Shown here in pieces: positions 1 to 64,000 of a stretch of 64,000 nucleotides of DNA. The stretch covers positions 13,606-77,605 of the forward strand of contig JAFGIL010000047.1 in the NCBI GenBank assembly GCA_016929635.1. Reading direction: 5' to 3'. This DNA comes from Endomicrobiales bacterium (GTDB lineage: Bacteria > Elusimicrobiota > Endomicrobiia > Endomicrobiales > JAFGIL01). Positions within the stretch are counted from its first letter, which is position 1, and each line of letters opens with the position of its first letter. The translations under genes and the position numbers were made by a program. The notes under the pieces are model-generated. The model made no database searches. It worked only from the letters and a program-made list of their open reading frames with translations, and was not told the origin of the DNA.

Positions 1-359
1 ACGGGAAATGAGTAATCGTCTTTCCTTGTTATCGTGAACCTTTCAGGAACCATGATGTCTTTCTTCATTACAAACTGGAAATAACGCAATGCCTTTTCAA
101 ATTCATGATTTCTGAACCAATGGGGGATGAAATCGTTAATATTTTTATTTATAAGATCGTTTAGTGAATAACCGGTAAGTCTTTCGAAGGATGGGTTTAT
201 GTAGTGGATCTTGTTGTTCATATCCCAGATTATAAATCCGTCTTCCATTGCAGTCAAAATAGGCATGCATTCTAGGTTAGAGATGTCTTTGGCATCATAT
301 AAACTATTCGGGATGTCGTTGTTTGGGTTATGGCTTTCTGGATTAATTTTGTTTTTCAT
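1..359 (-). CDS. PAS-domain sensor protein, 3'-truncated by the window edge (not in ORF track)
   Basis: Hand translation from ATG at 359 is open to base 1: MKNKINPESH...ILTAMEDGFIIWDMNNKIHYINPSFERLTGYSLNDLINKNI...ERFTITRKDDYSFP, a typical PAS/PAC pattern; starts 15 bp after the response regulator stop. Confidence 0.8.
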   Translation of the reverse strand, partial: MKNKINPESHNPNNDIPNSLYDAKDISNLECMPILTAMEDGFIIWDMNNKIHYINPSFERLTGYSLNDLINKNINDFIPHWFRNHEFEKALRYFQFVMKKDIMVPERFTITRKDDYSFP

Positions 360-374
360 TAGGTTGGGGGGTCT

Positions 375-968
375 TTATTCTTCTTTCTCTGAAAATATTT
401 CTTCCAGATTGTATTGTTTCAAGAATTTAAAAAAGTCGTTTTTCTTTATTCTTATTCGTCCTCCCGGTACCTCATATGAGTCAAGGAGCCCCTGTTCCAT
501 CCAGTTGTTTACCGTAGTCTTGGAGACATTGCAGGATTTGCAAATTTGGTATATTGTCAGGACACCTTCAATTTTTTCAGCCAGGAATCTTTCTTTTTCT
601 ATGCGGGATTCTATGCATTCCCTGATTTTTTTTCTTAATTCATTAATACTAAAAGGCTTTTTAATGTAATCGTATACACCTATGCGCAAAGACTCAATAG
701 CTGTGTCTACGCTAGGGTAAGCGGTTGTTATGATTACATCACAATCCGGCGTTTTAGATTTAATGTGCCTTAACACCTCCATACCGCTCATTCCCGGCAT
801 CTGCAAATCAAGCACTACAATGGAGAACTGCTCTTCCTTGAGGATTTCAACAGCTTCTTCACCGGTTCCGGCACACTTCACGTCATATCCGGTAATATTT
901 AACGCCCTTTCGCAGGCATGTGCTATAGTGGAATCGTCATCTACAATGAGAATTTTTGTTTTTTTCAT
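375..968 (-). CDS. Response regulator: N-terminal receiver domain plus C-terminal excisionase/MerR-like (HTH_17) DNA-binding domain
   Basis: ILIVDDD, phospho-acceptor VLDLQMPGMSG, IITTAY and KPF motifs; C-terminal LTIYQICKSCNVSKTTVNNWMEQGLLDSYEVPGGRIRI is HTH_17-like; GAGG RBS upstream. Confidence 0.85.
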   Translation of the reverse strand: MKKTKILIVDDDSTIAHACERALNITGYDVKCAGTGEEAVEILKEEQFSIVVLDLQMPGMSGMEVLRHIKSKTPDCDVIITTAYPSVDTAIESLRIGVYDYIKKPFSINELRKKIRECIESRIEKERFLAEKIEGVLTIYQICKSCNVSKTTVNNWMEQGLLDSYEVPGGRIRIKKNDFFKFLKQYNLEEIFSEKEE

Positions 969-1046
969 GATAAATACCTCTTGAATAAATAAGGAAATTT
1001 TGAAAAACTTGGTTATTTGGAGGGTTTATGCTTTTCCCCTTATATA

Positions 1047-1074
1047 ATTCTAACTTATTTTTTAATAATGTCAA
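1047..1074 (-). promoter_or_regulatory. sigma70-type promoter for the response regulator/PAS pair
   Basis: TTGACA-16 nt-TAGAAT on the minus strand. Confidence 0.6.
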
Positions 1075-1204
1075 TAGTTTTTATGTTCTTGATGATTTAT
1101 ATTATTCATATTATTTGATTTTTTAGCTGTTTTTGCTTTTAAAGGCTTTGAATTATCAATGTTTATTTAATTATTTTTGCACTCAGTATTATAATTATAT
1201 CAAG

Positions 1205-1234
1205 TTGAAATTTCCTATATTTATTTGATAGAAT
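1205..1234 (+). promoter_or_regulatory. sigma70-type promoter (extended -10) for the PAS-PAS/DUF6901/V4R operon
   Basis: TTGAAA-18 nt-TAGAAT with TG at the extended -10 position. Confidence 0.5.
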
Positions 1235-1292
1235 TTAATAACAATGTTAATTAAGGAAAAAATGTTAGTGATAGGCTAACATGGGGGGAGGC

Positions 1293-2204
1293 ATGAAAAA
1301 TGACAGGAAAAATTCGCTTGATAACAGGAATGACGATTTAAAGGAACAAATAAAGGAATTTGAAAGATTGCTTAGTGTGCAGAAGCAAACAGAATCTGCA
1401 CTGCTGGAATCAGAGAGAAAATACAGGATTATTTTTGATAATGTAACCGACGGTATCCTTGTTGCAGACAGGGATAACAAGTCTTTTTATCTTGCAAACA
1501 GAAGGATATGCGAAATGCTTGGATATAGCAGGGAAGAGCTCCATAAACTTAACGTCTGGGATATTCACCCGGAAAAAGACATATCCAGCATTCTTGAAAT
1601 ATTTGAAAGGCAATACAGAAAAGAATACACTTTGGCTGCAAGTATCCCCATGAAAAGAAAGGACGGAAGCATTTTTTATGCAGACGTCAATTCTGTGCCT
1701 ATCAATATAGAAGGAAAAGAATATTTGGTCGGGATCTTCAGGGATATCACGGAAAGAAAAGAGATGTTGGATATGCTTTTAAAGAAAGAAAGGAAGATAC
1801 GCGCAATAATTTCTTCCATGGATGATCTGGTTTTTATTTTAAGCAAGGAAGGCGTATTCATTAATTTTTACCAACCTCAAAATGTGGGAAAGTTATATCT
1901 CGAGCCTGAGAAGTTTATCGGAGAGTTATACAAAAAGGTTTTGCCGCAAGATATTTCTGATAAATTGGAATTAGCAATAAAAGTCATAACAAATAATAGC
2001 AATCTAGTGCAGGGGTTTGACTATTCGATGAAGATAAAAAACGAATTAAAATGGTTTGAAGCAAGGCTTTCTGCATTAAAAGACGAAAAAGACAATATTG
2101 ACGGATTTGTTGCAGTCATACGTGACATTACCGAGAGAAAAGAAATCGAAGATGACTTAAAAAGTGAAGTAGAAGAACTTAAAAAATTATTAAATGAGTT
2201 TTAA
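1293..2204 (+). CDS. Stand-alone tandem PAS/PAC protein with no output domain
   Basis: SERKYRIIFDNVTDGILVAD...ANRRICEMLGYSREEL...FRDITERK followed by a second PAS ending RDITERKEIED; start moved from 1281 to ATG 1293 because GGAG precedes it. Confidence 0.85.
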   Translation: MKNDRKNSLDNRNDDLKEQIKEFERLLSVQKQTESALLESERKYRIIFDNVTDGILVADRDNKSFYLANRRICEMLGYSREELHKLNVWDIHPEKDISSILEIFERQYRKEYTLAASIPMKRKDGSIFYADVNSVPINIEGKEYLVGIFRDITERKEMLDMLLKKERKIRAIISSMDDLVFILSKEGVFINFYQPQNVGKLYLEPEKFIGELYKKVLPQDISDKLELAIKVITNNSNLVQGFDYSMKIKNELKWFEARLSALKDEKDNIDGFVAVIRDITERKEIEDDLKSEVEELKKLLNEF

Positions 2205-2258
2205 TGGAAAATAAATTGTCTGGATTTGTAATTTTTTGGCTCTGGCAGGGGATATAAA

Positions 2259-2981
2259 ATGAATGAGACAATTAATTATTTAAAAAATGTGTATAACTTT
2301 AACTATAATTTCAGATTTAATGACGGCAAGGAATTAAAATTTAATATTCAGCTTGATAAAGTATCTCTTGGTATGATACCTAAAACACAGCTGGGATATC
2401 CCGAGTGGATAATTTTAGGACACAGGAAATGTCCCATATGCCCTTTTGACGAAAAAAATGTAAATTATTGCCCTATTGCAAAAAACCTTGTTGAAGTAAT
2501 TGATTCTTTTAAAGGAATGAATCCTGATGAGGATATTGAGCTTTTTATTAATACCGAGACGCGGAATTATTTTAAAAAAACAACTGTTAAAGAAGGCATG
2601 AGTTCCTTAATCGGAATCTATATGGTTACAGGCGGATGCCCTATTTTGGACAAACTTAGGCCGATGGTCAGGTTTCATCTTCCTTTTGCAGACCATGAGG
2701 AAACTAAATATCGTGCGATTACAATGTATCTAATGGCACAGTTTTTATTGTACAAACAAGGGAAGATACCTGATTGGGATTTAAAATATTTATTCAGTAT
2801 ATACAAGAATGTACGGATAGTTAACAGGAGTTTTCACGAAAGACTTGCAGAAAGCCCGCTTAAAAAAGCCAGTATTGAGGCTTTAATGAAGCTGGATTGT
2901 TTTGCAGGGCAGGTTTCGGATACGATAGTTGACAAAGATACAATGAGCAATATGAGCGAACTTTTCAATGCATACATGTAA
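2259..2981 (+). CDS. DUF6901-like Cys-containing protein
   Basis: CPICP..NYCPIA cluster and GGCPILDKLRPMVRFHLPFA..ET.YR motif, recalled as DUF6901; AGGGG RBS. Confidence 0.65.
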   Translation: MNETINYLKNVYNFNYNFRFNDGKELKFNIQLDKVSLGMIPKTQLGYPEWIILGHRKCPICPFDEKNVNYCPIAKNLVEVIDSFKGMNPDEDIELFINTETRNYFKKTTVKEGMSSLIGIYMVTGGCPILDKLRPMVRFHLPFADHEETKYRAITMYLMAQFLLYKQGKIPDWDLKYLFSIYKNVRIVNRSFHERLAESPLKKASIEALMKLDCFAGQVSDTIVDKDTMSNMSELFNAYM

Positions 2982-2994
2982 AAAGGGGATTTGA

Positions 2995-3564
2995 GTGGAT
3001 CTTGAAGGAATTGAAATAAGCGGATATGCGTTTTCAAACATTATCAAGATGTCCGGGATGTTTAATTCCGTACTAAAGGATATTTTTAAGAATCACCAAA
3101 TAGATAATTTTGAACCAAATTCCTGGTATCCGGTAAATTCTTTTATGGATGTTTTGGAAGAAATAAATGAAAAAGTTGGGGCAAATGCTGTGCATAAAAT
3201 AGGTTTGACGATTTCAAAAACAGCTGAAATTCCCATAGAAGTAAAAAGTATTTATGACTTCTTCTCAAATATTGACAAACTTTACCATCTTAATCACAGA
3301 AAAGACGGAAAGGCAATGTGCGACGCGCAAACAGAGCAAATGCAGGACGGTATAGGGCATTACATCTATGAGAAAATAGAATATAATAATTTAAAGATAA
3401 CATGCACAAATCCATACCCTTGTGATTTCAATTTAGGATTAATCGAAGGATTTGCGCAGAGGTTTGCCACCGAAGGAAAAAAAATATATATTAACCACTC
3501 CAGGCATCTTCCCTGCAAGAAAAACGGAGATGCATCTTGTATTTATTTTGTAACATGGGTCTAG
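2995..3564 (+). CDS. V4R/HNOB-like small-ligand-binding protein
   Basis: WYP motif, CTNPYPCDFNLGLIEGFA and terminal H....C...G...CIY.VTW resemble V4R; GTG start with AGGGGA RBS. Confidence 0.6.
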   Translation: MDLEGIEISGYAFSNIIKMSGMFNSVLKDIFKNHQIDNFEPNSWYPVNSFMDVLEEINEKVGANAVHKIGLTISKTAEIPIEVKSIYDFFSNIDKLYHLNHRKDGKAMCDAQTEQMQDGIGHYIYEKIEYNNLKITCTNPYPCDFNLGLIEGFAQRFATEGKKIYINHSRHLPCKKNGDASCIYFVTWV

Positions 3565-3594
3565 TATGGTTTTAATAAGTTAATCAAACAAACA

Positions 3595-3624
3595 AAAAAG
3601 CTGCAAAAAATACTGCAGCTTTTT
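3595..3624. terminator. Bidirectional intrinsic terminator
   Basis: AAAAAGCTGCA-8 nt loop-TGCAGCTTTTT with T-tracts on both strands, between convergent genes. Confidence 0.8.
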
Positions 3625-3678
3625 CTGTTTATCCCTTTGTTGGCACACTCCGGGAATATTATTTAGTTTTCATTTTTA

Positions 3679-3855
3679 CTAATATTTTAAAAGTAATTTG
3701 GAAGCTGTTTTTAAATCTATACCCCCATTTATAACAGCTAAGGCAAGCCATCTTAGAATCTTATTGTGATGCAGGAGTAATTGAGAAAGCTGGTTTTTAT
3801 CTCTAAGGTAGCATTTTTTCAATATTTCAATTTGAATGTTCATTAATTTTGCCAT
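3679..3855 (-). CDS. 58-aa hypothetical small protein (below ORF-track cutoff)
   Basis: MAKLMNIQIEILKKCYLRDKNQLSQLLLHHNKILRWLALAVINGGIDLKTASKLLLKY*; RBS AAAGAGGG upstream; sigma54-like promoter upstream and terminator downstream. Confidence 0.6.
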   Translation of the reverse strand: MAKLMNIQIEILKKCYLRDKNQLSQLLLHHNKILRWLALAVINGGIDLKTASKLLLKY

Positions 3856-3890
3856 TTTATTACCCTCTTTTTGCTCTCAATAATTGTTTC

Positions 3891-3907
3891 TGCAATTTAT
3901 GTGCCAG
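3891..3907 (-). promoter_or_regulatory. sigma54 (-24/-12) promoter
   Basis: CTGGCAC-ATAAA-TTGCA on the minus strand, matching TGGCAC-N5-TTGCW with exact spacing; predicted start site about 25 nt before the 58-aa ORF. Confidence 0.65.
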
Positions 3908-4016
3908 TTGTTTGGGGAAATAAATAATTTATTGAAAAATAAATCAAAAATGTTATTTCTGTTTTTGGTTTCATATGCGTTTTATTATCAAAAATGAGAA
4001 AAAGCTGGAAGATGGT

Positions 4017-4045
4017 TTGACAATCATACTAAAAAAAAGTATATT
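4017..4045 (+). promoter_or_regulatory. sigma70-type promoter for CDF/HAD
   Basis: TTGACA-17 nt-TATATT. Confidence 0.6.
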
Positions 4046-4063
4046 TAAAACCAGTACAATTTT

Positions 4064-4936
4064 ATGAATAAAAATATTTACATTATCAGAAGAGTCACCA
4101 TTGTAGGACTGTTAGTAAATATAGCACTGGCTATACTGAAGTTTGTGGTTGGGATTGTTGGATCGAGCCAGGCAGTAGTAGCTGACGGCGTTCATACTCT
4201 TTCAGATGTCAGCACTGACCTTGCAATTATTTTTGGGGTAAAATACTGGTCCGCACCTGCTGATGAAGAACATCCCTATGGCCATTCACGAATTGAAACA
4301 ATAATAACTTCTGTTATAGGGGTTTTATTGATAGCAGTCGCATTTTTTATTGGATATAAAGCACTTTTCAGCATGAAGGAATCTCATAAAGCACACCCCG
4401 GGCTGATAGCTTTTATAGGTGCGTTTGTGTCCATTGTAATAAAGGAATTAATGTTTCACTGGACGGTTAATGTAGGTAAAAATGTCCAGTCCTCGGCATT
4501 AGTAGCGAACGCATGGCATCACAGATCAGATGCTTTAAGTTCCATTCCCGTAGCAGTTGCGGTAATAATTGCAGCACTTAATCCTAAATGGGCGTTTGTA
4601 GACCACATAGGGGCTATAGTGGTTTCTATTTTTATTTTGGTTGCAGCCTGGAGAATAGTAAAACCGGCAGTGTTTGAGTTATCCGACGCAGGCGCTCCCA
4701 ATGATGTGAAAGAAAAGATTGAAAAAATTGCGAAAAGTAATCGTGGAGTTAAATCCATACATGCAGTTAGGACAAGATGCCATGGGTCCGGAATTCACGT
4801 TGATCTTCATATCCAGGTTGATAAACTATTAACCGTGGAACAGGGTCATGATATCGCTAAGTCTGTCAAGAAAAAGCTTCTAGAAGAGGCTCCGAACGTT
4901 TTAGACGTAATCATCCATATTGAACCTTATGAATAA
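4064..4936 (+). CDS. Cation diffusion facilitator family transporter (FieF/MamM-like)
   Basis: ADGVHTLSD, HPYGHSRIE, AWHHRSD and C-terminal VDLHIQVD...HDIA...DVIIHIEP motifs; multiple TM helices. Confidence 0.93.
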   Translation: MNKNIYIIRRVTIVGLLVNIALAILKFVVGIVGSSQAVVADGVHTLSDVSTDLAIIFGVKYWSAPADEEHPYGHSRIETIITSVIGVLLIAVAFFIGYKALFSMKESHKAHPGLIAFIGAFVSIVIKELMFHWTVNVGKNVQSSALVANAWHHRSDALSSIPVAVAVIIAALNPKWAFVDHIGAIVVSIFILVAAWRIVKPAVFELSDAGAPNDVKEKIEKIAKSNRGVKSIHAVRTRCHGSGIHVDLHIQVDKLLTVEQGHDIAKSVKKKLLEEAPNVLDVIIHIEPYE

Positions 4937-5573
4937 AATAGAACTTTTAATTTTCGATTTAGACGGGACATTGGTTGATTCAAGGAAGGATATTGCCAAT
5001 GCAATAAATTATTCTCTAAAAACCCTGGGATTTACAGAGAAAGACGTTGGCACAATTACAGGTTATGTAGGAGAGGGATTAAAAAGTACAATGTATAAAG
5101 CACTTGATAATGCCCACGATGAAGTACTGGATAAGGCTGTAGAGTTATTCAGGAATTACTACATCATTCATCCTGTCGACCACGCCAGGCTGTATCCTGG
5201 AGTCGAAGATTTTCTAAAGAATTCGTCAAGCATTAAAAAAGCCGTTTTAAGCAATAAGGACCATGCTATATGTGTTAAAACGCTCGAGTTATTGGATGTA
5301 AACCGATATTTTGAGATAGTTGTCGGAGGGGATAACTATAATTGCAGAAAACCCGATCCTTGCTCTTTAATAAAGATAATGGAGTATACGAAGGTGCCGA
5401 AAGAAAAAATCCTTATGGTGGGAGATATGGATTCAGATATAAATGCAGGAAAAAATGCCGGGGTTAAGACCTGCGCTGTTACTTATGGTTTTAGAAAAAG
5501 GGATGAACTTGAAGGGCACAATCCTGATTATATAATTGACGGTATTTTGGAGCTGAAGAATATTTTGAACTGA
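4929..5573 (+). CDS. HAD-superfamily hydrolase (phosphoglycolate phosphatase-like)
   Basis: FDLDGTLVDS, SNK, RKPDP and MVGD...D motifs; ATG 4929 overlaps the CDF stop. Confidence 0.88.
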   Translation: MNKIELLIFDLDGTLVDSRKDIANAINYSLKTLGFTEKDVGTITGYVGEGLKSTMYKALDNAHDEVLDKAVELFRNYYIIHPVDHARLYPGVEDFLKNSSSIKKAVLSNKDHAICVKTLELLDVNRYFEIVVGGDNYNCRKPDPCSLIKIMEYTKVPKEKILMVGDMDSDINAGKNAGVKTCAVTYGFRKRDELEGHNPDYIIDGILELKNILN

Positions 5574-5577
5574 AATA

Positions 5578-7302
5578 TTAACGCCCGTTTCTTACATTTC
5601 TCAGCTTATTTTCGTAGAATCGTTTTTCTTTGTGATAATTATCTGCTTTTTTTGTAAGCTCATCAATAATTTTTGTCCTCGGAAAAAGAGTGTTAGAAAT
5701 CTTGTCTTCGGAAGATATTTTATTTGCCTGATTTTTGTGTTTGTTATATAAGAAATCGTATATAATTACTAATTTTTTGTAACACAACTTTTCTCCATCG
5801 GAATCATTAGCCAGGCCGAAATAGTTCGCTGCTTTTTTGTAGTATTCCTGGGCTTTATTATATTTTTCTTTTTCATACAGGATATCAGCAATCATTATAT
5901 AAACTTTCTCCTGCGGATAACCCACCTCTATGTAGTAATTGATCATATCGTCAAACTCAACCTGAGTAAAATGTTTTTCGGCCAGCAGTTTTTTATATTT
6001 TTCCGATAATTTATTGAAAATATAATCCCCGTCGTACCCTGCTTTCTGGTAATACTCCAATGCAAGTTCAAAGGGATTTTGTATCGGGGTAGCTTTTACC
6101 GCATTGTCATCGCCGATAGAAATTATGTACTTATTGTTATTTGTAATCAAAACATCTCTTACCAGCCCATTATGAGCCTTAAATTCCTTTATTAATTGCT
6201 TTGAATCTAACTCCCATACGCGTATATATGCATCGTCTCCCCCTGAGAGTAAATATTTTCCGTCAGGGGAAAAGGTGATGCATCTTATGTTTTTGGATGA
6301 ATTATCAAAAGTGTGGACAAGACCCCATTTGTAGGCGTCCCAGAGTTTTATTTTTGTGTCCTTGCTTCCTGAAGCAATATATCTGTTATCATGTGATATG
6401 GCAAGCGCTAAAACCCATGATGCATGCCCTTCTAGAGTCCCCATTTCCTTTCCGGTTTCGAGTTCCCAAAGCTGTATTGTGTTGTCATCAAAACCAGCCA
6501 GCAGGTATTTTGAGTCATACGATATTGCCAGGCTGCATATTTTATTCGGAGAGCCCATCAGTACTTTTTTTACATTTCCGTTGAGAGTTGCAATTTGAAT
6601 AGTGCTGTCTTCAGTCATGAAAATAAGATACTTGCTGTTAGAAGACACAAGCATTTTAAGTATTATGAAAGGATATTTCACAAGCGTTTTTTTCTCTTTG
6701 CCTGTTTTGAGCTCATATAATAATATTTTACTTTTGTTTTTTTTGCTCTTTTTATCTTTTTTGTCATCGCTGATACAGGAAACAAGAATAAATTTGTTAT
6801 CCGGGGTTATTGCTATATCATAAATGTCTTTGGCAGTTACAAGAAACGATTGAATTTCTTTTCCATTTATGAAATCCCACACTCTTACGTACGGGTTCTG
6901 CGTAGCCTCGGAACCGGCAGCTGCAATGTATTTGTTGTCTAAGGATAATGCAACACAGGACAGTTTTGTATATTGAGAAAATCCTTTAAAAGACCGGAAT
7001 TTGCCGATTGATAGATAATAATCCCCTATCTCCTCCAGTATTTGGTCAACCTTTTCTTGATTTTTTAATTTTTCGTATATTTCTACTGTTTTATCCAGAT
7101 TGCCGTGCGCATAGTGGGCCTCGGCAAGTTTGACATAGCATTCTTTTTGTTTTTCGCCCTTTTGTGTTTTGCAGAACTCTTCAGCTTCTTTGAGGTTGTT
7201 TTTTTTGATGAGTTTGTCTATATCAGCGTAATTTGGGGTTATTGCGGATAGTAGGAGAATACCAACTATTAGTATAGTAATATAAATTCTCTTTTTAATC
7301 AT
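5578..7302 (-). CDS. Exported WD40-repeat protein flanked by TPR-like helices
   Basis: N-terminal hydrophobic signal; repeated GH..WV.ALAIS.D...IASGS.D.KIKLWD units; TPR-like YYQKA/AQEYYKKA segments. Confidence 0.8.
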   Translation of the reverse strand: MIKKRIYITILIVGILLLSAITPNYADIDKLIKKNNLKEAEEFCKTQKGEKQKECYVKLAEAHYAHGNLDKTVEIYEKLKNQEKVDQILEEIGDYYLSIGKFRSFKGFSQYTKLSCVALSLDNKYIAAAGSEATQNPYVRVWDFINGKEIQSFLVTAKDIYDIAITPDNKFILVSCISDDKKDKKSKKNKSKILLYELKTGKEKKTLVKYPFIILKMLVSSNSKYLIFMTEDSTIQIATLNGNVKKVLMGSPNKICSLAISYDSKYLLAGFDDNTIQLWELETGKEMGTLEGHASWVLALAISHDNRYIASGSKDTKIKLWDAYKWGLVHTFDNSSKNIRCITFSPDGKYLLSGGDDAYIRVWELDSKQLIKEFKAHNGLVRDVLITNNNKYIISIGDDNAVKATPIQNPFELALEYYQKAGYDGDYIFNKLSEKYKKLLAEKHFTQVEFDDMINYYIEVGYPQEKVYIMIADILYEKEKYNKAQEYYKKAANYFGLANDSDGEKLCYKKLVIIYDFLYNKHKNQANKISSEDKISNTLFPRTKIIDELTKKADNYHKEKRFYENKLRNVRNGR

Positions 7303-7332
7303 AATTTGTTTCCTGTAACTTTCCTAATTCTA

Positions 7333-7361
7333 AGTATAATAGGAAATCTCAAAAATATCAA
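7333..7361 (-). promoter_or_regulatory. sigma70-type promoter for the WD40/TPR gene
   Basis: TTGATA-17 nt-TATACT on the minus strand. Confidence 0.5.
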
Positions 7362-7380
7362 TATTTATATGCAAATGTGT

Positions 7381-7409
7381 TTGAAATTTAAATATAAATC
7401 ATATATAAT
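7381..7409 (+). promoter_or_regulatory. sigma70-type promoter for glnS
   Basis: TTGAAA-17 nt-TATAAT. Confidence 0.6.
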
Positions 7410-7439
7410 CTTATTTATAATAAAACTAAAAGGGGCCAT

Positions 7440-9134
7440 ATGGAAGACAATAGGGAAAAAAGGAAGGATTTCATAAGAAACATAATTGATATTGATATAT
7501 CAAGCAATAAAAACAACGGTAAGGTGGAAACGCGTTTCCCTCCAGAACCGAACGGATACCTGCATATAGGCCATGCAAAGGCCATCTGCCTCAATTTTGG
7601 GATTGCGGAGGAATATAAAAGAGGGGAGTGCCACCTGCGTTTTGATGACACAAACCCGGAAAAAGAGGAAGTCGAGTATATAGAATCGATAAAAGAAGAC
7701 GTAAAGTGGCTCGGGTTTGATTGGGGAAAACATCTGTACTTTGCATCCGATTATTTTAACAAGTTTTATGAGTATGCCATAGAGCTTATTAAAAACGGTA
7801 AGGCTTATATCTGTAACCTAAGCCCGGATGAAATAAAGGAGTACCGCGGAACGCCTACAGAGCCCGGAAAAAACAGCCCGTACAGGGATAGGACTGTTGA
7901 AGAAAACTTAGAGCTTTTTGAGCGTATGAAGAAAGGTGAGTTTAAGGAAGGCGAATGTGTCTTACGGGCAAAGATAGATATGGCTCATCCGAATATAAAC
8001 ATGAGGGATCCAGCTTTATATAGAATCAAGCATGTTTCCCATCACAGGACAGGCGATAAATGGTGCATATATCCAATGTATGATTTTGCACATTGCATCA
8101 GTGACGCTGTTGAAGGCATTACTCATTCTATCTGTACCCTTGAGTTTGAGGACCACAGGCCTTTGTACGATTGGATACTGGATAACATTTCCATAGGTTG
8201 CCATCCTCAGCAGATAGAGTTTGCCAGGCTTGAACTCACATACACAATTTTAAGCAAAAGGAAGCTTCTGCAATTGGTACAGGAAGGGCACGTAAGCGGC
8301 TGGGATGACCCCAGAATGCCTACACTATCGGGCATAAGGAGAAGGGGGTATACCCCTGGAGCTGTCAGGAATTTCTGCGACAGAATAGGCGTAGCTAAGA
8401 CGAACAGTACTGTTGATGTCGCTCTTTTGGAGTATTTTGTACGTGAGGCACTTAATTTTGCAGCACCAAGAGTAATGGCGGTTTTGCGCCCGGTCAAAAT
8501 TATTATCGATAATTATCCGGAAGGCAAAACCGAGTATTTCGATGCGGAGAACAATCCCGAAGACAAAAGCTCAGGTACAAGGAAAATATCTTTTTCGCGC
8601 GAGATTTACATCGAACAGGAGGATTTTCGCGAAGACCCTCCGAAAAAATATTTCAGGTTAGCCCCGGGCCGTGAGGTAAGGCTCAAGCACGCATATATAA
8701 TAAAATGCGAAAAAGCAATAAAGGATGAAAAAACGGGCGAGATAAAAGAGCTGCATTGTACCTATGATCCGGAGACTTTAAGCGGTATGCCAAAGGCTGA
8801 ACGCAAGGTCAAAGGTACGCTTCACTGGGTATCTGTTAAACACAGCATTGACGCTGAGGTAAGGTTGTATGACAGGCTTTTTATGAAGGATAATCCGGAA
8901 GACACGCAAGAAGGCAAGGATTTTAGAAGTAATTTAAACCCGAACTCGCTTGAAGTCCTGAAAAGCTGCAAAATTGAGCCGGGATTGGAAAAATTAAAAC
9001 CCGGGGATACATTCCAGTTCCTGCGCCAGGGGTATTTTTGCGTAGATTCTGATACAACGGACAATAAACTGATATTTAACCGCACCATATCACTTCGGGA
9101 TACCTGGGCAAAAATTGAGAAAACCGGGAAATAA
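7440..9134 (+). CDS. glnS: Glutamine--tRNA ligase
   Basis: [18 protein letters not shown] (HIGH), LSKRKL (KMSKS-like), [18 protein letters not shown]. Confidence 0.97.
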
Positions 9135-9148
9135 GCAGGATCAGATAT

Positions 9149-9385
9149 TTAAAAGGGAAGATCTCCCGATGTTTTGGGTTTTTCTTTTGACTTTTTTAGA
9201 ATAGCCCATGTAAAAGCAATACAAACAGGCACAGCCAGAAGCAAGCCCAGTATTGCACCTGAGACCATGCAGGCGAAGAATCCTGTAATAGCTAAAGAAG
9301 ATTTATTTTTGTTCATCCCGATTATAAAAGGAACTAATCCGGCAACGATTCCAACCACTGCACCAATAATAAGGGTTTGAGGCAT
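9149..9385 (-). CDS. Small hypothetical membrane protein (2-3 TM)
   Basis: Hydrophobic Gly/Ala-rich helices; strong AAGGAGG RBS upstream of ATG 9385. Confidence 0.7.
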   Translation of the reverse strand: MPQTLIIGAVVGIVAGLVPFIIGMNKNKSSLAITGFFACMVSGAILGLLLAVPVCIAFTWAILKKSKEKPKTSGDLPF

Positions 9386-9464
9386 TTAATTGATCCTCCT
9401 TTGTATGTCTTGTTTTAAATAAAATACAAAAATATATATGGTATGTCAATATCAAAAGGTTGAT

Positions 9465-9493
9465 TTGACGAACAAAACATAATAATATAGAAT
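9465..9493 (+). promoter_or_regulatory. sigma70-type promoter for the hemerythrin/2H operon
   Basis: TTGACG-17 nt-TAGAAT. Confidence 0.6.
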
Positions 9494-9543
9494 TTGAGTA
9501 CCCTTTAGAAAACTCAAAAATAAACAGTTTTAAGAGCAAGAAA

Positions 9544-10524
9544 ATGGATGAAAAGGAACTGCAGGGTATAATAAAAGCTTTTGGTGCGCTAAAAGCTTTT
9601 AAACAGCTGGTTTTGGATTTTTATAATGTTTGCCTTGATCTTTGGAAAGAAGATGAGGGTTTCTGGGAATCATTAATTAATGAAAAAAAGCTTCATGTAA
9701 ATAGCATTGAAAAAATGTTGGAAATCATAGAGAATGATCCTAAAAATTTTGATATGGGAGAACCTTTCCGTATTGATATAATAAACTCTTTTATTTCGGA
9801 TATTGAAGGAACCATCAACAGGCTAAAAAAGGGAAGTCTTTCCAAAAAAGAGACGCTGGTTACCGCAAGAAATTTTGAGCAGTCTTCAGTAGGGATAAAA
9901 TACAGCGAGATTGTAAAAACGAATAATACGGAGTTTCTTTCACTGGCAAGAGAAATAGTATCCCAGACTGTTTTACACAAAGGGAAACTGAATAAAAGAA
10001 TAAACGACATGGAAAGCGGGATATGGGAGCCAAAGCCGAAAATAAAGGAAGCCAGAGAAACAAAAACCCCGGTACATATGGGCAAGAGCTTAAAGGATGA
10101 TTTTTCCAGTGCTGAGGAAATGATTAAAAAATATCACAGCCAGCTCAAGGAATATCTGGATTTTTTAAAGAAGCTTGAAGGCGGGATTCAGAAGCACAGC
10201 GTCTGGATGCATATTGAAAGAATTGAGAAATTTATGAAGAAGGACGTTGAGGAACATTTCAAATATGAGGAAGAGGAAGTATTTCCCGGTGTGCTGCAAA
10301 CAACAGAAAACCGGGAAGTAAAAGATGCGGTTGATTATTTAATCGAAGAACATAAACGGTTACTTGCAGGTGTCGAAGAGTTCGAAAGCCTGGTGTACGG
10401 TGAAGTATTTCCTTTACCTAAGGCAAAGATTGAGAAGCTAAACAGCTTTCTTGAAGATTTTATAGATTCCTCTTCAAAACATATGCTTAAAGAAGAAGAA
10501 AAAATCCTACCGTTATTGAAATAA
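9544..10524 (+). CDS. Degenerate ferritin/rubrerythrin-like domain fused to a hemerythrin (HHE) domain
   Basis: C-half has YH..., EEHFKYEEEEVFP, EEHKRL and KHMLKEEEKILP (H-HxxxE-H-HxxxE); N-half FWESLINEKKLH...ARNFEQS resembles a ferritin-like four-helix bundle. Confidence 0.7.
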   Translation: MDEKELQGIIKAFGALKAFKQLVLDFYNVCLDLWKEDEGFWESLINEKKLHVNSIEKMLEIIENDPKNFDMGEPFRIDIINSFISDIEGTINRLKKGSLSKKETLVTARNFEQSSVGIKYSEIVKTNNTEFLSLAREIVSQTVLHKGKLNKRINDMESGIWEPKPKIKEARETKTPVHMGKSLKDDFSSAEEMIKKYHSQLKEYLDFLKKLEGGIQKHSVWMHIERIEKFMKKDVEEHFKYEEEEVFPGVLQTTENREVKDAVDYLIEEHKRLLAGVEEFESLVYGEVFPLPKAKIEKLNSFLEDFIDSSSKHMLKEEEKILPLLK

Positions 10525-10538
10525 ACAAGATAAAATTT

Positions 10539-11135
10539 ATGAAACTGGCCGTTGATATTGTTTTACTGCCGTCAGAAGAAATAACTGATAAGGCAATCGA
10601 GCTTAATAAGATTCTAGTAAAGGAGTTTAAAAGCAAAATAACTCTTAATAAGAAAGATTTTTTGCCGCATATATCTTTGGCTATGGGAGTCCTTGCTGAA
10701 AAGGATTTGTCAGATGTTAAAGAAAAACTTGCCGGAATATCCAGGGAGTTTGGCAGGATGGAGCTTGAAATCCGTGAAGTTGTGGCAAATGAATATTCAG
10801 ATAAAAAGATTTCTGTAATTAACATGAATAGAACATCCAAACTTCAAAAACTGCATGAAAGGATTATGAAGGTAGCATCAAGTTATTTTACTTATGACGC
10901 TAAAATGGAAATGCTGTATATGCCGGATGGATTAGATGAAAGTGCGCTGCGCTGGATAAATAACTATCCGAAAGATTCCGCTTTTGAAAGTTTTGAACCT
11001 CATATCACGCTTGGTTATGGCGAGTTAAACGGTGTTGAGGTTCCCGTACGTTTTAGCTCTTCAAAGCTTGCCTTGTGCCACTTGGGAAACAACTGCACCT
11101 GCAGAAAAATTCTTGCATCTTTCAACTTATCCTAA
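10539..11135 (+). CDS. 2H phosphoesterase / 2'-5' RNA ligase family protein
   Basis: Two HxS/T motifs: PHISL and PHITL. Confidence 0.8.
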   Translation: MKLAVDIVLLPSEEITDKAIELNKILVKEFKSKITLNKKDFLPHISLAMGVLAEKDLSDVKEKLAGISREFGRMELEIREVVANEYSDKKISVINMNRTSKLQKLHERIMKVASSYFTYDAKMEMLYMPDGLDESALRWINNYPKDSAFESFEPHITLGYGELNGVEVPVRFSSSKLALCHLGNNCTCRKILASFNLS

Positions 11136-11137
11136 AA

Positions 11138-12202
11138 TCATTCCGAATATTTTTTTAATATATTCAGAGAATTTTCCTTATTTAGGTAGTCAGACTTAAA
11201 AATAATAAACCCTGACGATTTACTTTTATTTAAATAATTCAACATATCCTTAAAATCCTTATCGGTTATATTTTGAGTATGAATTATCGGAACAATATCT
11301 TTCTTGGTAATATCAGAGGCATAGTTTGTAAATTCGTATATCCATTTGGATGGTTTATTGCATAGTTTATGATAAACCATCGGGGAAAACAAATCCACGA
11401 ATTTGTCCAGGCTTTTATAATCCTGACATATGATTTCTTCTATCGCATTATTGTAATCGGTTGTTTTCCAAGGAACCGAAAAAATACCTAGAATAACGCC
11501 TGGTTTTGTCTTATCGATGGTTTTTTTTGCGTCGCTTACAAATGATGTGATATTTTCGCACTTCCATTTGATCCAGAGGTCTTTATGGTTTTTTAATATC
11601 CATCCGGCTTTATTTTTTACGGTTTTTAGATGTTGGGGGATTTCTATTTTTGCATCTCTTTGAAAACCGGATAAACATGTATCGCAGAAGCAGGTTTCTT
11701 CAATCTTTGGCTCAGGAACCTCCCAGTGGCACGGATACCTGGTAAAATCCAGCCAGATCCCATCTACATTATAATTATTAACTAAAAATTCAATATGTTT
11801 TAACTTTTTATCTCTTAGCCATTTTTGGGTAGGGCACAGCCCCGCATACCACTTTATTTGAGATATTTTATCACCAGCGCTGTTTATCGGGATTGTTTCA
11901 GGATTTGATTTCCAGTAGCTGGAGCCTGCAAATACAGCCACTTCAACAAATACTTTTATGCCCTGTTCATGCAAAGCATCAACGAATTCTTTGTCTCTAT
12001 AGTCGCAGAATACAGCGTTTATGCCAAGATTTTTTAGCTTTTTTGCAACATCCTTTACATTTTTGCCTATATATGGTTCATCTTCCGAACTGAATCCATA
12101 TATCGCCTTGATGTTCCCTATATTTTTAGCAGTTATCCTGGATGATGCGGATATCAGAATAAACAGAAACAGGGACAGGCACGTTATTTTTTTTAAATTC
12201 AT
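11138..12202 (-). CDS. Exported glycoside hydrolase-like TIM-barrel protein (GHL10/YddW-like)
   Basis: Signal peptide; YNVDGIWLDFTRYP motif, C.CDTC, FSPMVYH. Confidence 0.7.
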   Translation of the reverse strand: MNLKKITCLSLFLFILISASSRITAKNIGNIKAIYGFSSEDEPYIGKNVKDVAKKLKNLGINAVFCDYRDKEFVDALHEQGIKVFVEVAVFAGSSYWKSNPETIPINSAGDKISQIKWYAGLCPTQKWLRDKKLKHIEFLVNNYNVDGIWLDFTRYPCHWEVPEPKIEETCFCDTCLSGFQRDAKIEIPQHLKTVKNKAGWILKNHKDLWIKWKCENITSFVSDAKKTIDKTKPGVILGIFSVPWKTTDYNNAIEEIICQDYKSLDKFVDLFSPMVYHKLCNKPSKWIYEFTNYASDITKKDIVPIIHTQNITDKDFKDMLNYLNKSKSSGFIIFKSDYLNKENSLNILKKYSE

Positions 12203-12249
12203 AATACAGATAATATAACAAATCTTTTATAAGAAAGAAAGGCGATTTA

Positions 12250-12278
12250 TTGATATTATATTCCATAATTGATAGAAT
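12250..12278 (+). promoter_or_regulatory. sigma70-type promoter (extended -10) for the EndoQ-UvrD gene
   Basis: TTGATA-17 nt-TAGAAT with TG extension. Confidence 0.55.
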
Positions 12279-12345
12279 TGTTCAGTATATTGTTGGAATC
12301 TGACGTTGCTAAACGGCACGTTTTAAAAAATATGAGAGAAAAGCT

Positions 12346-15300
12346 ATGCGTTTTATAGCGGATATGCACATTCATTCGCATTACTCTATAGCAACAAGCA
12401 AGAAATTAACTCCGGAACACCTGGATTACTGGGCGCAGTTAAAGGGTATTGATGTTGTCGGTACAGGGGACTGTGTTCATCCGGGATGGCTGAGCGAGTT
12501 AAAGGAAAAATTGGAGCCAAAAGGCAACGGTTTGTTCCAGCTTAAAGAAGAATATAAGTTAAAAGAGCCTCATTTTTATCTGCCTAAAAAAACCAGAAAA
12601 GACGTCAGCTTCATGCTCACCGGTGAGATCAGCAGTATTTATAAAAAAAGAGATAGAGTAAGAAAGATTCACAACCTGTGTGTGTTCCCGGATTTTGAGA
12701 GCGCGGAAAAAATTCAGAACAAACTCTCCAGGATGGGTAATATTAAATCGGACGGCCGGCCGATACTGGGCATTGATGCAAAAGACATTCTGGAAATGAC
12801 TCTGGAAACATCACAGCTTTCATATCTTATCCCAGCTCATATCTGGACTCCGTGGTTTTCTCTTTTGGGCGCGAAATCAGGGTTTAACAGCATTGAAGAA
12901 TGTTTTGAAGACCTTTCTGAGCATATTTTTGCCGTGGAAACAGGATTATCCAGTGATCCTCCAATGAACTGGGCGTGCAGTTTTCTGGATAATGTCAGGC
13001 TCGTTTCAAACTCGGATGCACACTCGCCGGAAAAACTGGGCAGGGAAGCGAACATCTTTGACGCCGAGTTAAGTTATAAGGGAATTCATGATGCTTTGAA
13101 GTATGATAAGGGTTTTTTGGGAACAATAGAGTTCTTTCCGCAGGAAGGCAAATATCATTATGACGGCCATAGAAAGTGCGGGATTTGCTGGGACCCTGTT
13201 GAGACAATAAAGAATGAGGAGATTTGCCCTGTATGCAAAAAACCAATAACAAAAGGTGTAATGTACAGGATAGCGGAACTTGCGGACCGCTCCAGAATCG
13301 GAGAAGCAAAAAATAAAAAAGACTTTTATTCCATAACCTCATTACCATCACTTGTTGCAGAAATGGAAAATGTGGAACCAACATCAAAGAAGGTAAACCA
13401 GGCTTATTTTAAGATACTGGAAAACGTAGGCTCTGATTTTGATACTCTTCTATTCAAGGATTTATCCGAAATTAAAAAGCAGGGAGGGGATTTACTGGTA
13501 GAGGGAGTAAAAAGGATGAGGAATAGAAATATTAACATACAGGAAGGATTTGACGGTGAGTTCGGCAGGATAACCGTTTTTGATAAAGACGAAGTAAAAG
13601 GTTTCGGACTCGACTCCCTTTTTTTTCAGGTAAAAGAACGAGAAAAGAAATATTCGGACAACCAGCCTAAATACAGCATAAAGTTCGATATCGATACATT
13701 TAAGAAAGCATATAAGGAAAAAACAGCAACAGGTGCAGATTCATCTGCCCGAACTAAAGCGGATTCCAGGCACTCAAAAGAGGAAGGCAGTCAATTTAAA
13801 GCTATAACCCACAAAAATGGCGCGTGTTTGGTTACAGCAGGTCCTGGTTCAGGCAAAACTCATGTATTGACCGAGAGAATCGCTTACCTGATAAAAGAAA
13901 AAAGTATTCCGCAGGAAAATATTCTGGCAATAACTTTTTCTAACAAAGCTGCGGAGGAGATGAGGAGTCGCGTAAAAGAAAAAATTGCGGATTTTACTGT
14001 GAATATTTTAACTTTTCATGCCTTTGGGCTTTCTGTATTGAAAAGATATCCTAAACACTTCGGCAGGAACAAAGGTTTTAAGATTACAGATGAAGATGAA
14101 AGAGGGGATATTTTAAAAGATAAAAAGACATTAAAACTTATTTCATCTTACAAACAAGGGGTATTAGCCAAGGATAAAATAGATGAAAGTGATATTAATG
14201 AATACGAAGAGACCCTGAAAAAACAAAATTCGTTTGACCTGGATGATTTAATATTTCTGCCGGTGAAGCTTTTTAAGGAAGATAAGGAAATACTGGAGGA
14301 TTACAAAAAACAATACAGGCATATCCTGGTAGATGAGTTCCAGGATGTTAATCCTGTGCAGTTTGAGCTGTTAAGGCTTTTAGCACCGGATGACACCAGC
14401 AACCTTTTTGTAATAGGGGATCCTGACCAGGCAATTTATGGTTTCAGGGGGTCGGATGTCAAATTCATCAAAGAGTTTCAAAAGAATTATTCTAAAGCCG
14501 TTGTTATATATCTGTCAAAAAGTTACAGATGTCCGTCACCTGTACTGAAAATTGCCGGCCAGGTTTTGGACAAGAAAGACGTTTTAAAGGGGAAATCAAG
14601 TAATATTAAAATCAGTATAAGAGAGTGTGAAACGGATAAAAGCGAAGCAGACCTAGTTGCATCGCAGATTGAAAAGATGATAGGCGGGACCAGGAGCTTT
14701 TCGATTGACAGCGGCATGTCAGACGGCGATGAAACGGAAAGTATTAAAAGCTTTTCTGATTTTGCTGTTCTCTGCAGGTCCAGTCTGATGTTCGGGCCCA
14801 TAACAGCCTCCCTGGAAAAACACGGCATACCTTATCAGGTTATAGGAGCGGAACCTTTTTACAGGCAGGAGCCGTTTAAAGGGCTCCTTGCTAGGTTAAA
14901 AGGAAATTATGCAAAAGGCAAGAAAAATATCTCAGATGTTTTATATGATTTAATAAAAGATGAGGAAGATATATCAGACATTGACAAAAAAAGATTTGTA
15001 GAAATGGGAAATGGTTTTAATAATGATTATGAGTCATTTTTCAGGGCAATAGCAATGCGTGATCCCATAGATGAATTTAGCACTAAAAAGGAAGCGGTAT
15101 CGGTTATGACTATGCATGCTTCCAAGGGTTTGGAGTTCAACGCAGTCTTTGTTTGCGGATGCGAGCAGGGAATAATTCCGTTTGAAGTATTCGGGAAAAG
15201 GACCGAAGATGAATTAGAAGAGGAAGAAAGGCTGTTTTATGTAGCCGCCACAAGAACTAAAAATTTTCTATTTTTAAGTTATGCAAAAAAACGCGTGTTT

Positions 15301-15426
15301 AAAAACCGTTTATTGATGCAAAAGAAAAGCTCCTTTTTAAATCGTCTTGAAAAAAACCTGATTGATGCAAAAGCGAGAACATCAAAGAGGCGTGATCAAC
15401 AGCTGGATTTTTCACTTTTTAAATAA
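12346..15426 (+). CDS. Endonuclease Q-like PHP domain fused to UvrD/PcrA-type SF1A helicase
   Basis: N-term ADMHIHSHYS, GTGD, PAHIWTPWFS, ETGLSSD, NSDAHS and C4 zinc finger (CGIC...CPVC); C-term AGPGSGKT, TFSNKAA, VDEFQD, GDPDQAIYGFRG, SYR, TMHASKGLEF, EEERLFYVAATR. Confidence 0.9.
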   Translation: MRFIADMHIHSHYSIATSKKLTPEHLDYWAQLKGIDVVGTGDCVHPGWLSELKEKLEPKGNGLFQLKEEYKLKEPHFYLPKKTRKDVSFMLTGEISSIYKKRDRVRKIHNLCVFPDFESAEKIQNKLSRMGNIKSDGRPILGIDAKDILEMTLETSQLSYLIPAHIWTPWFSLLGAKSGFNSIEECFEDLSEHIFAVETGLSSDPPMNWACSFLDNVRLVSNSDAHSPEKLGREANIFDAELSYKGIHDALKYDKGFLGTIEFFPQEGKYHYDGHRKCGICWDPVETIKNEEICPVCKKPITKGVMYRIAELADRSRIGEAKNKKDFYSITSLPSLVAEMENVEPTSKKVNQAYFKILENVGSDFDTLLFKDLSEIKKQGGDLLVEGVKRMRNRNINIQEGFDGEFGRITVFDKDEVKGFGLDSLFFQVKEREKKYSDNQPKYSIKFDIDTFKKAYKEKTATGADSSARTKADSRHSKEEGSQFKAITHKNGACLVTAGPGSGKTHVLTERIAYLIKEKSIPQENILAITFSNKAAEEMRSRVKEKIADFTVNILTFHAFGLSVLKRYPKHFGRNKGFKITDEDERGDILKDKKTLKLISSYKQGVLAKDKIDESDINEYEETLKKQNSFDLDDLIFLPVKLFKEDKEILEDYKKQYRHILVDEFQDVNPVQFELLRLLAPDDTSNLFVIGDPDQAIYGFRGSDVKFIKEFQKNYSKAVVIYLSKSYRCPSPVLKIAGQVLDKKDVLKGKSSNIKISIRECETDKSEADLVASQIEKMIGGTRSFSIDSGMSDGDETESIKSFSDFAVLCRSSLMFGPITASLEKHGIPYQVIGAEPFYRQEPFKGLLARLKGNYAKGKKNISDVLYDLIKDEEDISDIDKKRFVEMGNGFNNDYESFFRAIAMRDPIDEFSTKKEAVSVMTMHASKGLEFNAVFVCGCEQGIIPFEVFGKRTEDELEEEERLFYVAATRTKNFLFLSYAKKRVFKNRLLMQKKSSFLNRLEKNLIDAKARTSKRRDQQLDFSLFK

Positions 15427-15474
15427 AATGTGCTAAAATGTTAACCTGAAACAATATCCAACGGAGGCTTTAAA

Positions 15475-16254
15475 ATGAAAACAAAAATTTATTACTTCTC
15501 GGGTACGGGAAATTCACTGGCTGTAGCAAAAGAATTAGCAGGCGGGATTGCTGATGCCGAGTTGATTCCGATAACCTACAGTTTTGACCATAGCCAGAAA
15601 ATAGACGATGTAAAGGTAGGCCTTGTTTTTCCCGTCTATTGCTGGGGCCCGCCTTTGATTGTGGTTGATTTTATAAAAAAGCTGAATGTTGACCCGGGAA
15701 CATACATTTTTACCGCAGCTACATACGGCGGCATGCTGGCTTATTCTTTAAAAATACTTCAAAAGCTGCTTAAGGAACGAAATCTAGAGCTTTCCGCGGG
15801 ATTTTCCATTAATATGCCGGGTAATTATGTGCCGTTATACAATGTATGGTCGGAGGAAAAGCAGAAACAGATTTTTGACAAGGCAAAAACAAAAATAAAA
15901 AAGATTGTTGATACTGTTAATGCGCAGGAAAGGTATAAAACCGAAACTAACCTGGGGCCTTTCGGGATGTTCCTTTCAAATGCTTTTTATTCCGGTATGA
16001 TGGGAAAAATGAAAGAGGCGGATAAATCTTTCTGGGTTGATGAAAAATGTAACAAATGTGAAATTTGCATAAAGATTTGTCCTGCAGGAAACATTAAGAT
16101 GAACGATGGTAAACTGGAGTGGCAGCATAAATGTGAGCAATGCCTGAGGTGTTTACACTGGTGCCCGGAAAAAGCCATTCAATTCGGCAAGAAAACACAA
16201 AGCAGGGGGCGTTACCACCATCCCGATACAAAAGTGCAGGATTTTATTTCATAA
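15475..16254 (+). CDS. EFR1-family flavodoxin-like/4Fe-4S ferredoxin
   Basis: YYFSGTGNS flavodoxin loop; CNKCEICIKICP and CEQCLRCLHWCP clusters; GGAGG RBS. Confidence 0.9.
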   Translation: MKTKIYYFSGTGNSLAVAKELAGGIADAELIPITYSFDHSQKIDDVKVGLVFPVYCWGPPLIVVDFIKKLNVDPGTYIFTAATYGGMLAYSLKILQKLLKERNLELSAGFSINMPGNYVPLYNVWSEEKQKQIFDKAKTKIKKIVDTVNAQERYKTETNLGPFGMFLSNAFYSGMMGKMKEADKSFWVDEKCNKCEICIKICPAGNIKMNDGKLEWQHKCEQCLRCLHWCPEKAIQFGKKTQSRGRYHHPDTKVQDFIS

Positions 16255-18870
16255 CTGAAGTTCCAGGACTTTTTTCTTAAGGTTTGATGCAACGTTCTGG
16301 TATTCGTCTTCTTCAAGTGAGGCTGCAAGCTCTCCGAAAGTTACACATTTGCCGAACTTTATGTTTATTTTTGATAACTTCGGCAGTTTCATTCCCCTGG
16401 CCCACGCCTTAAAAGAACCATCTATATAAACGGGTATAAGCGGCACGTTTAATTCTTTAGCCAGAATACCTATGCCTTTCTTGAATGATTTTATTGTCCC
16501 GTCAATCGAGAGTTCTCCTTCGGGAAAAATACACAGGGATTTTCCGTTTTTTACGAGAAAAGAAGCTGACTGCATGGAGTCTATCAGGTTAGTTGACGGG
16601 GCAATCGGAATAATTCTTCCGAACCTGGCAATTCTTCTGATTACGGTCCGGTCAAAATAATAGGGGTCTCCAAAGAAGAAGAGATTAAAACAGGTATCAA
16701 AGGGAACGCTGCATCCTACGATAAAGCCGTCAAGATAGCTTGCGTGGTTTGGGCAGATTATAAAAGGCCCGGAATCCGGAATGTTTTCCTTCCCCTCTAT
16801 TTTAATGGAATAAAAAAGCCTGAAAACAATGAATAAAAATATTTGAACCAAAAAGGTTGTTATTTTATTAAATAGTCCGGGCAGAAGTTCTATCTTGCTT
16901 AAAGCTTTCTTGTTTGGTTGGTCCTTAAGTATAGTTTTCCAGCTTATTGATTCATGTTTATCTTTTGTTAATATACCTTTTTCTGAGATGTTGTTAATCT
17001 CGTTTATCAGTTCCTTTACGGTAAAAACCCCAAGAATGCTTTTATCCGGGATGTCTATCCCGATACTTGCCTCAAGGCCAACAGCCAGTTCGACACGTCC
17101 CAGTGAATCGATGCCCAAATCCAGCTCCAGATGATCATAGATATTGATTTTTCTTTTTAGCGTTTTTGAAAGATAATCCACTACTTTTTTTGCTATACTT
17201 GAATTAAGAAGTTTTCTGTCTTGATCTGGTTCGATAAATGGTGTTTGTTTAACAGAAATGGAATTTTTATATTTTTCTTTAACTTCGAATCTTTTGATTT
17301 TTTTAAGCCTTGTGCGCGGCAGATCTTCGTTTGTAATCGTAAACCCCATAATATGTTTGTAGGGGCTGATTCTTCGGGAATAGTTTTCTAACTCCCATCG
17401 CAAAGTCCCCTCTATGTCTATTTTACCTTTTTTGCGGAAGTATTCCGGGTCCGGGGCTATAACAGCATGAAGCACTTCCGCTTCCTGCCCGAATTTAAAC
17501 TGTTTCTGGGCAAATACGCAGATTTCCTTTATATATGGAATTTGGCCGTAATACTCTTCGATTTCTTCAGGATATATATTTTTACCTGAACTTAACACTA
17601 TGACGTCTTTTTTTCTGCCTGTAAGGTGCAGATACCCTTCATCATCGGTGTATCCTAAATCGCCGGTGTAAAACCATCCTTCTTTTATGGCTTCTTTTGT
17701 TATCTCAGGTTTATTAAAATATCCGTTCATTACATTTGGGCCTTTTACGAGAATTTCGCCTATGCCGGAAGAATCGGGCTCGTTTATTTTTATCTCAACA
17801 TCGGGCAAAGGTTTTCCAACTGACCCGAATTTAGGCTTTTTAGGCGGGGTGAAAGTGACGACCGGAGATGTTTCAGTGAGCCCGTACCCTTCGATAAATT
17901 GAAATCCCAAAGATTTCAGATCCCTGCCGATTTTTGGTTCTAACCTTGCGCCCCCGGAAACCATCAGCCTGAGGGTGTTGCCGAATTTATTTCGAACCTT
18001 TAATTTAATCAGGGGGATAAAGAATATACTTAGAAATGAAGGCAGTTTTTTAAGCCTGTCAAATATGGTTTTATGAATCAGATAGAACAACTGGGGAACT
18101 CCTGTTAAGATTGTGACATTGCAGATATTTATTGTTTTAATAATATCCTCTGAACGAAGAGTCGGCGGATACGTTATTGATGCACCAATAAAAAATGGCA
18201 GAAGCAGGGTTATCATGAAGGAATAAGTGTGATATAAAGGTAATATTGATATCATGTTATCTTCGGACGTGCAGATATTAAGCTTTTGTATGCTTTTAAA
18301 ATTAGACAATAAGTTTGAATGGGTTAAACAGACTCCTTTCGGCTTTCCTGTTGTGCCTGAAGTATATATTAAAGAGGCGATTCTGTCCGGGTGAATGTCG
18401 GGGATTTTAAAGGGATCCTTCTTGAACCGTTCTTTTATCTTTTTAAAAGTAAGCTGGCTTGAGCCGTCTTCTTCTTTGCCTACTAAAACGGTTTTTTTAG
18501 GTGTTTTATTTAAATTGCAGTTTTTTGAAATGAAGGCTATCTGCGCTCCGCAATCATGTAGCAAATTATCGATTTCTTCGGAAGTAAGCTGGGGATCTAT
18601 GGGAACAGCCGTCAACCCTGCGCACATTATTCCGAAATATATCATTATCCACTCGGGGCGGTTTTCTAGGATTACGGCAACAAACTTGCTGTTTAGTTTG
18701 TCCGATTCAGAGCACAGAAACGCTGCGATTTTCAAGGCATTTTCTTCTATATCTTTAAATGTATATTTTGTTATAGAGAAGTCATCGTTGACCACTTGAA
18801 CGGCTGTTTTATTTGAGTGGTTATTGCAGGAATCCCTGAAAATATTTGATATTATAAGATTTCTGTCCAT
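16249..18870 (-). CDS. AMP-dependent acyl-activating enzyme fused to ACP and a PlsC-type acyltransferase
   Basis: YTSGTTGKPKGV, GYGLTE, TGDLG, GRKKD; LGIDSLGRVEL phosphopantetheine motif; NHASYLD and FPEG acyltransferase motifs. Confidence 0.9.
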   Translation of the reverse strand: MDRNLIISNIFRDSCNNHSNKTAVQVVNDDFSITKYTFKDIEENALKIAAFLCSESDKLNSKFVAVILENRPEWIMIYFGIMCAGLTAVPIDPQLTSEEIDNLLHDCGAQIAFISKNCNLNKTPKKTVLVGKEEDGSSQLTFKKIKERFKKDPFKIPDIHPDRIASLIYTSGTTGKPKGVCLTHSNLLSNFKSIQKLNICTSEDNMISILPLYHTYSFMITLLLPFFIGASITYPPTLRSEDIIKTINICNVTILTGVPQLFYLIHKTIFDRLKKLPSFLSIFFIPLIKLKVRNKFGNTLRLMVSGGARLEPKIGRDLKSLGFQFIEGYGLTETSPVVTFTPPKKPKFGSVGKPLPDVEIKINEPDSSGIGEILVKGPNVMNGYFNKPEITKEAIKEGWFYTGDLGYTDDEGYLHLTGRKKDVIVLSSGKNIYPEEIEEYYGQIPYIKEICVFAQKQFKFGQEAEVLHAVIAPDPEYFRKKGKIDIEGTLRWELENYSRRISPYKHIMGFTITNEDLPRTRLKKIKRFEVKEKYKNSISVKQTPFIEPDQDRKLLNSSIAKKVVDYLSKTLKRKINIYDHLELDLGIDSLGRVELAVGLEASIGIDIPDKSILGVFTVKELINEINNISEKGILTKDKHESISWKTILKDQPNKKALSKIELLPGLFNKITTFLVQIFLFIVFRLFYSIKIEGKENIPDSGPFIICPNHASYLDGFIVGCSVPFDTCFNLFFFGDPYYFDRTVIRRIARFGRIIPIAPSTNLIDSMQSASFLVKNGKSLCIFPEGELSIDGTIKSFKKGIGILAKELNVPLIPVYIDGSFKAWARGMKLPKLSKINIKFGKCVTFGELAASLEEDEYQNVASNLKKKVLELQL

Positions 18871-18911
18871 GGAACCAATTTTAGCAAATCACAAATTTAA
18901 AATAAAGACGA

Positions 18912-18940
18912 TTGACTACACCCCTATAACAATATATAAT
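18912..18940 (+). promoter_or_regulatory. sigma70-type promoter for pabBC
   Basis: TTGACT-17 nt-TATAAT. Confidence 0.65.
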
Positions 18941-18971
18941 ATCATTTACTTAAAATTTTAAGGGTATAGAA

Positions 18972-20882
18972 ATGAAGCAGTTTCCTGAAGAGAAAACAAA
19001 TTTCATGAATTTTGGAGATATATCAGAATTTATCAGAAAGAAGAATACAATTGTCTTTCTTGATACGGCTTTATATTCCGAGGAGGAGTCAAACTCGTAT
19101 TTATTTGTTAATCCTATAAAAGAAATAGTGGCAAAAAATCTTAATGAAATAGACAGTTTGTTGAAAAAAGTAAAAAAATATGCAGATAAATACTGGTTGA
19201 GCGGATACCTGTCTTATGAAGCTGCTTATGCGATAGAGAATAAACTTGCTGGATTAAGGAATAATTTTAAAAACTCATTGCCACTTGCGTGGTTTGGAGT
19301 GTTTGAAAAGCCATATATCTTCAGTCATAAACATAATAAGTGGAATAAAAAATTACATTCGGTCAAAGATGGCCGATCTATAAGCCGCAATTCACATAAT
19401 ATACCCCTCGTTATTAAACATACAATGGATTATGATACCTATGTAAAAAAAATCCGGGCAATTAGAAATTATATTGCAAAAGGGGATACTTATCAGGTCA
19501 ATTTTACATATGATGTGGATGTGAAATCAGGATTGCCCCCGTTTGAGTTATACAACCAGCTTCGTAGTAATCAGCCCACTAAATACTGCGCATTCATAAA
19601 GAATAAATTCGGAAATATTATGTCATTTTCTCCTGAGCTATTTTTTAAAAAAGAAAGCGATAAAATCACAGTAAAGCCGATGAAAGGTACAGCATCGAGG
19701 AAAAAGCGCGACAATGAACAAATCAGGAAGTTCGAAAAGGATAAAAAAAACAATGCAGAAAATGTGATGATTGTGGATTTGTTAAGAAATGATCTCGGAA
19801 GAATATGCGGCACGGAATCAATTAAAGTGAGCAAATTGTTTGAAATTGAAACTCATCCCACCGTTCATCAGATGACATCCACCATACAGGGAAAAATGAG
19901 ACCAAATGTAGATATATCGGATATAATAAAAAGTTTATTCCCGTCGGGATCAGTAACCGGCGCCCCTAAAATAAGGACAATGGAAATAATCCGTTCACTG
20001 GAAAAAGGCGAGAGGGGTGTCTATTGCGGAATGCTCGGATTCATATCCCCGGATAAAAAATCTGTTTTCAATGTACCGATACGGACCCTTCAGAGGAAAA
20101 AAGGCGAAAAGAATTGGAGGTACAGGGTAGGCAGCGGGATTGTATGGAACTCGTCTGCAGAAGCAGAACGAAAAGAATGTGAAACAAAATGTTCTTTTTT
20201 AACGCTGCCGAATATGCCTCATTTTGAGATTTTTGAATCTATGCTTTGGGATGGAAAAAAGTTTTTATACTTGAAGGACCATATTGATAGATTAAAAAGG
20301 TCAGCTAAATTTTTTAGTTATCCTATAACAAAAGATAAACTCTGCGAAATAATAAGTAAGATTACAAAAAAAATTAAATCTTCCTCTTTCCCCATTTGTC
20401 AAAGGGAGAATAAGGGCGGGGTGAAGCTAAAAATCCGTATTTTTTTAAATAAATCAGGATATATCAGATGGGATTTTAGTAAGGTTATTGATCCCGGAGG
20501 TTTAAATTTACAAAGAATAATTTTATCTGAAAAGAGAATAGATGAAAAGAATGTTTTTCTTTATCATAAAACAACATATAAATCCTGGTATGAAGAATCA
20601 CTGGAAAAAGTGCATAAAGGCAGCTGCTTTGATGTGATTTTTTGCAATTCAAAGGGGGAGGTAACAGAGGGGTCCAGATCAAACGTTTTCATAAGAAAAA
20701 ACGGCATAATGTATACGCCTCCTGTCAGGAGCGGTTTGTTGCAGGGTGTTTTAAGAAAGCAGCTGCTACGCAGTAAAAAATGCATTGAAAAAACAATGAG
20801 AATAAACGATTTATATAAAGCGGATGCGGTATATTGCGGCAACTCTGTCAGGGGCCTGGTTGAGGTAAGGCTTAAAATTTGA
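18972..20882 (+). CDS. pabB: Aminodeoxychorismate synthase component I fused to ADC lyase (class IV PLP) domain
   Basis: GDTYQVN, SPELFF, KPMKGT, AENVMIVDLLRNDL, FPSGSVTGAPK, GSGIV; C-term HKTT, EGSRSNVF, GLLQGVLR. Confidence 0.9.
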   Translation: MKQFPEEKTNFMNFGDISEFIRKKNTIVFLDTALYSEEESNSYLFVNPIKEIVAKNLNEIDSLLKKVKKYADKYWLSGYLSYEAAYAIENKLAGLRNNFKNSLPLAWFGVFEKPYIFSHKHNKWNKKLHSVKDGRSISRNSHNIPLVIKHTMDYDTYVKKIRAIRNYIAKGDTYQVNFTYDVDVKSGLPPFELYNQLRSNQPTKYCAFIKNKFGNIMSFSPELFFKKESDKITVKPMKGTASRKKRDNEQIRKFEKDKKNNAENVMIVDLLRNDLGRICGTESIKVSKLFEIETHPTVHQMTSTIQGKMRPNVDISDIIKSLFPSGSVTGAPKIRTMEIIRSLEKGERGVYCGMLGFISPDKKSVFNVPIRTLQRKKGEKNWRYRVGSGIVWNSSAEAERKECETKCSFLTLPNMPHFEIFESMLWDGKKFLYLKDHIDRLKRSAKFFSYPITKDKLCEIISKITKKIKSSSFPICQRENKGGVKLKIRIFLNKSGYIRWDFSKVIDPGGLNLQRIILSEKRIDEKNVFLYHKTTYKSWYEESLEKVHKGSCFDVIFCNSKGEVTEGSRSNVFIRKNGIMYTPPVRSGLLQGVLRKQLLRSKKCIEKTMRINDLYKADAVYCGNSVRGLVEVRLKI

Positions 20883-21819
20883 TATTGGGCCTTATCATAA
20901 AGTATAGGTTATCTTCTGTCTCCAGATTTTTTAAAGCACCTGTATACTTTTCACCTTTCTCAAGTAAAAACCCGAACTTAATTTGAAAAGCAAATTTTTT
21001 TGTCTTGTGAGGAAATGATTTTCCGATAAGTAAAAAGTGTGTAATAGCCTGCAGTTCCTTGTAATCTATGTCTATCTTATACTCAAAACTGGCATTATTA
21101 AAAATTGATTTTTTTTGTTCTTTAAAATCTACCCTGTCGCGAAAGATTGAAAAGTATAACACATCTTTTATATCGGAGTGATCGTGTTGTTTTGTCCCTA
21201 TCCTGTAACTCCACGAAATTGTCCGTTTTTCGGTTATCTTGTCGCCTTTGATTTTCCATTCCAATTCAAACCATTTATCCTCTATTAATTCGCTGTTTTT
21301 TATGTGAAAGCTTCCAATGCTGGCAAGATATCCCATGTATGCTTTTCCTTTTATATCCTTTGAAACGCCCTTTGGTTGAAAACTCACAAGGTTGCCCAGA
21401 AAAAATGAGAATGCGGTTGGTTCCTCAAACCCTGCACACATGCTTTCTATAAGATTTAGGTCATCGGAAACGCTCATGTTGTTGTAAAAGCCATTGTAAT
21501 TTTTTTTAACAGCAACTCCAAGCATGGGAAAAGGATAGCAGCTTATTTCCAGAAGCAGGAATCTTGGAATAAAAGATCTTTTCCAGAGATATTTATATAT
21601 TTCACTTTCATCTTCTTCTTTAAGATATGGCAAAGGTTTTTTTGTCAGGCTTGTATATATTTCGAGGTAGCTGTAATATGGGTCAAACTCTGCATCATAT
21701 GCATATGTTCCATAATCTTTATAAAACAAGGTATAGGCATTTAGAAAGGTTGGAATACTAAGAAAAGCGATAAATATAAGAGTTCTGAAAATAATTCTGA
21801 TTATTAAAAATCTTAGCAT
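20872..21819 (-). CDS. Hypothetical exported protein, probable outer-membrane beta-barrel
   Basis: Signal peptide ending LNA; aromatic-rich alternating strands; C-terminal YFMIRPNIKF ending in Phe. Confidence 0.55.
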   Translation of the reverse strand: MLRFLIIRIIFRTLIFIAFLSIPTFLNAYTLFYKDYGTYAYDAEFDPYYSYLEIYTSLTKKPLPYLKEEDESEIYKYLWKRSFIPRFLLLEISCYPFPMLGVAVKKNYNGFYNNMSVSDDLNLIESMCAGFEEPTAFSFFLGNLVSFQPKGVSKDIKGKAYMGYLASIGSFHIKNSELIEDKWFELEWKIKGDKITEKRTISWSYRIGTKQHDHSDIKDVLYFSIFRDRVDFKEQKKSIFNNASFEYKIDIDYKELQAITHFLLIGKSFPHKTKKFAFQIKFGFLLEKGEKYTGALKNLETEDNLYFMIRPNIKF

Positions 21820-21822
21820 AAT

Positions 21823-21852
21823 AAAAAGAAGACAGCCCGAAACCGGGCTGCC
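21823..21852 (-). terminator. Intrinsic terminator (minus strand)
   Basis: 9-bp GC-rich stem (one G-U), 4-nt loop, T-tract only on the minus strand. Confidence 0.8.
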
Positions 21853-21889
21853 TTGCCTGAATAGGTATAGTTCATCTATCCCCAGGCAA
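21823..21889 (-). ncRNA. Candidate ~65-nt two-hairpin sRNA or attenuator/riboswitch leader
   Basis: Begins just after a consensus promoter; stem TTGCCTG...CAGGCAA then hairpin GGCAGCCCG-GTTT-CGGGCTGTC followed by TTCTTTTT. Confidence 0.5.
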
Positions 21890-21893
21890 TACT

Positions 21894-21922
21894 AGTATAA
21901 CAAACACCAAAAAAAACGTCAA
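21894..21922 (-). promoter_or_regulatory. sigma70-type promoter upstream of the structured leader
   Basis: TTGACG-17 nt-TATACT on the minus strand. Confidence 0.65.
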
Positions 21923-21949
21923 GTCCTTTTTCTCCATAAAAAGCCGGAT

Positions 21950-23467
21950 CTAAACAATAAAAAGATTTTTGGATGAAAAAACCGGGTCGCTGGTAAGGTT
22001 AACCCCCAAAGTCCTTAACCCGGCCTCATCGCCAGGTGTGGGTATGTGGGTTATATGAACCTCACAACCCCTCAATTCTTTTAGTTTTTCCATTGCCAGT
22101 TTAGCTGTAGGATTAGTAGTTGCGCTTATACTTAAAACCATGAGGGTTTCATCAAGGTTAAGACTTACTGTTTTTTTATTGAGTATGTCGCTTTTCAGGT
22201 CCCTGATTGACTCAATAATATTGGGGGCTAAAACATGAATTTTATCTGGAATTTCAGCCAGTTTTTTAATAGCGTTAAGCACAAGGCTTGATGCTGCATG
22301 CATCAATGGGGAGTTTTTGCCGGTAATTATAGTACCCTCTTTCAATTCAATTGCTGCCCCGCAGAACATTCCTTCGTTTCCTTTGTCAGTTTTTTGGGCT
22401 TCTTCAGCTGCTTTCCTTGCGGGAAGAACCACATTTCTGTCATCAGGAGACATATCCAGCTCATTCATTATTAGTTCTGCTCTTTGAACGGTTTCTTTGT
22501 CTACAAATCCCATTGCGTACTCGCATTTATATCTTAAATATCTTCTTATAACTTCCTGTTTTGCTGCATTTTGAACAGCTTCATCGTCAACAATCCCGAA
22601 ACCGGCGCGGTTAACTCCCATATCAGTGGGAGATTTATACATCGATTCCTTGCCGGTTATTCTTTCGAGAATATTTTTTACTACAGGGAATACTTCAACG
22701 TCGCGATTATAATTTATGGCCTTTTCATTGTAAGCTTCAAGATGAAAAGGGTCTATTTCATTATAATCCTTGATATCAGCGGTAGCAGATTCATACGCGA
22801 TATTAACAGGATGTTTAAGGGGGATGTTCCAGATAGGGAAAGTTTCGAATTTTGCATAACCTGAATTAAAGCCTTTTTTGTGGTCGTGATAAAGCTGGGA
22901 CAGGCACGTTGCAAGTTTGCCGCTGCCCGGACCCGGGCCCGTGACAACGACTAAAGGCTTTTTTGTTTTGATGTATTCATTTGCGCCATAACCCTTATCG
23001 CTTACAATTAAATCCACGTCCGTAGGATACCCTTTTGTTACACCATGTGTGTATACACTGATATTTCTGCGCTCCAGTTTGTTTTTAAAGAACTGAGCGG
23101 AAGGCTGGTTTTCGAAACGGGTTATTACTACACTGGTGACATCAAGCCCCCATTCTTTTAAGTCATCTATCAATTTCAGCGCGTCAACATCATACGTAAT
23201 ACCAAAATCTGCCCTGACTTTTTTTCGTTCAATATCCCCTGCGTAAATGCAGAGTATTATGTCCGCTTGGTCTTTTAGTTTCTGGAGCAGTTTCATTTTT
23301 ACATTCGGGTCAAACCCAGGCAAAACGCGGGAAGCATGATAATCGAATATAAGCTTTCCTCCGAACTCAAGATATAATTTATTGTCAAAGGTTTTTATCC
23401 TTTCAAGAATGGCTTTTGACTGTTCGTTCAGGTATTTCTCGTTATCAAACCCGGTTTTGTTTACCAT
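21950..23467 (-). CDS. DUF1846 family protein
   Basis: [73 protein letters not shown]. Confidence 0.9.
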
Positions 23468-23476
23468 TTATTCCTC

Positions 23477-24310
23477 CTATTTTCTGTTTTTCATGGATTC
23501 TTCCAGTTTTTCTCCGATTTTCCTTCCGAATTTCTCGGCGATTCCTTTTAAAAAATCGTTATTATCAAACTTTTCTTTTAAAGCTTTTATTAGAATCTGT
23601 GTCATAGCAGCATTAAAATCGAACTTTAAGTCATCAAGTTTCCCGTTAACCGGCAGATTAAAAGTAACGGTGTTTTCCCTGAAGAATTCCTTAACCAGCA
23701 CGGACGGCATGCCAAAAAGCTTTTTCTCTTTTGTGTCTATATCCAGGTTTTCAATGGTTATAATGTTGTTTGTAGTAAGATAATTCGTGGAATAATGGAT
23801 AGTTGATGTTATCTCAACAGATCCTTCGGTTATAGTTGTTTTATCCGAGGTGGAAAATATCGAATAAAAATATGATAAAGGTACATTCTTAAATTCTGCA
23901 ACGCCTTCAACTTTAATATTTGGCAACAGGGAGGTTAAATACAGGTCAGAGTTAAACTGGCCCTGGTCTTTAAAAGGTATTTGGCCTTTTGCTTTTAAGT
24001 GGAAGTGTTTACTTGAGTTAAGGTATTTAATTTTTAGCTCTCCGTTATTTAATACTTCAACGAATCCGTTCTTTTTTGATTTTATTGATAACTTGATTTT
24101 TCCAAAAGTAATCTCTTTTCGAGGGACTGATAAGACGATGTTTTCAATTACTACTTTTTTATTCTTTAGATTAGAAAGGTTATAATTAATATAGTTTAAT
24201 ACGGTATTCTTTAAAAAGTAGTTTACAGCAAAATTGGCTAAAACTGCAATTATTGCTAAACTGATTATGATTCCTATGATTATTTTTATAATTTGCCTGG
24301 AATTTGACAT
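23477..24310 (-). CDS. DUF748/AsmA-like envelope protein
   Basis: N-terminal TM anchor, beta-rich body, C-terminal FNLPVNGKLDDLKFDF. Confidence 0.55.
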   Translation of the reverse strand: MSNSRQIIKIIIGIIISLAIIAVLANFAVNYFLKNTVLNYINYNLSNLKNKKVVIENIVLSVPRKEITFGKIKLSIKSKKNGFVEVLNNGELKIKYLNSSKHFHLKAKGQIPFKDQGQFNSDLYLTSLLPNIKVEGVAEFKNVPLSYFYSIFSTSDKTTITEGSVEITSTIHYSTNYLTTNNIITIENLDIDTKEKKLFGMPSVLVKEFFRENTVTFNLPVNGKLDDLKFDFNAAMTQILIKALKEKFDNNDFLKGIAEKFGRKIGEKLEESMKNRK

Positions 24311-24343
24311 AATGAATCCTTTGTGATTAATAAAATCTATGAT

Positions 24344-24405
24344 ATTTTATTAAAATATAAAAGCTTAATCAATAGATTGATTAATATTTTTAGTTGTGAT
24401 AAAAT
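24344..24405. promoter_or_regulatory. Back-to-back divergent sigma70 promoters
   Basis: Minus: TTGATT(24372-24367)-17-TAAAAT; plus: TTGATT(24377-24382)-17-TAAAAT with TG extension; the two -35 boxes form the palindrome TTAATCAAT-AG-ATTGATTAA. Confidence 0.6.
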
Positions 24406-24446
24406 ATATTTATTAAAAATACTTAGTTATTAAGAAAGAAGGAAAA

Positions 24447-25454
24447 ATGATATTAAAAAAATTTACAGAGTCTGCAAGGGAGTTAAAAGGTACGGTTATT
24501 TTTGCCGAAGGTGATGAGGAAAGGACTCTGGAAGCAGCCGTCCGGTTGAATAAGGATGAAGTATGCAAGGTAGTTATTGTTTCATCCGCTCCTGATAAAA
24601 TCGAAAAAATAGCAAAAGATAAAAAGTTAGATATCTCAAAATTGACAATTCTTGTTCCTGCCCTTGATCTATTAAGCGATTCTGTTTTAAATTGTTTTGT
24701 TGAATCAAGGATAAAAAAGGGTTTAACAAAAGAGGACGCTGAAAAATTGGTTTTAGACCCTCTTTATTTTTCTGCGCTATATGTGAAAAGCGATAAGGCA
24801 AATGGTTGTGTGGCCGGTGCCAGGTCAAGTACCAGCGACGTATTAAAAGCAGCCATACAGGGAATAGGTACTTCCGGCGATACTAAGTTAATCTCCTCTT
24901 TTTTCCTTATGATTCCTCCGGAAAACCATCCGATAATTAAGACTCCGATAATATATGCGGATTGCGGAGTCAACCCCAATCCAAATACGCTTGGATTAAG
25001 GGATATTTCAATATCAAGCATAAAAAGTTTCAGGAGTCTGTTCCCCGGTGAGTCTCCAAAACTTGCTTTCTTGTCTTTTTCGACAAAAGGAAGCGCCAAG
25101 CATAAGACCCTAGATAAAATTATTGAGGCCTGTAATTTGGCAAAGGAATACTTCAAAAATGACTCATCCGTTAAAATAGACGGGGAAGTCCAGTTTGATA
25201 CAGCATCTGTGCCTGCAGTTGCAAAGAAGAAGGCCCCCGATTCTCCCCTGGAAGGCCGGGCTAATATTTTTATTTTTCCCGACCTAAATTCCGGAAATAT
25301 ATGTTATAAAGTAACGGAAAGGCTGGGACAATTCACCGCTATAGGACCGGTCGTTCAGGGCCTGGAAAAACCATTCAATGATTTAAGCAGGGGTTGTTCC
25401 GTAGATGATATTTATCATTCAGCTGTGATAACACTTCTTCAAAGCAGGAAGTAA
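24447..25454 (+). CDS. pta: Phosphate acetyltransferase
   Basis: FAEGDEER, ADCGVNPNP, AFLSFSTKGSA, DGEVQFD, FIFPDLNSGNICYK, GPVVQGL.KP.NDLSRG. Confidence 0.93.
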   Translation: MILKKFTESARELKGTVIFAEGDEERTLEAAVRLNKDEVCKVVIVSSAPDKIEKIAKDKKLDISKLTILVPALDLLSDSVLNCFVESRIKKGLTKEDAEKLVLDPLYFSALYVKSDKANGCVAGARSSTSDVLKAAIQGIGTSGDTKLISSFFLMIPPENHPIIKTPIIYADCGVNPNPNTLGLRDISISSIKSFRSLFPGESPKLAFLSFSTKGSAKHKTLDKIIEACNLAKEYFKNDSSVKIDGEVQFDTASVPAVAKKKAPDSPLEGRANIFIFPDLNSGNICYKVTERLGQFTAIGPVVQGLEKPFNDLSRGCSVDDIYHSAVITLLQSRK

Positions 25455-25473
25455 ATCTTAGAAGTTTTTTGAT

Positions 25474-27066
25474 ATGCATATATTTAACAAAAAAAGTTAT
25501 AGATTTTTAATTACCGCTTTGGCTTGTGCGTGGTTTTGTGTTTTTCTTGCCAAAGAGATTGACTTAACGAGAAATGATATAGGAAGGCATTTAAAAAGCG
25601 GTGAACTGATTTTTGAATTTATACGCACATATCCTTTAGATTTAATAAAATCAGGAATTGTAAACAACAATTATTTCTCTTATACCTACCCGGATCTGCC
25701 GGCAATAAACCATCAGTGGGGAAGCGGCTTAATCCTTTTTATAATCGAAAAAATCTCAGGTTTTAAAGGGTTAAGCATATTTTATATTTTTCTGAGTCTG
25801 GTTACATTCTTCTTGTTTTTTAAACTGTCCGAAAAAAAATCCTCTTTTAATATTGCAATCCTGGTTTCAGTTTTATTGATACCTTTAATCGCCGACCGAA
25901 ATGATATTAATCCCGCAGCATTCAGTTACTTTTTTTGCGCTTTATTCTATCTGATTCTGGAAAAATACAAACAGGGAAACATTTCAAGGAAGATGCTGTT
26001 TGTCTTGCCGATATTAGGGATTATCTGGGTTAATATGCATGTTTATTTTATAATAGGTATTTTAATTGTCGGGGCATTTTTATCGGGGGAGCTTATCTCA
26101 TTTTTTGCCGGAAAAGAAAATAAGCTGAAGGATTATTTTATTATATTTTTTCTTGTAATACTTTCATCTTTAATCAATCCTTTCGGGCTTAAAGGTGTTT
26201 TATCTCCTTTGCACATCTTTAAAAACTATGGCTACAGGATTTTTGAGTATCAGCCATTATGTTTTGGCGAATATTTCGGCGCGGTTAATCCGAACTTTTT
26301 GATTTTTAAGGTTTCATTTGTTATTTTAATAATAAGTTTTATATTGATTATCACATACAATTTCCAGTTTTTTCCAACAGCTGATTTAATATTAAGCATT
26401 ACACTGGGAGTTGTAGCCTGCATGGACATTAAAAATTTTGCGGTTTATGGTTTTTTTGCGTTGCCTATAATATCAAAAAATATTCAGCTTGGGCTTGGCA
26501 GAAAAATTGAATTAAATTCTCCACGAATAAAATTTTATTTGTTTCTATTTACGATAATTGCACTTATCTTCAACATTTTCAGGACTGATCAGTATTTATC
26601 TTCATATTGGAAGAATATCAGATTAGGCATTATACCCGGAAATAAAATGTCAGCCAGGTTTTTTAAGACTTTGAACATCCAGGGGCCTGTTTTGAACAAT
26701 TATGACATCGGGGGGTATTTAATTTATTATCTTTATCCGGAACATCGTGTATTTGTTGACAGCCGTCCAACGGAGTACCCGGAGAGTTTTTTTAAAGATG
26801 TTTATGTGCCGATGCTTGAAGACGGCGATGTTTTTAGGTATTACGAGGAGTTATACAAGATTAATTCAATTTATTTTTCATATCATGGTCTTGCCCCATG
26901 GGAACAAAACTTTCTCATAAAATGCATTCATGAAAATGTATGGGTTCCAGTATTTGCCGATAACTACGCCATAATATTTTTGAAAAGAAATGCAACAAAT
27001 AAACCTATAATAGATGAATATGAAATCCCAAAGGATTATTTTATTATCAGGCAGTTGAATCAGTAA
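25474..27066 (+). CDS. Polytopic membrane protein, GT-C glycosyltransferase-like
   Basis: About 11-12 TM helices; first loop DIGRHLKSG...NHQWGS; C-terminal soluble NNYDIGGYLIY..VFVDSR domain. Confidence 0.55.
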   Translation: MHIFNKKSYRFLITALACAWFCVFLAKEIDLTRNDIGRHLKSGELIFEFIRTYPLDLIKSGIVNNNYFSYTYPDLPAINHQWGSGLILFIIEKISGFKGLSIFYIFLSLVTFFLFFKLSEKKSSFNIAILVSVLLIPLIADRNDINPAAFSYFFCALFYLILEKYKQGNISRKMLFVLPILGIIWVNMHVYFIIGILIVGAFLSGELISFFAGKENKLKDYFIIFFLVILSSLINPFGLKGVLSPLHIFKNYGYRIFEYQPLCFGEYFGAVNPNFLIFKVSFVILIISFILIITYNFQFFPTADLILSITLGVVACMDIKNFAVYGFFALPIISKNIQLGLGRKIELNSPRIKFYLFLFTIIALIFNIFRTDQYLSSYWKNIRLGIIPGNKMSARFFKTLNIQGPVLNNYDIGGYLIYYLYPEHRVFVDSRPTEYPESFFKDVYVPMLEDGDVFRYYEELYKINSIYFSYHGLAPWEQNFLIKCIHENVWVPVFADNYAIIFLKRNATNKPIIDEYEIPKDYFIIRQLNQ

Positions 27067-27098
27067 TTATACTAGTCTTGAATCAAAAGGAGGGCTTT

Positions 27099-27368
27099 AT
27101 GGCAAGTATTAAGATTGAAAAAGCAACACCTGAAAAGTTGAAAGAATTAAAAGTTGATTCATGGAATCCCTGGGAGTGCGAGCCTTCTACTTTTGATTGG
27201 GAGTATTCTTCAGAAGAAGTGGCATATGTAAAAGAAGGCAAGGTTAAAGTTAAAACAAAGAATGAAGAAGTTGAAATTAACAAAGGCGATATTGTAACTT
27301 TCCCTAAAGGCTTAAAGTGCACATGGAATGTAATTGAGGCAATAAGAAAAGTTTATACATTCAAATGA
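27099..27368 (+). CDS. Cupin_3 (DUF861/EutQ-like) protein
   Basis: WNPWECEPSTFDWEY...E.AYV.EG.V...GD.VTFPKGL.CTW.V; AGGAGG RBS before ATG 27099. Confidence 0.88.
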   Translation: MASIKIEKATPEKLKELKVDSWNPWECEPSTFDWEYSSEEVAYVKEGKVKVKTKNEEVEINKGDIVTFPKGLKCTWNVIEAIRKVYTFK

Positions 27369-27378
27369 CTGCAGGGTA

Positions 27379-27930
27379 ATGGATAGATTTGAAACAAAGA
27401 TAAATAACACAAAAATAACAGTTCTTCAAGGAGACATCACGCAGCAGGATACAGAGGCTGTTGTGAATGCTGCAAATAGTTCTTTAATGGGCGGAGGCGG
27501 TGTAGATGGTGCAATTCACAGAAGAGGCGGGCCCAGAATACTTGAAGAGTGCAGGAAAATAGTAGAAAAGATAGGGCATCTGGAACCGGGCGGGGCAGTT
27601 ATAACAACAGGAGGAGATTTAAAAGCGGGTTTTGTGATACATACTGTAGGCCCTTTTTGGAGGGGAGGAACTAAAAGTGAAGAAATCATTCTAAAAAATG
27701 CTTATTTGTCCAGCCTTGCGGTTGCGAAAGAGCACAACATAAAAACAATTTCTTTTCCTTCAATAAGTACCGGCGCATATCGTTTTCCCATCAATTCAGC
27801 ATCCAGGATTGCAGTGGATGCATGCATTAAATATATTATTAAACATAATTATTTTGAAGAAGTGCGTTTTGTGCTGTTTTCACAGGCAGATTATAAGGTT
27901 TATTTAGACACTTTTGGCAGTAAAAAATAG
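27379..27930 (+). CDS. Macro domain O-acetyl-ADP-ribose deacetylase (YmdB-like)
   Basis: GDIT..DTEAVVNAANSSLMGGGGVDGAIH, VIHTVGP, FPSISTGAYRFP. Confidence 0.92.
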   Translation: MDRFETKINNTKITVLQGDITQQDTEAVVNAANSSLMGGGGVDGAIHRRGGPRILEECRKIVEKIGHLEPGGAVITTGGDLKAGFVIHTVGPFWRGGTKSEEIILKNAYLSSLAVAKEHNIKTISFPSISTGAYRFPINSASRIAVDACIKYIIKHNYFEEVRFVLFSQADYKVYLDTFGSKK

Positions 27931-27959
27931 TTGACAATTCAGATAAAAAAAGCTAAAAT
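27931..27959 (+). promoter_or_regulatory. sigma70-type promoter for the DUF4912-GH57 operon
   Basis: TTGACA-17 nt-TAAAAT. Confidence 0.7.
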
Positions 27960-28015
27960 TTTAAAACTAAAAAATACACTAAATTTTTTCCTGGTCTTAA
28001 ATCCAGGGGGGTAAT

Positions 28016-28879
28016 ATGAGTGAAAATTTAAGTTCAAAAGCAAAAGGTGCACCGATAGTTGCTGATTATGGAAAACAGGAAAGAGGGTTGCCAAAAAATT
28101 ATAATGATACCAAGGTTATAATTTTACCGAGAGACCCTCTTTGGTTCTATGCTTACTGGGAAATATCAACAGAAACTATAAATGCGCTCAGGCAAAGATT
28201 AACGGAAGTGAAGTTTAGCAAAAGCTGCTGGGTTCTTCGCGTGTATGATGTGACGGATATTAATTTTGACGGTACTAATGCTAACAGGTATTTTGATATT
28301 GGCATCAATTATGATGCCGACAACTGGTATGTCAATATTAACGAGCCTAACAGATCCTGGTGTGTAGATTTGGGTTTATTCACCCATGAAGGTGAGTTTG
28401 TGTTTGTTGCCCGTTCGAATGTGCTTATTATGCCGCGCCAGGGAGTTTCGCCGATAACTGATGAACAATGGGCGATTTTGCAAAAGGAGTTTGACCGCTT
28501 ACTCAAGCTTTCGGGTGTTGATAAAATCGGCAAGAGTTCTTTTGATATAGCAAAGCTTATGCGTGAACGTTGGGAAGAGATACTTTCCATATCCCTATCT
28601 TCACCAATGGGAGCAAGTTCCTGGAAAGGAATGCCGCCTGAAGTTAAACCAAAGGATTTTTGGCTGAAAGCAGACACGGAACTGATAATTTATGGTTCCA
28701 CTGAGTCAGACGCTACTCTTACCGTGAATGATCAGCCTGTAAACCTGTATCCGGATGGTTCCTTTTCTTTAAGATTTTATCTTCCGGACGGTGAAAAAGA
28801 ATACCCTATAAAAGCCGTGTCGTGTGACGGCTCCATGGAAAAGCAGATTACTTTTAAGGTAAAACGAAGTACAAAATAG
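28016..28879 (+). CDS. DUF4912 domain protein
   Basis: ILPRDPLWFYAYWEI, WYVN, ARSN motifs; C-terminal FWL.ADTELIIYGSTE.DA.LTV...PDGSFS.RF. Confidence 0.85.
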   Translation: MSENLSSKAKGAPIVADYGKQERGLPKNYNDTKVIILPRDPLWFYAYWEISTETINALRQRLTEVKFSKSCWVLRVYDVTDINFDGTNANRYFDIGINYDADNWYVNINEPNRSWCVDLGLFTHEGEFVFVARSNVLIMPRQGVSPITDEQWAILQKEFDRLLKLSGVDKIGKSSFDIAKLMRERWEEILSISLSSPMGASSWKGMPPEVKPKDFWLKADTELIIYGSTESDATLTVNDQPVNLYPDGSFSLRFYLPDGEKEYPIKAVSCDGSMEKQITFKVKRSTK

Positions 28880-28886
28880 TAAAATA

Positions 28887-29025
28887 AAACTCTAAATACT
28901 AAACTTTAAATCCTAAACAAATACAAAGCTCAAAATTCAAAACATAATATGCTTATAATAATTTTGAGTTTTATATTTTTTGATTTTAAGTTTGTTTAGA
29001 GTTTAGAATTTAGGATTCAGGGTTT
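28887..29025. repeat. Heptad-register long imperfect palindrome (intergenic)
   Basis: Left arm AAACTCT|AAATACT|AAACTTT|AAATCCT|AAAC|AAATACA|AAGCTCA|AAATTCA; reverse complement of right arm AAACCCT|GAATCCT|AAATTCT|AAACTCT|AAAC|AAACTTA. Confidence 0.85.
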
Positions 29026-29032
29026 TAATTTT

Positions 29033-30616
29033 ATGGAACCAAAAGGTTACTGGTGTTTACAGCTGCATGCACATTTGCCATTTATCAGGCATCCTGAATA
29101 TCCGGACTTTTTAGAAGAAGACTGGTTGTATGAAGGATTGACCGAGACTTACCTGCCGCTGCTTTCTATCCTGGAAAAGCTTTTAGAAGATAATGTTGAC
29201 TTCAGGCTCACGATGACTTTTACTCCGCCACTGGCTGGTATGCTTACTGATTCTTTGCTGCAGAGCCGTTATTATAACAAATTAAACAAGCTGATTGAGC
29301 TCTCAGAAAAAGAAGTATGGCGGACACGCAGTTTGCCCCAATTCCATGAAACCGCCCTGATGTATGAAAGGCAATTAAAGGATTGCCGTAGGATATGGGA
29401 AAAGTATCATGGAAATATTTTAAACGGATATAAAAACCTTCAGGATATAGGAAAGCTTGAGATCATAACATGCTGCGCTACACACGGATTTCTGCCTTTG
29501 GAAGTAAGCAACAGTGCGATACGCGGGCAGATAAAGGTAGCTTGCCAGGATTATGAAAGGATTTTTGGGCAGAGGCCGCGCGGTATCTGGCTGGCTGAAT
29601 GTGCATATGTGCCGGGTTTTGACCAGGAATTGAAAAAGGAAGAAATCAGATTCTTTTTTCTGGAATCGCACGGGATATTGTACGGTACACCGAGGCCCAG
29701 GTATGGGGTTTTTGCTCCGGTTTATTGTCCGAGCGGTGTGGCTGCATTTGGCAGAGACATGGAGACAGCTCACCAGGTATGGAGTGCTGATACCGGGTAT
29801 CCGGGAGATCCTGACTACAGGGAGTTTTACAGGGATTTGGGATATGATCTGGATTATGAGTATATAAGGCCTTATCTGCATTCTGACGGTATCAGGCGTA
29901 ACATCGGCCTTAAATACCATCGTATAACCGGAAAAGTATCTTTAGGCAATAAGCAGCCTTACAATCCCCAATGGGCTCTAAACAAGGCAGCACAGCACGC
30001 CGGGAATTTTATGTTCAACAGGGAAAAGCAGATTGAATTTTTATCCGGCATACTGGACCGCCCTCCGCTTGTGGTTTCCATGTACGATGCTGAGCTGTTC
30101 GGGCACTGGTGGTATGAGGGGCCGAAGTTTTTGGATTTCCTGTTCCGCAAAATCCACCATGACCAGAAAACTTTTAAAATGATTACTCCAATAGAGTATC
30201 TTGAAAAATTTCCGAAAAACCAGGTTGTTACCCCTGCATCTTCCAGCTGGGGAGACAAAGGTTATTTTGAGGTATGGCTGAATGGCACTAACGATTGGAT
30301 CTACAGGCACCTGCATAAAGCATCGGAACGTATGTCAGAACTGGCAAGAGAAAACCATGATAGCCACAGCCTGGTAAGAAGAGCATTGAATCAGGCAGCA
30401 AGGGAGCTGATGCTGGCTCAGTCTTCGGATTGGGCTTTCATAATGACGACAAGGACGATGTTTGAGTATGCGGAAAAACGCACGCATGACCATTTGGTAA
30501 ATTTTTCTAATTTATATGAACAGATAAAAAGGCATTCTATAGACGAAGTTTATTTAAAAGGGTTGGAAGATAAAAACAATATATTTCCAAACATGGACTA
30601 TGCTGCATTCAGATAA
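29033..30616 (+). CDS. GH57 family 1,4-alpha-glucan branching enzyme (DUF1957 C-terminus)
   Basis: LHAHLPF, ETYLPL, ATHGFLPL, GIWLAECAY (nucleophile Glu), YDAELFGHWWYEG (acid/base Asp), ARELMLAQSSDW. Confidence 0.93.
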   Translation: MEPKGYWCLQLHAHLPFIRHPEYPDFLEEDWLYEGLTETYLPLLSILEKLLEDNVDFRLTMTFTPPLAGMLTDSLLQSRYYNKLNKLIELSEKEVWRTRSLPQFHETALMYERQLKDCRRIWEKYHGNILNGYKNLQDIGKLEIITCCATHGFLPLEVSNSAIRGQIKVACQDYERIFGQRPRGIWLAECAYVPGFDQELKKEEIRFFFLESHGILYGTPRPRYGVFAPVYCPSGVAAFGRDMETAHQVWSADTGYPGDPDYREFYRDLGYDLDYEYIRPYLHSDGIRRNIGLKYHRITGKVSLGNKQPYNPQWALNKAAQHAGNFMFNREKQIEFLSGILDRPPLVVSMYDAELFGHWWYEGPKFLDFLFRKIHHDQKTFKMITPIEYLEKFPKNQVVTPASSSWGDKGYFEVWLNGTNDWIYRHLHKASERMSELARENHDSHSLVRRALNQAARELMLAQSSDWAFIMTTRTMFEYAEKRTHDHLVNFSNLYEQIKRHSIDEVYLKGLEDKNNIFPNMDYAAFR

Positions 30617-30640
30617 AGAAAAGTTTAATGGAGGAGCTGC

Positions 30641-31201
30641 TTGAAGATTACGAGGCTCCATATCCTTTTGATAACAATTATCATAGCAACTTTGGTGATA
30701 TATGTATTTCAGTTTATACAGCAGAAAAGAATCCAGGAGGAATCCGCTTTTCAAAAAGTAATAGAAAGCAGGGTTCCTGAAATTGAAGTAAAAAAAGAGG
30801 AAGTTCAGAAACAGAAAAAGCCGGTACCAAAAAAGGATTTAGCCGTTCAGGCTGTTGCTGTTGCGGGTGAATACTGGAAGATTACAAAGGAAGAGGGAAG
30901 GAACTATAAAATAGGCCAGACAACATTAAGGAAGGCAAAGGAATATTTAAAAACAGAAGATTACGAAAATGCATGGAAGCTGGCCAGGCAATCGATAGAT
31001 GAGTTTAAGGCAGCGCCTGTTCTCAGAAGCAAATACTACAAAGTCTGCCGCGGCGACTGTTTATGGAATATAGCAAAACTGCCCCAGCATTACGGACGGG
31101 GATCTATGTGGGTAAAAATCTGGCGTGCAAATGAAAGCAAGATACCGGATTTTGATATTATTTATACCGGGCAGATGCTGTATATTCCAAAAGAAAACTA
31201 A
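30641..31201 (+). CDS. Membrane-anchored LysM peptidoglycan-binding protein
   Basis: N-terminal TM; C-terminal YKVCRGDCLWNIA...W.KIW.AN..I..FDIIY.GQ.LYIP; TTG start with GGAGGAG RBS. Confidence 0.85.
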   Translation: MKITRLHILLITIIIATLVIYVFQFIQQKRIQEESAFQKVIESRVPEIEVKKEEVQKQKKPVPKKDLAVQAVAVAGEYWKITKEEGRNYKIGQTTLRKAKEYLKTEDYENAWKLARQSIDEFKAAPVLRSKYYKVCRGDCLWNIAKLPQHYGRGSMWVKIWRANESKIPDFDIIYTGQMLYIPKEN

Positions 31202-31213
31202 AAGGAACCAGGT

Positions 31214-32476
31214 ATGGAGTTTCTCTACTTAAAAGAAATACTTTTAATAGCAATATTCATTGTCGTGCTTATATTCATAAAGCGCCAGAGATACCTGGCG
31301 CAGCAGAGAGAGCTGATATACGGAAAGCGCCTGAAAGAAGCACAGTCCCAGATCCAGGAATATATCTCGGACCTGGATAACCTTATAGTCATGCTGGTCG
31401 GGATCCACGAGTTCGGGATGACTGCAACCGGCATTGTTTCTAAAGAAGAGCTTACCCAGCTGGTCGTTGATTCTGCCTGCAAGCTGATGCGTACGGATAA
31501 AGGTTCCCTGATGCTTTTAAGCCACGAGACCAACGAATTAACTATCGCCGCATCCCAGGGGCTTTCCCCTGAAGTTGTGTCAACAACCAGGATAAAGCTG
31601 GGTGAAAGCATTTCCGGCAAAGTCGCCCAGACAGGAAGGGCGATATTCGTGGAAGACATTGAAACTGACATGAGGTTTATGAGAGCCAATAACGTGCACT
31701 ACCCGTCAAAATCTTTTATTTCTGTACCTCTGCGCGTAAAGAACAGGATCATAGGGGTTTTAAATATCAATGCACAGGAGCCGAACGCCCGTTTTGAGGA
31801 AAGGGATGTTAGATTGTTGACCATATTGGCGGACCAGGCCGCGATAACCCTGGAGAACATTGAACTGTATTCTAATTTGCAGAATTTTTATTTGGAGATG
31901 GTTCAAACACTTGCACGTGCGATTGACGCAAAAGATTCTTACACTCACGAGCATGCCGACCGTGCAAGAAAATATGCGCGTTTAATCGGAATGAAGCTGA
32001 ATTTGCCTGAAGTGATGATACGTCATATAGAATACGCTGCCTTGATGCATGACATAGGTAAAATCGGAATTGATGAGAATATATTGCATAAACCCGGCAA
32101 GCTCACCGAAGAGGAGAGAGAAATCATAAAAAAACATCCTGCTATCGGAAACCGCATAATCGCTCCGGTTGCATTTCTCTCCCCTGTAGCTCCGATGGTA
32201 TTATATCATCAGGAATGGTATAACGGCCAGGGATACCCGGAAGGGCTTGCAGGCGAAGAGATACCCCTGGGCGCAAGGATAGTTGCCGTGATTGATGCTT
32301 ATGACGCTATAACTTCAGACAGGCCGTACCGGAAAGCTCTGCCGAAAGAAGTTGCTGTTCAAGAGTTGAAGAAAGGCGCTGATAAACAGTTTGACCCTAA
32401 AGTTGTAAACGCTTTTCTTAAAGTCTTGGAAGAAGAAAAACAAGAAAAGACTTCAAAAGACAGCAGCATTATTTAA
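31214..32476 (+). CDS. GAF + HD-GYP cyclic-dinucleotide phosphodiesterase with N-terminal TM
   Basis: GAF (GSLML...GESISGKVA...SFISVPL...IGVLN); HDIGKIG, YHQEWYNGQGYPEGLAGEEIPLGARIVAVIDAYDA. Confidence 0.9.
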   Translation: MEFLYLKEILLIAIFIVVLIFIKRQRYLAQQRELIYGKRLKEAQSQIQEYISDLDNLIVMLVGIHEFGMTATGIVSKEELTQLVVDSACKLMRTDKGSLMLLSHETNELTIAASQGLSPEVVSTTRIKLGESISGKVAQTGRAIFVEDIETDMRFMRANNVHYPSKSFISVPLRVKNRIIGVLNINAQEPNARFEERDVRLLTILADQAAITLENIELYSNLQNFYLEMVQTLARAIDAKDSYTHEHADRARKYARLIGMKLNLPEVMIRHIEYAALMHDIGKIGIDENILHKPGKLTEEEREIIKKHPAIGNRIIAPVAFLSPVAPMVLYHQEWYNGQGYPEGLAGEEIPLGARIVAVIDAYDAITSDRPYRKALPKEVAVQELKKGADKQFDPKVVNAFLKVLEEEKQEKTSKDSSII

Positions 32477-32477
32477 T

Positions 32478-32547
32478 AAGTCCAAGGTCCAGGGTCCCAT
32501 GCAAGGATTTTACAAACCATGGATCTTGGACTTTAAATATTGGACTT
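32478..32547. repeat. Short heptad-register palindrome (intergenic)
   Basis: AAGTCCA|AGGTCCA|GGGTCCC ... TGGATCT|TGGACTT|TAAATAT|TGGACTT, ending directly at the rsmI ATG. Confidence 0.75.
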
Positions 32548-33261
32548 ATGTTAGAAAAAGGCATATTGTATCTTGTACCCACTCCCATAGGAAATCTTGA
32601 GGATATAACCTTAAGAGCGTTAAGGATTTTAAAGGAAGTTGATTTAATAGTCTGCGAGGATACAAGGCAAACAATAAAATTATTAAATAATTTTCAGATA
32701 AAAAAGCCGCTACTAAGCTTTTATACATATAATCAGTCAAGAAGAATTCCCAAAATTATTGAAGAGTTGGAAAATAGTAAAAATCTGGCGTTAGTTTCGG
32801 ACAGCGGTACGCCGGGCATATCTGACCCCGGATATTTTCTGATAAAAGCCGCGATAGAAAACAATATACAGGTGATATCCCTTCCGGGCCCTAATGCGGT
32901 TTTAACCTCTCTGGTTGCATCCGGGCTTGCAACCAATGGTTTTGTTTTTTTGGGATTTTTAAAAAGAAAACCCGGTAAGATGAGAAAAGAGCTGCAGAGG
33001 GCAGGCGCTTTAGGCAAAACCATAGTTTTTTATGAGTCGCCGCTCAGGACAAAAAAGACACTGTCTCTGTGCAGGGAAGTATTTCCAGGGGGAATAAAAG
33101 TTGTTATTGCCCGGGAACTTACAAAAAAATTTGAAGAGTTTATACGCGGTTCATTGGATGAGGTTATAAACAGGATTAAAGACAGGGAAATAAAAGGCGA
33201 AGTGGTTATTTTAATCGAGCCGGATGAAAATGTAAAAAGCAAGGAGATTATAGATGATTAA
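32548..33261 (+). CDS. rsmI: 16S rRNA (cytidine-2'-O)-methyltransferase
   Basis: LYLVPTPIGNLEDITLRAL, CEDTR, LVSDSGTPGISDPG, FYESP.R, ARELTKKFEE..RG, KGEVV. Confidence 0.96.
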   Translation: MLEKGILYLVPTPIGNLEDITLRALRILKEVDLIVCEDTRQTIKLLNNFQIKKPLLSFYTYNQSRRIPKIIEELENSKNLALVSDSGTPGISDPGYFLIKAAIENNIQVISLPGPNAVLTSLVASGLATNGFVFLGFLKRKPGKMRKELQRAGALGKTIVFYESPLRTKKTLSLCREVFPGGIKVVIARELTKKFEEFIRGSLDEVINRIKDREIKGEVVILIEPDENVKSKEIIDD

Positions 33262-34276
33262 AGTTGCAGTTGTGGGTGCAATGGGTTACACGGGAGAAGA
33301 ATTAATAAAGATACTATCCGGGCATCCGGGCGCAGAGATTACAGTTGTTGCAGATAAACTTCCTGATCTTCCAAAGAATTTAAAGGAAATTTATCCATCA
33401 ATGAAAGATCTTAATCTTGTATGTGAAAATCTGGACGTTCCCTCAGTGTCGAAGAAGTCTGATGTTGTATTTTTAGCCGTTCCTCATAAAGTTTCACTGA
33501 CAATCGCTCCCGAATTTTTAAAGCTTAATAAAAAGGTTATTGATCTTTCTGCTGATTACAGGATTGAATCCAAGGATGTCTATGAAAAGTGGTATAATGC
33601 GGAACATACCTCATCTTCATACTTAAAGGAAGCGATATACGGATTACCGGAGCTTTACAGGGAAAAAATAAAAAATGCAAAGCTGCTAGCAAATCCAGGA
33701 TGTTACCCCACTACTATTATTTTAGGGTGTGCTCCTGCGATGAAGGAAAAGCTGGTCAGTGCAGACTCTGTAATCGTCGATGCAAAAAGCGGTGTTTCCG
33801 GAGGAGGGAGAAAGTTTGTGCAGGAATACTATAAAACGGACCATCCGAACCACAAGCCGTACAGCATAGCCGGAAAACACAGGCACATACCAGAAGTCGA
33901 GCAGGAATTGTCCAAGATAATAAAGGAGCCCGTGAAGATAACGTTCTCCCCGCATATTATTCCTACGGAAAGAGGAATGCTCTCGACAATATATATGACT
34001 CTTAATAAAAAGATAGATTCCAAGGATTTAATAAAAATATACCAGGATTTCTATAAAAACGAACCGTTTGTAAGAATTTTGCCTAACGGCGAGCTGCCGA
34101 AGATTAGAGACGTTGTAAATACGAATTACTGCGACATAGGTTTGGATATTGATGAACGCACCAATAAGCTTATTGTTGTCTCTTCGATTGATAACCTGGT
34201 AAAAGGTGCATCCGGACAGGCGGTTCAGAATATGAACATAATGTTCGGATTAAAGGAAAAGGAAGGGTTGAATTAA
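33254..34276 (+). CDS. argC: N-acetyl-gamma-glutamyl-phosphate reductase
   Basis: VGAMGYTG, DLSADYR, YGLPEL, ANPGCYPT, DAKSGVSG, DNLVKGASGQAVQN. Confidence 0.96.
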   Translation: MIKVAVVGAMGYTGEELIKILSGHPGAEITVVADKLPDLPKNLKEIYPSMKDLNLVCENLDVPSVSKKSDVVFLAVPHKVSLTIAPEFLKLNKKVIDLSADYRIESKDVYEKWYNAEHTSSSYLKEAIYGLPELYREKIKNAKLLANPGCYPTTIILGCAPAMKEKLVSADSVIVDAKSGVSGGGRKFVQEYYKTDHPNHKPYSIAGKHRHIPEVEQELSKIIKEPVKITFSPHIIPTERGMLSTIYMTLNKKIDSKDLIKIYQDFYKNEPFVRILPNGELPKIRDVVNTNYCDIGLDIDERTNKLIVVSSIDNLVKGASGQAVQNMNIMFGLKEKEGLN

Positions 34277-34279
34277 AAT

Positions 34280-35479
34280 ATGTTTCCAAAAGATTTTGCT
34301 GCGCTGGGAATCCACTGCGGAATAAAGAAAGAAAATAAAAAAAAGGATTTAGCTTTGTTCTATTCAGAATATCCTTGCAAGGCATCCGTGTTATCAACTT
34401 CAAACATTGTGAAGGCAGCCCCTGTTCTACTGAATAATAAAGCAGTAAAAGAAAATAAAAACGCCTTTAGGGCTGTGATTGTTAATTCAGGCTGTGCAAA
34501 CGCCTGTACAGGAAAGCACGGCATGCAAGATGCCATGGAAATGTGTAAATTGGTTGCTGATGGATTAAAGCTGAAACAAAAGGAAGTTCTGGTTGCTTCA
34601 ACTGGCGTTATCGGAGCGTTTCTTCCTATGAAAAAAGTGAAGAAAGGGATAGAAACGATAACGGATAGGATACAGAAGAGCCATAACGAAATTTCTGCTG
34701 TGCAGGCAATAATGACAACAGATACAAAACGCAAAATATCCAGCAGAAAAGTAAGTATCGGAGGAAAAAATGTTGTTATCTGGGGGTGTGCGAAAGGCTC
34801 GGGTATGATTCATCCTGATTTGATCCCCCATGCCACTATGATAAGTGCAGTTTTAACTGATGCGAATATATCTAAAGAGTGCCTGAAAGATGTTTTTAGC
34901 AGAGCGGTTAATAACTCCTTTAACTGCGTGACTGTTGATGGAGATACGTCTACAAACGACACTGCTATTATTCTTGCAAACGGAAGGGCCGGGAATAAGG
35001 TTATTAAAGCAAAAAACAATAGTTTTAATAAGTTCGGGAAAGCATTAAACGAAGTCTGCGTTGAACTTGCAAAGATGATTGCACGGGACGGTGAAGGCGC
35101 AACGAAATTAGTTGAAGTTGAAGTAAGAGGATGTAAAAGTCCCGGCTCTGCAAAAAAAGTTGCATCCGTTATTGCCACATCGCCTCTTGTAAAAACCGCA
35201 ATTTTCGGCTGTGACGCCAACTGGGGAAGAATACTTGCTGCATGCGGCAGGTCAGATGTTGATTTTAATCCGGAAAAAATTGCCATCTATATCGGCAATA
35301 AACTGATTTTTCATAAAGGAATGCCTGCAAAGTATTCGGAATCGAAGCTGAAAGGAATATTAAAAAAGAAGAACGTGAAAATAACAGTTGATTTAAACCA
35401 GGGAGACCACAGCGCAAAGTATTTTACATGTGATTTTTCTTTTGATTATATAAAAATAAATGCGAGTTACAGAAGCTGA
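34280..35479 (+). CDS. argJ: Bifunctional glutamate N-acetyltransferase/amino-acid acetyltransferase
   Basis: NSGCANACTG, ASTGVIG, AIMTTDT, AKGSGMIHP, VDGDTSTND, RDGEGAT, DANWGRI, YIKINASYRS. Confidence 0.96.
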   Translation: MFPKDFAALGIHCGIKKENKKKDLALFYSEYPCKASVLSTSNIVKAAPVLLNNKAVKENKNAFRAVIVNSGCANACTGKHGMQDAMEMCKLVADGLKLKQKEVLVASTGVIGAFLPMKKVKKGIETITDRIQKSHNEISAVQAIMTTDTKRKISSRKVSIGGKNVVIWGCAKGSGMIHPDLIPHATMISAVLTDANISKECLKDVFSRAVNNSFNCVTVDGDTSTNDTAIILANGRAGNKVIKAKNNSFNKFGKALNEVCVELAKMIARDGEGATKLVEVEVRGCKSPGSAKKVASVIATSPLVKTAIFGCDANWGRILAACGRSDVDFNPEKIAIYIGNKLIFHKGMPAKYSESKLKGILKKKNVKITVDLNQGDHSAKYFTCDFSFDYIKINASYRS

Positions 35480-35488
35480 ACATGATTT

Positions 35489-36118
35489 ATGAAAACAATT
35501 ATACTGAAGATAAAAAAGAAACCGGAAAAAATAAAAATCAGGCAGGCGGCTGATATTTTAAAAAATGGCGGAATTGTTGCTTTCCCCACTGATACGGTTT
35601 ACGGCCTAGCAGTTAATGCCTTAAACAGTAATGCAAAAAAAAAGGTTTATAAACTTAAGGGAAGGTCGTTTAAAAAGCCTCTGATTATAATGCCGAAAGA
35701 TACTAACTCTCTCAGGAAGATAGCAGTTGTGGGGAAGTCCGTTGAAAAATTAATACGCAAGTATTGGCCCGGGCCTTTAACCTTAATTTTGTCTACAAAC
35801 AAGACAGGAAGAATGATAATGGGCGGCCGTTCTGATTTGGGCGTAAGGATTCCCGATAACAATGTGGCTTTATCTCTGCTTGAGACATGCGATTTTCCTG
35901 TTGCGACCACAAGCGCCAATCCGTCCGGTAAACCGAGCGCAAAAACAGGGAAAGAGGCAGCAAGATATTTTAAAAATAAAGTTGATTTGATTATAGATTC
36001 AGGTGAATGTAAGAAAAAAATTGAATCAACAGTATTGAATGCAACTCGTTTTCCTTTTAGTATAGTAAGACAGGGATGCATATCCAGAGAAAAAATAGAA
36101 TCTCTGATGAATATATAA
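35489..36118 (+). CDS. tsaC: L-threonylcarbamoyladenylate synthase (TsaC/Sua5 N-domain)
   Basis: VAFPTDTVYGL, K.R...KPL, WPGPLT, TTSANPSG. Confidence 0.92.
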   Translation: MKTIILKIKKKPEKIKIRQAADILKNGGIVAFPTDTVYGLAVNALNSNAKKKVYKLKGRSFKKPLIIMPKDTNSLRKIAVVGKSVEKLIRKYWPGPLTLILSTNKTGRMIMGGRSDLGVRIPDNNVALSLLETCDFPVATTSANPSGKPSAKTGKEAARYFKNKVDLIIDSGECKKKIESTVLNATRFPFSIVRQGCISREKIESLMNI

Positions 36119-36144
36119 TCTCTTTATTCAGGTTCAGGAATCCT

Positions 36145-36606
36145 ATGCAGATATTATTTGTTTGTACTGGTAACACGTGCCGTTCGGCAATGGCTGAAGC
36201 TTTGTTGAAAAACGAAGTTAAGAAGAGGGGCATTAAAAATGTTTATGTATCCTCATGCGGAACCTCTGCTATGCCGAGTTTTCAGATACCGTCAATAGTA
36301 GTTCAATTGATGGCAAAAGAAAAAATAGATATCAGCAGTCATAAGCCAACACAGGTTAACGCGGGTTTAGTTAATAATTCAGATTTAATTCTAGCTATGT
36401 CTAAAGGCCATAAAGAATATATTATTTCGAGATTTCAGGAGTCACAGGATAAAACCTATCTATTCAAAGAATACCTTAATGAAAAAGGTGAGCAGGACAT
36501 ATTCGATCCGATAGGGCAATCAGACGAGGTGTATAAAAAAACATTAAGCAGCCTCAAAAAATGTATAAAAAAGTTAATTCAAATGATGGAGGATAAAAGT
36601 GAGTAA
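36145..36606 (+). CDS. Low-molecular-weight protein Tyr/Arg phosphatase (YwlE-like)
   Basis: [16 protein letters not shown]-loop and DIFDPIG; start taken at ATG 36145. Confidence 0.9.
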
Positions 36607-37834
36607 TTTACAAAAACAAGACCCGGAAGTTTATAGTGCGATTCAAAAGGAATTAGAAAGACAGAGGATGACCCTTGAGTTAATAGCCTCCGAAAACCAT
36701 ACATCACAAGAGGTTTTGGAAGCCCAGGGCTCGGTTCTTACTAATAAATATGCCGAAGGATATCCGGGTAAGCGTTATTACGGCGGTTGCGAGTTTGTGG
36801 ATGTTGCTGAGACGCTTGCGATAGAGCGCACAAAAAAGCTTTTTGGCGCCGAGTACGTAAACGTACAGCCTCATTCCGGTACCCAGGCAAATATTGAAGC
36901 ATATCTTGCGGTTCTTAATGTAGGTGATACTATTATGGGGATGAATCTTGCGCACGGCGGGCATCTTTCCCACGGGCACCCCCTGAATTTTTCCGGTAAA
37001 TATTTTAAGATTGTTCCTTATACAGTGCGTCAGGATACGGAGTTGATAGATTACGATGAAGTTGAAAAGCTTGCAAAAGAAAATAAACCAAAGATGATAG
37101 TTACCGGAGCAAGCGCTTACTCAAGGATTTGGGACTGGGAAAGATTCAAAAAAATCGCAGACAGCGTTGGCGCGTTGCTTCTTGCCGACATAGCGCATTA
37201 TGCCGGGCTTATCGCGGCGGGCATTTATCCGTCCCCCGTTCCTTATGCGGACATAGTGACAACTACGACTCATAAAACACTCCGGGGCCCCAGGGCAGGA
37301 ATAATAATGGCAAAAGAAAAATATGCCGCACAGATTAACAAGTCTGTTTTTCCGGGGAACCAGGGCGGGCCTTTAATGCATGTAATTGCAGCAAAAGCCG
37401 TTGCATTGGGCGAAGCCTTAAAACCGGAGTTTAAGGAATATCAGAAACAGATTTTGAAAAACGCAAAGGTTTTTGCAGATACTTTAACCAAACAGGGGTT
37501 GCGGATTGTCTCAGGCGGGACGGACTGCCATATGTTCCTGGTTGATTTAAGGCCGCTTAAGATAACAGGCAAGGAAGCCGAAAAGACTCTAGAAAAGGTC
37601 TGCATTACCGTAAACAAAAATGCGATCCCTTATGATCCTGAAAAACCTATGATAGCTTCGGGAATAAGAATTGGGACACCTGCGATAACCACTCGAGGAA
37701 TGAAAGAAAATGAAGTAGAGCAAATCGCATCCTGGGTTGTTGAAGCAATTAAAAACAAAGACAACAAGAGTGTATTAGATAAAATAGGCAAGCAGGTAAA
37801 AGAGCTTTGCAAAAAATATCCTTTGTATGTTTAA
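36599..37834 (+). CDS. glyA: Serine hydroxymethyltransferase
   Basis: [47 protein letters not shown]. Confidence 0.98.
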
Positions 37835-37849
37835 GAATTAAATAGATTT

Positions 37850-38869
37850 ATGATTTATCTACTGGGATTTATTTTAGCTTTTGTAGGAACAGTGGTTTTT
37901 ACACCCGCTTCAATAATAGTCGCAAAAAAGTTTAATGTTTTGGATTATCCCCGTGCAAGAAAAGTGCACCGGAAACCTCTTCCCAGATGGGGCGGCATAG
38001 GGATTTATCTGGGTTTTTTTATTGCAATATTGGTGCTTTTTAAATTTGTCAATCCATTCAGGGAGTTAATGACCCTAGAATATAAGTCAGTAAGCCTGTT
38101 TAAGCAGCTTCTCGGGATAGTCTTCGGGAGTTCTTTGATTTTTATTTTGGGGATTATTGACGATAAAAAACCGGTTAAATCCTTCACGAAACTCCTGGTT
38201 CAGATAATAGCTGTTTATATTGCCATAGATTACGGTGTTCGTATTCAGGGACTGGCTATCCCCTTTGTTGAAAAGTATTACAATTTTCCTTTGATTTTGG
38301 GTCAAATTGTAACAGTCTTCTGGTTAACGGGTTTTATGAATACCATTAACCTGGCAGACGGGCTGGACGGCCTTGCTGCGGGGATTGGCGCTATAGCAGC
38401 GGGAACTTTTTTTATCGTTGCACTTCTCCAGGCAACAACCAGCGATTTATTTCTTTCAAAACAACTGGCCTTATCTTCTGTTCTGGCCATAACTCTTATG
38501 GGTGCCTGCCTCGGGTTTTTAGTGTGGAATTTCTATCCGGCAAAGGTTTTCATGGGTGACTGCGGGGCTTTATTCATAGGCTATATTTTAGCTACAACAA
38601 GTGTTATAGGTACTTTGAAATCTACAGCAGTAATAGCATTATTTATTCCTATTGTTGTTGTTGCACTTCCAATCCTAGATGTTGCATTATCAATATTTAG
38701 AAGATTGAGAAAAGGCATGGGAGTTATGGAGCCGGATAAAGATCATATTCATCACAGGCTTTTAAGTTTCGGCTGGACCCAGAGGGAAGTTGTGCTTTTA
38801 ATGTATGTTTTCACTCTAATTCTTTCGATAGGATCTATTCTTTTAACAGTCTTGAGAGGAAGGGTATAA
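37850..38869 (+). CDS. MraY/WecA/TagO-family undecaprenyl-phosphate GlcNAc-1-phosphate transferase
   Basis: GIIDD, NTINLADGLDGL, NFYPAKVFMGD.G, PDKDHIHH. Confidence 0.92.
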   Translation: MIYLLGFILAFVGTVVFTPASIIVAKKFNVLDYPRARKVHRKPLPRWGGIGIYLGFFIAILVLFKFVNPFRELMTLEYKSVSLFKQLLGIVFGSSLIFILGIIDDKKPVKSFTKLLVQIIAVYIAIDYGVRIQGLAIPFVEKYYNFPLILGQIVTVFWLTGFMNTINLADGLDGLAAGIGAIAAGTFFIVALLQATTSDLFLSKQLALSSVLAITLMGACLGFLVWNFYPAKVFMGDCGALFIGYILATTSVIGTLKSTAVIALFIPIVVVALPILDVALSIFRRLRKGMGVMEPDKDHIHHRLLSFGWTQREVVLLMYVFTLILSIGSILLTVLRGRV

Positions 38870-38874
38870 TAAAA

Positions 38875-40026
38875 ATGAGCAGAAAAAGGAAAATACTGAT
38901 TGCGTTTGGAACAAGGCCTGAAGCCATCAAGATGGCGCCCCTTATTGAACAGTTTAAAGCTTACAGGTCAAGATTTAATGTTAAAGTTTGCGTTACAGCA
39001 CAGCACAGGCAGATGCTGGATAGTGTTCTTGATATATTTAAAATAAAGCCGGATTACGATTTAAATATCATGCAGGAAGGGCAAAGCCTTTACCACATTA
39101 CCTGTGAAGCCTTGAAGAGAAGCGAGAAAATACTTGAAAAGGAAAAGCCGGATCTTGTTTTGGTTCACGGAGATACTACTACCACGTTTGCGCTAACTTT
39201 GTCTTCATTCTATCAGAAGATACCTGTCGGGCACGTTGAAGCGGGATTGCGTTCCTATGATAAACACCATCCGTTTCCCGAAGAAGCAAACAGGCTGCTG
39301 TCCGATTCATTGTGCACTTTGCATTTTGTTCCGACACGAACCGCCAAAAAAGCCTTGATTAAGGAGAATATCGATAAATCCAGTATTTTTATTACCGGAA
39401 ATACCGTGATAGATGCGCTGCATATGGTTCTTTCAAGAAAATACAGCTCTTCGAACATACACTTTCTCTCTTCGATTCCCAGTATTCTTGTGACTGCGCA
39501 CAGGAGAGAAAACTTTGGTAAACCGTTTAATAATATTTTTAGAGCGTTAAAGCGGGTTGCAGAAAAATATCCTCAAGTAAATATTATTTACCCCGTACAT
39601 ATGAGTCCGAATGTTCATGGGCCGGCACATAAGATTTTGGGCAAGACTAAAAACATAATACTTTTTCCTCCTGTAAACTACTGCGACCTGGCAAAGTTTA
39701 TGGAATCGTCTTATTTTGTAGTTACGGATTCAGGAGGCTTGCAGGAAGAAGCCCCCTCTTTGGGAAAACCTGTGCTCGTTTTAAGAAAAGTTACTGAAAG
39801 GCCGGAAGCTGTCAATGCTGGTACGGTAAAAGTGATAGGAACGGACGAGAAAAAAGTTTTTAAAGAAATTTGCAGGTTAATAGAAGACAAAAAAGCTTAT
39901 AATAAAATGGCCAGGGCCGTTAATCCCTACGGGGACGGCAAAGCGGCAAAGCGAACTATTGAAGCAATTATGTACTACTTTGGATTCCGTTCTGCACGGC
40001 CGGATGAGTTTTCGGCAAAACCCTAA
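38875..40026 (+). CDS. wecB: UDP-N-acetylglucosamine 2-epimerase (non-hydrolysing)
   Basis: FGTRPEAIKMAP, VHGDTTT, HVEAGLRS, PEEANR, TAHRREN, TDSGGLQEEAP, NPYGDG. Confidence 0.97.
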   Translation: MSRKRKILIAFGTRPEAIKMAPLIEQFKAYRSRFNVKVCVTAQHRQMLDSVLDIFKIKPDYDLNIMQEGQSLYHITCEALKRSEKILEKEKPDLVLVHGDTTTTFALTLSSFYQKIPVGHVEAGLRSYDKHHPFPEEANRLLSDSLCTLHFVPTRTAKKALIKENIDKSSIFITGNTVIDALHMVLSRKYSSSNIHFLSSIPSILVTAHRRENFGKPFNNIFRALKRVAEKYPQVNIIYPVHMSPNVHGPAHKILGKTKNIILFPPVNYCDLAKFMESSYFVVTDSGGLQEEAPSLGKPVLVLRKVTERPEAVNAGTVKVIGTDEKKVFKEICRLIEDKKAYNKMARAVNPYGDGKAAKRTIEAIMYYFGFRSARPDEFSAKP

Positions 40027-40056
40027 ACCCTATCCCAGATTACGCATCTGGGATGG
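40018..40056. repeat. AAACCCT x2 heptad remnant followed by a 9-bp perfect hairpin
   Basis: AAACCCT|AAACCCT (40018-40031), then ATCCCAGAT-TACGC-ATCTGGGAT (40032-40054). Confidence 0.5.
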
Positions 40057-40067
40057 CGGAGGAAAAG

Positions 40068-40409
40068 ATGATAGATAAATACAAAAAAGGAAGAAGGGTA
40101 TACACGCATTGGGACAAAAAGAGCGAGCAGGTGACTATTGTACCCAAAAAGAATAAGGAGCTTCCAGACGGGAACAAGTCAATTAAAATTGAAGTTCCTT
40201 CCTTTCTTGTTTCGGGCAAAAGAGTAAATTTTTTTGTTATTCACAGCAACAGAAATGAGTTCATTGTCGATTTTGGAGTTCAGTCAGTTCCAATGAATAA
40301 AGGAGATGCGGCTGAGCAGAATACAACAAATGTAAAAATCGTCAGCCGTGTAATTATGAGTCCCAGGCAGGCAAAGAAGTTCCTTTTAAAGCTGGAAAAG
40401 CAGTTATGA
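40068..40409 (+). CDS. DUF3467-like small protein
   Basis: EFIVDFG...KIVSRVIMSPRQAKKFL..L C-terminal motif; GGAGG RBS favours ATG 40068 over 40053. Confidence 0.65.
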   Translation: MIDKYKKGRRVYTHWDKKSEQVTIVPKKNKELPDGNKSIKIEVPSFLVSGKRVNFFVIHSNRNEFIVDFGVQSVPMNKGDAAEQNTTNVKIVSRVIMSPRQAKKFLLKLEKQL

Positions 40410-40924
40410 CGCAGAATTTATTTATTACGGGAAAACCCGGTTCCGGAAAAACCACTTTAATCAAAGAAGTCTGCCTGGCGCATCTGGAACGTTTAGGCGG
40501 GTTTTATACCGAGGAAATTAAAGAGAAAGACAAACGTTTGGGGTTCGTGCTTAAAACATTTGACGGACAGCAGGGAGTGTTAGCCAAAAAGGGAATGAAA
40601 TCCGGCGCAAAGCTGAATAAATACGGCGTTGACCTGGATGTTCTGGAGAAAATAGGAATAAGTTCTATAAAAAAAGCATTAAATGAAAAGGAAATTATAG
40701 TGATAGACGAGATCGGGTCAATGGAGATTTTATCCGATGAATTCCGCAATGTTCTTTTAGAGTGTTTTGGTTCCGGAAAAAAGGTTCTGGCAACGATACG
40801 TTACAAATCACAGCCATTTACCGATGAGGTGAAAAAAATGCAAAATGCTTCATTGGTCTTTGTCTCGCATGAAAATTATTTGGATGTAAAAAAACAGATA
40901 AAACAGTGGCTTGAGCAAAAGTAA
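40406..40924 (+). CDS. NTPase_1 / THEP1-type nucleoside-triphosphatase
   Basis: ITGKPGSGKTT, GGFYTEE...R.GF, KYGVD, IVIDEIG.ME; ATGA overlap with the upstream gene. Confidence 0.88.
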   Translation: MTQNLFITGKPGSGKTTLIKEVCLAHLERLGGFYTEEIKEKDKRLGFVLKTFDGQQGVLAKKGMKSGAKLNKYGVDLDVLEKIGISSIKKALNEKEIIVIDEIGSMEILSDEFRNVLLECFGSGKKVLATIRYKSQPFTDEVKKMQNASLVFVSHENYLDVKKQIKQWLEQK

Positions 40925-40954
40925 AGCGGTGCTTTTTAATACAGGGGGATTAGA

Positions 40955-41794
40955 TTGAACATAGCTATACCTAAGATCTGGTCCATAGTAATTATAGTTG
41001 TTGCAACTTATTTAATAATACTAGGAATTTTCTTTTTTCTTCAGTCCAGTTTTGTATATTTTCCATTTCGTGATGTAATAGCTGAGCCTAAACATATAGG
41101 TCTTTCATTTGAAAATATAGTGTTTAATGCATCTGACGGGATACGGCTTTCCGGCTGGTATATTCCCTGCAGAAAATCAAAGAGCGAATCAAAAGGCGTG
41201 CTTCTTTTTTGTCACGGCAACGCGGGAAATATATCGCACCGCCTGGATTCCATACAGACTTTTAATCATCTGGGGCTCGATGTTTTGATATTTGATTATA
41301 GGGGATACGGGAACAGCCAGGGCAAGCCGTCGGAAAAAGGGACTTACAGGGATGCGCAAGCAGCGTGGGAATACCTGACAAAAAACAGAAATATTCCCGA
41401 AGACAGGATTATTCTTTTCGGCAGGTCTTTGGGGGGGTCTATAGCAACCTGGCTTGCATCGAAGTATAATCCAAAAGCCCTTATAGTCGAGTCGTGTTTT
41501 ACTTCGGTAAAAGATCTTGGCTCCCAGTTGTATCCGTTTTTGCCTGTAAGGTTGCTGTCAAAGTTTGATTATAACACCAAAGAATATCTAAAAAGTGCAA
41601 AGTGCCCTGTTTTGATTATACACAGCAAAGATGATGACATAATTCCGTTCAGTCACGGCAAAAAGCTGTTTGCTGCAGCGAATGAACCGAAAGATTTCCT
41701 TGAAATATCAGGTTCGCACAACGAAGGATTTATAATATCGGCAGATAAATATGAGAAAAAAATTGATTCGTTTATAAATGAATATATAAAATAG
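40955..41794 (+). CDS. Membrane-anchored alpha/beta hydrolase (ABHD13/17-like)
   Basis: HGNAGNI, DYRGYG.S.G.PSE.G, GRSLGG nucleophile elbow, HS.DD.IIP, GSHN. Confidence 0.9.
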   Translation: MNIAIPKIWSIVIIVVATYLIILGIFFFLQSSFVYFPFRDVIAEPKHIGLSFENIVFNASDGIRLSGWYIPCRKSKSESKGVLLFCHGNAGNISHRLDSIQTFNHLGLDVLIFDYRGYGNSQGKPSEKGTYRDAQAAWEYLTKNRNIPEDRIILFGRSLGGSIATWLASKYNPKALIVESCFTSVKDLGSQLYPFLPVRLLSKFDYNTKEYLKSAKCPVLIIHSKDDDIIPFSHGKKLFAAANEPKDFLEISGSHNEGFIISADKYEKKIDSFINEYIK

Positions 41795-41809
41795 GTTTGA
41801 GAGGTTTCA

Positions 41810-42205
41810 ATGCTGAAAAATAAACTAAAAAAATTAAAACCAACTTTCAATCAGGTTGATCCGTCTTTGCTGGAAGTTATGCCCTATGAATATCCGGGAA
41901 AAAGAATAGAGCTGAACATAGAAACAAGCGAATTTACGTGTCTCTGCCCCTGGTCAGGCCTTCCTGATTTCGCAAATCTTGTTATACGCTACGTCCCTAA
42001 CAAGAAAGTTATTGAGTTAAAATCCTTAAAATACTATTTACATTCATACCGCCAGGTCGGGATAGTGCATGAAAGTGCGGTAAACAGGATACTGAATGAT
42101 TTGGTTAAAGTCTGCAAGCCAAAAGGCATGACAGTGGAGTTAGCTTTCAATATCCGCGGCGGCTTAAAAACAACAGTGAAGGCAGGTTACAAAAAAAATG
42201 TTTAA
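41810..42205 (+). CDS. queF: NADPH-dependent 7-cyano-7-deazaguanine reductase (type I QueF)
   Basis: EFTCLCPWSGLPDFA (catalytic Cys/Asp), ELKSLKYY QueF motif, HE, RGG. Confidence 0.93.
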   Translation: MLKNKLKKLKPTFNQVDPSLLEVMPYEYPGKRIELNIETSEFTCLCPWSGLPDFANLVIRYVPNKKVIELKSLKYYLHSYRQVGIVHESAVNRILNDLVKVCKPKGMTVELAFNIRGGLKTTVKAGYKKNV

Positions 42206-43550
42206 AAAAATTCAGCATATTCATTTTGTAGGTATTGGCGGCTCGGGAATGAGCGGCATTGCGGAAGTTCTTCTAAATCTGGGGTACAAGATTACCGGCT
42301 CTGATTTAAAAAGAAGCGATGTAACCGACTATTTAAAAGCAAAGGGAGCAAAGGTTTTTATCGGGCACAAGTCTTCTAACATAAACGGGGCTAACGTAGT
42401 AGTTACCTCAACGGCTATAGGTACTGCAAATCCTGAGGTTAAGGCTGCTAACAGGAAAAAAGTCCCTGTAATTCCAAGGGTGGAGATGCTGGCAGAGCTT
42501 GCACGGTTAAAATATACAGTAACCATTGCAGGCACGCACGGCAAGACCACAACCACATCGCTTACTTCACTGGTTTTAGAGAAAGGCGGATTTGACCCTA
42601 CGATTGTTATCGGAGGCCGCCTTAAAAACCTGAAGAGCGGAGCGAAATTGGGGAAAGGTGAATATCTGGTTGCAGAAGCCGATGAGTCTGACGGCTCTTT
42701 TTTAAAGATTTCTCCTACAATAACTGTCATAACGAATATTGATAACGACCATCTTGATTATTACGGTTCTATCGAAAATATAAAGGATGCTTTTTGTAAA
42801 CACGCAAACAGCGTGCCGTTCTATGGATGCGCTATTGTCTGTACCGATGACCCGAACGTCAGGGAAATTATTCCGGACATCAAGAGGAAGTATTATACAT
42901 ACGGGTTAAAAGGAAATCCTGATTTTACCGTATCTGACGTGAAAAACATTGATTCGGGTTTTACTTTTAACGTCAGGTATAAGGGCAAAAAGCTGGGGAT
43001 GGTTACTTTAAGCGCGATTGGCGAGTATAACGTCCAGAACGCCTTGGCTGCTATAGTAGTGGGCATTGAATTAGGCATACCGTTTGACAAAATATCTTCG
43101 GCTCTGAAAAGTTTTGCAGGTGTCGGCAGGCGTATAGAGATAAAAGGGCAGAAAAAGGGAGTTTTGGTGATAGATGATTATGGCCATCACCCTGCAGAGA
43201 TAAAAGCAACTATAGGCGCTGTCAGAAAAAACTGGCCCGAGCGCAGGCTTATCGTACTGTTTCAGCCGCACCGTTATTCCCGCACAGCACATCTTTACAA
43301 CGAGTTCGCGCAGTGTTTCAATTTAGCCGATAAAGTAAAACTTATGGAGATTTATCCCGCAGGTGAAAAACCAATACCGGGGGTAACCAGCCAGCTGATT
43401 TATAAAAGTGTTAAAAAACACAGCAGGAATATAGAGCATTACAGCGGATTAGAGCTGCTCTTACGCCAGCTTAAATCGAATGATTTGCTTTTAACCCTTG
43501 GAGCAGGCAATGTTTGTCAGATAGGAGAAGAGATATTAAGAAGGATTTAA
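42198..43550 (+). CDS. murC: UDP-N-acetylmuramate--L-alanine ligase
   Basis: HFVGIGGSGMSGIA, AGTHGKTTTT, EADESDGSF, NIDNDHLDYY, DDYGHHP.E, FQPHRYSRT. Confidence 0.97.
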   Translation: MFKKIQHIHFVGIGGSGMSGIAEVLLNLGYKITGSDLKRSDVTDYLKAKGAKVFIGHKSSNINGANVVVTSTAIGTANPEVKAANRKKVPVIPRVEMLAELARLKYTVTIAGTHGKTTTTSLTSLVLEKGGFDPTIVIGGRLKNLKSGAKLGKGEYLVAEADESDGSFLKISPTITVITNIDNDHLDYYGSIENIKDAFCKHANSVPFYGCAIVCTDDPNVREIIPDIKRKYYTYGLKGNPDFTVSDVKNIDSGFTFNVRYKGKKLGMVTLSAIGEYNVQNALAAIVVGIELGIPFDKISSALKSFAGVGRRIEIKGQKKGVLVIDDYGHHPAEIKATIGAVRKNWPERRLIVLFQPHRYSRTAHLYNEFAQCFNLADKVKLMEIYPAGEKPIPGVTSQLIYKSVKKHSRNIEHYSGLELLLRQLKSNDLLLTLGAGNVCQIGEEILRRI

Positions 43551-44431
43551 CCGCCACAATTTCATCGTTAGTTTCTCACCTTAAAGTTAACGAGCCTCTG
43601 AAGAATCATACAACGTTTCACATAGGAGGCCCGGCAAAGTATTTTGTTGACGTATCCGAGAGAGACGAGCTTAAAAAACTTCACGATATATGCCTGCAAA
43701 ACAAAATTTCTTTTTTGATACTGGGCAATGGCTCCAATGTTTTAATAGGAGATGAGGGTTTTGACGGTCTGGTTATGAGGCTCAAGGGTGAGTTTAGTCT
43801 TATAACATCCAGCAGGAATGCCGTTAAGGTTGGTTCCGGAGTCCAGCTCCCCGTGCTTTTACAGAAGTGTTTAAAAAAGAACCTTTCGGGGCTGGAGTTT
43901 TTATCCGGCATACCAGGAACAGTAGGAGGGGCTGTGGTTGGCAACGCAGGCACAAAAGAGGGATGGATTGGGGACAAAGTCGTTGATGTAGAAGTGTTGA
44001 CAAATTCAGGCAGAATTGTAACTTTAAAAAGAAAGGATTTGAAGTTTTCCTACAGGAGTTCTAATTTAAATAATTATATAATAATATCAGCTACCTTACT
44101 CTTGAAAAAAGGCCAAAAAAATGATATTCTTAAAAAGATAAACGGATTGTTGCTGAAGCGCTCAAAAGAGCAGCCTTTAAACGAGTTTAATTCGGGCTCA
44201 GTATTCAAAAATCCCGAGAATAAAAGTGCCGGTGAGCTGATTGAAAATGCGGGATTAAAAGGTTTAAAGTTCGGCGGGGCAAAAATCTCCGAAAAACACG
44301 CTAATTTCATTGTAAATTTTGAGAATGCCAGAGCTTCTGATGTAAAGACACTTATTTCTATAATCCACCAGAAGGTAAAAGAAAAGTTCGGCATTGATCT
44401 GGAACTGGAAATAAAACTTATAGGCGTATGA
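43514..44431 (+). CDS. murB: UDP-N-acetylenolpyruvoylglucosamine reductase
   Basis: HTTFHIGGPA, LGNGSNVL, GIPGTVGGA..GNAG, QP...NSGSVFKNP, SEKHANFIVN; the only available start is a TTG overlapping the murC end. Confidence 0.95.
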   Translation: MSDRRRDIKKDLTATISSLVSHLKVNEPLKNHTTFHIGGPAKYFVDVSERDELKKLHDICLQNKISFLILGNGSNVLIGDEGFDGLVMRLKGEFSLITSSRNAVKVGSGVQLPVLLQKCLKKNLSGLEFLSGIPGTVGGAVVGNAGTKEGWIGDKVVDVEVLTNSGRIVTLKRKDLKFSYRSSNLNNYIIISATLLLKKGQKNDILKKINGLLLKRSKEQPLNEFNSGSVFKNPENKSAGELIENAGLKGLKFGGAKISEKHANFIVNFENARASDVKTLISIIHQKVKEKFGIDLELEIKLIGV

Positions 44432-44433
44432 AT

Positions 44434-44529
44434 CCAGCCCCATAGATTTTTGTTATGGTAACTGGATAATTGTATTTGAAAAAAGTACGTATTTTTTAAA
44501 AGATTTAAGTTTGTAATTAATGGGGCTGG
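44434..44529. mobile_element. MITE-like 96-bp element at the murB/ddl junction
   Basis: Perfect 10-bp terminal inverted repeats CCAGCCCCAT/ATGGGGCTGG flanked by the direct repeat ATGAAT (44428-44433 and 44530-44535). Confidence 0.7.
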
Positions 44530-45465
44530 ATGAATATAAAAAGCTGGCTTAAAAATAAAAAGATAGGCGTTCTTTACGGAGGATTATCAGCAGAGAGAGA
44601 CATTTCTATTCTGACAGGAAAAGCGGTTCTTAAGGCACTTAAGGAAGAAAAGTGTAATGTAGTCGGGATAGATGCGGGAAGGGATAGCGCATCCCAGATT
44701 AAAAGGAGCAGGATTGATTTTGCCTTTATTGCCCTTCATGGTCCATGGGGCGAAGACGGGACCATACAGGGAATGCTTGAGATAATGGGTATTCCTTACT
44801 CAGGATGCGGAGTTTTAGCCAGCTCTTTGGCTTTAAATAAAATTTATTCAAAAAGGATCTTTGATTCACTCGGCATACCTACTCCCAAATGGTGGGTTTT
44901 TAATAAAAAAAATTTCAATGCCAGATTTTTAACTTCACGTTTTCCTCTGGTTATTAAACCTGCTGCCCAGGGCTCGGCTATAGGAGTATCCCTGGTTAAA
45001 GACAAAAAGGGTTTAAATAATGCGGCAAGGCGGGCTTTCAGATTGAACTCTGAAATTATTGCCGAGAAATACATCGGCGGCACTGAAATAACGGTAGGTA
45101 TCTTGGGGGGCAGGGCTTTGCCTGTCATAGAAATAGTCCCTGAGGGAAGTTTTTATGATTTTAAGTCCAAATATAAACCCGGGCAGTCGAAACATATAAT
45201 ACCGCCCCGCTTGCCGAAGAGTGTTATTAAGAATGCCCAGCAGCTGGGTTTAAGGGCTTTTAATGCCCTGGGATGTAAGGCTGTGAGCAGGGTTGATATA
45301 ATAGTGGATAAAAGAAACAAGCCGTGGGTGCTGGAAGTCAATACCGTGCCCGGCATGACCGAGACATCCCTTCTTCCTGATGCTGCCCGTGCCTGCGGAA
45401 TAGGTTTTAGTAAACTGGTGCTGAAAATTATTGAATATTCTTTAAACACGGAGAGATACGGGTAA
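44530..45465 (+). CDS. ddl: D-alanine--D-alanine ligase
   Basis: GGLSAERDIS, LHGPWGEDG.IQG, VIKPA.QGSAIG, YDF.SKY, RVD, LEVNTVPGMT. Confidence 0.97.
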   Translation: MNIKSWLKNKKIGVLYGGLSAERDISILTGKAVLKALKEEKCNVVGIDAGRDSASQIKRSRIDFAFIALHGPWGEDGTIQGMLEIMGIPYSGCGVLASSLALNKIYSKRIFDSLGIPTPKWWVFNKKNFNARFLTSRFPLVIKPAAQGSAIGVSLVKDKKGLNNAARRAFRLNSEIIAEKYIGGTEITVGILGGRALPVIEIVPEGSFYDFKSKYKPGQSKHIIPPRLPKSVIKNAQQLGLRAFNALGCKAVSRVDIIVDKRNKPWVLEVNTVPGMTETSLLPDAARACGIGFSKLVLKIIEYSLNTERYG

Positions 45466-45529
45466 TAATGATGATGGCTTCAAATTATCAGTATTAATCC
45501 GTGTGTAAAATCTGTTGTAATCCGTGTTT
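45444..45529. repeat. ACACGGA/TCCGTGT-type imperfect palindrome overlapping the ddl 3' end
   Basis: AAACACGGA (45444-45452) pairs with TCCGTGTTT (45521-45529); right arm repeats ATCAGT, ATCCGT, ATCTGT, ATCCGT. Confidence 0.6.
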
Positions 45530-45535
45530 AATTAA

Positions 45536-46354
45536 ATGAGATTAAAAAATATCAGAAAACGTAAATTTAAAGTCAGGCCGCGTTCGCATCCGGTTATGCT
45601 GCGCTCAAAATTCAAAAGAGAGCGCACGTTTAAGATTAGAAAGTTATTTACAGCGGTTGTTTTCCTGGCAGTTCTTTCTGCATTAGGATGGGCCGGTTAT
45701 AAATCAATAAGTTATTTCGTTTTTGATACGGGTTATTTTGACATTAAGAAAATCGAAATAAAAGGGCTTAAGGACGTTACCCAGAGCGAGATAATGGCCC
45801 TTCTGCCGTTCCGTTTAGGGGATAATCTTTTTAAAGTATGGATTTCGGTTACCGAAAAAAATTTAAGGGAATGCAAGCCGGAGCTGAAGAAAGTTGATAT
45901 TAAAAGAAAGTGGCAGAGGCTTCTTATCAAACTGGAAGAACGAAAACCCATAGCCTGTTTGAATGTAGAAAACAGAAAATTTGGTATAGATGAAGATAAT
46001 ATACCGTTTCCTTTGCGCGGTGTCTGGGCCGGAGCGGAGCTGCCGGAAATAGTTGCAAAAGATACCTCTGAGAGAGAGGATATTTTAGATTTTATCGAGT
46101 TGTTGCTTTCTGAATCAAAAGATTTTTATGACAGTATTTCAAGATTTTATATAGAGCCCGGCAACAATATAGTTTTTGTGCTGAAAAACGATACAAAGGT
46201 TTATTGGGGCCCCGCTAAAAAAAGCAAATTAAAACCTAAGATAGAAAAATTACTGCAGGTAAAAGAAGAAGCAAAAAAGAAGTTTGCGGGCATAGAATAT
46301 ATCAACATGAATTATTTTGACGACGGGCGTATAGTCGTTAAACCGTCTAGCTGA
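45536..46354 (+). CDS. ftsQ: Cell division protein FtsQ/DivIB
   Basis: Basic N-tail, single TM, POTRA (IKKIEIKG...GDNLF...V.IKRKW..L.I.LEERKP), YINM; position between ddl and ftsA. Confidence 0.85.
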   Translation: MRLKNIRKRKFKVRPRSHPVMLRSKFKRERTFKIRKLFTAVVFLAVLSALGWAGYKSISYFVFDTGYFDIKKIEIKGLKDVTQSEIMALLPFRLGDNLFKVWISVTEKNLRECKPELKKVDIKRKWQRLLIKLEERKPIACLNVENRKFGIDEDNIPFPLRGVWAGAELPEIVAKDTSEREDILDFIELLLSESKDFYDSISRFYIEPGNNIVFVLKNDTKVYWGPAKKSKLKPKIEKLLQVKEEAKKKFAGIEYINMNYFDDGRIVVKPSS

Positions 46355-46390
46355 AAATAACCCAAGGGCAACTTATAATGAGAGGTAATT

Positions 46391-47623
46391 ATGTCTAAAC
46401 AGGAAATTGTAACGGGATTGGATATCGGCAGCAGCCAGGTTTCTTGCGTAATGGGAAAAAGGTCTCCGGAGACAGGGGAGCTTGAAATAATCGGCGGCTC
46501 GAAGCTGCCGTGCAAGGGAGTGAAAGGCGGAGTTGTAATTAATTTACAGGAAACTTCTTATGCTGTCGGCAAAGTTATAGAAGAGGTAGAGGAACAGACA
46601 AAAGAAACAGTCAGGCAGATATATTTAGGTATAAGAGGCAACCATATAGAGTCCGTGAATGAAAGGGGCGCATTGAATATTTCCCGCACGGACAAGGAAA
46701 TAACAGCCGAGGACGTAGCAGGTGCGGTAGAGAACGCAAAAACCATCAGATTGTCGCCCGATCGCGAGATTTTGCATACCATACCTCAGGAATTTTCTCT
46801 GGACCACCAGAGAGGCGTGCCCAATCCAGTGGGAATGGAAGGTACTTTTTTGGAAGTTGATGTGCATATTTTAATCGCATCATCAAGCCATTTAAGTAAT
46901 ATCTATAAATCCATTGCCCAGGCAGGTTTTGAGATAATCGAGCCTATTTACGGGCTTATGGCTGTAGGTGATTTGGTTATAACCCAGGAGGAGAAAGAGC
47001 TGGGCTGTCTTCTGGTTGATTTGGGAGGGCTGACAACAGGTCTTGCCATATATACCGAAGGGAGCATCCGTTATACAAAAGAACTGCAGATAGGATCTGA
47101 TTTTATAACACGCGATATATCTCATAGTTTGCGCACTTCTCTTTTAACCGCCCAGGGAGTAAAGGAGAAGTACGGCGTTGCAATGAAAAGCCTTCTAAAA
47201 TCCGACACGAAGTTTGATTATACGGGAGTTGACGGCAGGGCTGTCAGGACTGCAACCCAAAAACAGCTTGTAGATATTATTCAGCCGCGTTTGGACCAGG
47301 TGTTTGTGGCAATAGAGCAGGAGCTGAAAAACTCCAATTTGGCCGATACTATTATCCCCGGCGGAGTAATAATTACGGGTGGAGGCGCAAGGTTGAACGG
47401 AATGATTAACGCAACCGAGCAGGCGCTGAATTGTTCAGCCCGCATTGGCCTGCCTCAGGATATAGGCGGTCTGGAAAGCATTATTTCTGATCCGTCTTAC
47501 GCAACTTCCATAGGTTTATTGCGTTCGGAATTTTATAATGGCCCCGGATGGGCCCCGCACAAATTTTTAAGAGGGCCTTCCTGGTGGAAAAAAATCAGGG
47601 AATGGGTTGAGGAAACATTTTAA
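46391..47623 (+). CDS. ftsA: Cell division protein FtsA
   Basis: GLDIGSS, G.KGGV, P.GM.G..LEVD.H, LVDLGG..T, AQ.VKE.YG, GVIITGGGA. Confidence 0.96.
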   Translation: MSKQEIVTGLDIGSSQVSCVMGKRSPETGELEIIGGSKLPCKGVKGGVVINLQETSYAVGKVIEEVEEQTKETVRQIYLGIRGNHIESVNERGALNISRTDKEITAEDVAGAVENAKTIRLSPDREILHTIPQEFSLDHQRGVPNPVGMEGTFLEVDVHILIASSSHLSNIYKSIAQAGFEIIEPIYGLMAVGDLVITQEEKELGCLLVDLGGLTTGLAIYTEGSIRYTKELQIGSDFITRDISHSLRTSLLTAQGVKEKYGVAMKSLLKSDTKFDYTGVDGRAVRTATQKQLVDIIQPRLDQVFVAIEQELKNSNLADTIIPGGVIITGGGARLNGMINATEQALNCSARIGLPQDIGGLESIISDPSYATSIGLLRSEFYNGPGWAPHKFLRGPSWWKKIREWVEETF

Positions 47624-47636
47624 AAGAGGATAAAGA

Positions 47637-48719
47637 TTGGTGAAAAAAATGAGAATTCGTTTAACTAATAAAAGTTCGGAGCAGCCGGCAGTAATCAAAG
47701 TAATCGGAGTGGGAGGCGGAGGATCAAATGCCGTAAACCGGATGATTTCCGCAGGTATAAAAGGCGTGGATTTTATTACCATAAATACTGACGCTCAGGC
47801 GCTGAGGCGCTCGGTAGCTTCAGTGAGGATACAGATTGGCGAGCAGATTTCCCGCGGGCTGGGAGTGGGCGGAAATCCGACAATCGGAAGGCAGGCAGCG
47901 GAGGAAAGCAAGGAAAGAATAAAGGAAGTTTTGGTCGGCGCGGATATGGTGTTTATTACCGCGGGCATGGGCGGGGGAACCGGGACGGGTGCGGTTCCTG
48001 TTATAGCAGAGATTTCGCGCTCTTTGGGGATTCTTACGGTGGGAGTCGTAACAAAGCCGTTTGAGTTTGAACATAGAATCCGGCTCCATCAGGCTGAAGA
48101 GGGGATTAAAAATCTGAAGAATTTCACCGATACATTGATAGTGATACCAAACGAACGTCTTTTTACAATAGTGGATGATAAAACACCCATAGAGGATGCA
48201 TTCAGGATCGTTGACGATGTTTTAAGGCAGGCTGTTCAGTCAATTTCCGACGTAATTACAACTCCAGGCGAGATAAACGTTGATTTTGCGGATGTTAAAA
48301 CAATAATGAAAGGCTCCGGGGATGCTCTTATGGGAATGGGCGAGAGTTCCGGAGAGAACAGGGCAATTGAGGCAGCAAACCGCGCAGTAAGGAGCCCTTT
48401 ACTTAATGATGTGTCAATAGACGGGGCGAAAGGGGTTCTGGTAAACATTACGGGCAACCGGAACACTTCCATGGTTGAGGTCCGCGAAGCAATGAATTTG
48501 ATAAAAGAGGCTGTTTCTCCGGAGGCACACGTGTTTTACGGCCAGGTTATTGACCCTAACCTGGATGACAGGATAAAGGTAACCGTAATTGCTACAGGAT
48601 TTCCGGCCCGCAGTTCGATGCTGGACAGGAAGTTTCCGTCCAAGGATTCCCAGGACAGCTCGACAATTGATTTTAACAGGCCCGCATATACGTACTGGCG
48701 CCCGCAGAAACTAAAATAG
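47637..48719 (+). CDS. ftsZ: Cell division protein FtsZ
   Basis: [34 protein letters not shown] signature, PFEFE, NVDFAD. Confidence 0.98.
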
Positions 48720-48750
48720 AATAAATTATACAAACCCGCAAGGGGGTAAA

Positions 48751-49851
48751 ATGGATATAAAGGTTTTATTAGCAGAGATGATAAAAAAAGGTGCTTCTGA
48801 TTTGCACGTACGGGCAGGCAGTCCGAGTGTTCTGCGTATTGACGGGGATTTGATAACAATGGAGGGAAATACTTTTTCGAATGAAGAGACGATTTCAATT
48901 GCCAACTCTCTTATGAACGATACCCAGAAAGCTATTTTTCAGAAGCATCATGAAATCGACCTGGGCGTGACTTTTCCTGATTTAGGGAGGTTCCGCATAA
49001 ATGCTTTTACTCAACGAGGCATAGTGAATATGGCTGTTCGTGCTATTCCTATTAAAATACCTACGATTGATGAACTAAAGCTGCCTCCGGTAATAAAACA
49101 GATTGCAGAAAACAGACGAGGTTTAATCATAGTTACGGGTATAACAGGCTCAGGCAAGTCAACAACTTTAGCTTCGATAATAGGGCACATAAATAATACA
49201 AGGCCTGTGCATATAGTTACCATAGAAGACCCCATTGAGTTTATTCACAAGGATAATAAGTCCATTATTACCCAGCGCGAGCTTGGGATTGACACGTTGA
49301 GCTATCCGGACGCTTTGAAACACGTTGTGAGGCAGGACCCGGACGTAATCCTTCTTGGAGAGATGAGGGACGTGCATACTGTAACCGCAGCAATAACAGC
49401 GGCGCAGACAGGCCATTTGGTGATATCCACCCTGCATACAATAGATGCGACCCAGAGCGTAAACCGTATTATAGATTTCTTTCCTCCTCACCAGCAGGAT
49501 AATACCAGGATTATGCTGGCAGACACTCTGAAAGCCGTGATTTCCCAGAGGCTTCTGCCTCATACATCTGGCAAAGGCAGGGTTCCTGCCGTAGAAGTAA
49601 TGATTGTGAATGCATTGATTAAAAAACTTATTGAAGATAAGAATACCGCTGAAATAGTTAACCAGATAAGAAAAGGCGAGTATTACGGAATGCAGACCTT
49701 TAACCAGGCATTGATGAAGTTGTTTAAGGATAATGAAATAAAACTTGAAGACGCCTTGGGCGCGGCAACAAATCCTGAGGAGTTGATGTTGAACATACGC
49801 GGCGTTCAGTCCGGGACGGATGATGCCTCATCGAGTTTTATTGAAAGATAA
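48751..49851 (+). CDS. pilT: Type IV pilus retraction ATPase (PilT/PilU family)
   Basis: ASDLH, GRFRIN, TG.TGSGKSTT, EDPIE, QRE.G.DT, RQDPDVILLGEMRD, TGH.V.STLH, GMQTFNQAL. Confidence 0.9.
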   Translation: MDIKVLLAEMIKKGASDLHVRAGSPSVLRIDGDLITMEGNTFSNEETISIANSLMNDTQKAIFQKHHEIDLGVTFPDLGRFRINAFTQRGIVNMAVRAIPIKIPTIDELKLPPVIKQIAENRRGLIIVTGITGSGKSTTLASIIGHINNTRPVHIVTIEDPIEFIHKDNKSIITQRELGIDTLSYPDALKHVVRQDPDVILLGEMRDVHTVTAAITAAQTGHLVISTLHTIDATQSVNRIIDFFPPHQQDNTRIMLADTLKAVISQRLLPHTSGKGRVPAVEVMIVNALIKKLIEDKNTAEIVNQIRKGEYYGMQTFNQALMKLFKDNEIKLEDALGAATNPEELMLNIRGVQSGTDDASSSFIER

Positions 49852-49853
49852 AT

Positions 49854-49956
49854 AGAAAGGTTAGAAAGGTTAATATGTGTTAAAATTGGTTAATAACAGT
49901 TACCTTTTGAGTAGCCTGTATTAGCCGGTTTTAAATACTGTTAACCTTTTATTCTC
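49854..49956. repeat. AGAAAGGTT x2 / nested imperfect palindrome (intergenic)
   Basis: Tandem AGAAAGGTT (49854-49871); AAAGGTTAA pairs with TTAACCTTT (about 49941-49949); inner TAACAGT/ACTGTTA. Confidence 0.5.
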
Positions 49957-49967
49957 TTATAAAAAAT

Positions 49968-50636
49968 ATGTGGCAATTGAAAAATGATGTTTGGCAGGAT
50001 AGTGAATTTCCTTTTTTTCACTTTATGACCACGAAAGCCTGCGGTGATTTAAAAGATATCCGCATCAGAGAAAAAGTTCTTTCCCGGTTTGGCATTAATA
50101 ACAGTGATCTGGTCACGGCAGAGCAGGTTCACGGGAGCAGAGTAGCAGTCGTAGATAAGGAGCATAAAGGTAAAAAGATTGACGCCGCAGACGGATTGAT
50201 TACAAAAGAGGCTGGTTTACCCGTTGCAATATTTACGGCGGATTGCCTTCCTGTATTTGTCGCTGACAAGAGAAAGAGAATTGCAGGTATTATCCATTCA
50301 GGATGGAGGGGGATTGCCGGGGGGATAATTTCTAGAACGATTGAAGTATTAAAAAAGGAATTTAATTCTGCTGTAAATGATATTTTTGTTTTTGCAGGGC
50401 CTCATATCCAGGAATGCTGTTATTTTATAGGGGATGAATTAAAGAAGGAATTTAATATAAAAGAGGATATAAAAAATTTAAGTTTATCAGGCATCGTTCA
50501 CAAGCAATTAAAATCATTGGGAGTAAGTAAAATATCAATAAGCAAAGAATGCAGCTGCCATGAAGAGGATTTGTTTTTTTCATATCGAAGAAATAAAACC
50601 TCGCAGAGAATGATGTCTCTTGTAATGATGAAATAA
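49968..50636 (+). CDS. pgeF: Peptidoglycan editing factor PgeF (YfiH/YlmD)
   Basis: EQVHG, ADGLIT, TADCLPV, IHSGWRG, GPHI..CCY, CSCH...FFSYRR. Confidence 0.92.
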   Translation: MWQLKNDVWQDSEFPFFHFMTTKACGDLKDIRIREKVLSRFGINNSDLVTAEQVHGSRVAVVDKEHKGKKIDAADGLITKEAGLPVAIFTADCLPVFVADKRKRIAGIIHSGWRGIAGGIISRTIEVLKKEFNSAVNDIFVFAGPHIQECCYFIGDELKKEFNIKEDIKNLSLSGIVHKQLKSLGVSKISISKECSCHEEDLFFSYRRNKTSQRMMSLVMMK

Positions 50637-50656
50637 AAAGCATAAAGGAGTTCAAG

Positions 50657-51733
50657 ATGTCGAAAAAGATAAACATAAATACCATACGGAAAAAAATAGA
50701 CTCTTTAGACCGCCAGATTTTAAACACTATCAATAAACGCGCGGGTTTGGCAAAAGAAATCGGAAAATTAAAAGTTAAGAACAACAAAGAGTTCTATGCG
50801 CCTCACCGGGAAAAAAAGATAGTCAAGGGTCTGATAAAGAAAAATAAGGGGCCTCTTACTTCTTTTTCGATCGATGTGATTTTCAGGGAGATACTTAATG
50901 CATGCAGGTCCCTGGAGTCAAAGATTAAGGTAGCGTACCTGGGGCCTGAGGCAACCTTTTCCCATCAGGCAGCGCTTAAAAACTTTGGCGCTGAGGCCCA
51001 ATACGTTGCGGTTAAATCAATCGCTGATGTTTTTACGGAAGTTGAGAAAAAACGCGCAAATTACGGCGTTGTGCCTATAGAAAATTCTACCGAAGGGGTT
51101 GTGAACCACACGCTGGATATGTTCATAGAGTCCGATTTGGTGATATGCGCAGAGATCAGCATGCCCATAGAGTTGTGCCTGCTGTCCAAGAGCGGCGTAG
51201 AAGAAGATATTAAAACTATCGTCTCTCTTTCCCAGCCCCTTGCCCAGTGCAGGAACTGGCTTGAGGAGAATTTTCCCGGTATACCTGTTAAAGAGGTATC
51301 TTCAACAGCTGAAGCCGCAAACCATGCAGCTAAAAACAGGTCCATTGCCGCTGTTGCTTCAAGTACCGCCGCAAAACTGTACCGTCTTGAGATAATTGCC
51401 CGGGGAATCGAAGACAGCAGGGAAAACTATACGAGGTTTCTTGTTATAGGCCGCAATCATCCCAAAAGATCGGGGCACGACAAGACTTCCATAATGTTTT
51501 CGATAAAAGACAGGGTCGGAGGACTGCACGACATGTTGATGTCTTTTAAAAAGCACAATATAAACCTTACAAAGATTGAATCCAGGCCGACAAAGAAAAA
51601 AGCGTGGCAGTACATATTCTTTGTGGATTTTATCGGGCATACTTCGGAAAAGAAGGTTAAGACCGCATTTCATGAACTTGAGCTAAAGAGCCCGTTTGTA
51701 AAAGTAATGGGCTCTTACCCAAGAGCAGAGTAA
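50657..51733 (+). CDS. pheA: Chorismate mutase / prephenate dehydratase
   Basis: IR..ID.LD..IL..IN.RA, VAYLGPEATFSH, VVPIENSTEG, N.TRFLVI, NLTKIESRP. Confidence 0.96.
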   Translation: MSKKININTIRKKIDSLDRQILNTINKRAGLAKEIGKLKVKNNKEFYAPHREKKIVKGLIKKNKGPLTSFSIDVIFREILNACRSLESKIKVAYLGPEATFSHQAALKNFGAEAQYVAVKSIADVFTEVEKKRANYGVVPIENSTEGVVNHTLDMFIESDLVICAEISMPIELCLLSKSGVEEDIKTIVSLSQPLAQCRNWLEENFPGIPVKEVSSTAEAANHAAKNRSIAAVASSTAAKLYRLEIIARGIEDSRENYTRFLVIGRNHPKRSGHDKTSIMFSIKDRVGGLHDMLMSFKKHNINLTKIESRPTKKKAWQYIFFVDFIGHTSEKKVKTAFHELELKSPFVKVMGSYPRAE

Positions 51734-51752
51734 AAGTATATGAGGGTAGGCA

Positions 51753-52895
51753 ATGAATAAAAAGAAAATTGACATAAATCAGTATATCAGGCCCTGCTGC
51801 AGGAATTTTGAGCCGTATGTGGCAGGAAAACCCATTGAAACGATTAAAAGAGAGCTGGGATTAAAAAACGTTATAAAACTTGCTTCCAACGAGAATCCGA
51901 TAGGGCCGTCCTCTAAGGCGGTAAAAGCCATAAAAAATACCGCAAATAATGTATTTTTCTATCCCGATTCGAACTCCTGGAAGCTGCGAAAAGCGGTTTC
52001 CAAAAAATTCCGTATTGATATTTCCAGTATTTTATTGGGTTCGGGGTCAGACGAAATCATAGAACTTCTGGCTAAAGCTTTTTTTATGCCGCAGGATGAG
52101 ATAGTGGTGTCCGAACACGCTTTTATACGTTATAAAATGGCAGGCGATTTGCTGGATTCGACGGTTGTTACAATTCCGATGGAAAATTACACGCACAATT
52201 TGAAAGCTATGTTTAAAGCAATAAACGAAAAAACAAAAGCGGTTTTTATAGCTAATCCGAACAATCCTACAGGTACGTATAACGACACCGGAGAGATGGA
52301 AGAGTTTCTGAAGAACATTTCAGAGCTTTCATGTGAACGCAAACCCCTGGTTATTATGGATGAAGCTTATTATGAATATGCGAGAAGTTTTAAGGATTAT
52401 CCGGAGACTCTGAAATACATTGCGGATTATCCTAATTTGATAATCTTAAGGACCTTTTCAAAAATCTACGGGCTTGCAGGTTTGCGCGTTGGTTACGGTT
52501 TTACGTCCCGGGATATCGTAGATTACATTGAAAGGATAAGGCCCCCTTTTAATATAACTTCTATTTCACAGGAGGCAGCGGTAGCCAGCTTAAATGATTT
52601 ATCGCAGGTTAAAAAAAGCGTCCGGATGGTAAACGAACAGAGAGATTTTCTATATAACGAGTTAAAGAAAATAAATTTAATGTACATTCCGTCGGCAGCA
52701 AATTTTATTCTTATAGACGTTGCGCCTAAAGCCGGGCAGGACGTTTTCAGGGAAATGTTAAAAGAAGGGGTTATAGTTAGGGCTATGGACGAATATAACC
52801 TGCCTAATCATGTAAGGGTTAGCATCGGCTTGCCTAAACAGAACAGATTCTTTATAACCAAATTAAAAAAAGTGCTAAACAGGAAAAGAGGATAA
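51753..52895 (+). CDS. hisC: Histidinol-phosphate / aromatic aminotransferase
   Basis: [46 protein letters not shown]. Confidence 0.93.
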
Positions 52896-52899
52896 TCAA

Positions 52900-53913
52900 A
52901 TGATAATTACTTTAAAAGCGAGTGCAACAAAGAAAGAAAAAGATGCGATAACAAAAAAAATAGAGCAGCTTGGATATAAGCCTCATATTTCGGAAGGAGC
53001 TGACGTTACTATTATTGGTATGATAGGTGAGCGTGCGGAGCGCTACCGCGAAGTTTTTGAGGCGATGGATGCAGTTGACCATATAAGCGAGATAGAAAAG
53101 CCCTACAAGCTGGCGAGCAGGGAGTTCAAGAAGGAAAATACTGTAATAAATGTGGGCGGTGTAAAGATCGGGACTTCAGAGGTGGTTGTCATGGCAGGCC
53201 CGTGCGCTGTTGAAAATAAAGAGTCTATTATCAATATAGCAACTCTAGTTAAAAAATCCGGGGCAAAGATTTTGAGGGGAGGGGCTTTTAAGCCCAGAAG
53301 CTCTCCGTACTCTTTTCAGGGATTAGGCGAAGAGGGATTAAAATACTTAGCCCAGGCAAGAGAAAAAACAGGGTTATTGGTTGTTACAGAGGCAATGGCG
53401 CAGGACCACGTGAAGCTGGTTGCCAAGTATGCTGACATAATCCAGATTGGTGCCCGCAACGTGCAGAATTATGATTTGCTGAAAGAAGCCGGGAAAAGCA
53501 AAAAACCGGTGCTTCTTAAAAGAGGTATGTCTACGACTATCAAAGAATGGCTTCTTTCCGCGGAATACATTATGTCAAACGGCAACTATGATGTGATTCT
53601 CTGCGAAAGGGGAATCCGCACTTTTGAGAACGCAACAAGAAATACTCTGGATTTGAATGCTGTTCCGGTCATAAAGAAGCTTTCGCATCTGCCTATAATA
53701 GTTGACCCTTCCCACGGAACAGGTATAAGAGAGTATATAGCTACTATGGCCAAGGCATCAATTGCTGCAGGCGCTGACGGCTTGATGATTGAAGTACACC
53801 CGAAGCCCGAGGACGCGCTTTCCGACGGGCCGCAGAGCTTATTGCCTGATCAGTTTAACAAACTGATGAAAGAACTAAAACCAATTGCACTGGCGGTAGG
53901 AAGGACTTTATAA
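52900..53913 (+). CDS. aroF: DAHP synthase type I-beta with N-terminal regulatory domain
   Basis: [59 protein letters not shown]. Confidence 0.95.
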
Positions 53914-54684
53914 ATGATTAACGAAGTAAAAACAACCAGGAATATTTTAAAGCATTCTTTTGACGACCTTATTAAATATACGGAGGTTGACGTTGTAATT
54001 GCGGGTGCAGGCCCGTCCGGGATGATTGCCTCCAAATATTTGGCGGATAATAAGGTAAAAACCCTGCTTATAGAAAAAAAATTAAGCATCGGGGGCGGGA
54101 TCTGGGGCGGCGGTATGATGTTTCCCTACATCCTTGTCCAGAAAGACAGGCGGATTTATGAAATTTTAAAGGATTTCGGAATAAAATACAGGTCGGAAAA
54201 AGACGGATTGGTAATTTCTTCCATCGAGACGGCATCTAAGTTATGTGCGGGCGCTGTAAATGCCGGTGCCAAGATATTTAACGGCATTGCCGTTGAAGAT
54301 GTAATGATAAGAAAAAACAGGATTTGCGGAGTTGTAATTAACTGGGCAGCTGTTGAAGTGGCAGGATTACATGTGGACCCTTTAACCTTGTCCAGCAAAT
54401 TTGTTGTTGATGCCACCGGGCATCCTTCGGAAGTTAGTAATGTTGTTGTGCGAAAGGTAGGCAGGCTTAAGACTCCAAGCGGGAAAATAGAAGGCGAAAA
54501 ATCCATGTGGCTGGAAAAATCCGAAAATCTGGTTGTTAAAAACACGAAAGAGGCTTTTCCGGGGCTTTATGTATGCGGTATGGCAGCTAACGCTGTCTTT
54601 GGTGCGCCGCGCATGGGCCCGATATTCGGAGGGATGTTTCTTTCCGGAAAAAAAGTAGCTGATAAAATATTAAACAAAATGTAG
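53914..54684 (+). CDS. thi4: Sulfide-dependent (non-Cys) adenosine diphosphate thiazole synthase Thi4
   Basis: GAGPSG, GGGIWGGGM.F, LHVDP (His in place of the suicide Cys), DATGH, PRMGPIFGGMFLSG. Confidence 0.93.
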   Translation: MINEVKTTRNILKHSFDDLIKYTEVDVVIAGAGPSGMIASKYLADNKVKTLLIEKKLSIGGGIWGGGMMFPYILVQKDRRIYEILKDFGIKYRSEKDGLVISSIETASKLCAGAVNAGAKIFNGIAVEDVMIRKNRICGVVINWAAVEVAGLHVDPLTLSSKFVVDATGHPSEVSNVVVRKVGRLKTPSGKIEGEKSMWLEKSENLVVKNTKEAFPGLYVCGMAANAVFGAPRMGPIFGGMFLSGKKVADKILNKM

Positions 54685-54768
54685 TGTAGGGCTTTATGCC
54701 CGTAAAAAATAGAGTTAACTAAATATTTAAATTATGATATTTTTACGGCCACAAGGGCCTACACTACA
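54680..54768. repeat. Inverted GTAG-type REP doublet (REPIN-like)
   Basis: Left GTAG-GGC-TTTAT-GCCC-GTAAAAA and right (reverse complement) GTAG-GCC-CTTGT-GGCC-GTAAAAA; outer TGTAGTGTAGG/CCTACACTACA. Confidence 0.7.
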
Positions 54769-54778
54769 ATAAAGATCT

Positions 54779-55642
54779 ATGCAAAAAAAGAAAATAGCAA
54801 TTATCGGTGTTGGTTTAATAGGAGGCTCTCTAGGGCTGGCTTTAAAGAGAAGAAGAGCCCCGTACAATGTTATCGGTGTTGGAAGAAACATTAAAAAACT
54901 CAAACTCGCAAAGAAGTTAGGCGCGGTTGATGGATACACACTTGACTGGAGTTCCGGAGTAAAGGATTCGGACATCATCGTAGTCTGTACGCCTGTTGAT
55001 ATTATTGCTTCGACAATTAAAAGAATAAAGCCTTTTTTAAAGAAAAGAGCCATAATTACCGATGTGGGGAGTGTAAAAGGGTCAGTGCTGAAAGAGATAA
55101 AAAGACTGGACCCTAAAAAGATGTTATGCTTCGTGGGGGCCCATCCCCTGGCCGGCTTGGAAAAGAACGGCGTAAAGCATGCAAAAAATGATTTATATAC
55201 AGGAGCTGCGGTTGTTATAGCAGCAGACTCCCCGGCTTCCGGCAATGCTATAGCTGAAATTAAAAGAATGTGGGGAAGCGCAGGCGCGGATGTGATTGCA
55301 ATGAACTCCGGCGTCCACGATAAAATAGTTGCTGTTACCAGTCATATGCCGCATGTTTTGGCATATGGCTTAAGTTCGGCGGTATTTAGTTTGGCCAAAA
55401 GAAATAAAAATGTTTCAAAGCTTTTGGCGGGTTCTTTCCGCGATTTAACGAGGATTGCAGACTCTAACCCAAATGATTGGGCTGCAATTTGCGGAAAAAA
55501 TCATATAGAGTTAAATAAAGCCCTTGGAAGTTATATAAATCAGTTGTCTAAAATCAGAAAAGAATTGTATTCGCAGAGGAAATTGGAAAAAGTTTTTAAA
55601 GAGGCTAAACTGGCCCGCCAAAAACTTTTAAATATTAACTAG
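54779..55642 (+). CDS. tyrA: Prephenate/arogenate dehydrogenase
   Basis: IIGVGLIGGSLG, TDVGSVK, FVGAHPLAG.E.NG, HD..VA.TSHMPH, GSFRDLTRIA.S. Confidence 0.95.
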   Translation: MQKKKIAIIGVGLIGGSLGLALKRRRAPYNVIGVGRNIKKLKLAKKLGAVDGYTLDWSSGVKDSDIIVVCTPVDIIASTIKRIKPFLKKRAIITDVGSVKGSVLKEIKRLDPKKMLCFVGAHPLAGLEKNGVKHAKNDLYTGAAVVIAADSPASGNAIAEIKRMWGSAGADVIAMNSGVHDKIVAVTSHMPHVLAYGLSSAVFSLAKRNKNVSKLLAGSFRDLTRIADSNPNDWAAICGKNHIELNKALGSYINQLSKIRKELYSQRKLEKVFKEAKLARQKLLNIN

Positions 55643-55679
55643 CATAATTCGTAAACTATCAATGAATTAATCGATTGTT

Positions 55680-57011
55680 ATGGACTGGATCATCAAACCA
55701 TTCGATCCCGGGCATGTTATAGGGATTAAGGAAATATCTGTCCCGGCTGATAAGTCAATTACCCACCGTGCAGTTATGCTGGGTGCGTTGTGCGAGGGGG
55801 AGTTTTTCATACAAAACTACTTATCATGCGACGACTGCAGCAGGACAATTCAGGCTTTCCGTGACATGGGTGTTGAGATAGAAAAGGCAGAGTACCAGCC
55901 TGTCCTGAATGATTTACAGATACAAGGTGTTGGTTTAAAAGGTTTAAAGCCTCCCAAAAAACCCATCGATGCGGGGAATTCCGGAACAACGGTAAGGCTC
56001 CTGTCGGGAATACTTGCCGGCCAGGGTTTCGAAGCTGAAATTATAGGCGATGAGAGTTTGTCCCGCAGGCCCATGAAACGCATAATCGAGCCTTTAAGGC
56101 AGATGGGAGTGGAAATATCCGCCAGGGATGATAATTATCTGCCCCTGAAGATAAAAGGTAACCCCCGTTTAAAACCCATAAAGTATGAAAGCAAGATTGC
56201 AAGCGCCCAGGTAAAGTCCTGCGTTGTTTTTGCGGGCATGCAGGCAGAAGGAAAAACTACTTTCACCGAACCGTACAAATCCCGCAATCATACGGAAAAG
56301 TTCCTGCAGGCGCTGGGGATTAATGTCGAAGTGGATGGTTTGTCGGTTTCTGTTACCGGACCGGTAAGGTTCCCGAAGAACAAGGTTGTTTTGATACCAA
56401 GGGATATTTCTGCAGCGGCTTTTTTTATGGTTGCAGGAGCCATTCTGCGCCATGCGGATTTCAGGTTATTGGATATTGGTTTCAATGAAACCCGTGACGG
56501 TATTTTGGAAGTCCTGAAAAAAATGAACGCAAAGATTACGTTGTCAAATCCTTGGAAGATATTGCCCGAGGAGGCTGCAAATATCGAAGTCAAAAGCTCA
56601 GATTTAAAACCAACGGATATAACAGGGGAGATGGTGCCAAGGCTGATTGACGAAATTCCCGTAATTGCGCTTGCAGCAACCCAGGCAAAAGGCACAACCA
56701 CAATTTCTGGTGCAAAGGAGTTAAGAGTAAAAGAAAGCGACCGTTTGAGCGCCATATCAACAGAGTTAAATAAGATGGGGGCAAATATTGAAGAAAAAGA
56801 AGACGGCCTTGTCATACACGGGCCTACCCCGTTAACCGGCAGCGAGGTTGACAGCCATGGCGACCACAGGATTGCCATGACTATGGCTATTGCGGCCCTG
56901 GTCTCAAAGGGCGAGACAAAAATAAAAAATGCCCAGTGTGTAAATATTTCATTTCCTGATTTTGCACAGAGATTAAAAGACTTAGGGGCAGATATTAAAA
57001 TTCATGAGTGA
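55680..57011 (+). CDS. aroA: 3-phosphoshikimate 1-carboxyvinyltransferase
   Basis: DKSITHRA, GNSGTT.RL, SL..RPM, SAQVKS, SRNHTE, DISAAAF, IDEIP, LRVKESDR, DHRIAM, SFP.F. Confidence 0.97.
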   Translation: MDWIIKPFDPGHVIGIKEISVPADKSITHRAVMLGALCEGEFFIQNYLSCDDCSRTIQAFRDMGVEIEKAEYQPVLNDLQIQGVGLKGLKPPKKPIDAGNSGTTVRLLSGILAGQGFEAEIIGDESLSRRPMKRIIEPLRQMGVEISARDDNYLPLKIKGNPRLKPIKYESKIASAQVKSCVVFAGMQAEGKTTFTEPYKSRNHTEKFLQALGINVEVDGLSVSVTGPVRFPKNKVVLIPRDISAAAFFMVAGAILRHADFRLLDIGFNETRDGILEVLKKMNAKITLSNPWKILPEEAANIEVKSSDLKPTDITGEMVPRLIDEIPVIALAATQAKGTTTISGAKELRVKESDRLSAISTELNKMGANIEEKEDGLVIHGPTPLTGSEVDSHGDHRIAMTMAIAALVSKGETKIKNAQCVNISFPDFAQRLKDLGADIKIHE

Positions 57012-58275
57012 AAAGAAATTGATTATAGCGATTGACGGGCCTGCGGGAGCGGGGAAATCCACGGTTTCCAAATTGGTAGCAAAAAAAATGGGCTATCTCT
57101 ATATTGACAGCGGTGCGATGTACAGGGCAATAGCCTGGAAATCAATAAAGAAGAAACTGGATTTAAACGACAACGGGAAAATAGTTGAGATGGCAAATAA
57201 AACAGATATTGTCCTGAAGCCGGGTAAATCCGGCAATTCCGCTAACTCGGTATTTGTCGATGGGGAAGATATTACGCATCAAATCAGGACTGAAGACGTT
57301 TCGCAGGGGGCGAGCAAGGTTTCTAAAATATCGGAAATAAGGAAGATACTGCAGGAAAAACAGCGCAGCCTTGGAAAAGACGGCGGTGCTGTAATGGAAG
57401 GACGTGATATAGGCACCGTGGTGTTTCCCAACGCTGATTATAAGTTTTATCTGGATGCATCAAATGATGAAAGAGCCATGCGCAGATACAAGGAATTAAA
57501 AGCCAAAGGAGAAAACGTAAGCCTGGAAAGTATAAAAGAAGAGATAGTAAAAAGAGATGAAAGGGATAAAAATCGGCAGGCAGATCCGTTAAAGAAAGCG
57601 AAGGATGCGATATTTATAGACGGCACTGAGTTAACGATAGAAGAGACGGCGGATGCCATTTTAAACAAGATCAGGAAAAAGGAAGCGAATATTTTTGAAA
57701 CAACATGGCTTTACTATTTGGGGCGGTTTTTATTCCGTGTCTTTTTTAAAATAATCTGGCGGTGGAAAATCTATGGGCATGATAACGTTCCTTTAAAAGG
57801 AGGGGTTATCATGGCTTCCAACCATTCAAGTTTTGCTGATCCTCCGCTTGTCGGATCAGCTATGAAAAGGCCTTTATTTTTCATGGCAAAAATAGAGTTA
57901 TTTGAAGTGCCTATACTGGGCTTTCTTATAAAGCGTACGAATGCCTTTCCCGTGCGGAGGGGAGAGCAGGATGTGAGCGCTTTCAGAAAAGCGCAAAAAC
58001 TGTTAAAAAGCGGTAATACCGTGCTTGTTTTCCCGGAAGGGACAAGGTCGCGTGATGGAAATTTCGGGCGGGCACTGCCCGGAGTTGGGATGCTTTCATG
58101 TCTGGCAGGGGTTCCCGTAGTTCCGGTAAGAATAGTAAATTCGGATAAATTGAACAAGATTTTACCCATAAAGCTAATATTCGGGAAAACAATTTATCCC
58201 CCGAAAGAATTCTCCCGCGATACGTATCAGAAGTTATCTGAAAAAGTGCTTGAAGAAATAAAAAATTTGCATTAG
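57004..58275 (+). CDS. cmk: Cytidylate kinase fused to 1-acyl-sn-glycerol-3-phosphate acyltransferase (PlsC)
   Basis: IAIDGPAGAGKST, DSGAMYRA, EGRDIGTVVFP.A..K.YL.AS...RA.RR, RD..D; then NHSSFAD, FMAK.ELF, FPEGTRS. Confidence 0.93.
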   Translation: MSEKKLIIAIDGPAGAGKSTVSKLVAKKMGYLYIDSGAMYRAIAWKSIKKKLDLNDNGKIVEMANKTDIVLKPGKSGNSANSVFVDGEDITHQIRTEDVSQGASKVSKISEIRKILQEKQRSLGKDGGAVMEGRDIGTVVFPNADYKFYLDASNDERAMRRYKELKAKGENVSLESIKEEIVKRDERDKNRQADPLKKAKDAIFIDGTELTIEETADAILNKIRKKEANIFETTWLYYLGRFLFRVFFKIIWRWKIYGHDNVPLKGGVIMASNHSSFADPPLVGSAMKRPLFFMAKIELFEVPILGFLIKRTNAFPVRRGEQDVSAFRKAQKLLKSGNTVLVFPEGTRSRDGNFGRALPGVGMLSCLAGVPVVPVRIVNSDKLNKILPIKLIFGKTIYPPKEFSRDTYQKLSEKVLEEIKNLH

Positions 58276-58289
58276 ATTATATAGACAAG

Positions 58290-59162
58290 ATGATAAAAGG
58301 TAATTTAAAGGTAAAAATTGCAAAGACAGCCGGTTTTTGTTTCGGGGTGCGCAGGGCAATAGAAATAGCAGAAAAAACTGCAAAAGAGAAGTCAAAGGTA
58401 TATACTCTAGGGCCTTTAATCCATAATCCCCAGGAGGTCAACCGGTTGGCCAGAGAGGGTATTAAGCCGGTAAACAGCCCCTGGCGTATGAAGGATTGCA
58501 CTTTAATACTGAGAACTCACGGGATAACGGAATCTTTCGAACAAAAACTGAGATCGAAAAAATTGGATTTGGTTGATGCAGTTTGCCCTTTCGTAGGCCG
58601 TGCGCAGGATCTGGTAAGAAAATTAACAGGAGACAATTATAAAGTCGTTATTATCGGGGACAAGACTCATCCTGAAGTGATTGCTCTGGTTTCCTACGGC
58701 AAGGGCAGATGTAAGGTTATTGAGGACAAGTATGATTTAAAAGGGCTGAACCTGGGGGATAAAGTCGGAGTTGTCAGCCAGACTACCCAGAACCTGAAGA
58801 AGTTCAAAGAAATAGTAAAATTTTTAAAAAAACGTTATAAGAACGCCGTAGTTTATAACACTATCTGCAGGGCTACGATTGACAGGCAGTCAGAAGCATC
58901 TAATATTGCCCGCAACGTGGATTTAATGATTGTGGTTGGCGGGAAAAACTCCGGCAATACAAAACGATTATACGAGATTTGCAGGAAATACACAAAAACC
59001 AGGCATATTGAAAAGGCCGGTGAGTTGAAACAGTTATGGTTTAGAAATATTAAGTCCATCGGATTAACCGCAGGAGCTTCCACTCCTGATTGGATAATAA
59101 AAGAGGTCGAGAATAAAATAAGGAAAATAAAAGCCACACTGGAAAAAAGTAAAAAGGCATAA
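58290..59162 (+). CDS. ispH: 4-hydroxy-3-methylbut-2-enyl diphosphate reductase
   Basis: AGFCFGV.RA, LIHNP, RTHG, DAVCP, HPEV, QTT, NTIC.AT..RQ, VGG.NS.NT, TAGASTP. Confidence 0.96.
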   Translation: MIKGNLKVKIAKTAGFCFGVRRAIEIAEKTAKEKSKVYTLGPLIHNPQEVNRLAREGIKPVNSPWRMKDCTLILRTHGITESFEQKLRSKKLDLVDAVCPFVGRAQDLVRKLTGDNYKVVIIGDKTHPEVIALVSYGKGRCKVIEDKYDLKGLNLGDKVGVVSQTTQNLKKFKEIVKFLKKRYKNAVVYNTICRATIDRQSEASNIARNVDLMIVVGGKNSGNTKRLYEICRKYTKTRHIEKAGELKQLWFRNIKSIGLTAGASTPDWIIKEVENKIRKIKATLEKSKKA

Positions 59163-59204
59163 AAAAAGGTTAAAATATTTTGGTGGTTGAAAGGGAGCAG
59201 TAGA

Positions 59205-60929
59205 ATGGAAGAGATAAAAAACAGTTCAGAAGAAAAGAATGCAGCAAACGTTACGGAAAATATTGAGGAGCAGAGTTCATCCGCAGGTTCAACTCCGGAA
59301 GAAGAAATGAAAATGGAGGAGTTGTTGGGCCCGGAAACCGATAATGTGATTGAAGAAGGAAAGATAGTAAGAGTGAAGGTGATAGGAAAAACCGAAGAAG
59401 GCGTGCTTGTTGACCTGGGTTTAAAAGCAGAGGGTATTGTGCCAAGGGATGAATTTAAAACAAAGGCACAGTTTGACCGCACTGCGATAGGCGATGAGCT
59501 TCCGGTTTACATTATCAGGCTCCATTCCAAGGATGGAAATCCGGTTGTTTCCTACAAGCAGGCGCGTGAGCACATTGCCTGGGACAAAATTACAAATGCT
59601 TTTAAGGAATCCACCCCTGTTGAAGGGGCTATCATAAAAAAAATAAAAGGCGGATTTATTGTCGATATTGGAGTAGAGGCATTTTTACCGGGCTCCCAGC
59701 TTGATACGTACAGGGTCAAGGATTATACAAAATATATGGGCATAAAGATGAAGTTTATTATTACGGAGCTCAAAAAAAACAATCTGGTTGTATCGCGCAG
59801 GAAACTCCTTGAACTCGAGCAGAAGGAAGGAAGGAAAAAAGTCATGAAGGACCTGTTTGAAGGCCAAATACTTGACGGGGTTGTTGTGAGAATAACGGAT
59901 TTCGGCGCTTTTGTGGATATAGGAGGCATGGAGGGTCTGCTTCATATAGGTGATATCGCATGGTACCGGATTCATAAGGTTGAGGATATTATATCTTTAA
60001 GACAGAGTGTAAAAGTTAAGGTTCTTAAGATTGACAAAGAAAAGGAGCAGGTATCCCTGGGCCTTAAACAGCTGTCCACTCATCCGTGGGAAAATGTCGG
60101 AGGTAAGTATAAAGTGGGGATGGTTGTTAAAGGCAAGATAACATCAAAGACGGATTTTGGTATTTTTGTCGAGATCGAGCCGGGAGTTGAGGGGCTGGTG
60201 CATATATCGGAAATCAGCTGGCTTGAAGATAACGCCGTAAAAATTAAAAATTTTAAGGCTAAGCAGGAAATAGAATCAAAGATAATTGCAATTGACCCGG
60301 AAAACCAGAAGCTGTCTCTTTCGTTAAAGAAATTAAAAGCTAATCCGTGGGAAGATATCAAACTGAAGTACCCTTCCGGCACGAAAATAAAAGGAGTGGT
60401 CACTAATATCACGCCTTTCGGCGCTTTCGTTAAAATAAACGAAAACATGGAAGGGCTTATACACGTCAATGATATGTCATGGATGAAGAAAGTGCGGCAT
60501 CCCCAGGATATTTTAAAAGTCAAACAGGAAATAGAGGTAGCGGTGCTGGATGTAAATCCCAGCAACGAAAAAATAAGCCTCTCATTAAAACATCTGGCCG
60601 AGGATCCTTTTAAGAAATTTCATGTAGGAAAGGTAATCAGCGGGAAAGTGAAAAGAATTGTGGATTTCGGAGCATTTGTGGAGGTAGAGCACGGGATCGA
60701 GGCTCTTCTCCGCTCGTCCGAGATTGCCCAGAAAAAGATCGGCCATCCGTCGGAAGTGTTAAAAGTCGGAGAGGAAATTGAGGCAAAAGTGATAAAGAGC
60801 GATTCAAAGGAAAGAAAGATAGATATATCTATAAGGAAGCTTGAGCGTGACCGCGAAAAGGAGTTAATAAGCAAATACGTCAATAAAGGCGAAAGACCCA
60901 CTCTGGGGGAAGTTTTGGAAGAAGAGTAG
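59205..60929 (+). CDS. rpsA: 30S ribosomal protein S1 (six S1 domains)
   Basis: Six S1 repeats (e.g. DFGAFVDIG, DFGIFVEIE, PFGAFVKIN, DFGAFVEVE; GLLHI/GLVHISE); start at ATG 59205 after GGGAG. Confidence 0.96.
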   Translation: MEEIKNSSEEKNAANVTENIEEQSSSAGSTPEEEMKMEELLGPETDNVIEEGKIVRVKVIGKTEEGVLVDLGLKAEGIVPRDEFKTKAQFDRTAIGDELPVYIIRLHSKDGNPVVSYKQAREHIAWDKITNAFKESTPVEGAIIKKIKGGFIVDIGVEAFLPGSQLDTYRVKDYTKYMGIKMKFIITELKKNNLVVSRRKLLELEQKEGRKKVMKDLFEGQILDGVVVRITDFGAFVDIGGMEGLLHIGDIAWYRIHKVEDIISLRQSVKVKVLKIDKEKEQVSLGLKQLSTHPWENVGGKYKVGMVVKGKITSKTDFGIFVEIEPGVEGLVHISEISWLEDNAVKIKNFKAKQEIESKIIAIDPENQKLSLSLKKLKANPWEDIKLKYPSGTKIKGVVTNITPFGAFVKINENMEGLIHVNDMSWMKKVRHPQDILKVKQEIEVAVLDVNPSNEKISLSLKHLAEDPFKKFHVGKVISGKVKRIVDFGAFVEVEHGIEALLRSSEIAQKKIGHPSEVLKVGEEIEAKVIKSDSKERKIDISIRKLERDREKELISKYVNKGERPTLGEVLEEE

Positions 60930-60930
60930 T

Positions 60931-61066
60931 AAATTCCAAATTACAATTTCCAAATTACAAATGGATTCCCGTCTCCAATGACCAACCGCCAAACAGTATG
61001 TTGTTTTGATTTTTGGATTTTTTTATTGGTTATTATTTGGAATTTGTTTTTTGGTATTTGGAATTT
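60931..61066. repeat. Heptad-register long imperfect palindrome (intergenic)
   Basis: Left AAATTCC|AAATTAC|AATTTCC|AAATTAC; right (reverse complement) AAATTCC|AAATACC|AAAAAAC|AAATTCC; terminal 11 bp AAATTCCAAAT/ATTTGGAATTT pair perfectly. Confidence 0.85.
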
Positions 61067-61071
61067 ATCAT

Positions 61072-63909
61072 ATGAAAAAAAGAATACCAAAACTATTATA
61101 TCAGTTTCTAATAATACTCCCGCTTATTATCCATTTCTATCAAAACTCCTGGGCTTTCGGCAAGAACAAGCTTATTACAAAAGATTTTTTGTGGCAGGTT
61201 AAATCGATCGATCATTTTGACATATATTATTACGGGAAATCCGGGAAAAATCTTCTACCTCTCGTAGAGACATATTTAGACAATGCATTCAGCAGGGTCA
61301 CATCAGTACTTCCTGCAAACCCATCAGAACAGATACCTCTTTTTCTTTACAACAACCATAATGATTTTGAACAGACCAATATAACTTTAATAGGCGAAGG
61401 TACCGGCGGCGTAACAGAAGCCTATAAAAACCGTTTTCTTGTTGCGCATCTCGGTTCGCAGCGGTATCTGGAATATGTGCTTACCCATGAGTTTACCCAT
61501 GAGATTCAGTATGAATATCTTTTCAGCGGGTTTTGGCGCTCGATACGGCTTGTAAAATTTATGTTTTACCCGTTATGGCTTATGGAAGGGCTGGCAGAAT
61601 ACACAAGGGGTGATTTTGACAGGACCACCAGGGAAATGTACATAAGAGATGCGGCTACAACCGGAAACCTCCTTCCTTTAGCGCAGCTGCACAGCTTTAA
61701 CCATGTAATGCCTCACCAGGTTACTCTGGCATACAAGGAGAGCGAGGCCCTAATTCATTATCTGGTGGATGAATACGGAAGAGGCAAATTAGCAAAGCTT
61801 CTGATAAGCTACCAGGAACGTTTTGACCCTGATTCGGTGCTGTTGGACGTTTACGGTACCACTTTATCAACATTGGACAAAAGGTTCAGGGAGTACCTTG
61901 TTGATAAATACACTATCTCTTCTTCAGGGCTGTCCGAGCCTTCGGAGTACGGCGAAATATTGACCAAACACGGTTCTTACCCGCGTTTTTACGAAAGCGC
62001 GGTTTTTTCTCCGGACAGCAGCAAGCTGGCGTACATCTCCGATGAGCGCGGAGCCAGGGAGATATACGTAATGGACCTGGAGAGGAAAAAATCTGTCCGG
62101 TTGTGGGATTTGACCAAATCCATAAAAGTGGAAAACATCCATAACGAAGGCAACGGTTTATCTTTCTCTCCTGACGGAAAATATATTGTGTTTGCGGGAG
62201 AAAGGAAACAGAGGGACCGGATCTATATATATGACCTGGAGAATAACGAAAATGACGAAATAGATATTAAGACAGAAAGCGTTGCATCGCCGTCCTTTTC
62301 AAACAACGGTGAAAGGATTTATTTCTCCGGATTAAAAGAAGGATTCCGCAATATTTTTGAGTATTCGCTGAAAACAAAAAAACTTGTCCAGCTGACAACA
62401 GGCTACATGGACAAGATGGATGCGGTCAATTCTTATGACGGGAGGAAACTGGTTTTTGCATGCGAAAGAATAAATCCAAAAGGGAGAATAGAGTATGATT
62501 TATGCATTATGGACGTGGAAACCAAGAAATCTGAGTTTCTGACCTCCCTGCCGGGCGATGAGAGGTATCCGTGTTTTTCATCGGACGGCAAATATGTTTA
62601 CTTCACAAGCGACCAGGACGGGATTAACGATATCTACAGGATTAGTTTAAACAGCGGAAATATTGACCGTTTGACAAAAGTAATAGGTGGAAATTTCCAG
62701 CCGAAGGTATCTTCGGATAACAAAAAACTTCTTTTCTCTTCTTTCCGCAGGGGTGAGCGCCACTTATACCTTCAGGATATGGAAAAAATAAAACCGTCCG
62801 TTTTTTATAAACGGCAGGAAGAAAAAATAGATGTGGTTTCCCGCTCAAAAACAACGATTACCAGTGAGAGGAATGATAAATCACCTGCAATGGCCAGGCC
62901 GTACCGGTTTAAGGTTTCCACTGATTTGTTTTTTCCTGTCATTTTTTATTCAAGCCTGGACGGTTTGTACCTTGCAACCTACTGGCAGATTTCGGAGTTC
63001 CTCGGGAATCATCAGCTGCAGTCTATGGTTACGTTTGCAAGCGCGGCAGAGTATCTGGATTACAGCGTTTCCTACGGGTTTCTTCGCTACAGGCCGCAGT
63101 TTTACCTGACCGTTAGCGGTTACGAGCATTTTGAATATTACTCAAGCATGGATGATTACAAGAAAAACGAGGACAACCTGCAGGCCATACAGACTTTATA
63201 CCCCTTAAACCGTTTCCAGCGTCTGGAGTTCTTGATGGGTACTATTAACAGGAAAGAGTATTGGGACAGCGACCCAAGCGTTGTCTGGCGCTCAAGGGAG
63301 AACATCGCGGGCATATCTTTCTATCATGACGTTGTTCAAGGTCCTTATCTGGAGAGCACCTCGGGTTGGAGGTTGCGTATAACAGGAGAAGTTTCTGAAA
63401 GAGTCCTTGACGGGGATTACAGCTATCATAATGCCATTGTCGAGACACATAAGTTTTTTCCTTTAGGGAAGGAGCACGTTTTGGGCTGGCGCAGCTACAT
63501 TGGCGGGAGTTTCGGCCAGAATTCCGGTTTCTTCAGGCTGGGCGGCGAGGACAGGGTGCGCGGAGTATCGAGAGATATGAAGTATTCAGGACACAGGGTT
63601 TTCTTAAATAACATAGAATGGCGCTTCCCCATAGTGTACAATATAAATTATCATCTGGGGTTTATGTTCCCGGATTTCTTTTTTAAAACGTTCTACGGAG
63701 CGCTTTTTGTCGACTCAGGAGTCACATGGAATGAGGATATTGAGCTGAAAAACATACCGATAGAGCAGTGGCACGGAAGCTACGGCCTCGGCTTGAGGTT
63801 CCACACTTTTTTGCTGCAGTCATACCCGGTACTCCTCAATTTTCAGCTTGCCAGGAAGATGGAAGGGCCCTCTCATGTTTTCTACTTCACAATGGGGACT
63901 AACTTCTAG
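61072..63909 (+). CDS. Omp85-family barrel protein with N-terminal gluzincin-like metallopeptidase and PD40/TolB-like propeller
   Basis: Signal peptide SWA|FGKNK; THEFTHE + WLMEGLAEY; repeated FSPD/FSSDG PD40 units; C-terminal FRLGGE..VRG, F.DSG..W, YG.GLR and terminal Phe. Confidence 0.85.
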   Translation: MKKRIPKLLYQFLIILPLIIHFYQNSWAFGKNKLITKDFLWQVKSIDHFDIYYYGKSGKNLLPLVETYLDNAFSRVTSVLPANPSEQIPLFLYNNHNDFEQTNITLIGEGTGGVTEAYKNRFLVAHLGSQRYLEYVLTHEFTHEIQYEYLFSGFWRSIRLVKFMFYPLWLMEGLAEYTRGDFDRTTREMYIRDAATTGNLLPLAQLHSFNHVMPHQVTLAYKESEALIHYLVDEYGRGKLAKLLISYQERFDPDSVLLDVYGTTLSTLDKRFREYLVDKYTISSSGLSEPSEYGEILTKHGSYPRFYESAVFSPDSSKLAYISDERGAREIYVMDLERKKSVRLWDLTKSIKVENIHNEGNGLSFSPDGKYIVFAGERKQRDRIYIYDLENNENDEIDIKTESVASPSFSNNGERIYFSGLKEGFRNIFEYSLKTKKLVQLTTGYMDKMDAVNSYDGRKLVFACERINPKGRIEYDLCIMDVETKKSEFLTSLPGDERYPCFSSDGKYVYFTSDQDGINDIYRISLNSGNIDRLTKVIGGNFQPKVSSDNKKLLFSSFRRGERHLYLQDMEKIKPSVFYKRQEEKIDVVSRSKTTITSERNDKSPAMARPYRFKVSTDLFFPVIFYSSLDGLYLATYWQISEFLGNHQLQSMVTFASAAEYLDYSVSYGFLRYRPQFYLTVSGYEHFEYYSSMDDYKKNEDNLQAIQTLYPLNRFQRLEFLMGTINRKEYWDSDPSVVWRSRENIAGISFYHDVVQGPYLESTSGWRLRITGEVSERVLDGDYSYHNAIVETHKFFPLGKEHVLGWRSYIGGSFGQNSGFFRLGGEDRVRGVSRDMKYSGHRVFLNNIEWRFPIVYNINYHLGFMFPDFFFKTFYGALFVDSGVTWNEDIELKNIPIEQWHGSYGLGLRFHTFLLQSYPVLLNFQLARKMEGPSHVFYFTMGTNF

Positions 63910-63956
63910 GGTAAAATCCGCATACCCCCGGTTTGGGAATATTTAAAAACAGGATG

Positions 63957-63985
63957 TTGACAAACCAGATTAAAAGAGTTAAAAT
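63957..63985 (+). promoter_or_regulatory. sigma70-type promoter for a gene beyond the window
   Basis: TTGACA-17 nt-TAAAAT. Confidence 0.65.
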
Positions 63986-64000
63986 TTTTCTATTCAACAC

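Follow-up and report, generated by a model that had tools for sequence, protein, structure and literature searches.

The minus strand at positions 3907-3594 probably carries a monocistronic sigma54-dependent gene for a 58-residue protein, a reading that we give a probability of roughly 0.68. The region lies in the window, a 64,000-nucleotide stretch of contig C72 from a 77-contig assembly of a 2.23-Mb genome that is ~90% complete and has 39% GC. The promoter of the small gene is one of four in the genome that share an extended sequence pattern. A divergent sigma-54, a histidine kinase and an enhancer-binding protein are encoded next to one another on a different contig. The 58-residue protein itself has no detectable relatives, and the evidence for the gene comes from its layout, its promoter family and its coding-type statistics.

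Layout of the small transcription unit

The minus strand holds the parts of a short transcription unit in order, and a divergent intergenic region lies upstream of it.

3907-3891, minus strand: sigma54-type -24/-12 promoter, cTGGCAC-ATAAA-TTGCA (direct reading)
3875..3890, minus strand: extended conserved segment after TTGCA, G-wwA-nn-ATT-R-w-TG-n-GA (four-promoter alignment)
3870-3863, minus strand: Shine-Dalgarno sequence AAAGAGGG, 20 nt beyond TTGCA (direct reading)
3855..3679, minus strand: 58-codon ORF (ORF translation)
3594..3625, both strands: bidirectional intrinsic terminator (terminator scan)
3908..4063, both strands: AT-rich divergent intergenic region, the expected place of an upstream activator site
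4017-4045, plus strand: sigma70-like promoter TTGACA-17-TATATT of the divergent cation-efflux gene (promoter scan)

The -24 and -12 elements have exact spacing. The -24 element, cTGGCAC, occupies 3907-3901 with its GG at 3905-3904. It is followed by the spacer ATAAA and by TTGCA at 3895-3891, in which the GC is at 3893-3892. The sequence at 3906-3891 matches TGGCAC-N5-TTGCW with no mismatches, and the promoter scan found no sigma70-like promoter upstream of the ORF on the minus strand. The extended segment covers the predicted transcription start. Position 3881, a conserved purine that falls where +1 is expected, serves here as the approximate start. A nominal start at about 3880-3881 would give a leader of about 25 nt. 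Downstream of this start, the GAGGG of AAAGAGGG is followed by a 7-nt spacer and then by the ATG at 3855. The ORF translates as MAKLMNIQIEILKKCYLRDKNQLSQLLLHHNKILRWLALAVINGGIDLKTASKLLLKY.

The stop codon is followed by a clean terminator within 54 nt. On the minus strand (3625..3594) the terminator has a 13-bp stem with four GC pairs and the T-run TTTTTTGTTTG, and its mirror on the plus strand (3595..3624) is an 11-bp version. A convergent gene for a 189-aa protein, which ends at 3564, has the same terminator. In the RNA fold of the unit the terminator is the sole stable element. The sequence-only reading of this DNA had described the same arrangement, and its four parts were recovered here: the CTGGCAC-N5-TTGCA promoter with exact spacing by direct reading, the leader of about 25 nt with its ribosome-binding site, the 58-codon ORF at 3855-3679 by translation of the minus strand, and the bidirectional terminator at 3595-3624 by a scan of both strands.

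A family of four promoters

A bare -24/-12 match is weak evidence by itself. When up to one mismatch is allowed, 1.7 matches are expected per window. The exact motif TGGCAC-N5-TTGCW is found three times in the 2.23-Mb genome compared with ~1.3 expected from base composition, and this is not significant. Support for the promoter comes from its genomic context and not from the -24/-12 match alone. The relaxed motif TGGCAY-N5-TTGCW has seven sites in the genome, and four of these are in intergenic DNA, which was defined as the ~9.6% of the genome outside ORFs of at least 90 aa (binomial p ~0.002). In all four intergenic cases a co-oriented gene begins with an ATG 37-43 nt past the -12 C, and this ATG is preceded by GGAGG, AGGAG or GAGGG. 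The 7-nt spacing of the 58-codon ORF is identical in the other three genes.

The similarity of the four promoters extends well past the -12 element. They align without gaps as TGGCAY-N5-TTGCAG-wwA-nn-ATT-R-w-TG-n-GA. The 17 positions after TTGCA played no part in the selection of the sites, and nine of them are invariant across the four promoters. Among 200,000 quartets of random intergenic 17-mers, none had more than six invariant columns (p below 5e-6). Taken together, the intergenic position, the orientation, the extended similarity, the Shine-Dalgarno sequence and the ORF length are far beyond chance. The sequence-only reading had judged the agreement of promoter, ribosome-binding site, ORF and terminator unlikely to be accidental. 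That judgment stands for context, Shine-Dalgarno sequence and ORF length combined, but not for the bare motif, which is not significant.

The invariant segment from TTGCAG to the final GA spans approximately -10 to +6 and lies outside the general sigma54 consensus. Possible roles are a lineage-specific requirement of the promoter or of initiation, the site of a second regulator, and a common 5'-UTR element. No k-mer or palindrome common to the four upstream regions was found as a candidate upstream activator site, which would be expected about 80-150 bp upstream, and with no more than four sequences such a site could have been missed.

Several other candidate sites were set aside. TGGAAT-N5-TTGCAG at C16:55906 is a weaker site in which the extended motif is absent, and it was left out of the family. 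The window has a second sigma54-like match, TGGCAGGCGATTTGCT at 52138-52153 on the plus strand, with one mismatch and without the extended motif; its presence fits the 1.7 matches that chance predicts for each window. Pattern searches for the promoter family in relatives were dominated by noise. Promoter candidates in two relatives (G008 and G016) were rejected, as both lie within apparent conserved coding sequence.

The four promoters and the genes that they precede are as follows.

Window 3875-3907, minus strand: promoter of the 58-codon gene
C7:2758: promoter of a gene for an M6-like metalloprotease with a signal peptide
C16:56863: promoter of a gene for an HD_5/HD-GYP protein
C31:111254: promoter of an 80-aa ORF, which is followed by genes for prepilin-type proteins with N_methyl motifs

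Each promoter stands behind a terminator of the preceding gene, so the four units are independent. Pilin operons are classic targets of sigma54 and PilR, as in the case of PilR and pilA. Predicted co-regulation with a pseudopilin operon, a protease and an HD-GYP protein would place the 58-codon gene in a "cell exterior / c-di-GMP" regulon of four promoters and not in the neighbouring PAS island. The small, cell-exterior-oriented set of targets is in line with the "bacterial exterior" theme in the title of Francke et al. 2011 (PMC3162934).

The 80-aa ORF (C31:110955-111197, minus strand) has one hydrophobic segment and matches no family. Two of the four sigma54 units start with a small ORF that could not be annotated, one of 58 aa and the other of 80 aa.

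A divergent sigma-54 and its putative activator

Contig C16 carries a minimal sigma54 module.

C16:34308-38465: genes for sigma-54, a hybrid histidine kinase and an enhancer-binding protein
C16:37431-38465: sigma-54 homologue of 344 aa, with a GTG start at 37431 preceded by GGAGG

The sigma-54 homologue is recognizable mainly by its DNA-binding domain. Pfam has a single Sigma54_DBD match in the genome (C16:38055-38462, 37 bits vs a cut-off of 22.8) and does not recognize the AID and CBD of the protein. The TIGR02395 model gives 41.5 bits vs a cut-off of 277. Four homologues are found elsewhere, with lengths of 324-366 aa and identities of 45-51%. A profile of the protein and these homologues matches Aquifex RpoN 5UI5 at residues 156-342 (E 5e-7), and the RpoN box, SRRLVCxCRNE, is invariant in five homologues. 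The AF2 model of the protein has an overall pLDDT of 58. In a Foldseek search of the PDB with this model, the top 18 matches are all sigma54 chains, with ~370-430 aligned columns.

Sigma54_DBD matches are found in 12 of the 31 genomes searched, which are the source genome and 11 of 30 order-level relatives (G001-G030). The frames in the relatives are mostly short (292-418 aa), and there is one canonical 465-aa gene, in G002. Some of the relatives have two copies of the domain, and f10, a family with small genomes, lacks it throughout. The similar length of the sigma-54 family (324-366 aa in the homologues and frames of 292-465 aa in the relatives) argues that it is functional.

The kinase gene adjoins the sigma-54 gene divergently and encodes a soluble hybrid histidine kinase of 547 aa (HisKA-HATPase-REC). 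Beside it is a gene for an enhancer-binding protein of 452 aa (REC-AAA+-HTH_8, 237-240 bits to PF00158), and in the PF00158 search this was the only strong enhancer-binding protein in the genome. Its sigma54-contact loop reads GAYTDA vs GAFTGA. The T is retained, the change from F to Y is conservative, and G is replaced by D at position 5. The GAFTGA requirement of enhancer-binding proteins is summarized in PMC3162934. The sequence-only reading had stated that no such protein is encoded in the window, and every PF00158 match is indeed on another contig. The rpoN gene and the AAA+ enhancer-binding protein on which its proposal depended are both present on C16, the former in a divergent form.

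Coding potential and homologues of the ORF

The intrinsic signals of the ORF (its length, Shine-Dalgarno sequence and hexamer score) favour the prediction that it is translated. A 5-mer Shine-Dalgarno sequence precedes 25% of the first ATGs of long ORFs vs 2.8% of all ATGs. In simulations matched to the composition of this 30%-GC sequence, the frame stays open for at least 57 codons past the ATG in 0.5-0.8% of cases (p 0.005-0.008). The in-frame hexamer score of 0.24 ranks at the 14th percentile among held-out coding windows, and among stop-free ORFs in wrong frames it is in the top 3%. The ORF has a GC content of ~29%, and both its GC content and its hexamer score are at the low end for genes. 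The unit shows no excess RNA structure (fold z -0.83) and has no match above noise to an Rfam family.

The 58-aa protein is a strict orphan by sequence. No homologue was found in a word-indexed search of ~5.8e9 clustered proteins, in a six-frame search of the genomes of 60 relatives, or in scans of JGI metagenomes and GTDB genomes. A full HMMER search of 1.84e9 representatives gave no credible homologue, and its lone match was rejected as a spurious repeat protein. The peptide has no match in Pfam, NCBIfam, PHROGs or PDB sequences, even at E up to 1-10. Searches of 3565-4063 against the genome with blastn and tblastx returned only the region itself, with no paralogue and no repeat or mobile element. 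The only other copy of the gene is in a Logan contig and is 100% identical; an identical contig is present in SRR13394437. The sequence-only reading had named conservation in no relative as a result that would count against the gene. No relative was found to have the ORF, and this finding is uninformative, as the collections contain no close relative and no syntenic locus for the ORF and its neighbours and the conservation test is therefore without power.

The protein is predicted to be small, helical and cytoplasmic. It has a mass of 6.7 kDa, a pI of 10.0, 24% leucine and no transmembrane segment, which fits its earlier description as basic and amphipathic. The AF2 model made from the single sequence has a moderate pLDDT of 72.7 and contains four helices (2-18, 20-29, 32-42 and 48-57). 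A Foldseek search of the PDB with this model gave no match. With low confidence, we suggest a small cytoplasmic adaptor with a regulatory role, whose binding partner may be another protein or nucleic acid.

Alternative explanations

Other explanations differ in which part of the unit they take to be real. The sigma54-like match could be non-working, either because it is due to chance or because the divergent sigma-54 and enhancer-binding protein are a non-canonical pair, and the ORF would then be silent, spurious or expressed from an unrecognized promoter. In favour of this, chance alone would place the bare motif ~1.3 times in the genome, the sigma-54 has no recognizable AID and CBD, the activator has GAYTDA in place of GAFTGA, and an upstream activator site was not found in the four upstream regions. 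We nevertheless consider this explanation unlikely. The promoter belongs to a four-member intergenic family with nine of 17 extra positions invariant (p below 5e-6), its geometry to the Shine-Dalgarno sequence and ATG is fixed in all four cases, and a pilin-type operon is behind one of the four. In addition, the sigma-54 model matches sigma54 chains over its whole length, and the family has been kept at a similar length. If the promoter and terminator are real, the ORF could still be incidental, and the product would be a sigma54-dependent non-coding small RNA of ~285 nt. Sigma54-dependent small RNAs are known elsewhere, for example Qrr1-5 of Vibrio and GlmY of Enterobacteria, and the unit resembles them in being short and monocistronic with an intrinsic terminator at its end. 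In favour of a small RNA, the peptide is an orphan without purifying-selection evidence, and the AT-rich composition of the region resembles that of intergenic DNA. Unlike Qrr1-5 and GlmY, however, the unit has a strong Shine-Dalgarno sequence and a 58-codon ORF of coding-type composition, and it has no significant RNA structure or Rfam match. The ideal 7-nt spacing is that of the three protein-coding members of the regulon, the length of the open frame is improbable by chance, and the hexamer score is high for a non-coding ORF, making a small RNA quite unlikely.

The ORF could also derive from a longer gene that is decaying, for instance as the N-terminus of a helix-turn-helix protein, and be behind the promoter by chance. 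The C-terminal "INGGIDLKTASKLL" may loosely resemble the first two helices of a helix-turn-helix domain, ending before the recognition helix, and the surrounding island has low GC and no synteny to relatives. A remnant is highly improbable, however, since no family is matched even at the most permissive E values, tblastx of 3565-4063 detected no paralogue in the genome, the continuation of the frame resembles no protein, and the stop is followed so closely by a clean terminator. A monocistronic sigma54-dependent gene for the 58-residue protein remains the preferred reading.

Proposed mechanism and comparison with known systems

Expression of the gene may proceed as follows. RNA polymerase with the short sigma-54 would form a closed complex on TGGCAC-N5-TTGCA. 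The hybrid histidine kinase would phosphorylate the adjacent NtrC-type enhancer-binding protein (REC-AAA+-HTH_8, on C16), and ATP hydrolysis by the phosphorylated protein would open the closed complex. Transcription would begin at the inferred start at ~3881, extend for ~285 nt and end at the shared terminator. The mRNA, with its 25-nt leader and well-spaced Shine-Dalgarno sequence, would be translated into a basic, leucine-rich, all-helical cytoplasmic protein of 58 residues. The gene would be co-regulated with the pseudopilin operon, the secreted M6-like protease and the HD-GYP protein.

The system shares several features with canonical sigma54 systems. Canonical sigma54 (-24/-12) promoters are under the control of NtrC-family activators, as in the case of glnAp2, nifH and the pilA genes of Pseudomonas, Myxococcus and Geobacter (PilS/PilR). 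The promoters described here have the same GG-N10-GC geometry (TGGCAC-N5-TTGCA), the likely regulators again comprise a kinase of the two-component type with a REC-AAA+-HTH_8 activator, and a pilin-type operon is among the targets as in PilS/PilR systems. In contrast to canonical systems, the sigma factor has just 344 aa and only its DNA-binding domain is detected by Pfam, the activator loop is GAYTDA, no upstream activator site is recognizable among the four upstream regions, and a target is an orphan 58-aa gene. The four promoters also have an invariant stretch, from -10 to about +6, that the general sigma54 consensus lacks. The best sequence match of the sigma profile is the ELH-HTH/RpoN-box half of Aquifex aeolicus sigma-54 (PDB 5UI5). 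The protein has a compact size similar to that of Aquifex aeolicus and other compact sigma-54 proteins, but unlike the Aquifex protein its N-terminal half is unrecognizable by sequence. Its RpoN box is SRRLVCxCRNE vs ARRTVAKYR.

Small proteins that act on signalling systems are a further point of comparison. MgrB, SafA and PmrD are induced by two-component systems and either exert feedback on signalling proteins or link them to one another. The 58-residue protein resembles them in its very small size, in having a promoter under what would be a single two-component system and in its position beside signalling genes, and the parallel in function is speculative. It has no similarity to them in sequence or structure. 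Unlike the membrane proteins MgrB and SafA, the 58-residue protein has no transmembrane segment. The protein might be a lineage-specific, perhaps de novo-born, connector that conveys the state of the minimal sigma54 circuit to the adjacent PAS/REC island, and we regard this role as very doubtful. If it were true, the circuit would be among the smallest complete sigma54 regulons and would have an atypical interface between sigma and activator. It would consist of one 344-aa sigma-54, one enhancer-binding protein with GAYTDA, a single hybrid kinase and the four promoters that share the invariant segment from -10 to +6.

A sigma54-dependent small gene is of a kind already known, and taken alone this one is one more unannotated small gene in a poorly sampled lineage. 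The extended promoter signature and the divergent minimal sigma54 system are a by-product of modest interest. The main value of the gene is as an anchor that helped to reveal a sigma54 regulon so small that it can be enumerated in full: it has four promoters, a single activator and a single kinase. This minimal system could serve to ask what is indispensable in the coupling of sigma54 and activator. The regulon also gives the orphan peptide an expression context, namely pili, a secreted protease and c-di-GMP turnover.

Neighbourhood of the small gene

The sequence-only reading had suggested that the small gene is possibly linked to adjacent PAS/V4R sensors. This link was not upheld, as it consists of adjacency only; the likely regulator is on C16 and the co-regulated genes are elsewhere in the genome. 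Besides the 189-aa protein, the neighbouring proteins include PAS, REC-HTH_17 and DUF6901 proteins. The V4R assignment of the 189-aa neighbour (2995-3564, plus strand) was not supported either, since Pfam and NCBIfam do not recognize the protein as V4R and no model in either collection matched it. Close relatives of this protein were found neither in GTDB genomes nor in JGI metagenomes.

The window at 1-4000, which contains the signalling island and the small gene, has a GC content of ~30-37% vs the genome mean of 39%. No syntenic counterpart of it was found in any relative searched, and homologues of the cation-efflux protein are only 27-31% identical. The region may be a lineage-specific acquisition or may be evolving fast.

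The 189-aa neighbour has a 36%-identical paralogue at C63:12352-12909, with apparent orthologues of that paralogue in four relatives. Matches of 36% identity in relatives were rejected as evidence of synteny, as they are apparently orthologues of this paralogue and their contexts differ. The paralogue and its orthologue in G001, which are those seen in full, have the C-terminal motif C-x-K-x-x-D-x-x-C-I-Y-x-V-x-W.

Follow-up and report, generated by a model that had tools for sequence, protein, structure and literature searches.

A candidate attenuator-type 5' leader preceding the gene of an outer-membrane-type protein in a small clade of Elusimicrobia

Introduction

Attenuation leaders with premature intrinsic terminators in the 5' untranslated region have been catalogued by surveys and by Term-seq (PMC2965389). 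Here, a leader is described which lies on the minus strand of a 64-kb stretch of DNA (64,000 nucleotides, the window), in front of the gene of a 315-aa secreted, beta-strand-rich protein. The unit is located 5' of homologues of this protein, on the same strand, at six loci, namely the window (genome G000), L009, L041, L042 and one locus in each of the genomes G001 and G005. Like the attenuation leaders, it comprises a promoter, a canonical terminator within ~70 nt and an open reading frame which would be reachable by read-through only. In contrast to them, it displays no recognisable pair of antiterminator and anti-antiterminator, and the sensor-like hairpin (hairpin 1) abuts the terminator with a linker of 0-2 nt and does not overlap with it.

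The targets of ANTAR proteins contain two hexaloop hairpins with an A at position 1 and a G at position 4, of which the second overlaps the terminator (PMC8934654). The leader resembles the ANTAR-dependent leaders of EutV, AmiR and NasR/NasT in the order of its parts, with a hairpin upstream and a terminator after it. However, the loop of hairpin 1 consists of 5 nt (AURAN) and is no A1/G4 hexaloop. For the second hexaloop, three of the six members allow a terminator-overlapping hairpin GGC-AAGGCA-GCC with A1/G4 to be drawn, but this candidate varies among the others, two of which have CAGGCA and one a pentaloop. One ANTAR protein each is encoded in G000, G001 and G005, and the one of G000 is a GAF-GAF-ANTAR protein within a secA-ANTAR-lnt-prfB cluster. 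Since 33 of the 38 genera in the class have an ANTAR gene, whether they carry the leader or not, this protein is a candidate factor at most. A canonical ANTAR target was rejected on both grounds, the dual A1/G4 hexaloops being absent and the regulator ubiquitous in the class.

A further likeness exists to the RAT leaders of BglG, LicT and SacY, which also display an imperfect hairpin of ~30 nt with asymmetric bulges and an adjoining terminator. The strings AUUG...CUG and CAGGCAA are common to the leader and the RAT consensus. Unlike in RAT leaders, the hairpin overlaps the terminator by 1-2 nt at most. A search for the RNA-binding domain CAT_RBD (PF03123) gave no match in the three genomes G000, G001 and G005, with positive controls in E. 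coli and B. subtilis, and a BglG-type RAT was therefore dismissed.

The mRNA of the outer-membrane protein OmpA is stabilised by a stable stem-loop located a few nucleotides from its 5' end. Such a stem-loop is likewise found a few nucleotides from the predicted 5' end of the leader; different from the ompA-type hairpins, it precedes a complete intrinsic terminator, and within the family its sequence is constrained and not just its shape. Finally, like the HMP-PP (thiS motif) riboswitch (PMC6478431), the element consists of little more than a small hairpin and a terminator, whereas the single non-metabolic gene context, the narrow clade and a gene function which implies no ligand set the leader apart from this riboswitch. 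A literature search for such a motif revealed no description of it. The leader is previously undescribed and belongs to the well-known class of terminator-containing leaders.

To our knowledge, the Elusimicrobia are almost entirely uncultured, and both their RNA-based regulation and their outer-membrane biology are essentially unexplored.

The downstream gene and its genome

The 315-aa protein encoded downstream of the leader begins with a signal-like segment, ends in Phe and has no match among the Pfam and NCBIfam families. It has 80 homologues, every one of them named hypothetical. Within the phylum, homologues occur in 66 of the 401 sampled genomes, and they are present in other phyla as well. 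An AlphaFold2 model based on 41 homologues is nearly all-beta (mean pLDDT 90.3); when compared with the PDB by Foldseek, it resembles outer-membrane barrels, for example FadL and porins, only weakly (E of at least 0.01, TM of at most 0.36). Judged by this model, it is plausible that the protein is an outer-membrane beta-barrel.

The window corresponds to contig C72 of G000, an assembly of 2.2 Mb in 77 contigs with 39% G+C. The gene had been highlighted in the initial annotation as SD-less. Its start indeed has no SD sequence, but this is not special in G000, where by a crude count only ~41% of the long ORFs show an SD 4-mer ahead of their first ATG, compared to a background of 11%. Furthermore, other SD-less genes of this genome are preceded by promoter-proximal hairpin-plus-U-run elements, two of which lie on contig C16.

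Architecture of the leader in the window

The features of the locus are listed in Table 1.

Table 1. Features of the leader and of the surrounding genes in the window.
Feature	Position	Strand	Basis or remark
-35 hexamer TTGACG	21917..21922	-	sequence and promoter scan
Extended -10, TGt-TATACT	21894..21902 (TATACT 21899-21894)	-	sequence and promoter scan
Hairpin 1, at the predicted 5' end of the transcript	21854..21888	-	fold prediction
Putative intrinsic terminator with U-run	21820..21853	-	terminator scan and fold
20-codon ORF across both hairpins, encoding MNYTYSGKAARFRAVFFLLC and a stop	21813..21875 (63 nt)	-	judged a non-gene
Gene of the 315-aa secreted beta-strand-rich protein, presumably regulated	20872..21819	-	translation
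DUF1846 gene, upstream of the leader promoter and outside the unit	21950..23467	-	Pfam match
DUF748-like gene	23477..24310	-	upstream neighbour common to L009, 37% identity
PTA_PTB gene, divergent neighbour of the cluster	24447-25454		

The promoter shows 10 of 12 matches plus the TG extension in a promoter scan, and the 17-nt spacer between its hexamers ends with TGT. On the minus strand, TATACT is followed by agt and AUUGCCUGGGGAUAGAUGAACUAUACCUAUUCAGGCAA. Hairpin 1 is closed by the outer stem (U)GCCUG/CAGGC(A), in which GCCTG (21887-21883) pairs with CAGGC (21859-21855). Its interior consists of a 3-nt bulge on the 3' side, the stem GGG/CCU, a bulged A, the stem AUAG/CUAU and the loop AUGAA.

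The second hairpin, GGCAGCCCG-gttt-CGGGCTGTC at 21852-21831, is followed by TTCTTTTT-ATT and then by the ATG at 21819; written as RNA, it reads GGCAGCCCG-guuu-CGGGCUGUC and continues with UUCUUUUUAUU. According to the terminator scan and the fold, its stem AGGCAGCCCG/CGGGCUGUCU contains 10-11 pairs, 7 of them G-C, and is capped by the 4-nt loop GUUU, while the U-run UCUUUUUAUU reaches the ATG. A GC-rich stem-loop with a U-run, whose pairing is kept in the relatives, is what defines an intrinsic (Rho-independent) terminator, and as such the hairpin is classified by its predicted structure. Promoter (TTGACG-17-TATACT), closing stem, terminator and start codon were thus all recovered at the coordinates given by the initial annotation.

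The two-hairpin fold represents both the minimum free energy and the centroid structure (-32.5 kcal/mol) and leaves only the 5-nt loop and the 3-nt bulge unpaired. Shuffled sequences reached -19.4 +/- 2.9 kcal/mol (z = -4.55), and none of 200 folded as well. A scan of the region revealed no enrichment of promoter-like or terminator-like sites per se; the unit is considered to be beyond chance because it is conserved at five other loci.

The RNA, which the initial annotation could not match to a riboswitch consensus, resembles no known RNA family at gathering or at permissive thresholds. Here, cmscan with Rfam 15 over the 64-kb window gave no match at the gathering thresholds, and a sensitive Rfam scan of 21780-21960 yielded at best 24.4 bits against a gathering threshold of 56 (ctRNA_pT181), all similarities being of a generic hairpin-plus-terminator shape.

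Conservation at other loci

For the comparative searches two covariance models were used, R1 built from the single sequence of the window and R2 from five sequences. R1 matches were obtained at five loci with 57-106 bits (E 1e-14 to 1e-29). Among these, G001 scored 69 bits (L003 2504-2435, minus strand), L041 60 bits and L042 57 bits, and at these three the unit lies on the coding strand, immediately ahead of the ATG of the homologue. G001 is of the same family as G000. G005 belongs to another family of the same order, and its copy (G005:C381, 35.6 bits) is diverged and was detected with R2 only. It displays the promoter TTGCAG-17-TGT-TATAAT, a hairpin of similar shape with a different inner sequence and a very similar terminator; the N-terminus of the homologue lies 65 nt beyond the latter. 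The comparative set thereby comprises six members, of which five are close relatives.

The promoter is part of what is conserved. A -35 hexamer TTGAC[AG] is found at the same distance in L009, G001, L041 and L042, and TTGCAG in G005. At all six loci the -10 region reads TG[tc]-TAnnnT with a 17-nt spacer, and its end lies 3-4 nt ahead of the conserved (A/G)(U/A)UGCCU.

L009, a JGI contig of 2.8 kb, harbors the closest homologue (P0003, 68% identity) with the unit directly upstream. Its promoter, TTGACG-17-TGT-TATACT, has both hexamers identical to those of the window, and 40 of the 43 nt of hairpin 1 are identical as well, whereas the terminator stem differs but is compensated (GGCAGUUCCG/CGGAACUGCC). 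At fourfold-degenerate positions, the genes of the window and of L009 agree in 30% of cases, where 25% would be expected by chance, which means that neutral sites are saturated. Together with the near-identity of hairpin 1 and of the promoter hexamers, this saturation suggests that both have been kept by selection on the sequence itself. Within hairpin 1, 19 inner nucleotides are near-invariant in all members except G005, where the inner sequence has been replaced. For the terminator, only the pairing appears to have been kept: its upper stem is different in each member with compensatory changes, three pairs show such changes, and 98% of the cells are paired across the six members. Since hairpin 1 is constrained at the sequence level, a specific partner is suggested.

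Covariation in the upstream regions of the homologues, to which the initial annotation had pointed as a check, was indeed detected. Across the six members 97% of the cells are paired and 7 pairs are altered on both sides, compared to a pairing of 34-49% in slid controls. The observed number of paired cells, the numbers of pairs and of cells with changes on both sides and the covariation score were reached by none of 500 shuffles; the count of further pair types was reached by 165 of the 500 and does not discriminate. Within hairpin 1, the covarying pairs are 8-32 (G-C/A-U) and 9-28 (G-U/G-C/A-U), and the G-U pairs point to an RNA on the minus strand, which is the strand of the gene. These comparisons indicate that the leader is a real, conserved structured RNA, and there is good support for promoter, two-hairpin RNA and terminator being a single conserved unit that belongs to the gene of the secreted beta-rich protein.

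Distribution

Covariance scans of 401 genomes of the phylum with R1 and of 122 genomes of the class with R2 returned the leader in G000, G001 and G005 only, the remaining matches being generic GGCAGC...GCUGCC terminators. The motif is single-copy in G000, and a model of hairpin 1 only, used for a regulon search, is likewise single-copy in G000 and G001, with no extra copies in either genome. With the filters of the model search switched off, the leader was not found at 11 and 24 further homologue loci, the 24 being within the phylum; several leaderless homologue loci have a promoter just 10-13 nt ahead of the ATG. In the protein tree, a well-supported clade (99/100) of nine genes comprises all five that bear the leader and four that do not. 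An exact-pattern scan of public genome contigs gave one match, a chance hit inside a Doudnabacteria ORF, and a scan of public metagenome contigs with two patterns gave nothing. Taken from these searches, the leader is confined to one small clade and a single gene context.

Upstream genes and the 20-codon ORF

The stop codon TAG of the DUF1846 gene is located at 21952-21950, and the terminator lies ~100 nt beyond it. Nevertheless, the genes upstream of the leader differ from locus to locus, being DUF1846 in the window, the DUF748-like gene in L009, a divergent PTA_PTB gene in G001 and a radical-SAM/SPASM gene in G005. In L009, no DUF1846 gene intervenes between the DUF748-like gene and the leader; G001 lacks it, too, and here more than 200 nt of AT-rich spacer separate PTA_PTB from the unit. 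Due to these different neighbours, the terminator is not explicable as that of an upstream gene, and since the upstream gene of G001 is divergent, there is no upstream transcript for the hairpin to end. A lack of conservation upstream of homologues had been named in the initial annotation as a result that would speak against the leader; the unit is instead present at six loci and independent of DUF1846.

PTA_PTB is the divergent neighbour both in the window and in G001, and because of this the synteny is regarded as old. The DUF748-like and DUF1846 genes would then be lineage-specific additions.

The 20-codon ORF exists in the window as it had been described. It is not a gene, however, since its ATG is replaced by AUA in three of the five close members: in G001, L041 and L042 the loop reads AUAAA, AUAAC or AUAAU, as opposed to AUGAA or AUGAC in L009 and the window. 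The ORF of L009 shares the reading frame of the main gene, and the peptides are alike over their first five residues only. With the start codon missing in these members and the frame not conserved, leader-peptide attenuation was rejected, and the idea of a ribosome-controlled terminator has to be given up.

Proposed mechanism and alternatives

In our judgement there is an even chance that the element is a lineage-specific cis-acting attenuator-type 5' leader of the outer-membrane-type protein gene. Here, transcription from the sigma-70-type promoter would start 0-3 nt ahead of the sequence-constrained, bulged hairpin, the strong intrinsic terminator would follow directly after hairpin 1, and the SD-less start codon would come after the U-run. 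By default, most transcripts would end as an RNA of ~60-65 nt, and the gene would be expressed only from polymerases reading through the terminator. Hairpin 1 most likely has two roles, protection of the 5' end and recognition by a trans-acting factor which sets the level of read-through; this factor is more likely a protein than a small molecule.

With the U-run ending 0-5 nt from the ATG in the window, L009 and L042, a second promoter would not fit in between, and the mRNA should start at the conserved promoter and arise via read-through. For this reason, a conditional terminator gating an outer-membrane protein, as put forward in the initial annotation, is the best fit among its proposals. 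Furthermore, a single conserved alternative pairing exists, and except in the nascent RNA of G005 it is less stable than the terminator fold by 12-15 kcal/mol; this points to termination as the default state. In this alternative, the 5' UGCCU shifts its register and pairs, weakly and over 5-6 bp, with AGGCA of the 5' strand of the terminator. All six members can form this shift, and the nascent RNA of G005 prefers it. A check of alternative folds in the six members revealed no convincing mutually exclusive antiterminator; the register shift is possible as an antiterminator but energetically weak and without covariation. This weighs against the attenuator, as do the replaced inner hairpin sequence of G005, the small set of six members with five close relatives among them and the hairpin-plus-U-run elements at other SD-less genes.

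Among the alternatives, a constitutive leader without any sensor fares best, although we regard it as unlikely. Hairpin 1 would then be an ompA-type 5' stabiliser, and the terminator would damp expression, insulate the gene from upstream transcription and provide a U-rich, unstructured landing pad for SD-independent initiation. The position of the hairpin at the extreme 5' end of the predicted transcript, the retention of shape and not of sequence in G005 and the failure to find an antiterminator structure all fit this explanation, and so do the hairpin-plus-U-run elements which precede other SD-less genes of G000, including the two on C16. Part of the architecture may hence be general and unregulated. 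What a purely structural role leaves unexplained is the near-invariance of the 19 inner nucleotides, given that synonymous sites are saturated and that the adjacent terminator stem covaries freely.

It is rather unlikely that the function lies with a stand-alone small RNA of ~62 nt which sequesters a protein or acts in trans, and that read-through into the gene is secondary. The complete transcription unit with its strong terminator would suit such an RNA, as would the selection on the sequence of hairpin 1 and the weak Rfam similarities, which are all of small-RNA or ctRNA shape. However, the RNA is paired nearly throughout, and its free 5-nt loop and 3-nt bulge would make a poor seed. It also always adjoins the same gene, the U-run abutting the ATG at three loci, which argues for dependence in cis, and its inner sequence is lost in G005.

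Decidedly doubtful is the variant of the attenuator in which hairpin 1 is a dedicated sensor, either as an aptamer of ~33 nt for an envelope-related molecule or ion or as a non-hexaloop target of the GAF-GAF-ANTAR protein, and in which conditional read-through switches the synthesis of the barrel. The replacement of the inner sequence in G005 means that no universally conserved binding pocket is evident. Combined with the one gene context and the narrow range, this replacement argues for a fast-evolving attenuator which is either dependent on a protein or other factor or constitutive.

The same observations weigh against a riboswitch for a metabolite or an ion, which is possible but not favoured and which we consider improbable. 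In such a riboswitch, the two-bulge hairpin 1 would be a minimal aptamer, and the ligand would lock the outer stem and thereby lead to termination; otherwise UGCCU would shift onto AGGCA. A sequence-constrained hairpin with asymmetric bulges and an adjoining terminator is compatible with this, the shift is open to all six members and preferred in the nascent G005 RNA, and very small aptamers embedded in terminators are known, for example the HMP-PP riboswitch (PMC6478431). Opposed to this are the single copy in one gene context and one clade, the replacement of the aptamer-like core in G005, the alternative fold being worse by 12-15 kcal/mol and the lack of an Rfam match. A core conserved across divergent hosts or in several gene contexts, by which riboswitches are recognised, is not apparent in the sequences compared.

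A DNA operator is highly improbable. Here, a dimeric repressor would bind the inverted repeat (about +5 to +35), which would not act as an RNA structure; the palindromic and invariant core ATAG-N5-CTAT just past the promoter could be taken as an indication of this. The repeat is asymmetric, though, owing to the bulged A and to a one-sided bulge of 3-4 nt and variable length; the outer stem covaries across this bulge, and G-U pairs are meaningless in DNA. The G-U pairs, the one-sided bulge and the conserved bulged A would thus fit an RNA and not a symmetric operator.

That the element is merely the terminator of the DUF1846 transcript or a ribosome-mediated leader-peptide attenuator is hardly credible, because the terminator ~100 nt past the DUF1846 stop and the ORF spanning both hairpins in the window are outweighed by the presence of the unit where DUF1846 is absent or the upstream gene divergent, by the ATG missing in three of five close members and by the differing frame of L009.

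The cis-acting attenuator-type leader would be a compact element of ~70 nt with comparative support and a clear genetic logic, the gene being reachable only via a terminator. If read-through is conditional, the leader would point to a signal that controls an uncharacterised outer-membrane protein family present in 66 of the 401 sampled genomes of the phylum. If it is constitutive, the leader would be an example of how a 5' hairpin and a leaky terminator set the expression of an SD-less gene.

Further observations

An 8-nt match between the 3' strand of hairpin 1 (CUAUACCU) and codons 28-30 of the gene was considered as well; it is attributed to chance and not kept in G001. In the window, the DUF1846 gene just upstream of the leader carries a perfect GGAGG SD.

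Gene order around the leader

The genes that precede the leader vary among the relatives. In the Elusimicrobia genome G001, a PTA_PTB gene stands ahead of the leader and its gene, whereas on the related contig L009 this place is taken by a DUF748-like gene. The window follows the order of L009, but with a DUF1846 gene added ahead of the leader. This gene starts 10 nt past the stop codon of the DUF748-like gene and is preceded by a GGAGG of its own. DUF1846 looks like a lineage-specific insertion.

At the other end, the 3′ end of the 315-aa protein gene overlaps by 11 nt with that of a convergent chorismate-binding/aminotransferase-IV (PabB-PabC-like) fusion gene.

Coordinates of the features discussed
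Feature	Location	Strand
PabB-PabC-like fusion gene	window 18972-20882	+
3′ overlap	window 20872-20882	
DUF748-like, DUF1846	window 21950-24310	-
DUF748-like, leader	L009 738-1650	
PTA_PTB, leader	L003 (G001) 2435-3907	
Leaderless homologue in operon	L047 1501-3825	
Leaderless homologue in operon	L057/L058 1501-3843	
G005 homologue, two pieces	L048 1622-1840; L004	
ANTAR gene cluster	L061 (G000:C42) 234-6775	
Hairpin cases, G000 contig C16	20384-20408; 98173-98196 (reverse-complement coordinates)	-

Homologues of the 315-aa protein

In other lineages, the homologue lies without the leader within an operon, and the next gene encodes a PLDc_2 protein that carries a Por_Secre_tail (T9SS) domain, a hint that the family has a role related to lipids or the envelope. 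In the related genome G005, the homologue is divided at about residue 70 between two contig ends (C381 and C56), and the C381 piece reaches a stop after ...EEKEESK. A break in the assembly may account for the split, or the gene may be disrupted.

ANTAR gene and possible further hairpin leaders

The ANTAR gene, present once per genome in 33 of the 38 genera of the class, lies in the genome of the window (G000) in the cluster secA, GAF-GAF-ANTAR, lnt and prfB.

Two more hairpin cases were noticed in G000. In both, only a few nt separate a sigma-70-like -10 box from a stable hairpin with a U-rich run, and an ATG lacking an SD lies 22–24 nt beyond. Such 5′-hairpin leaders may be a recurring style in this genome.

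Follow-up and report, generated by a model that had tools for sequence, protein, structure and literature searches.

Most long palindromes between housekeeping genes of an Endomicrobiales gene run resemble small hairpin-bounded cassettes without their gene, a type of cassette found in several bacterial phyla

Hairpin-filled junctions in a single-strand gene run

The window, the 64,000-nucleotide stretch of an Endomicrobiales contig analysed here, contains between positions 24447 and 63909 a gene run in which, as stated in the preliminary description, every long ORF is located on the + strand according to an ORF survey. Equally, the run is without a convincing intrinsic terminator as described, with terminator-like matches at chance level (21 vs 18.7 expected; 24 vs 20.4) and none at a junction. 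Its proposed status as one super-operon is unsupported; near-consensus promoter-like sites (TTGACA-17-TAAAAT, 11/12) are present at 27931-27959 and 63957-63985. Six junctions, J1 to J6, are each occupied almost from stop to start by a long imperfect inverted repeat without a terminator tail, and the genes that lie between the hairpins (ddl, ftsQ, rpsA, bamA, GH57) have housekeeping functions and are not cassettes. All six fold better than expected, as in a comparison of each junction with 200 dinucleotide shuffles not a single shuffle was as good (z -3.6 to -7.5), which substantiates the filling of these junctions by inverted repeats. The reported lack of a Shine-Dalgarno sequence at the downstream starts also stands, with an SD-like word at -18 to -4 in 0/6 of these starts versus 19/32 of the remaining starts in the run (one-sided hypergeometric p ~0.01, calculated by hand).

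A 7-nt register on both arms, previously noticed for three junctions, is recovered in J1, J2 and J6, where lag 7 is the best lag on either arm (shuffle p 0.0005-0.009). J1 (28881-29031, + strand), an ORF-less heptad-armed hairpin (-33.8 kcal/mol, z -5.66) between the DUF4912 gene and the gene for a GH57 branching enzyme, possesses a 62-nt 5' arm (28881-28942) composed of the units AAACTCT, AAATACT, AAACTTT and AAATCCT, which pairs with a 62-nt 3' arm (28970-29031) of TAGAGTT, TAGAATT and TAGGATT units (p 0.0075 and 0.0015). J2 (32476-32549, + strand), located between a GAF/HD-GYP-type gene and an rsmI-like methylase gene, is likewise an ORF-less heptad hairpin (-30.4 kcal/mol, z -5.62) with the arms AAGTCCA-AGGTCCA-GGGTCCC and TTGGACT-(7 nt)-TTGGACT (p 0.0005 and 0.009), the AGTCC core of which resembles the arms of a PF05635 gene cassette at C13:43592-44064; C6:3089 was also part of the unit comparison. 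In J6 (60930-61067, + strand; -33.5 kcal/mol, z -3.59), between rpsA and bamA with its real start at ATG 61073, five AAATTCC/AAATTAC and five ATTTGGA/ATTTGTT units surround a spacer of ~70 nt without an ORF (lag-7 fractions 0.71 and 0.68; p 0.0005 and 0.003). The J6 unit is found again in paired arrays at C3:8029, C20:34670 and C75:5517 and in solo arrays on C48, C13 and C4, while AATTACA arms surround PF05635 genes at two loci of relatives (L081, L067).

A lag of 10 is best in J3, on both arms, and in J4 (9-10). J3 (45441-45531, + strand; -30.4 kcal/mol, z -5.34) lies between ddl and ftsQ, with its 5' arm overlapping the last 25 nt of ddl, and combines a perfect outer stem of 11 bp (45442-45452 with 45521-45531) with ~10-nt units carrying ACACGGA/TCCGTGT. 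As the ACACGGA unit also flanks a GxxExxY gene (C63:67764-68138), J3 appears, judged from sequence, to be an ORF-less copy of arms enclosing GxxExxY genes. J4 (49854-49956, + strand), a long hairpin between a T2SSE/PilT-type ATPase gene and a Cu-oxidase_4 (YfiH-like) gene, has the strongest z among the six (-36.8 kcal/mol, z -7.45) and opens with two copies of GAAAGGTTA followed by GTTAA words; no cargo-bearing relative of J4 was found. J5 (54680-54768, + strand; -33.4 kcal/mol, z -5.62), between thi4 and a prephenate dehydrogenase gene, is a REP/REPIN-like doublet of two inverted 29-nt arms, TGTAGTGTAGGGCTTTATGCCCGTAAAAA and its complement, and belongs to a multi-copy, aperiodic family beginning with GTAG, with 41 non-self blastn matches of J5 and 33 occurrences of GTAGTGTAGG in the genome. 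Equally, the genome contains seven Y1_Tnp (Y1/RAYT-like) genes, several of which adjoin REP palindromes, and GTAGGGGC palindromes flank Y1_Tnp/RAYT-like genes; the proposed connection to HUH targets fits J5 and the other REP-like families. By blastn, no further copies of J1-J4 were detected in the genome, where these hairpins are single-copy.

All six junctions are real, but their list was incomplete, as a seventh hairpin-filled junction upstream of ddl (44432-44529, + strand; -28.9 kcal/mol, z -5.0) had been missed, in which a GC-rich terminal stem of 12 bp (ATCCAGCCCCAT / ATGGGGCTGGAT) closes an interior of 70 nt. Instead of the one repeat family assumed, at least three classes are present: 7-nt (J1, J2, J6), ~10-nt (J3, J4) and aperiodic (J5).

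Hairpins and short-unit arrays throughout the genome

Among the gaps of 45-220 nt, 154/509 fold with z < -3, with fractions of about 30-32% in co-directional, 48% in convergent and 7.5% in divergent gaps. In 158/658 gaps the best inverted repeat scores 36 or more, compared to 12 gaps after shuffling, so that the repeats are far more common than in shuffled DNA. The stem begins at a median of 3 nt past the stop codon and ends ~8 nt ahead of the next start, and a T-tract is present in only 5-6% of the gap stems of the genome. Autocorrelation in the arms amounts to 0.357 at lag 7 and ~0.34 at both lag 14 and lag 21, with values of 0.25-0.31 at lags 2-20 except 7 and 14 and a flat profile in non-hairpin gaps. 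Lag-7 arrays number 88 in 209 kb of non-coding versus 55 in 2.0 Mb of coding DNA, and lag-8 arrays 8 and 17, respectively. Paired inverted heptad elements amount to 42, one probable mis-pairing included, among them J1 (C72:42490-42631) and J6 (C72:74533-74672); their inner spacer is 3-107 nt in 37 and 340-410 nt in four with a PF05635 ORF. Of the lag-7 arrays in intergenic DNA, roughly half lack a partner, including C4:26692 and C13:14706. The genome-wide search suggested earlier gave 42 pairs, peaks at lags 7, 14 and 21 and placement after stops, and the arm autocorrelation, the heptad list and the lag tests at the junctions agree that periodicity and fold-back are conserved and sequence is not. 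Folding seemed better on the sense strand before composition was controlled (60 vs 33, p 3e-4), with no excess after shuffle subtraction (-0.49 kcal/mol, p 0.35); this advantage being compositional, there is no sign of a structure selected in RNA as opposed to one produced in DNA.

Small genes between inverted arrays in this genome, its relatives and other phyla

The genome contains cargo genes of two families, PF05635 ('23S rRNA intervening-sequence protein') with six members and TIGR04256 (GxxExxY nuclease) with two. Five of the six PF05635 genes are situated between inverted arrays of 7-nt units and both GxxExxY genes between inverted arrays of ~10-nt units, which, together with the findings in other phyla below, confirms the link of such arms to four-helix-bundle and GxxExxY genes that had been suggested earlier. 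Cassette genes with protein-coding neighbours have the same orientation as those neighbours, and of 7,734 small ORFs scanned, 10 came out as flanked by inverted repeats, versus 0 after shuffling. The units AGCGTAT, CGCAGAT, ACACGGA and TCGTATC are common to ORF-less hairpins and cargo cassettes; arms like those of the junction hairpins enclose PF05635 and GxxExxY genes, in support of the idea of empty cassettes. Tblastn detected no ORF remnants in any of the ORF-less hairpins, and descent from full cassettes is therefore unsupported; genes could, in the reverse direction, settle into pre-existing hairpins. The five PF05635 genes share a mutual identity of only 29-52% and three have an in-frame stop, so that, with J1-J4 being single-copy, there is no sign of recent transposition here. 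Among PDB entries, the C71 protein is matched best by XCC0516 (2gsc), a deposition of five chains.

PF05635 occurs in 32/104 Endomicrobiales genomes. At 74 PF05635 loci of relatives, the arms have a period of 7 in 29, of 8 in 17 and of 10 in one case, and on the protein tree the period changes five times versus 14.1 times in shuffles, with 0/500 shuffles as low; both periods occur inside single genomes (G023, G073, G009). The repeat period of 7 or 8 follows the lineage of the cargo protein, not the host, a match which could be simple co-inheritance. Cargo and arms are also conserved together across phyla. Homologues of the C71-type protein with ATAGTAC/ATAGTAT heptad arms are encoded in Omnitrophota and Atribacterota and on a further contig, between pgk and tpi. 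GxxExxY proteins of the C63 type have homologues in Spirochaetota and Omnitrophota with ACACGGAT arms, the unit of which is that of J3 and also surrounds a GxxExxY gene on a metagenome contig. Intergenic lag-7/lag-8 arrays, counted in 400-kb samples from four genomes, amount to 62/0 in G001, 22/8 in G023 and 8/2 in 101 kb of non-coding DNA in G020, which is without PF05635. Orthologous junctions, the comparison of which had been recommended, differ in their hairpins: the rpsA-bamA gap of G001 has none, and in ~20/29 relatives the space between ddl and ftsQ measures -14 to +25 nt, with a heptad hairpin unlike J3 at this place in G005.

Proposed origin of the junction hairpins and comparison with known systems

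It appears reasonably likely that the palindromes at the junctions arose by insertion of hairpin elements, of which there are at least two kinds, ORF-less cassettes of the intervening-sequence (IVS) type and the REP/REPIN-type doublet J5. J1, J2 and J6 with their 7-nt units and J3 with its ~10-nt units are best read as ORF-less members of a class of small cassettes resembling the ORF-bearing IVS of 23S rRNA, to which J4 probably also belongs, and J5 as a doublet like those on which RAYT (Y1 HUH) proteins act. In such a cassette, a short tandem unit is arrayed twice in mirror image, and the two arrays pair into a long stem; in the full form, the stem surrounds a single small gene without a promoter of its own, which has the same direction as the host gene upstream. 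The cargo is either the PF05635 four-helix-bundle 'IVS protein', with units of 7 or 8 nt, or a PD-(D/E)XK nuclease of the GxxExxY type, with units of ~10 nt, and the unit length goes with the protein lineage, as does the unit sequence in two lineages. The elements, presumably mobile, would be transcribed inside the host mRNA and the stems, by analogy with the Coxiella IVS, might be cut by RNase III, splitting polycistronic RNA at the junctions and possibly leaving the SD-less downstream genes with short leaders. No RNase III gene was found in the present 90%-complete assembly, although 28/31 genomes that were searched have one, among them G001 from the same family. Change of the arms by whole-unit slippage, with the two arms staying complementary, would keep the period, and the repeats may themselves be targets of the cargo proteins they enclose.

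Alternatively, the hairpins could be RNA 3'-end structures evolved by the host and selected in place, unrelated to small-gene cassettes, such as terminators without a U-tract, read-through attenuators or exonuclease blocks stabilising upstream cistrons. Their position after stops and scarcity in divergent gaps, the exact filling of the junctions and a run without canonical terminators would fit, but this explanation is unlikely, as orthologous junctions do not keep the hairpin (ddl-ftsQ being mostly tight and the G005 hairpin unrelated), sense-strand-specific stabilisation is lacking once composition is controlled, and neither the tandem 7-, 8- and 10-nt units nor the bracketing of PF05635 and GxxExxY genes by identical units, here and in other phyla, is explained. 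Neutral satellites, with tandem units created by replication slippage in AT-rich spacers, the mirror arm by template switching and the small-gene association incidental, are hard to reconcile with the preference of non-coding DNA for lag 7 over lags 6, 8 and 9, a period that tracks the cargo lineage within one genome, a unit sequence kept by the protein across phyla and the few arrays in G020; they are considered improbable even though every locus has its own unit, solo arrays exist and Coxiella strains differ in heptamer copy number (PMC4990558).

Still less probable are binding arrays for a host regulator or an RNA-binding protein (S1, Csp or CsrA-like), a role assigned to heptanucleotide arrays in Geobacter metallireducens, annotated as 'global regulator binding sites' and drawn as looped pairs (PMC2700814), and proposed for the TAACTGA repeats of Beggiatoaceae, which are also described from Cyanobacteria and Bacteroidetes and lie just upstream of SD-less starts (PMC4679880), to which the SD-less starts at the junctions bear resemblance; but the pairs are complementary and enclose genes, and one host factor cannot read all arrays because the unit sequences vary from locus to locus. 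Integron-like attC sites marking empty cassette positions, suggested by imperfect palindromes of attC-like length in a single orientation with structure kept more than sequence, are hardly credible, as the best match to the integron-integrase model reaches 85 bits versus a cut-off of 265, core housekeeping genes remain in conserved order between the sites, as in the dcw cluster, and the sites are scattered throughout the genome without an array.

Compared with known systems, the inserted hairpin elements share with attC, which is recognised by fold and not by sequence, imperfect palindromes in one orientation relative to genes, but differ by the lack of IntI and of a cassette array, by core genes between the sites and by tandem-unit arms. 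REP/REPIN palindromes with RAYT (Y1 HUH) transposase-like genes were reportedly described by Nunvar in 2010 and by Bertels and Rainey in 2011. J5 and several GC-rich families are like these in being multi-copy palindromes with GTAG at their beginning, which come after stops as inverted doublets and are found on the flanks of Y1_Tnp genes, and a non-autonomous hairpin with a single-copy protein gene provides the best analogy for the heptad class; on the other hand, neither the heptad nor the 10-nt class consists of near-identical multi-copy sequences, and both have arms of tandem arrays and are associated with a four-helix bundle or PD-(D/E)XK nuclease instead of an HUH enzyme. Intergenic heptanucleotide arrays are also said to have been described in cyanobacteria as STRR by Mazel in 1990. 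Like STRR and the Geobacter and TAACTGA arrays, the elements consist of intergenic tandem 7-nt units often right before starts with a poor SD, but those reports consider a single unit per genome, read as a regulator site and unconnected to PF05635 or GxxExxY genes, whereas in this genome a multitude of units occur side by side and form hairpins by pairing.

Finally, ORF-bearing IVS of the 23S rRNA with an S23p/PF05635 ORF occur in Coxiella burnetii, Leptospira and Xanthomonas (Warrier et al. 2016, PMC4990558), and in the Coxiella IVS of helix 45 RNase III cuts a terminal stem of 28 bp, and the S23p ORF is preceded by 2-3 tandem GACAGAT heptamers, strain-variable in number (PMC4990558). In contrast to these IVS, the elements here are located between protein-coding and tRNA genes and not within rRNA, most copies are ORF-less, both arms consist wholly of tandem units and a second cargo type, the GxxExxY nuclease, has its own unit length. 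Common to both are a long terminal inverted-repeat stem around one small gene of the same protein family, tandem heptamers adjoining the ORF start, the absence of an own promoter and a decaying ORF in some copies.

Hairpins at the gene junctions of the window

Between positions 24447 and 63909, where all long ORFs lie on the plus strand as the preliminary description had stated, six gene junctions are each occupied by a long imperfect inverted repeat that spans nearly the entire distance from stop codon to next start codon. Flanked by protein-coding genes throughout, these junctions are J1 (28881-29031, DUF4912/GH57), J2 (32476-32549, GAF/HD-GYP-type/rsmI-like), J3 (45441-45531, ddl/ftsQ), J4 (49854-49956, T2SSE/PilT-type ATPase/Cu-oxidase_4), J5 (54680-54768, thi4/prephenate dehydrogenase) and J6 (60930-61067, rpsA/bamA). 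As RNA, they fold with energies of -30 to -37 kcal/mol and z-scores of, from J1 to J6, -5.7, -5.6, -5.3, -7.5, -5.6 and -3.6, with none of 200 dinucleotide shuffles folding equally well in any case. The six entries of the original list of palindrome-filled junctions thus stand, but the list was incomplete, as a seventh junction (44432-44529) is filled by a hairpin with a 12-bp GC-rich terminal inverted repeat, ATCCAGCCCCAT...ATGGGGCTGGAT, around 70 nt (z -5.0). A CCAGCCC-ended hairpin elsewhere in the genome (contig C26, 7128-7223) resembles this element. No ORF is present in the loop of any of J1-J6, and at the gathering threshold no Rfam family, rRNA included, matched the window.

Hairpins account for seven of the nine gaps of at least 45 nt in this gene run, and from one to 12 core genes, for example ddl, ftsQ, rpsA and bamA, are located between successive hairpin sites. 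Near-consensus sigma-70-like sites (TTGACA-17-TAAAAT, 11 of 12 positions) were seen at 27931-27959 and 63957-63985, in the only two long gaps devoid of a hairpin. Because of these promoter-like sites, the 39-kb super-operon initially envisaged is not established and the run probably comprises more than one transcription unit. A Shine-Dalgarno-like word precedes none of the six starts downstream of J1-J6 versus 19 of the 32 other starts in the run, which bears out the earlier observation. Hairpins stand directly before essential genes, ftsQ and bamA among them, that lack this signal; the elements may therefore influence how the mRNA of core operons is processed and translated.

The elements were at first taken for one palindrome family; in fact, they belong to more than one. 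Per-arm autocorrelation recovered the 7-nt register reported for three junctions on both arms of J1, J2 and J6 (lag-7 match 0.48-0.71, shuffle p 0.0005-0.009), while lag 10 is best for J3 and J4, and J5 is without period. J1, clearly of the heptad type, and J4, for which no relative was identified, are single-copy by blastn. The AAGTCCA arms of J2 resemble those of a gene-bearing cassette, that is, mirror-image arrays of a short tandem unit around one small gene, on contig C13. The unit of J6 (AAATTCC/AAATTAC) is found again elsewhere in the genome, at three paired and three solo loci with unrelated inner sequence, and brackets PF05635 ('IVS protein') genes at two loci of relatives (L081, L067). 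J3 consists of ACACGGA/TCCGTGT words at approximately 10-nt spacing, the unit of a cassette with a GxxExxY nuclease gene on contig C63. J5 is a member of an aperiodic family starting with GTAG, with two inverted 29-nt arms and 41 non-self blastn matches; its sequence GTAGTGTAGG occurs 33 times in the genome.

The 5' arm of J3 (45441-45465) forms the last codons of ddl, which exceeds the part that aligns with relatives by about five residues, and the insertion apparently took the place of the original ddl stop codon. The ddl-ftsQ junction was chosen for comparison with relatives, as a locus search based on rpsA gave only distant phyla and most relatives do not retain the gene order downstream of rpsA. 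In approximately 20 of 29 relatives the ddl-ftsQ gap measures -14 to +25 nt; in three more it is long, probably an artefact of start codon choice, and in another, G005, it holds a different heptad hairpin of the TCAG type. The rpsA-bamA gap of a genome of the same family (G001) contains no hairpin, and heptads are found downstream of rpsA in a genome of a different family (L006).

Hairpins, periodic arrays and gene-bearing cassettes in the genome

The observation at the window's junctions holds and applies across the whole genome, with the first interpretation supported in part. In the 2.23-Mb, 90%-complete assembly (39% GC), in which the window occupies positions 13606-77605 of contig C72, crude longest-ORF gene calls gave 93% coding DNA, and with hairpins defined by z < -3 against mononucleotide shuffles, 154 of 509 gaps of 45-220 nt qualify. 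Their share is 31-32% in co-directional, 48% in convergent and only 7.5% in divergent gaps of this size. Of 658 gaps, 158 reach a best inverted-repeat score of 36 or more, compared with 12 after shuffling. The stems start at a median of 3 nt past the stop codon and end about 8 nt ahead of the next start. Hairpin elements fill most of the longer spacers of this very compact genome.

The arms of 109 strong hairpins match themselves at lags 7, 14 and 21 with values of 0.357, approximately 0.34 and approximately 0.34, compared with 0.25-0.31 at the other lags from 2 to 20; in gaps without hairpins the autocorrelation is flat. Autocorrelation and an array census at 70% identity over four units were preferred over TRF, the output of which was dominated by coding periodicities at low score, and over a strict lag test (86% identity, three units), which was too stringent and returned only six lag-7 matches. 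The census found 88 lag-7 arrays in 209 kb of non-coding versus 55 in 2.0 Mb of coding DNA, and eight and 17 lag-8 arrays, respectively. Pairing of lag-7 arrays with reverse-complement partners yielded 42 elements, the inner spacers of which measure 3-107 nt in 37 and 340-410 nt in four that hold a PF05635 ORF, while one looks mis-paired. Purine polarity of the 5' arms (10 versus 6) was not significant.

Profile searches with Pfam confirmation identified six PF05635 and two GxxExxY (TIGR04256) genes in the genome. Of these, five PF05635 genes and both GxxExxY genes lie between mirror-image short-unit arrays, co-oriented with their neighbours where those are protein-coding, which bears out here the link to four-helix-bundle and GxxExxY genes that the preliminary description had drawn for other genomes. 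The PF05635 cassettes, each on its own contig, use the units AGTACAA (C71, 1012-1467), TCGTATC (C27), AGCGTAN (C59), AGACNAG (C3) and AGTCCTN (C13), and the GxxExxY cassettes ACACGGA (C63) and CGCAGAT (C16), both at approximately 10-nt spacing. An independent scan for flanking inverted repeats around 7,734 small ORFs gave ten matches versus none after shuffling and added two cargo types, a GIY-YIG gene of 96 amino acids (C3, 20042-20332) between GTCATTGCGAG...CGAAGC arms and a Y1_Tnp gene between GTAGGGGC palindromes. Two long ORF-less hairpins (C3, 39259-39466; C16, 5881-6057) use words of the GIY-YIG gene arms, a third pairing of cargo and hairpin in this genome.

The idea of empty cassettes gains support as ORF-less hairpins have units in common with gene-bearing ones, namely AGCGTAT at four loci, CGCAGAT at three or more, as well as ACACGGA and TCGTATC. 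In this genome, arrays and hairpins belong together with the PF05635 and GxxExxY gene families. Pairwise identity among the five arrayed PF05635 copies amounts to 29-52%, and three of these five genes carry one in-frame stop each (TAA within C27, 37770-38084; TAA within C59, 18859-19167; TGA within C13, 43676-43996); the cassettes here are old and in part decaying. A search for decayed cargo ORFs inside the empty hairpins of the genome was negative; empties may derive from full cassettes, or genes may instead settle in hairpins already present.

Cassettes in relatives and other phyla

Among 104 Endomicrobiales genomes, 32 contain PF05635 genes, which are absent from the small-genome genus g11. 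At 74 loci in relatives, where the gene was located and the best flank-to-flank inverted repeat determined, the arm period, counted at a repeat score of at least 26, is 7 in 29, 8 in 17 and 10 in one. Mapped on the protein tree, the 7/8 label requires five changes versus 14.1 in shuffles, with none of 500 shuffles as low, and both periods occur inside one genome in G023, G073 and G009. The few changes together with the coexistence of both periods argue that the period belongs to the cassette lineage and not to the host. A whole PF05635 clade in family f10 (loci L033, L036, L039, L042-L049, L052, L069 and L070) has 8-nt units, for example AGAAGCTG, GAGGTATA and TTGGAAGA, and the same genomes hold 7-nt cassettes. 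The upstream neighbour is co-oriented with the cargo at 22 of the 24 loci where it could be scored.

The nearest homologues of the C71 protein share 55-66% identity with it, and some of them carry the labels Omnitrophota and Atribacterota. Three of the homologous loci sit tightly between co-oriented genes, in one case pgk/tpi, and all three possess inverted heptads, ATAGTAC/ATAGTAT, that closely resemble the unit at C71. For the C63 GxxExxY protein, homologues with 68-72% identity from Spirochaetota, Omnitrophota and one further contig are bracketed by arrays of ACACGGAT and its complement, the same unit as in J3. In a Spirochaetota metagenome-assembled genome (L191, 60-300), a ACACGGAT array situated upstream of a GxxExxY gene has expanded to about 240 nt and displays a higher-order repeat, and the downstream arm is short; this one-sided expansion shows that arms grow by unit and block duplication. 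In 400-kb samples, the counts of intergenic lag-7/lag-8 arrays are 62/0 for G001, 22/8 for G023 with its cassettes of both periods, and 8/2 in 101 kb of non-coding DNA for G020, a genome without PF05635; over the four genomes compared, it is suggestive that array density tracks the presence of PF05635.

Candidate mechanisms and known systems

Several established element types can be considered for such hairpins. Intrinsic terminators, with their short GC-rich stem and U-tract behind it, do not fit: terminator-like matches in the run occur at chance level with none at any junction, and a T-tract follows only 5-6% of hairpins genome-wide, in agreement with the original description. A MITE reading, which demands many near-identical copies, is contradicted on copy number by J1-J4, which are unique by blastn, and by a J6 unit that recurs around unrelated inner sequences. 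Integron attC sites, suggested at the outset, are rejected in view of a best IntI match (TIGR02249) of only 85 bits versus a cut-off of 265 and of core genes, not single promoterless accessory cassettes, between the sites. The equally suggested HUH targets apply to one class, as J5, a GTAG-starting multi-copy aperiodic family in a genome with seven Y1_Tnp genes, is best read as a REP/REPIN-type element; the heptad and 10-nt classes pair with PF05635 and GxxExxY genes instead. Several Y1_Tnp genes lie beside their own palindrome family; GTAGGGGC palindromes flank the one at C34 (20543-20977) and other families flank further ones, as far as seen in no case with the exact J5 sequence. Five of the seven RAYT-like genes (C47, 8901-9605; C22, 47002-47733; C66, 40703-41398; C3, 30940-31629; and the C34 gene) each adjoin a different GC-rich palindrome family, in this order CCCGTTCCCGGAACGGG, GGGACAGACAC, CACACCGCGGGGGTGTG, CCAATGTCCAAT... 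and GTAGGGGC, which points to several REP-RAYT systems side by side in a genome of 2.2 Mb.

Anatomy and placement of the elements and the co-inheritance of arms with cargo are direct observations. As repeat length and word follow the protein lineage across phyla, each protein might bind or cut its own repeat. A tentative and rather doubtful extension holds that PF05635 proteins, with 7- or 8-nt units and perhaps as pentamers, to which the five chains of their best PDB match hint, and GxxExxY nucleases of the PD-(D/E)XK type, with units of about 10 nt, each recognise the unit of their own arms and maintain or spread gene-bearing and gene-less hairpins in the manner of RAYTs and REPINs. In that case, the heptamer arrays known from many phyla (STRR, the Geobacter sites, TAACTGA) would together with rRNA intervening sequences (IVS) belong to a single pan-bacterial class, and in compact genomes like the present one such hairpins would set the cut sites of operon transcripts. 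By analogy with the Coxiella IVS, the stems would be cut by RNase III in the transcript. Searches with TIGR02191 and PF14622 did not detect an RNase III gene in the 90%-complete assembly, while the gene is present in 28 of the 31 genomes searched. This enzyme would be needed for the proposed processing, and its missing gene probably reflects an assembly gap. An apparent folding advantage of the sense over the antisense strand vanished after composition control and has been withdrawn as evidence for RNA-level selection, so that the data do not separate a fold that matters in RNA from one that arises in DNA.

To our knowledge, reports of tandem heptamer arrays in bacterial intergenic DNA go back to 1990 with no accepted explanation, and we know of no function for the very large families of IVS and GxxExxY proteins. 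Literature searches found no description of this element class. Among published heptamer arrays, STRR, the Geobacter looped sites and TAACTGA probably represent this phenomenon too, described without its connection to the genes. Those of Geobacter are looped heptanucleotide sites (PMC2700814), and TAACTGA equally forms heptamer repeats (PMC4679880). The REP/REPIN-RAYT system matches J5 at the level of individual members, with a dispersed GTAG palindrome and inverted doublets, and offers the best functional analogy for the other classes.

The closest known system, however, is the ORF-bearing rRNA IVS. In the Coxiella IVS, RNase III cuts a 28-bp terminal stem, and tandem GACAGAT heptamers that vary between strains precede an S23p ORF (PMC4990558). 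This ORF is reported to be decaying, as is the PF05635 cargo here. A long terminal inverted-repeat stem, at J1-J6 and at the ORF-bearing copies, heptamers and the protein family are shared, with XCC0516 (2gsc, five chains) as the best PDB match of the C71 protein. Unlike the rRNA IVS, J1-J6 lack an S23p/PF05635 ORF in the loop, which is present at C71, C27, C59, C3 and C13, and the elements are located outside a 23S rRNA helix, with abundant ORF-less copies and GxxExxY as a second cargo type. The C71 cassette, placed between two tRNA genes in a transcript that is processed anyway, is the closest analogue in this genome to the rRNA IVS.

Follow-up and report, generated by a model that had tools for sequence, protein, structure and literature searches.

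The spacer between murB and ddl in the window, by which we mean the whole 64,000-nucleotide stretch of Endomicrobiales DNA analyzed here, reads as an orphan hairpin insert of ~100 bp lodged in an ATGA stop/start overlap, with a stem that may keep ddl coupled to murB by unmasking the ddl start, and we place moderate confidence in this explanation as a whole. In this model, ~100 bp of palindromic DNA would have entered the ancestral murB-ddl ATGA overlap in an event that duplicated the overlap, murB keeping its TGA and ddl its ATG; a staggered cut of the transposition type is a possible origin. On the mRNA, a perfect 12-bp GC-rich stem would close the entire spacer, bringing the murB UGA and the ddl AUG face to face and sequestering positions -10 to +2 of ddl, which lacks a usable Shine-Dalgarno sequence of its own. 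A ribosome that reaches the murB stop and terminates would take the 5' arm into its mRNA channel, so melting the stem and freeing the ddl start. The coupling of ddl to murB would then be kept, with its mechanism shifted from ATGA termination-reinitiation to ribosome-mediated unmasking. We infer that the stem forms in vivo, that it couples the genes by unmasking and that it is under selection.

The locus would be a natural example of an essential coupled gene pair surviving an insertion that fell precisely on its 4-nt overlap, in which the overlap was duplicated and the insert's own hairpin, in the predicted fold, returns stop and start side by side. If the unmasking is true, termination-reinitiation was replaced by structure unmasking in a single step.

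Anatomy of the murB-ddl spacer

Both genes are intact. MurB has full-length Pfam matches to FAD_binding_4 and MurB_C and ends at a position equivalent to that of its relatives, whose C terminus reads ..IGE-stop, and Ddl matches both Dala_Dala_lig_N and Dala_Dala_lig_C at full length and begins ATG AAT ATA AAA (MNIK), the N terminus conserved among relatives. The spacer between them is 98 nt long (Table 1). An earlier note, made from the DNA sequence alone, had described here 96 bp bounded by perfect 10-bp inverted repeats (CCAGCCCCAT, 44434-43, and ATGGGGCTGG, 44520-29) with ATGAAT on both sides, so that the murB TGA lies in the left copy and the ddl ATG in the right. All of these features are present, with the refinement that the perfect inverted repeat is in fact 12 bp long and overlaps 2 nt of each ATGAAT copy; if mismatches are allowed, arms of 22 nt show 82% complementarity. 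The A and TGA of the left copy are the ancestral end of murB, which is the same in three relatives (L216, L219 and L191).

Table 1. Features of the murB-ddl junction, in positions of the window
Feature	Position	Strand	Description
murB (UDP-N-acetylenolpyruvoylglucosamine reductase)	43514..44431	+	305 aa, C terminus ..KLIGV-TGA; ORF and Pfam
Left ATGAAT copy	44428..44433	+	Holds the murB stop TGA (44429-31)
5' arm of the perfect 12-bp stem	44432..44443	+	ATCCAGCCCCAT; begins directly 3' of the murB stop (0-1 nt)
Alternative local hairpin	44432..44467	+	ATCCAG-CC-CCATAG...TATGG-TAA-CTGGAT; ΔG -10.6 kcal/mol alone
Spacer interior	44444..44519	+	76 nt, AT-rich; no ORF, no heptad periodicity, no detectable relative
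Small central A/T palindrome	44475..44501	+	TTTGAAAAAA / TTTTTTAAAA around TACGTA; repeat search; apical helix of the MFE fold
3' arm of the stem	44520..44531	+	ATGGGGCTGGAT; spans ddl -10..-1 plus the A and U of the AUG
Right ATGAAT copy	44530..44535	+	ddl codons 1-2 (Met-Asn); supplies the ddl ATG
ddl (D-alanine--D-alanine ligase)	44530..45465	+	311 aa; ORF and Pfam

Upstream of ddl there is no well-placed Shine-Dalgarno sequence. The sole purine run, GGGG, lies 3 nt from the ATG and within the stem, whereas the sequences typical of this genome are GGAG motifs 5-10 nt upstream of the start, and ddl has none at such a spacing. A pattern scan of 44432-44531 found neither a sigma-70-like promoter nor an intrinsic terminator, and no T run follows either hairpin, so that the U-tract expected of an intrinsic terminator or attenuator is absent. 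On the + strand, the element has no ORF that reaches 40 aa.

Empty sites in relatives and copy number of the insert

The 4-nt ATGA overlap is the commonest murB-ddl junction among the Endomicrobiales relatives (78/116 loci). Removal of 102 bp from the window gives a predicted empty site, GGCGTATGAATATAAAA, and the junctions of relatives, aligned for such a site as the earlier note had proposed, yielded a near match in L216 (GGCGAATGAATATAAAA), which is one base away; L219 (GGAGAATGAATATAAAG) likewise has an ATGA overlap. Both are fairly close relatives, with 65% Ddl identity, and scans of metagenomes and genomes and of the protein database gave none above 70%. In a tree of MurB and Ddl the window groups with L192, which has a 19-nt spacer, and then with L219, with its overlap (UFBoot 94 and 93). 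The insertion that the earlier note had postulated, splitting an ATGA overlap and leaving both genes intact, is supported by these near-empty sites as a lineage-specific event, and the junction sequences indicate that the DNA very probably went into an ancestral ATGA stop/start overlap.

The searches mark the insert as an orphan, with neither siblings nor a partner IS. When the element and its termini were searched against the whole 2.2-Mb genome with blastn-short (word sizes 7 and 11), nhmmer and a regular expression for terminus pairs, only the element itself was returned, and nowhere in the genome does a second inverted pair of termini occur within 3 kb. The 10-mer has five exact copies in the genome, two of them at the element, against ~1.5 expected, and so is not enriched; the other three all lie inside ordinary coding sequence, and none marks an IS with matching ends. 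Across the order, the exact inverted-repeat pattern was found in 1 of 104 genomes, this being the element itself, and a DNA search of the phylum (about 400 genomes) gave no full-length match, only short AT-rich matches of low complexity. The plasmid and phage collections held no match to the element. A pattern scan of viral_contigs gave a single match, within GC-rich coding DNA and consistent with chance. The best Rfam scores were 16-18 bits against thresholds of 50-140 (E of at least 0.68). An origin by tandem or inverted duplication of the adjacent murB or ddl was rejected, with no similarity on either strand (z < 1).

The earlier note had taken the element for a non-autonomous transposon, or MITE, a label that is not supported; two of the three findings that it had named as counting against this, a single-copy element and no IS sharing its ends, are those obtained here. 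If the element is a genuine MITE, its 96-100 bp with terminal inverted repeats were put in by a transposase that made a staggered cut (6 bp, or 2 bp) in the ATGA; it would be selfish and functionally neutral or mildly harmful, and its family and IS would since have been lost or lie in unassembled DNA. We consider this unlikely. It would account for the perfect 10-12-bp terminal inverted repeats, the length of about 100 bp, the AT-rich non-coding interior, the ATGAAT direct repeat and the presence/absence pattern with recognizable empty-site alleles. The MAG is also only 90% complete and in 77 contigs, MITE copy numbers down to one per genome are on record (PMC10969869), and bona fide multicopy palindromic repeats sit at the same junction in three relatives, as does, in L191, a palindrome of 111 nt that is likewise flanked by ATGAA. 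Against it, dispersed multiple copies and a cognate autonomous IS, the remaining features of a MITE, are absent throughout the searches described above. The apparent target site duplication, of ambiguous length (2-6 bp), is weak evidence for transposition, because splitting an ATGA overlap with both genes kept forces duplication of the ATGA, four of the six bases; the remaining AT also belongs to the 12-bp stem. The same stem in single copy at the same site in another genome, G001, would moreover be odd for a dispersing element.

Predicted RNA fold and its likely effect on ddl initiation

The minimum free energy of the spacer RNA is -32.2 kcal/mol, well below that of shuffled sequences (z -4.2 to -4.6, with 0/200 shuffles as good). 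Of the competition between the local hairpin and the long-range pairing proposed in the earlier note, the hairpin itself stands, but at equilibrium it is outcompeted, with a probability of about 2e-6 against 0.9995 for the long-range stem; it could form first during transcription. The related proposal that the long-range pairing buries the ddl start agrees with the folding, in which the 3' arm has an unpaired probability of 0.02. The genome as a whole has 162 perfect inverted repeats with arms of 12 bp or more and a loop no longer than 120 nt, and a shuffled genome has 25.

Opening of the ddl initiation region (-15 to +12) is predicted to cost 11.6 kcal/mol on free mRNA, 5.3 kcal/mol with a ribosome covering the message up to stop +5, and 3.1-3.3 kcal/mol with a ribosome over stop +7 to +12. 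In silico, then, the ddl start is paired with sequence that lies in the footprint of ribosomes terminating on murB. The earlier note had proposed that the insertion uncoupled the translation of the two genes, which is probably the wrong direction, as the calculated energies predict initiation on ddl to depend on a ribosome finishing murB. Coupling through the unfolding of an inhibitory structure has its classic cases in the RNA-phage coat/replicase genes and the atp operon. Genes are known to be coupled by ribosomes that help to unfold the structure between them (Tian & Salis 2015, PMC4538824), and the window resembles this mechanism in that the downstream start is predicted to pair with sequence in the footprint of the upstream terminating ribosome, with a predicted relief of about 8 kcal/mol; taking the Boltzmann factor of 0.45 mol/kcal from that work, this corresponds to an ~40-fold difference in initiation rate. 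It differs in the distance of the predicted pairing partner, 88 nt, and in the origin of the structure, an insertion that would have replaced an ATGA termination-reinitiation junction. Retained coupling by unmasking is the likely effect of the stem on these calculations. On the other side, the element is a single sequence and so offers no covariation; a 12-bp GC stem 0-1 nt past the stop could instead hinder murB termination, and the perfection of the stem may mean no more than that it is young and neutral.

Long, strongly structured murB-ddl spacers are common in the clade (fold z -3 to -8). The generalization that all of them bring stop and start together was rejected, as only the window and L112 do so; in the others the folded stop-start distance is 9-23 nt, no better than in shuffles, so that coupling falls short as an explanation for long spacers as a class.

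Alternative histories of the stem and comparison with known systems

G001 is the one further genome of the family in the reference set, and in it part of the 5' arm, TCCAGCCC, is found at the equivalent position, where it pairs with GGGCYGGA in an 8-bp stem closing a 3-nt loop, with one A.C mismatch and no compensatory change. The pattern TCCRGCCC..GGGCYGGA occurs once in the window genome (G000) and once in G001, each time right after the murB stop, and is absent from G009, G005 and G002. The global similarity of the two spacers (z 3.1-3.4) is driven by this shared GC stem, the rest being different. The 8-bp stem may thus be conserved. Membership of the element in the G001 repeat family was rejected, the family HMM giving no match on the window spacer.

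An alternative that builds on this resemblance, and that we regard as doubtful, holds that the hairpin is old, specific to the locus and not mobile, that it predates the split of G000 and G001, and that it serves mRNA processing or stability, as an RNase III site or a block to 3' exonucleases between the mur and ddl-fts parts of the dcw transcript, its loop having grown to about 76 nt in G000. REP and ERIC-type hairpins in operon spacers do stabilize upstream mRNA, the placement and rarity of the shared pattern fit, as does the frequency of strongly structured long spacers at this junction, and the remaining spacer does not align beyond a z of about 3. However, lineages with junctions of -4, 8, 17 and 19 nt fall between G000 and G001 (UFBoot 93-100), so a stem ancestral to both would require its independent loss in three or four intervening lineages. 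There is, furthermore, neither covariation nor a U-tract, which excludes a terminator, and the 3' arm in G000 runs into the ddl AUG, pointing to translation rather than stability alone. A further possibility is a replication template switch (quasi-palindrome correction) acting on a pre-existing spacer, in which the bases following the murB stop were copied as their complement to just before the ddl ATG; the stem would then be young and neutral. One-step creation of perfect hairpin stems is documented (PMC8794818), the last 10 nt, ATGGGGCTGG, are unmatched and specific to G000 in the alignment to the G001 spacer, and the distal arm resembles the 3' arm of the local hairpin (TATGGTAACTGGAT and AATGGGGCTGGAT). 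Such a switch would nevertheless leave the other ~88 nt and the exact empty-site match unexplained, the alignment of G000 and G001 is itself weak, and the G001 family HMM does not recognize the window spacer; we judge the switch very unlikely. Least probable of all, and close to dismissible, is an assembly artefact or a spacer of ordinary AT-rich DNA in which an inverted repeat arose by chance: a shuffled genome does still give perfect 12-bp repeats, as counted above, yet here the arms are GC-rich in a genome of 39% GC and are placed exactly at stop and start, the fold is far from that of shuffles, the same stem recurs at the same site in G001, and the locus lies mid-contig (79 kb) with both genes intact.

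As an orphan insert with a putative coupling stem, the murB-ddl spacer is a neat instance of something already known and not a new class of system. It resembles the bacterial MITEs of operon spacers (Correia elements of Neisseria, ERIC/IRU of enterobacteria; PMC10969869) in its ~100 bp, terminal inverted repeats, AT-rich non-coding interior and short direct repeat, and also in its co-transcription with neighbors, long hairpin fold and empty sites in relatives. Unlike them, it has no family (one copy, and none in about 500 related genomes) and no cognate IS, its duplication is largely forced by gene survival, and a second genome has the same stem, once, at this locus. With REP/REPIN sequences, which are mobilized by RAYT (Y1) transposases, it has in common GC-rich palindromic arms and a place in operon intergenic DNA, and the genome encodes seven Y1_Tnp proteins (PF01797 matches above cut-off, RAYT/IS200-type), none linked to the element, together with a REPIN-like family. 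REP/REPIN sequences are, however, short, GC-rich and imperfect palindrome units in inverted doublets and many copies, whereas the arms here lack an internal REP hairpin, are dissimilar to the genome's family A (at least 25 copies, unrelated in sequence) or family B repeats, and are single-copy.

The long spacers of G001, G002 and G009 are made of their own genomes' multicopy palindromic repeats, and the junction has therefore been invaded repeatedly. These palindromes lie at the same junction, are 84-163 nt long, form strong hairpins (z -3 to -8) and have sister lineages with short or overlapping junctions. Their arms consist of tandem heptads (TGCAAAT, GTAAGNG and TTGAAAT types) with tens of copies per genome, in contrast to the window element, which has no period-7 pattern, no copies and no match to the G001-family HMM. 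A broader reading, which we offer tentatively and think rather improbable as a whole, is that the stem after the murB stop is a selected cis-regulatory RNA that sets the MurB:Ddl ratio, with ddl starts tied to termination on murB, and is kept in both known genomes of the family amid surroundings that have all changed, and that in the non-Endomicrobiaceae Endomicrobiales the junction is a recurrent landing site for unrelated hairpin inserts, in at least eight lineages, where hairpins may be tolerated or favored for re-creating the coupling of an essential gene. The repeated presence of unrelated palindromic repeats at one dcw junction across the order may interest those working on bacterial repeats and the evolution of operons in uncultured Elusimicrobiota.

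The murB-ddl junction in the window and its relatives

The window derives from an Elusimicrobiota MAG of the order Endomicrobiales (G000; 2.23 Mb, 39% GC, 77 contigs), in which murB and ddl, whose products both match Pfam over their full length, are separated by a 98-nt spacer that begins with ATCCAGCCCCAT and ends with ATGGGGCTGG, immediately ahead of the AT of the ddl start codon. Sequence, ORFs, Pfam matches and fold confirm the repeat-bounded insert described in an earlier note, except that its perfect inverted repeat, given there as 10 bp, extends to 12 bp. With the TTG at 43514 as its start codon, murB would overlap murC by 37 nt (43514-43550); the related locus L191 has an identical overlap, with a MurB of 305 aa.

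Positions of the junction features and of other repeats in G000
Feature	Position	Detail
murB	window 43514..44431	end GGC GTA TGA
ddl	window 44530..45465	start ATG AAT ATA AAA
Perfect 12-bp inverted repeat	window 44432-43 / 44520-31	
ATGAAT flanking copies, both sides	window 44428-33 and 44530-35	
REPIN-like family, ~100 bp	window 54676-54773 (G000:C72:68281-68378)	at least 25 further copies
GC-rich palindrome family	C47:9601-9687, C47:24369-24437, C3:17499-17583, C3:11823-11908	and others
Tandem heptamer arrays	C59:12527-12663, C32:1952-2045, C65:33244-33295	CAGTAGA/CAGCAGA
Second long-loop perfect 12-bp inverted repeat	window 60930-61067	TAAATTCCAAAT, 114-nt loop

We mapped the stop of murB and the start of ddl at 116 related loci, not de-duplicated, with a Ddl identity of at least 52%. 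The two codons overlap by 4 nt as ATGA in 78 of these; the other junctions are at -1, -8 or -11 or have spacers of 2-19 nt, apart from a few spacers of at least 84 nt, every one different in sequence. The nearest Ddl relatives drawn from a large protein collection (65-70% identity) have spacers of 19 nt (L192), 13 nt (L193), 8 nt (L194) and 15 nt (L225), a different 111-nt palindrome (L191) or the ATGA overlap itself. Junctions without an insert read ATAGGCGAATGAATATAAAA at L216 and ATTGGAGAATGAATATAAAG at L219, and removal of 102 bp from the window leaves ATAGGCGTATGAATATAAAA, 1 base different from L216. In an IQ-TREE analysis of MurB and Ddl, a two-gene tree of only moderate support, the window groups with L192 (spacer 19; UFBoot 94) and next with L219 (overlap; 93); G001 (94 nt), the second genome of the window's GTDB family, groups with L195 (8 nt; 100) and the related genome G009 (84 nt) with L216 (overlap; 100). 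Given the survey, the empty sites and the tree placement, the window spacer is a lineage-specific gain, and comparison of the sequences makes an ATGA overlap a very plausible ancestor, in support of the earlier proposal of an insertion into such an overlap. The same tree places G005, from another GTDB family, nearer to G001 than it places G000, despite the family that G000 and G001 share; either the two genes mislead at such depth or the family itself is imperfectly resolved.

The murB-ddl junction is repeatedly invaded. Positions 22-95 of the G001 spacer have ~90 matches within that genome, the copies being hairpins with arms of tandem TGCAAAT-type heptads, the GTAAGNG heptad arms of the G002 spacer have ~68 matches in G002, and L226 has a repeat of the same type at the corresponding junction. 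A 73-bp core in G009 has ~50 matches there, >30 of them near full length; the 100-nt G016 spacer is single-copy, as is that of the window. Most long spacers fold strongly (z -3 to -8), but only the window and L112 do so with the stop and start no more than 2-3 nt apart. Such heptad palindromes, hairpins with arms of tandem genome-specific heptads, variable loops and often adjoining start codons, occur in tens of copies each in G001 (L196-L215), G009, G002 (L004), L226 and L191, as TGCAAAT, TTGAAAT/CAGATT, GTAAGNG and AACTTTC types; we found no description of this class in the literature searched.

Predicted fold and probable translational coupling

The 12-bp stem dominates the predicted RNA fold (MFE -32.2 kcal/mol, z -4.2; 0 of 200 shuffles fold equally well), with a pair probability of 0.9995 in a 301-nt context, and covers ddl positions -10 to +2, where it would bury the initiation region much as the earlier note had supposed. 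The local hairpin that the earlier note saw as competing with this pairing is present (dG -10.6) but negligible at equilibrium, and may form first during transcription. There is no SD for ddl at the 5-10-nt spacing usual in G000, and the only purine run near its start, GGGG, lies within the stem 3 nt from the ATG.

Opening ddl from -15 to +12 is computed to cost 11.6 kcal/mol in free mRNA, 5.3 kcal/mol with a ribosome covering up to stop+5 and 3.1-3.3 kcal/mol with one covering up to stop+7 to stop+12; with the factor of 0.45 mol/kcal from an operon-coupling model (PMC4538824), ddl initiation rates would differ roughly 40-fold. Re-initiation in that work peaked at the -4 overlap, 25 nt being the longest distance measured, so that plain reinitiation over 98 nt is an unlikely substitute. 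The stem would sequester the ddl start, a ribosome finishing murB would unmask it, and termination-reinitiation would give way to ribosome-mediated unmasking. The predicted energetics thus favor kept coupling over the uncoupling of murB and ddl translation that had been suggested; on our best reading the insert left ddl coupled by exchanging one mechanism for the other, and its hairpin probably serves to couple translation. With the hairpin so close to the stop codon, a side effect on murB is possible by analogy, as REP hairpins near stop codons reportedly hinder termination and lower upstream expression (Liang, Rudd and Deutscher, 2015, Mol Cell).

Origin of the insert

The flanking repeat is compatible with transposition yet is no evidence for it. 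Given an ancestral ATGA overlap, any split that spares both genes duplicates ATGA, so these four bases are uninformative on mechanism; the last two (AT) double as the outermost pair of the stem, and 12-bp termini with a 2-bp (GA) duplication fit as well as 10-bp termini with a duplication of 6 bp. The unrelated L191 palindrome also has ATGAA on either side. In its own genome (MAG 90% complete), the sole blastn-short and nhmmer match to the 100-bp element is itself. The terminal 10-mer occurs five times in the genome (~1.5 expected), twice at the element and otherwise within ordinary coding sequence, with no second inverted pair within 3 kb elsewhere. Among the 104 genomes searched within the order, one has the exact inverted-repeat pair, a DNA search of ~400 genomes of the phylum gave only short AT-rich low-complexity matches, and plasmid and phage collections gave none; a single viral-contig match, in GC-rich coding DNA, is consistent with chance. 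The single copy and the lack of an IS with such ends, the other 10-mers lying in coding sequence, are two of the three findings that the earlier note named as refuting its non-autonomous transposon (MITE), and they count against it. The element, known from one sequence, is an orphan palindromic insert, MITE-like in form, in a very plausibly ancestral ATGA overlap; overall the earlier interpretation is partly supported.

On neither strand does the spacer resemble the murB or ddl sequence beside it, which leaves a local duplication unsupported, and it contains no match to Rfam families and no promoter or terminator consensus. A template switch (PMC8794818) could have created the perfect 3' arm, but accounts for only 10 of 102 bases. 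The motif TCCRGCCC-N(1-120)-GGGCYGGA occurs exactly once each in G000 and G001, the sole other genome of the family, beginning 0-1 nt past the murB stop in both, and not in G009, G005 or G002. In G001 it reads TCCAGCCC-GGA-GGGCCGGA, with a 3-nt loop, and is followed by the multicopy repeat, of which it is not part. Outside the stem the two spacers are barely alignable (z 3.1-3.4), and an HMM of the G001 family does not recognize that of the window. An 8-mer match at equal offset is very unlikely by chance (<1e-4 by our own estimate). On one reading the stem predates the split between G000 and G001; under the gene tree it must then have been lost three or four times, plausibly so given how readily palindromes between direct repeats are deleted, and the tree demanding these losses itself conflicts with the GTDB family assignment of G005. 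On the other, related inserts reached one junction twice. Both readings of the shared stem speak against a simple, recent jump by a MITE.

Other repeats in G000

G000 is not short of repeats, and the element fits none of its REPIN-like, GC-palindrome and heptamer families. The REPIN-like unit consists of TGTAGTGTAGGGCTTTATGCCCGTAA, a ~40-nt AT-rich stretch and TTACGGCCACAAGGGCCTACACTACA, with a small GC hairpin within each arm. About a dozen copies of the GC-rich palindrome, CCCGTTCCCGGAACGGG-CCTGGG-CCCGTTCCGGGAACGGG, are present, one of them ~200 bp away from the Y1 transposase gene at C47:9159-9431, an arrangement suggestive of a REP/RAYT pair; seven Y1_Tnp (PF01797) genes lie above cut-off in this 2.2-Mb genome. 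The heptamer arrays recall the STRR heptamer repeats of cyanobacteria. G000 contains 162 perfect inverted repeats that are 12 bp or longer and have loops no longer than 120 nt, compared with 25 in a shuffled control.
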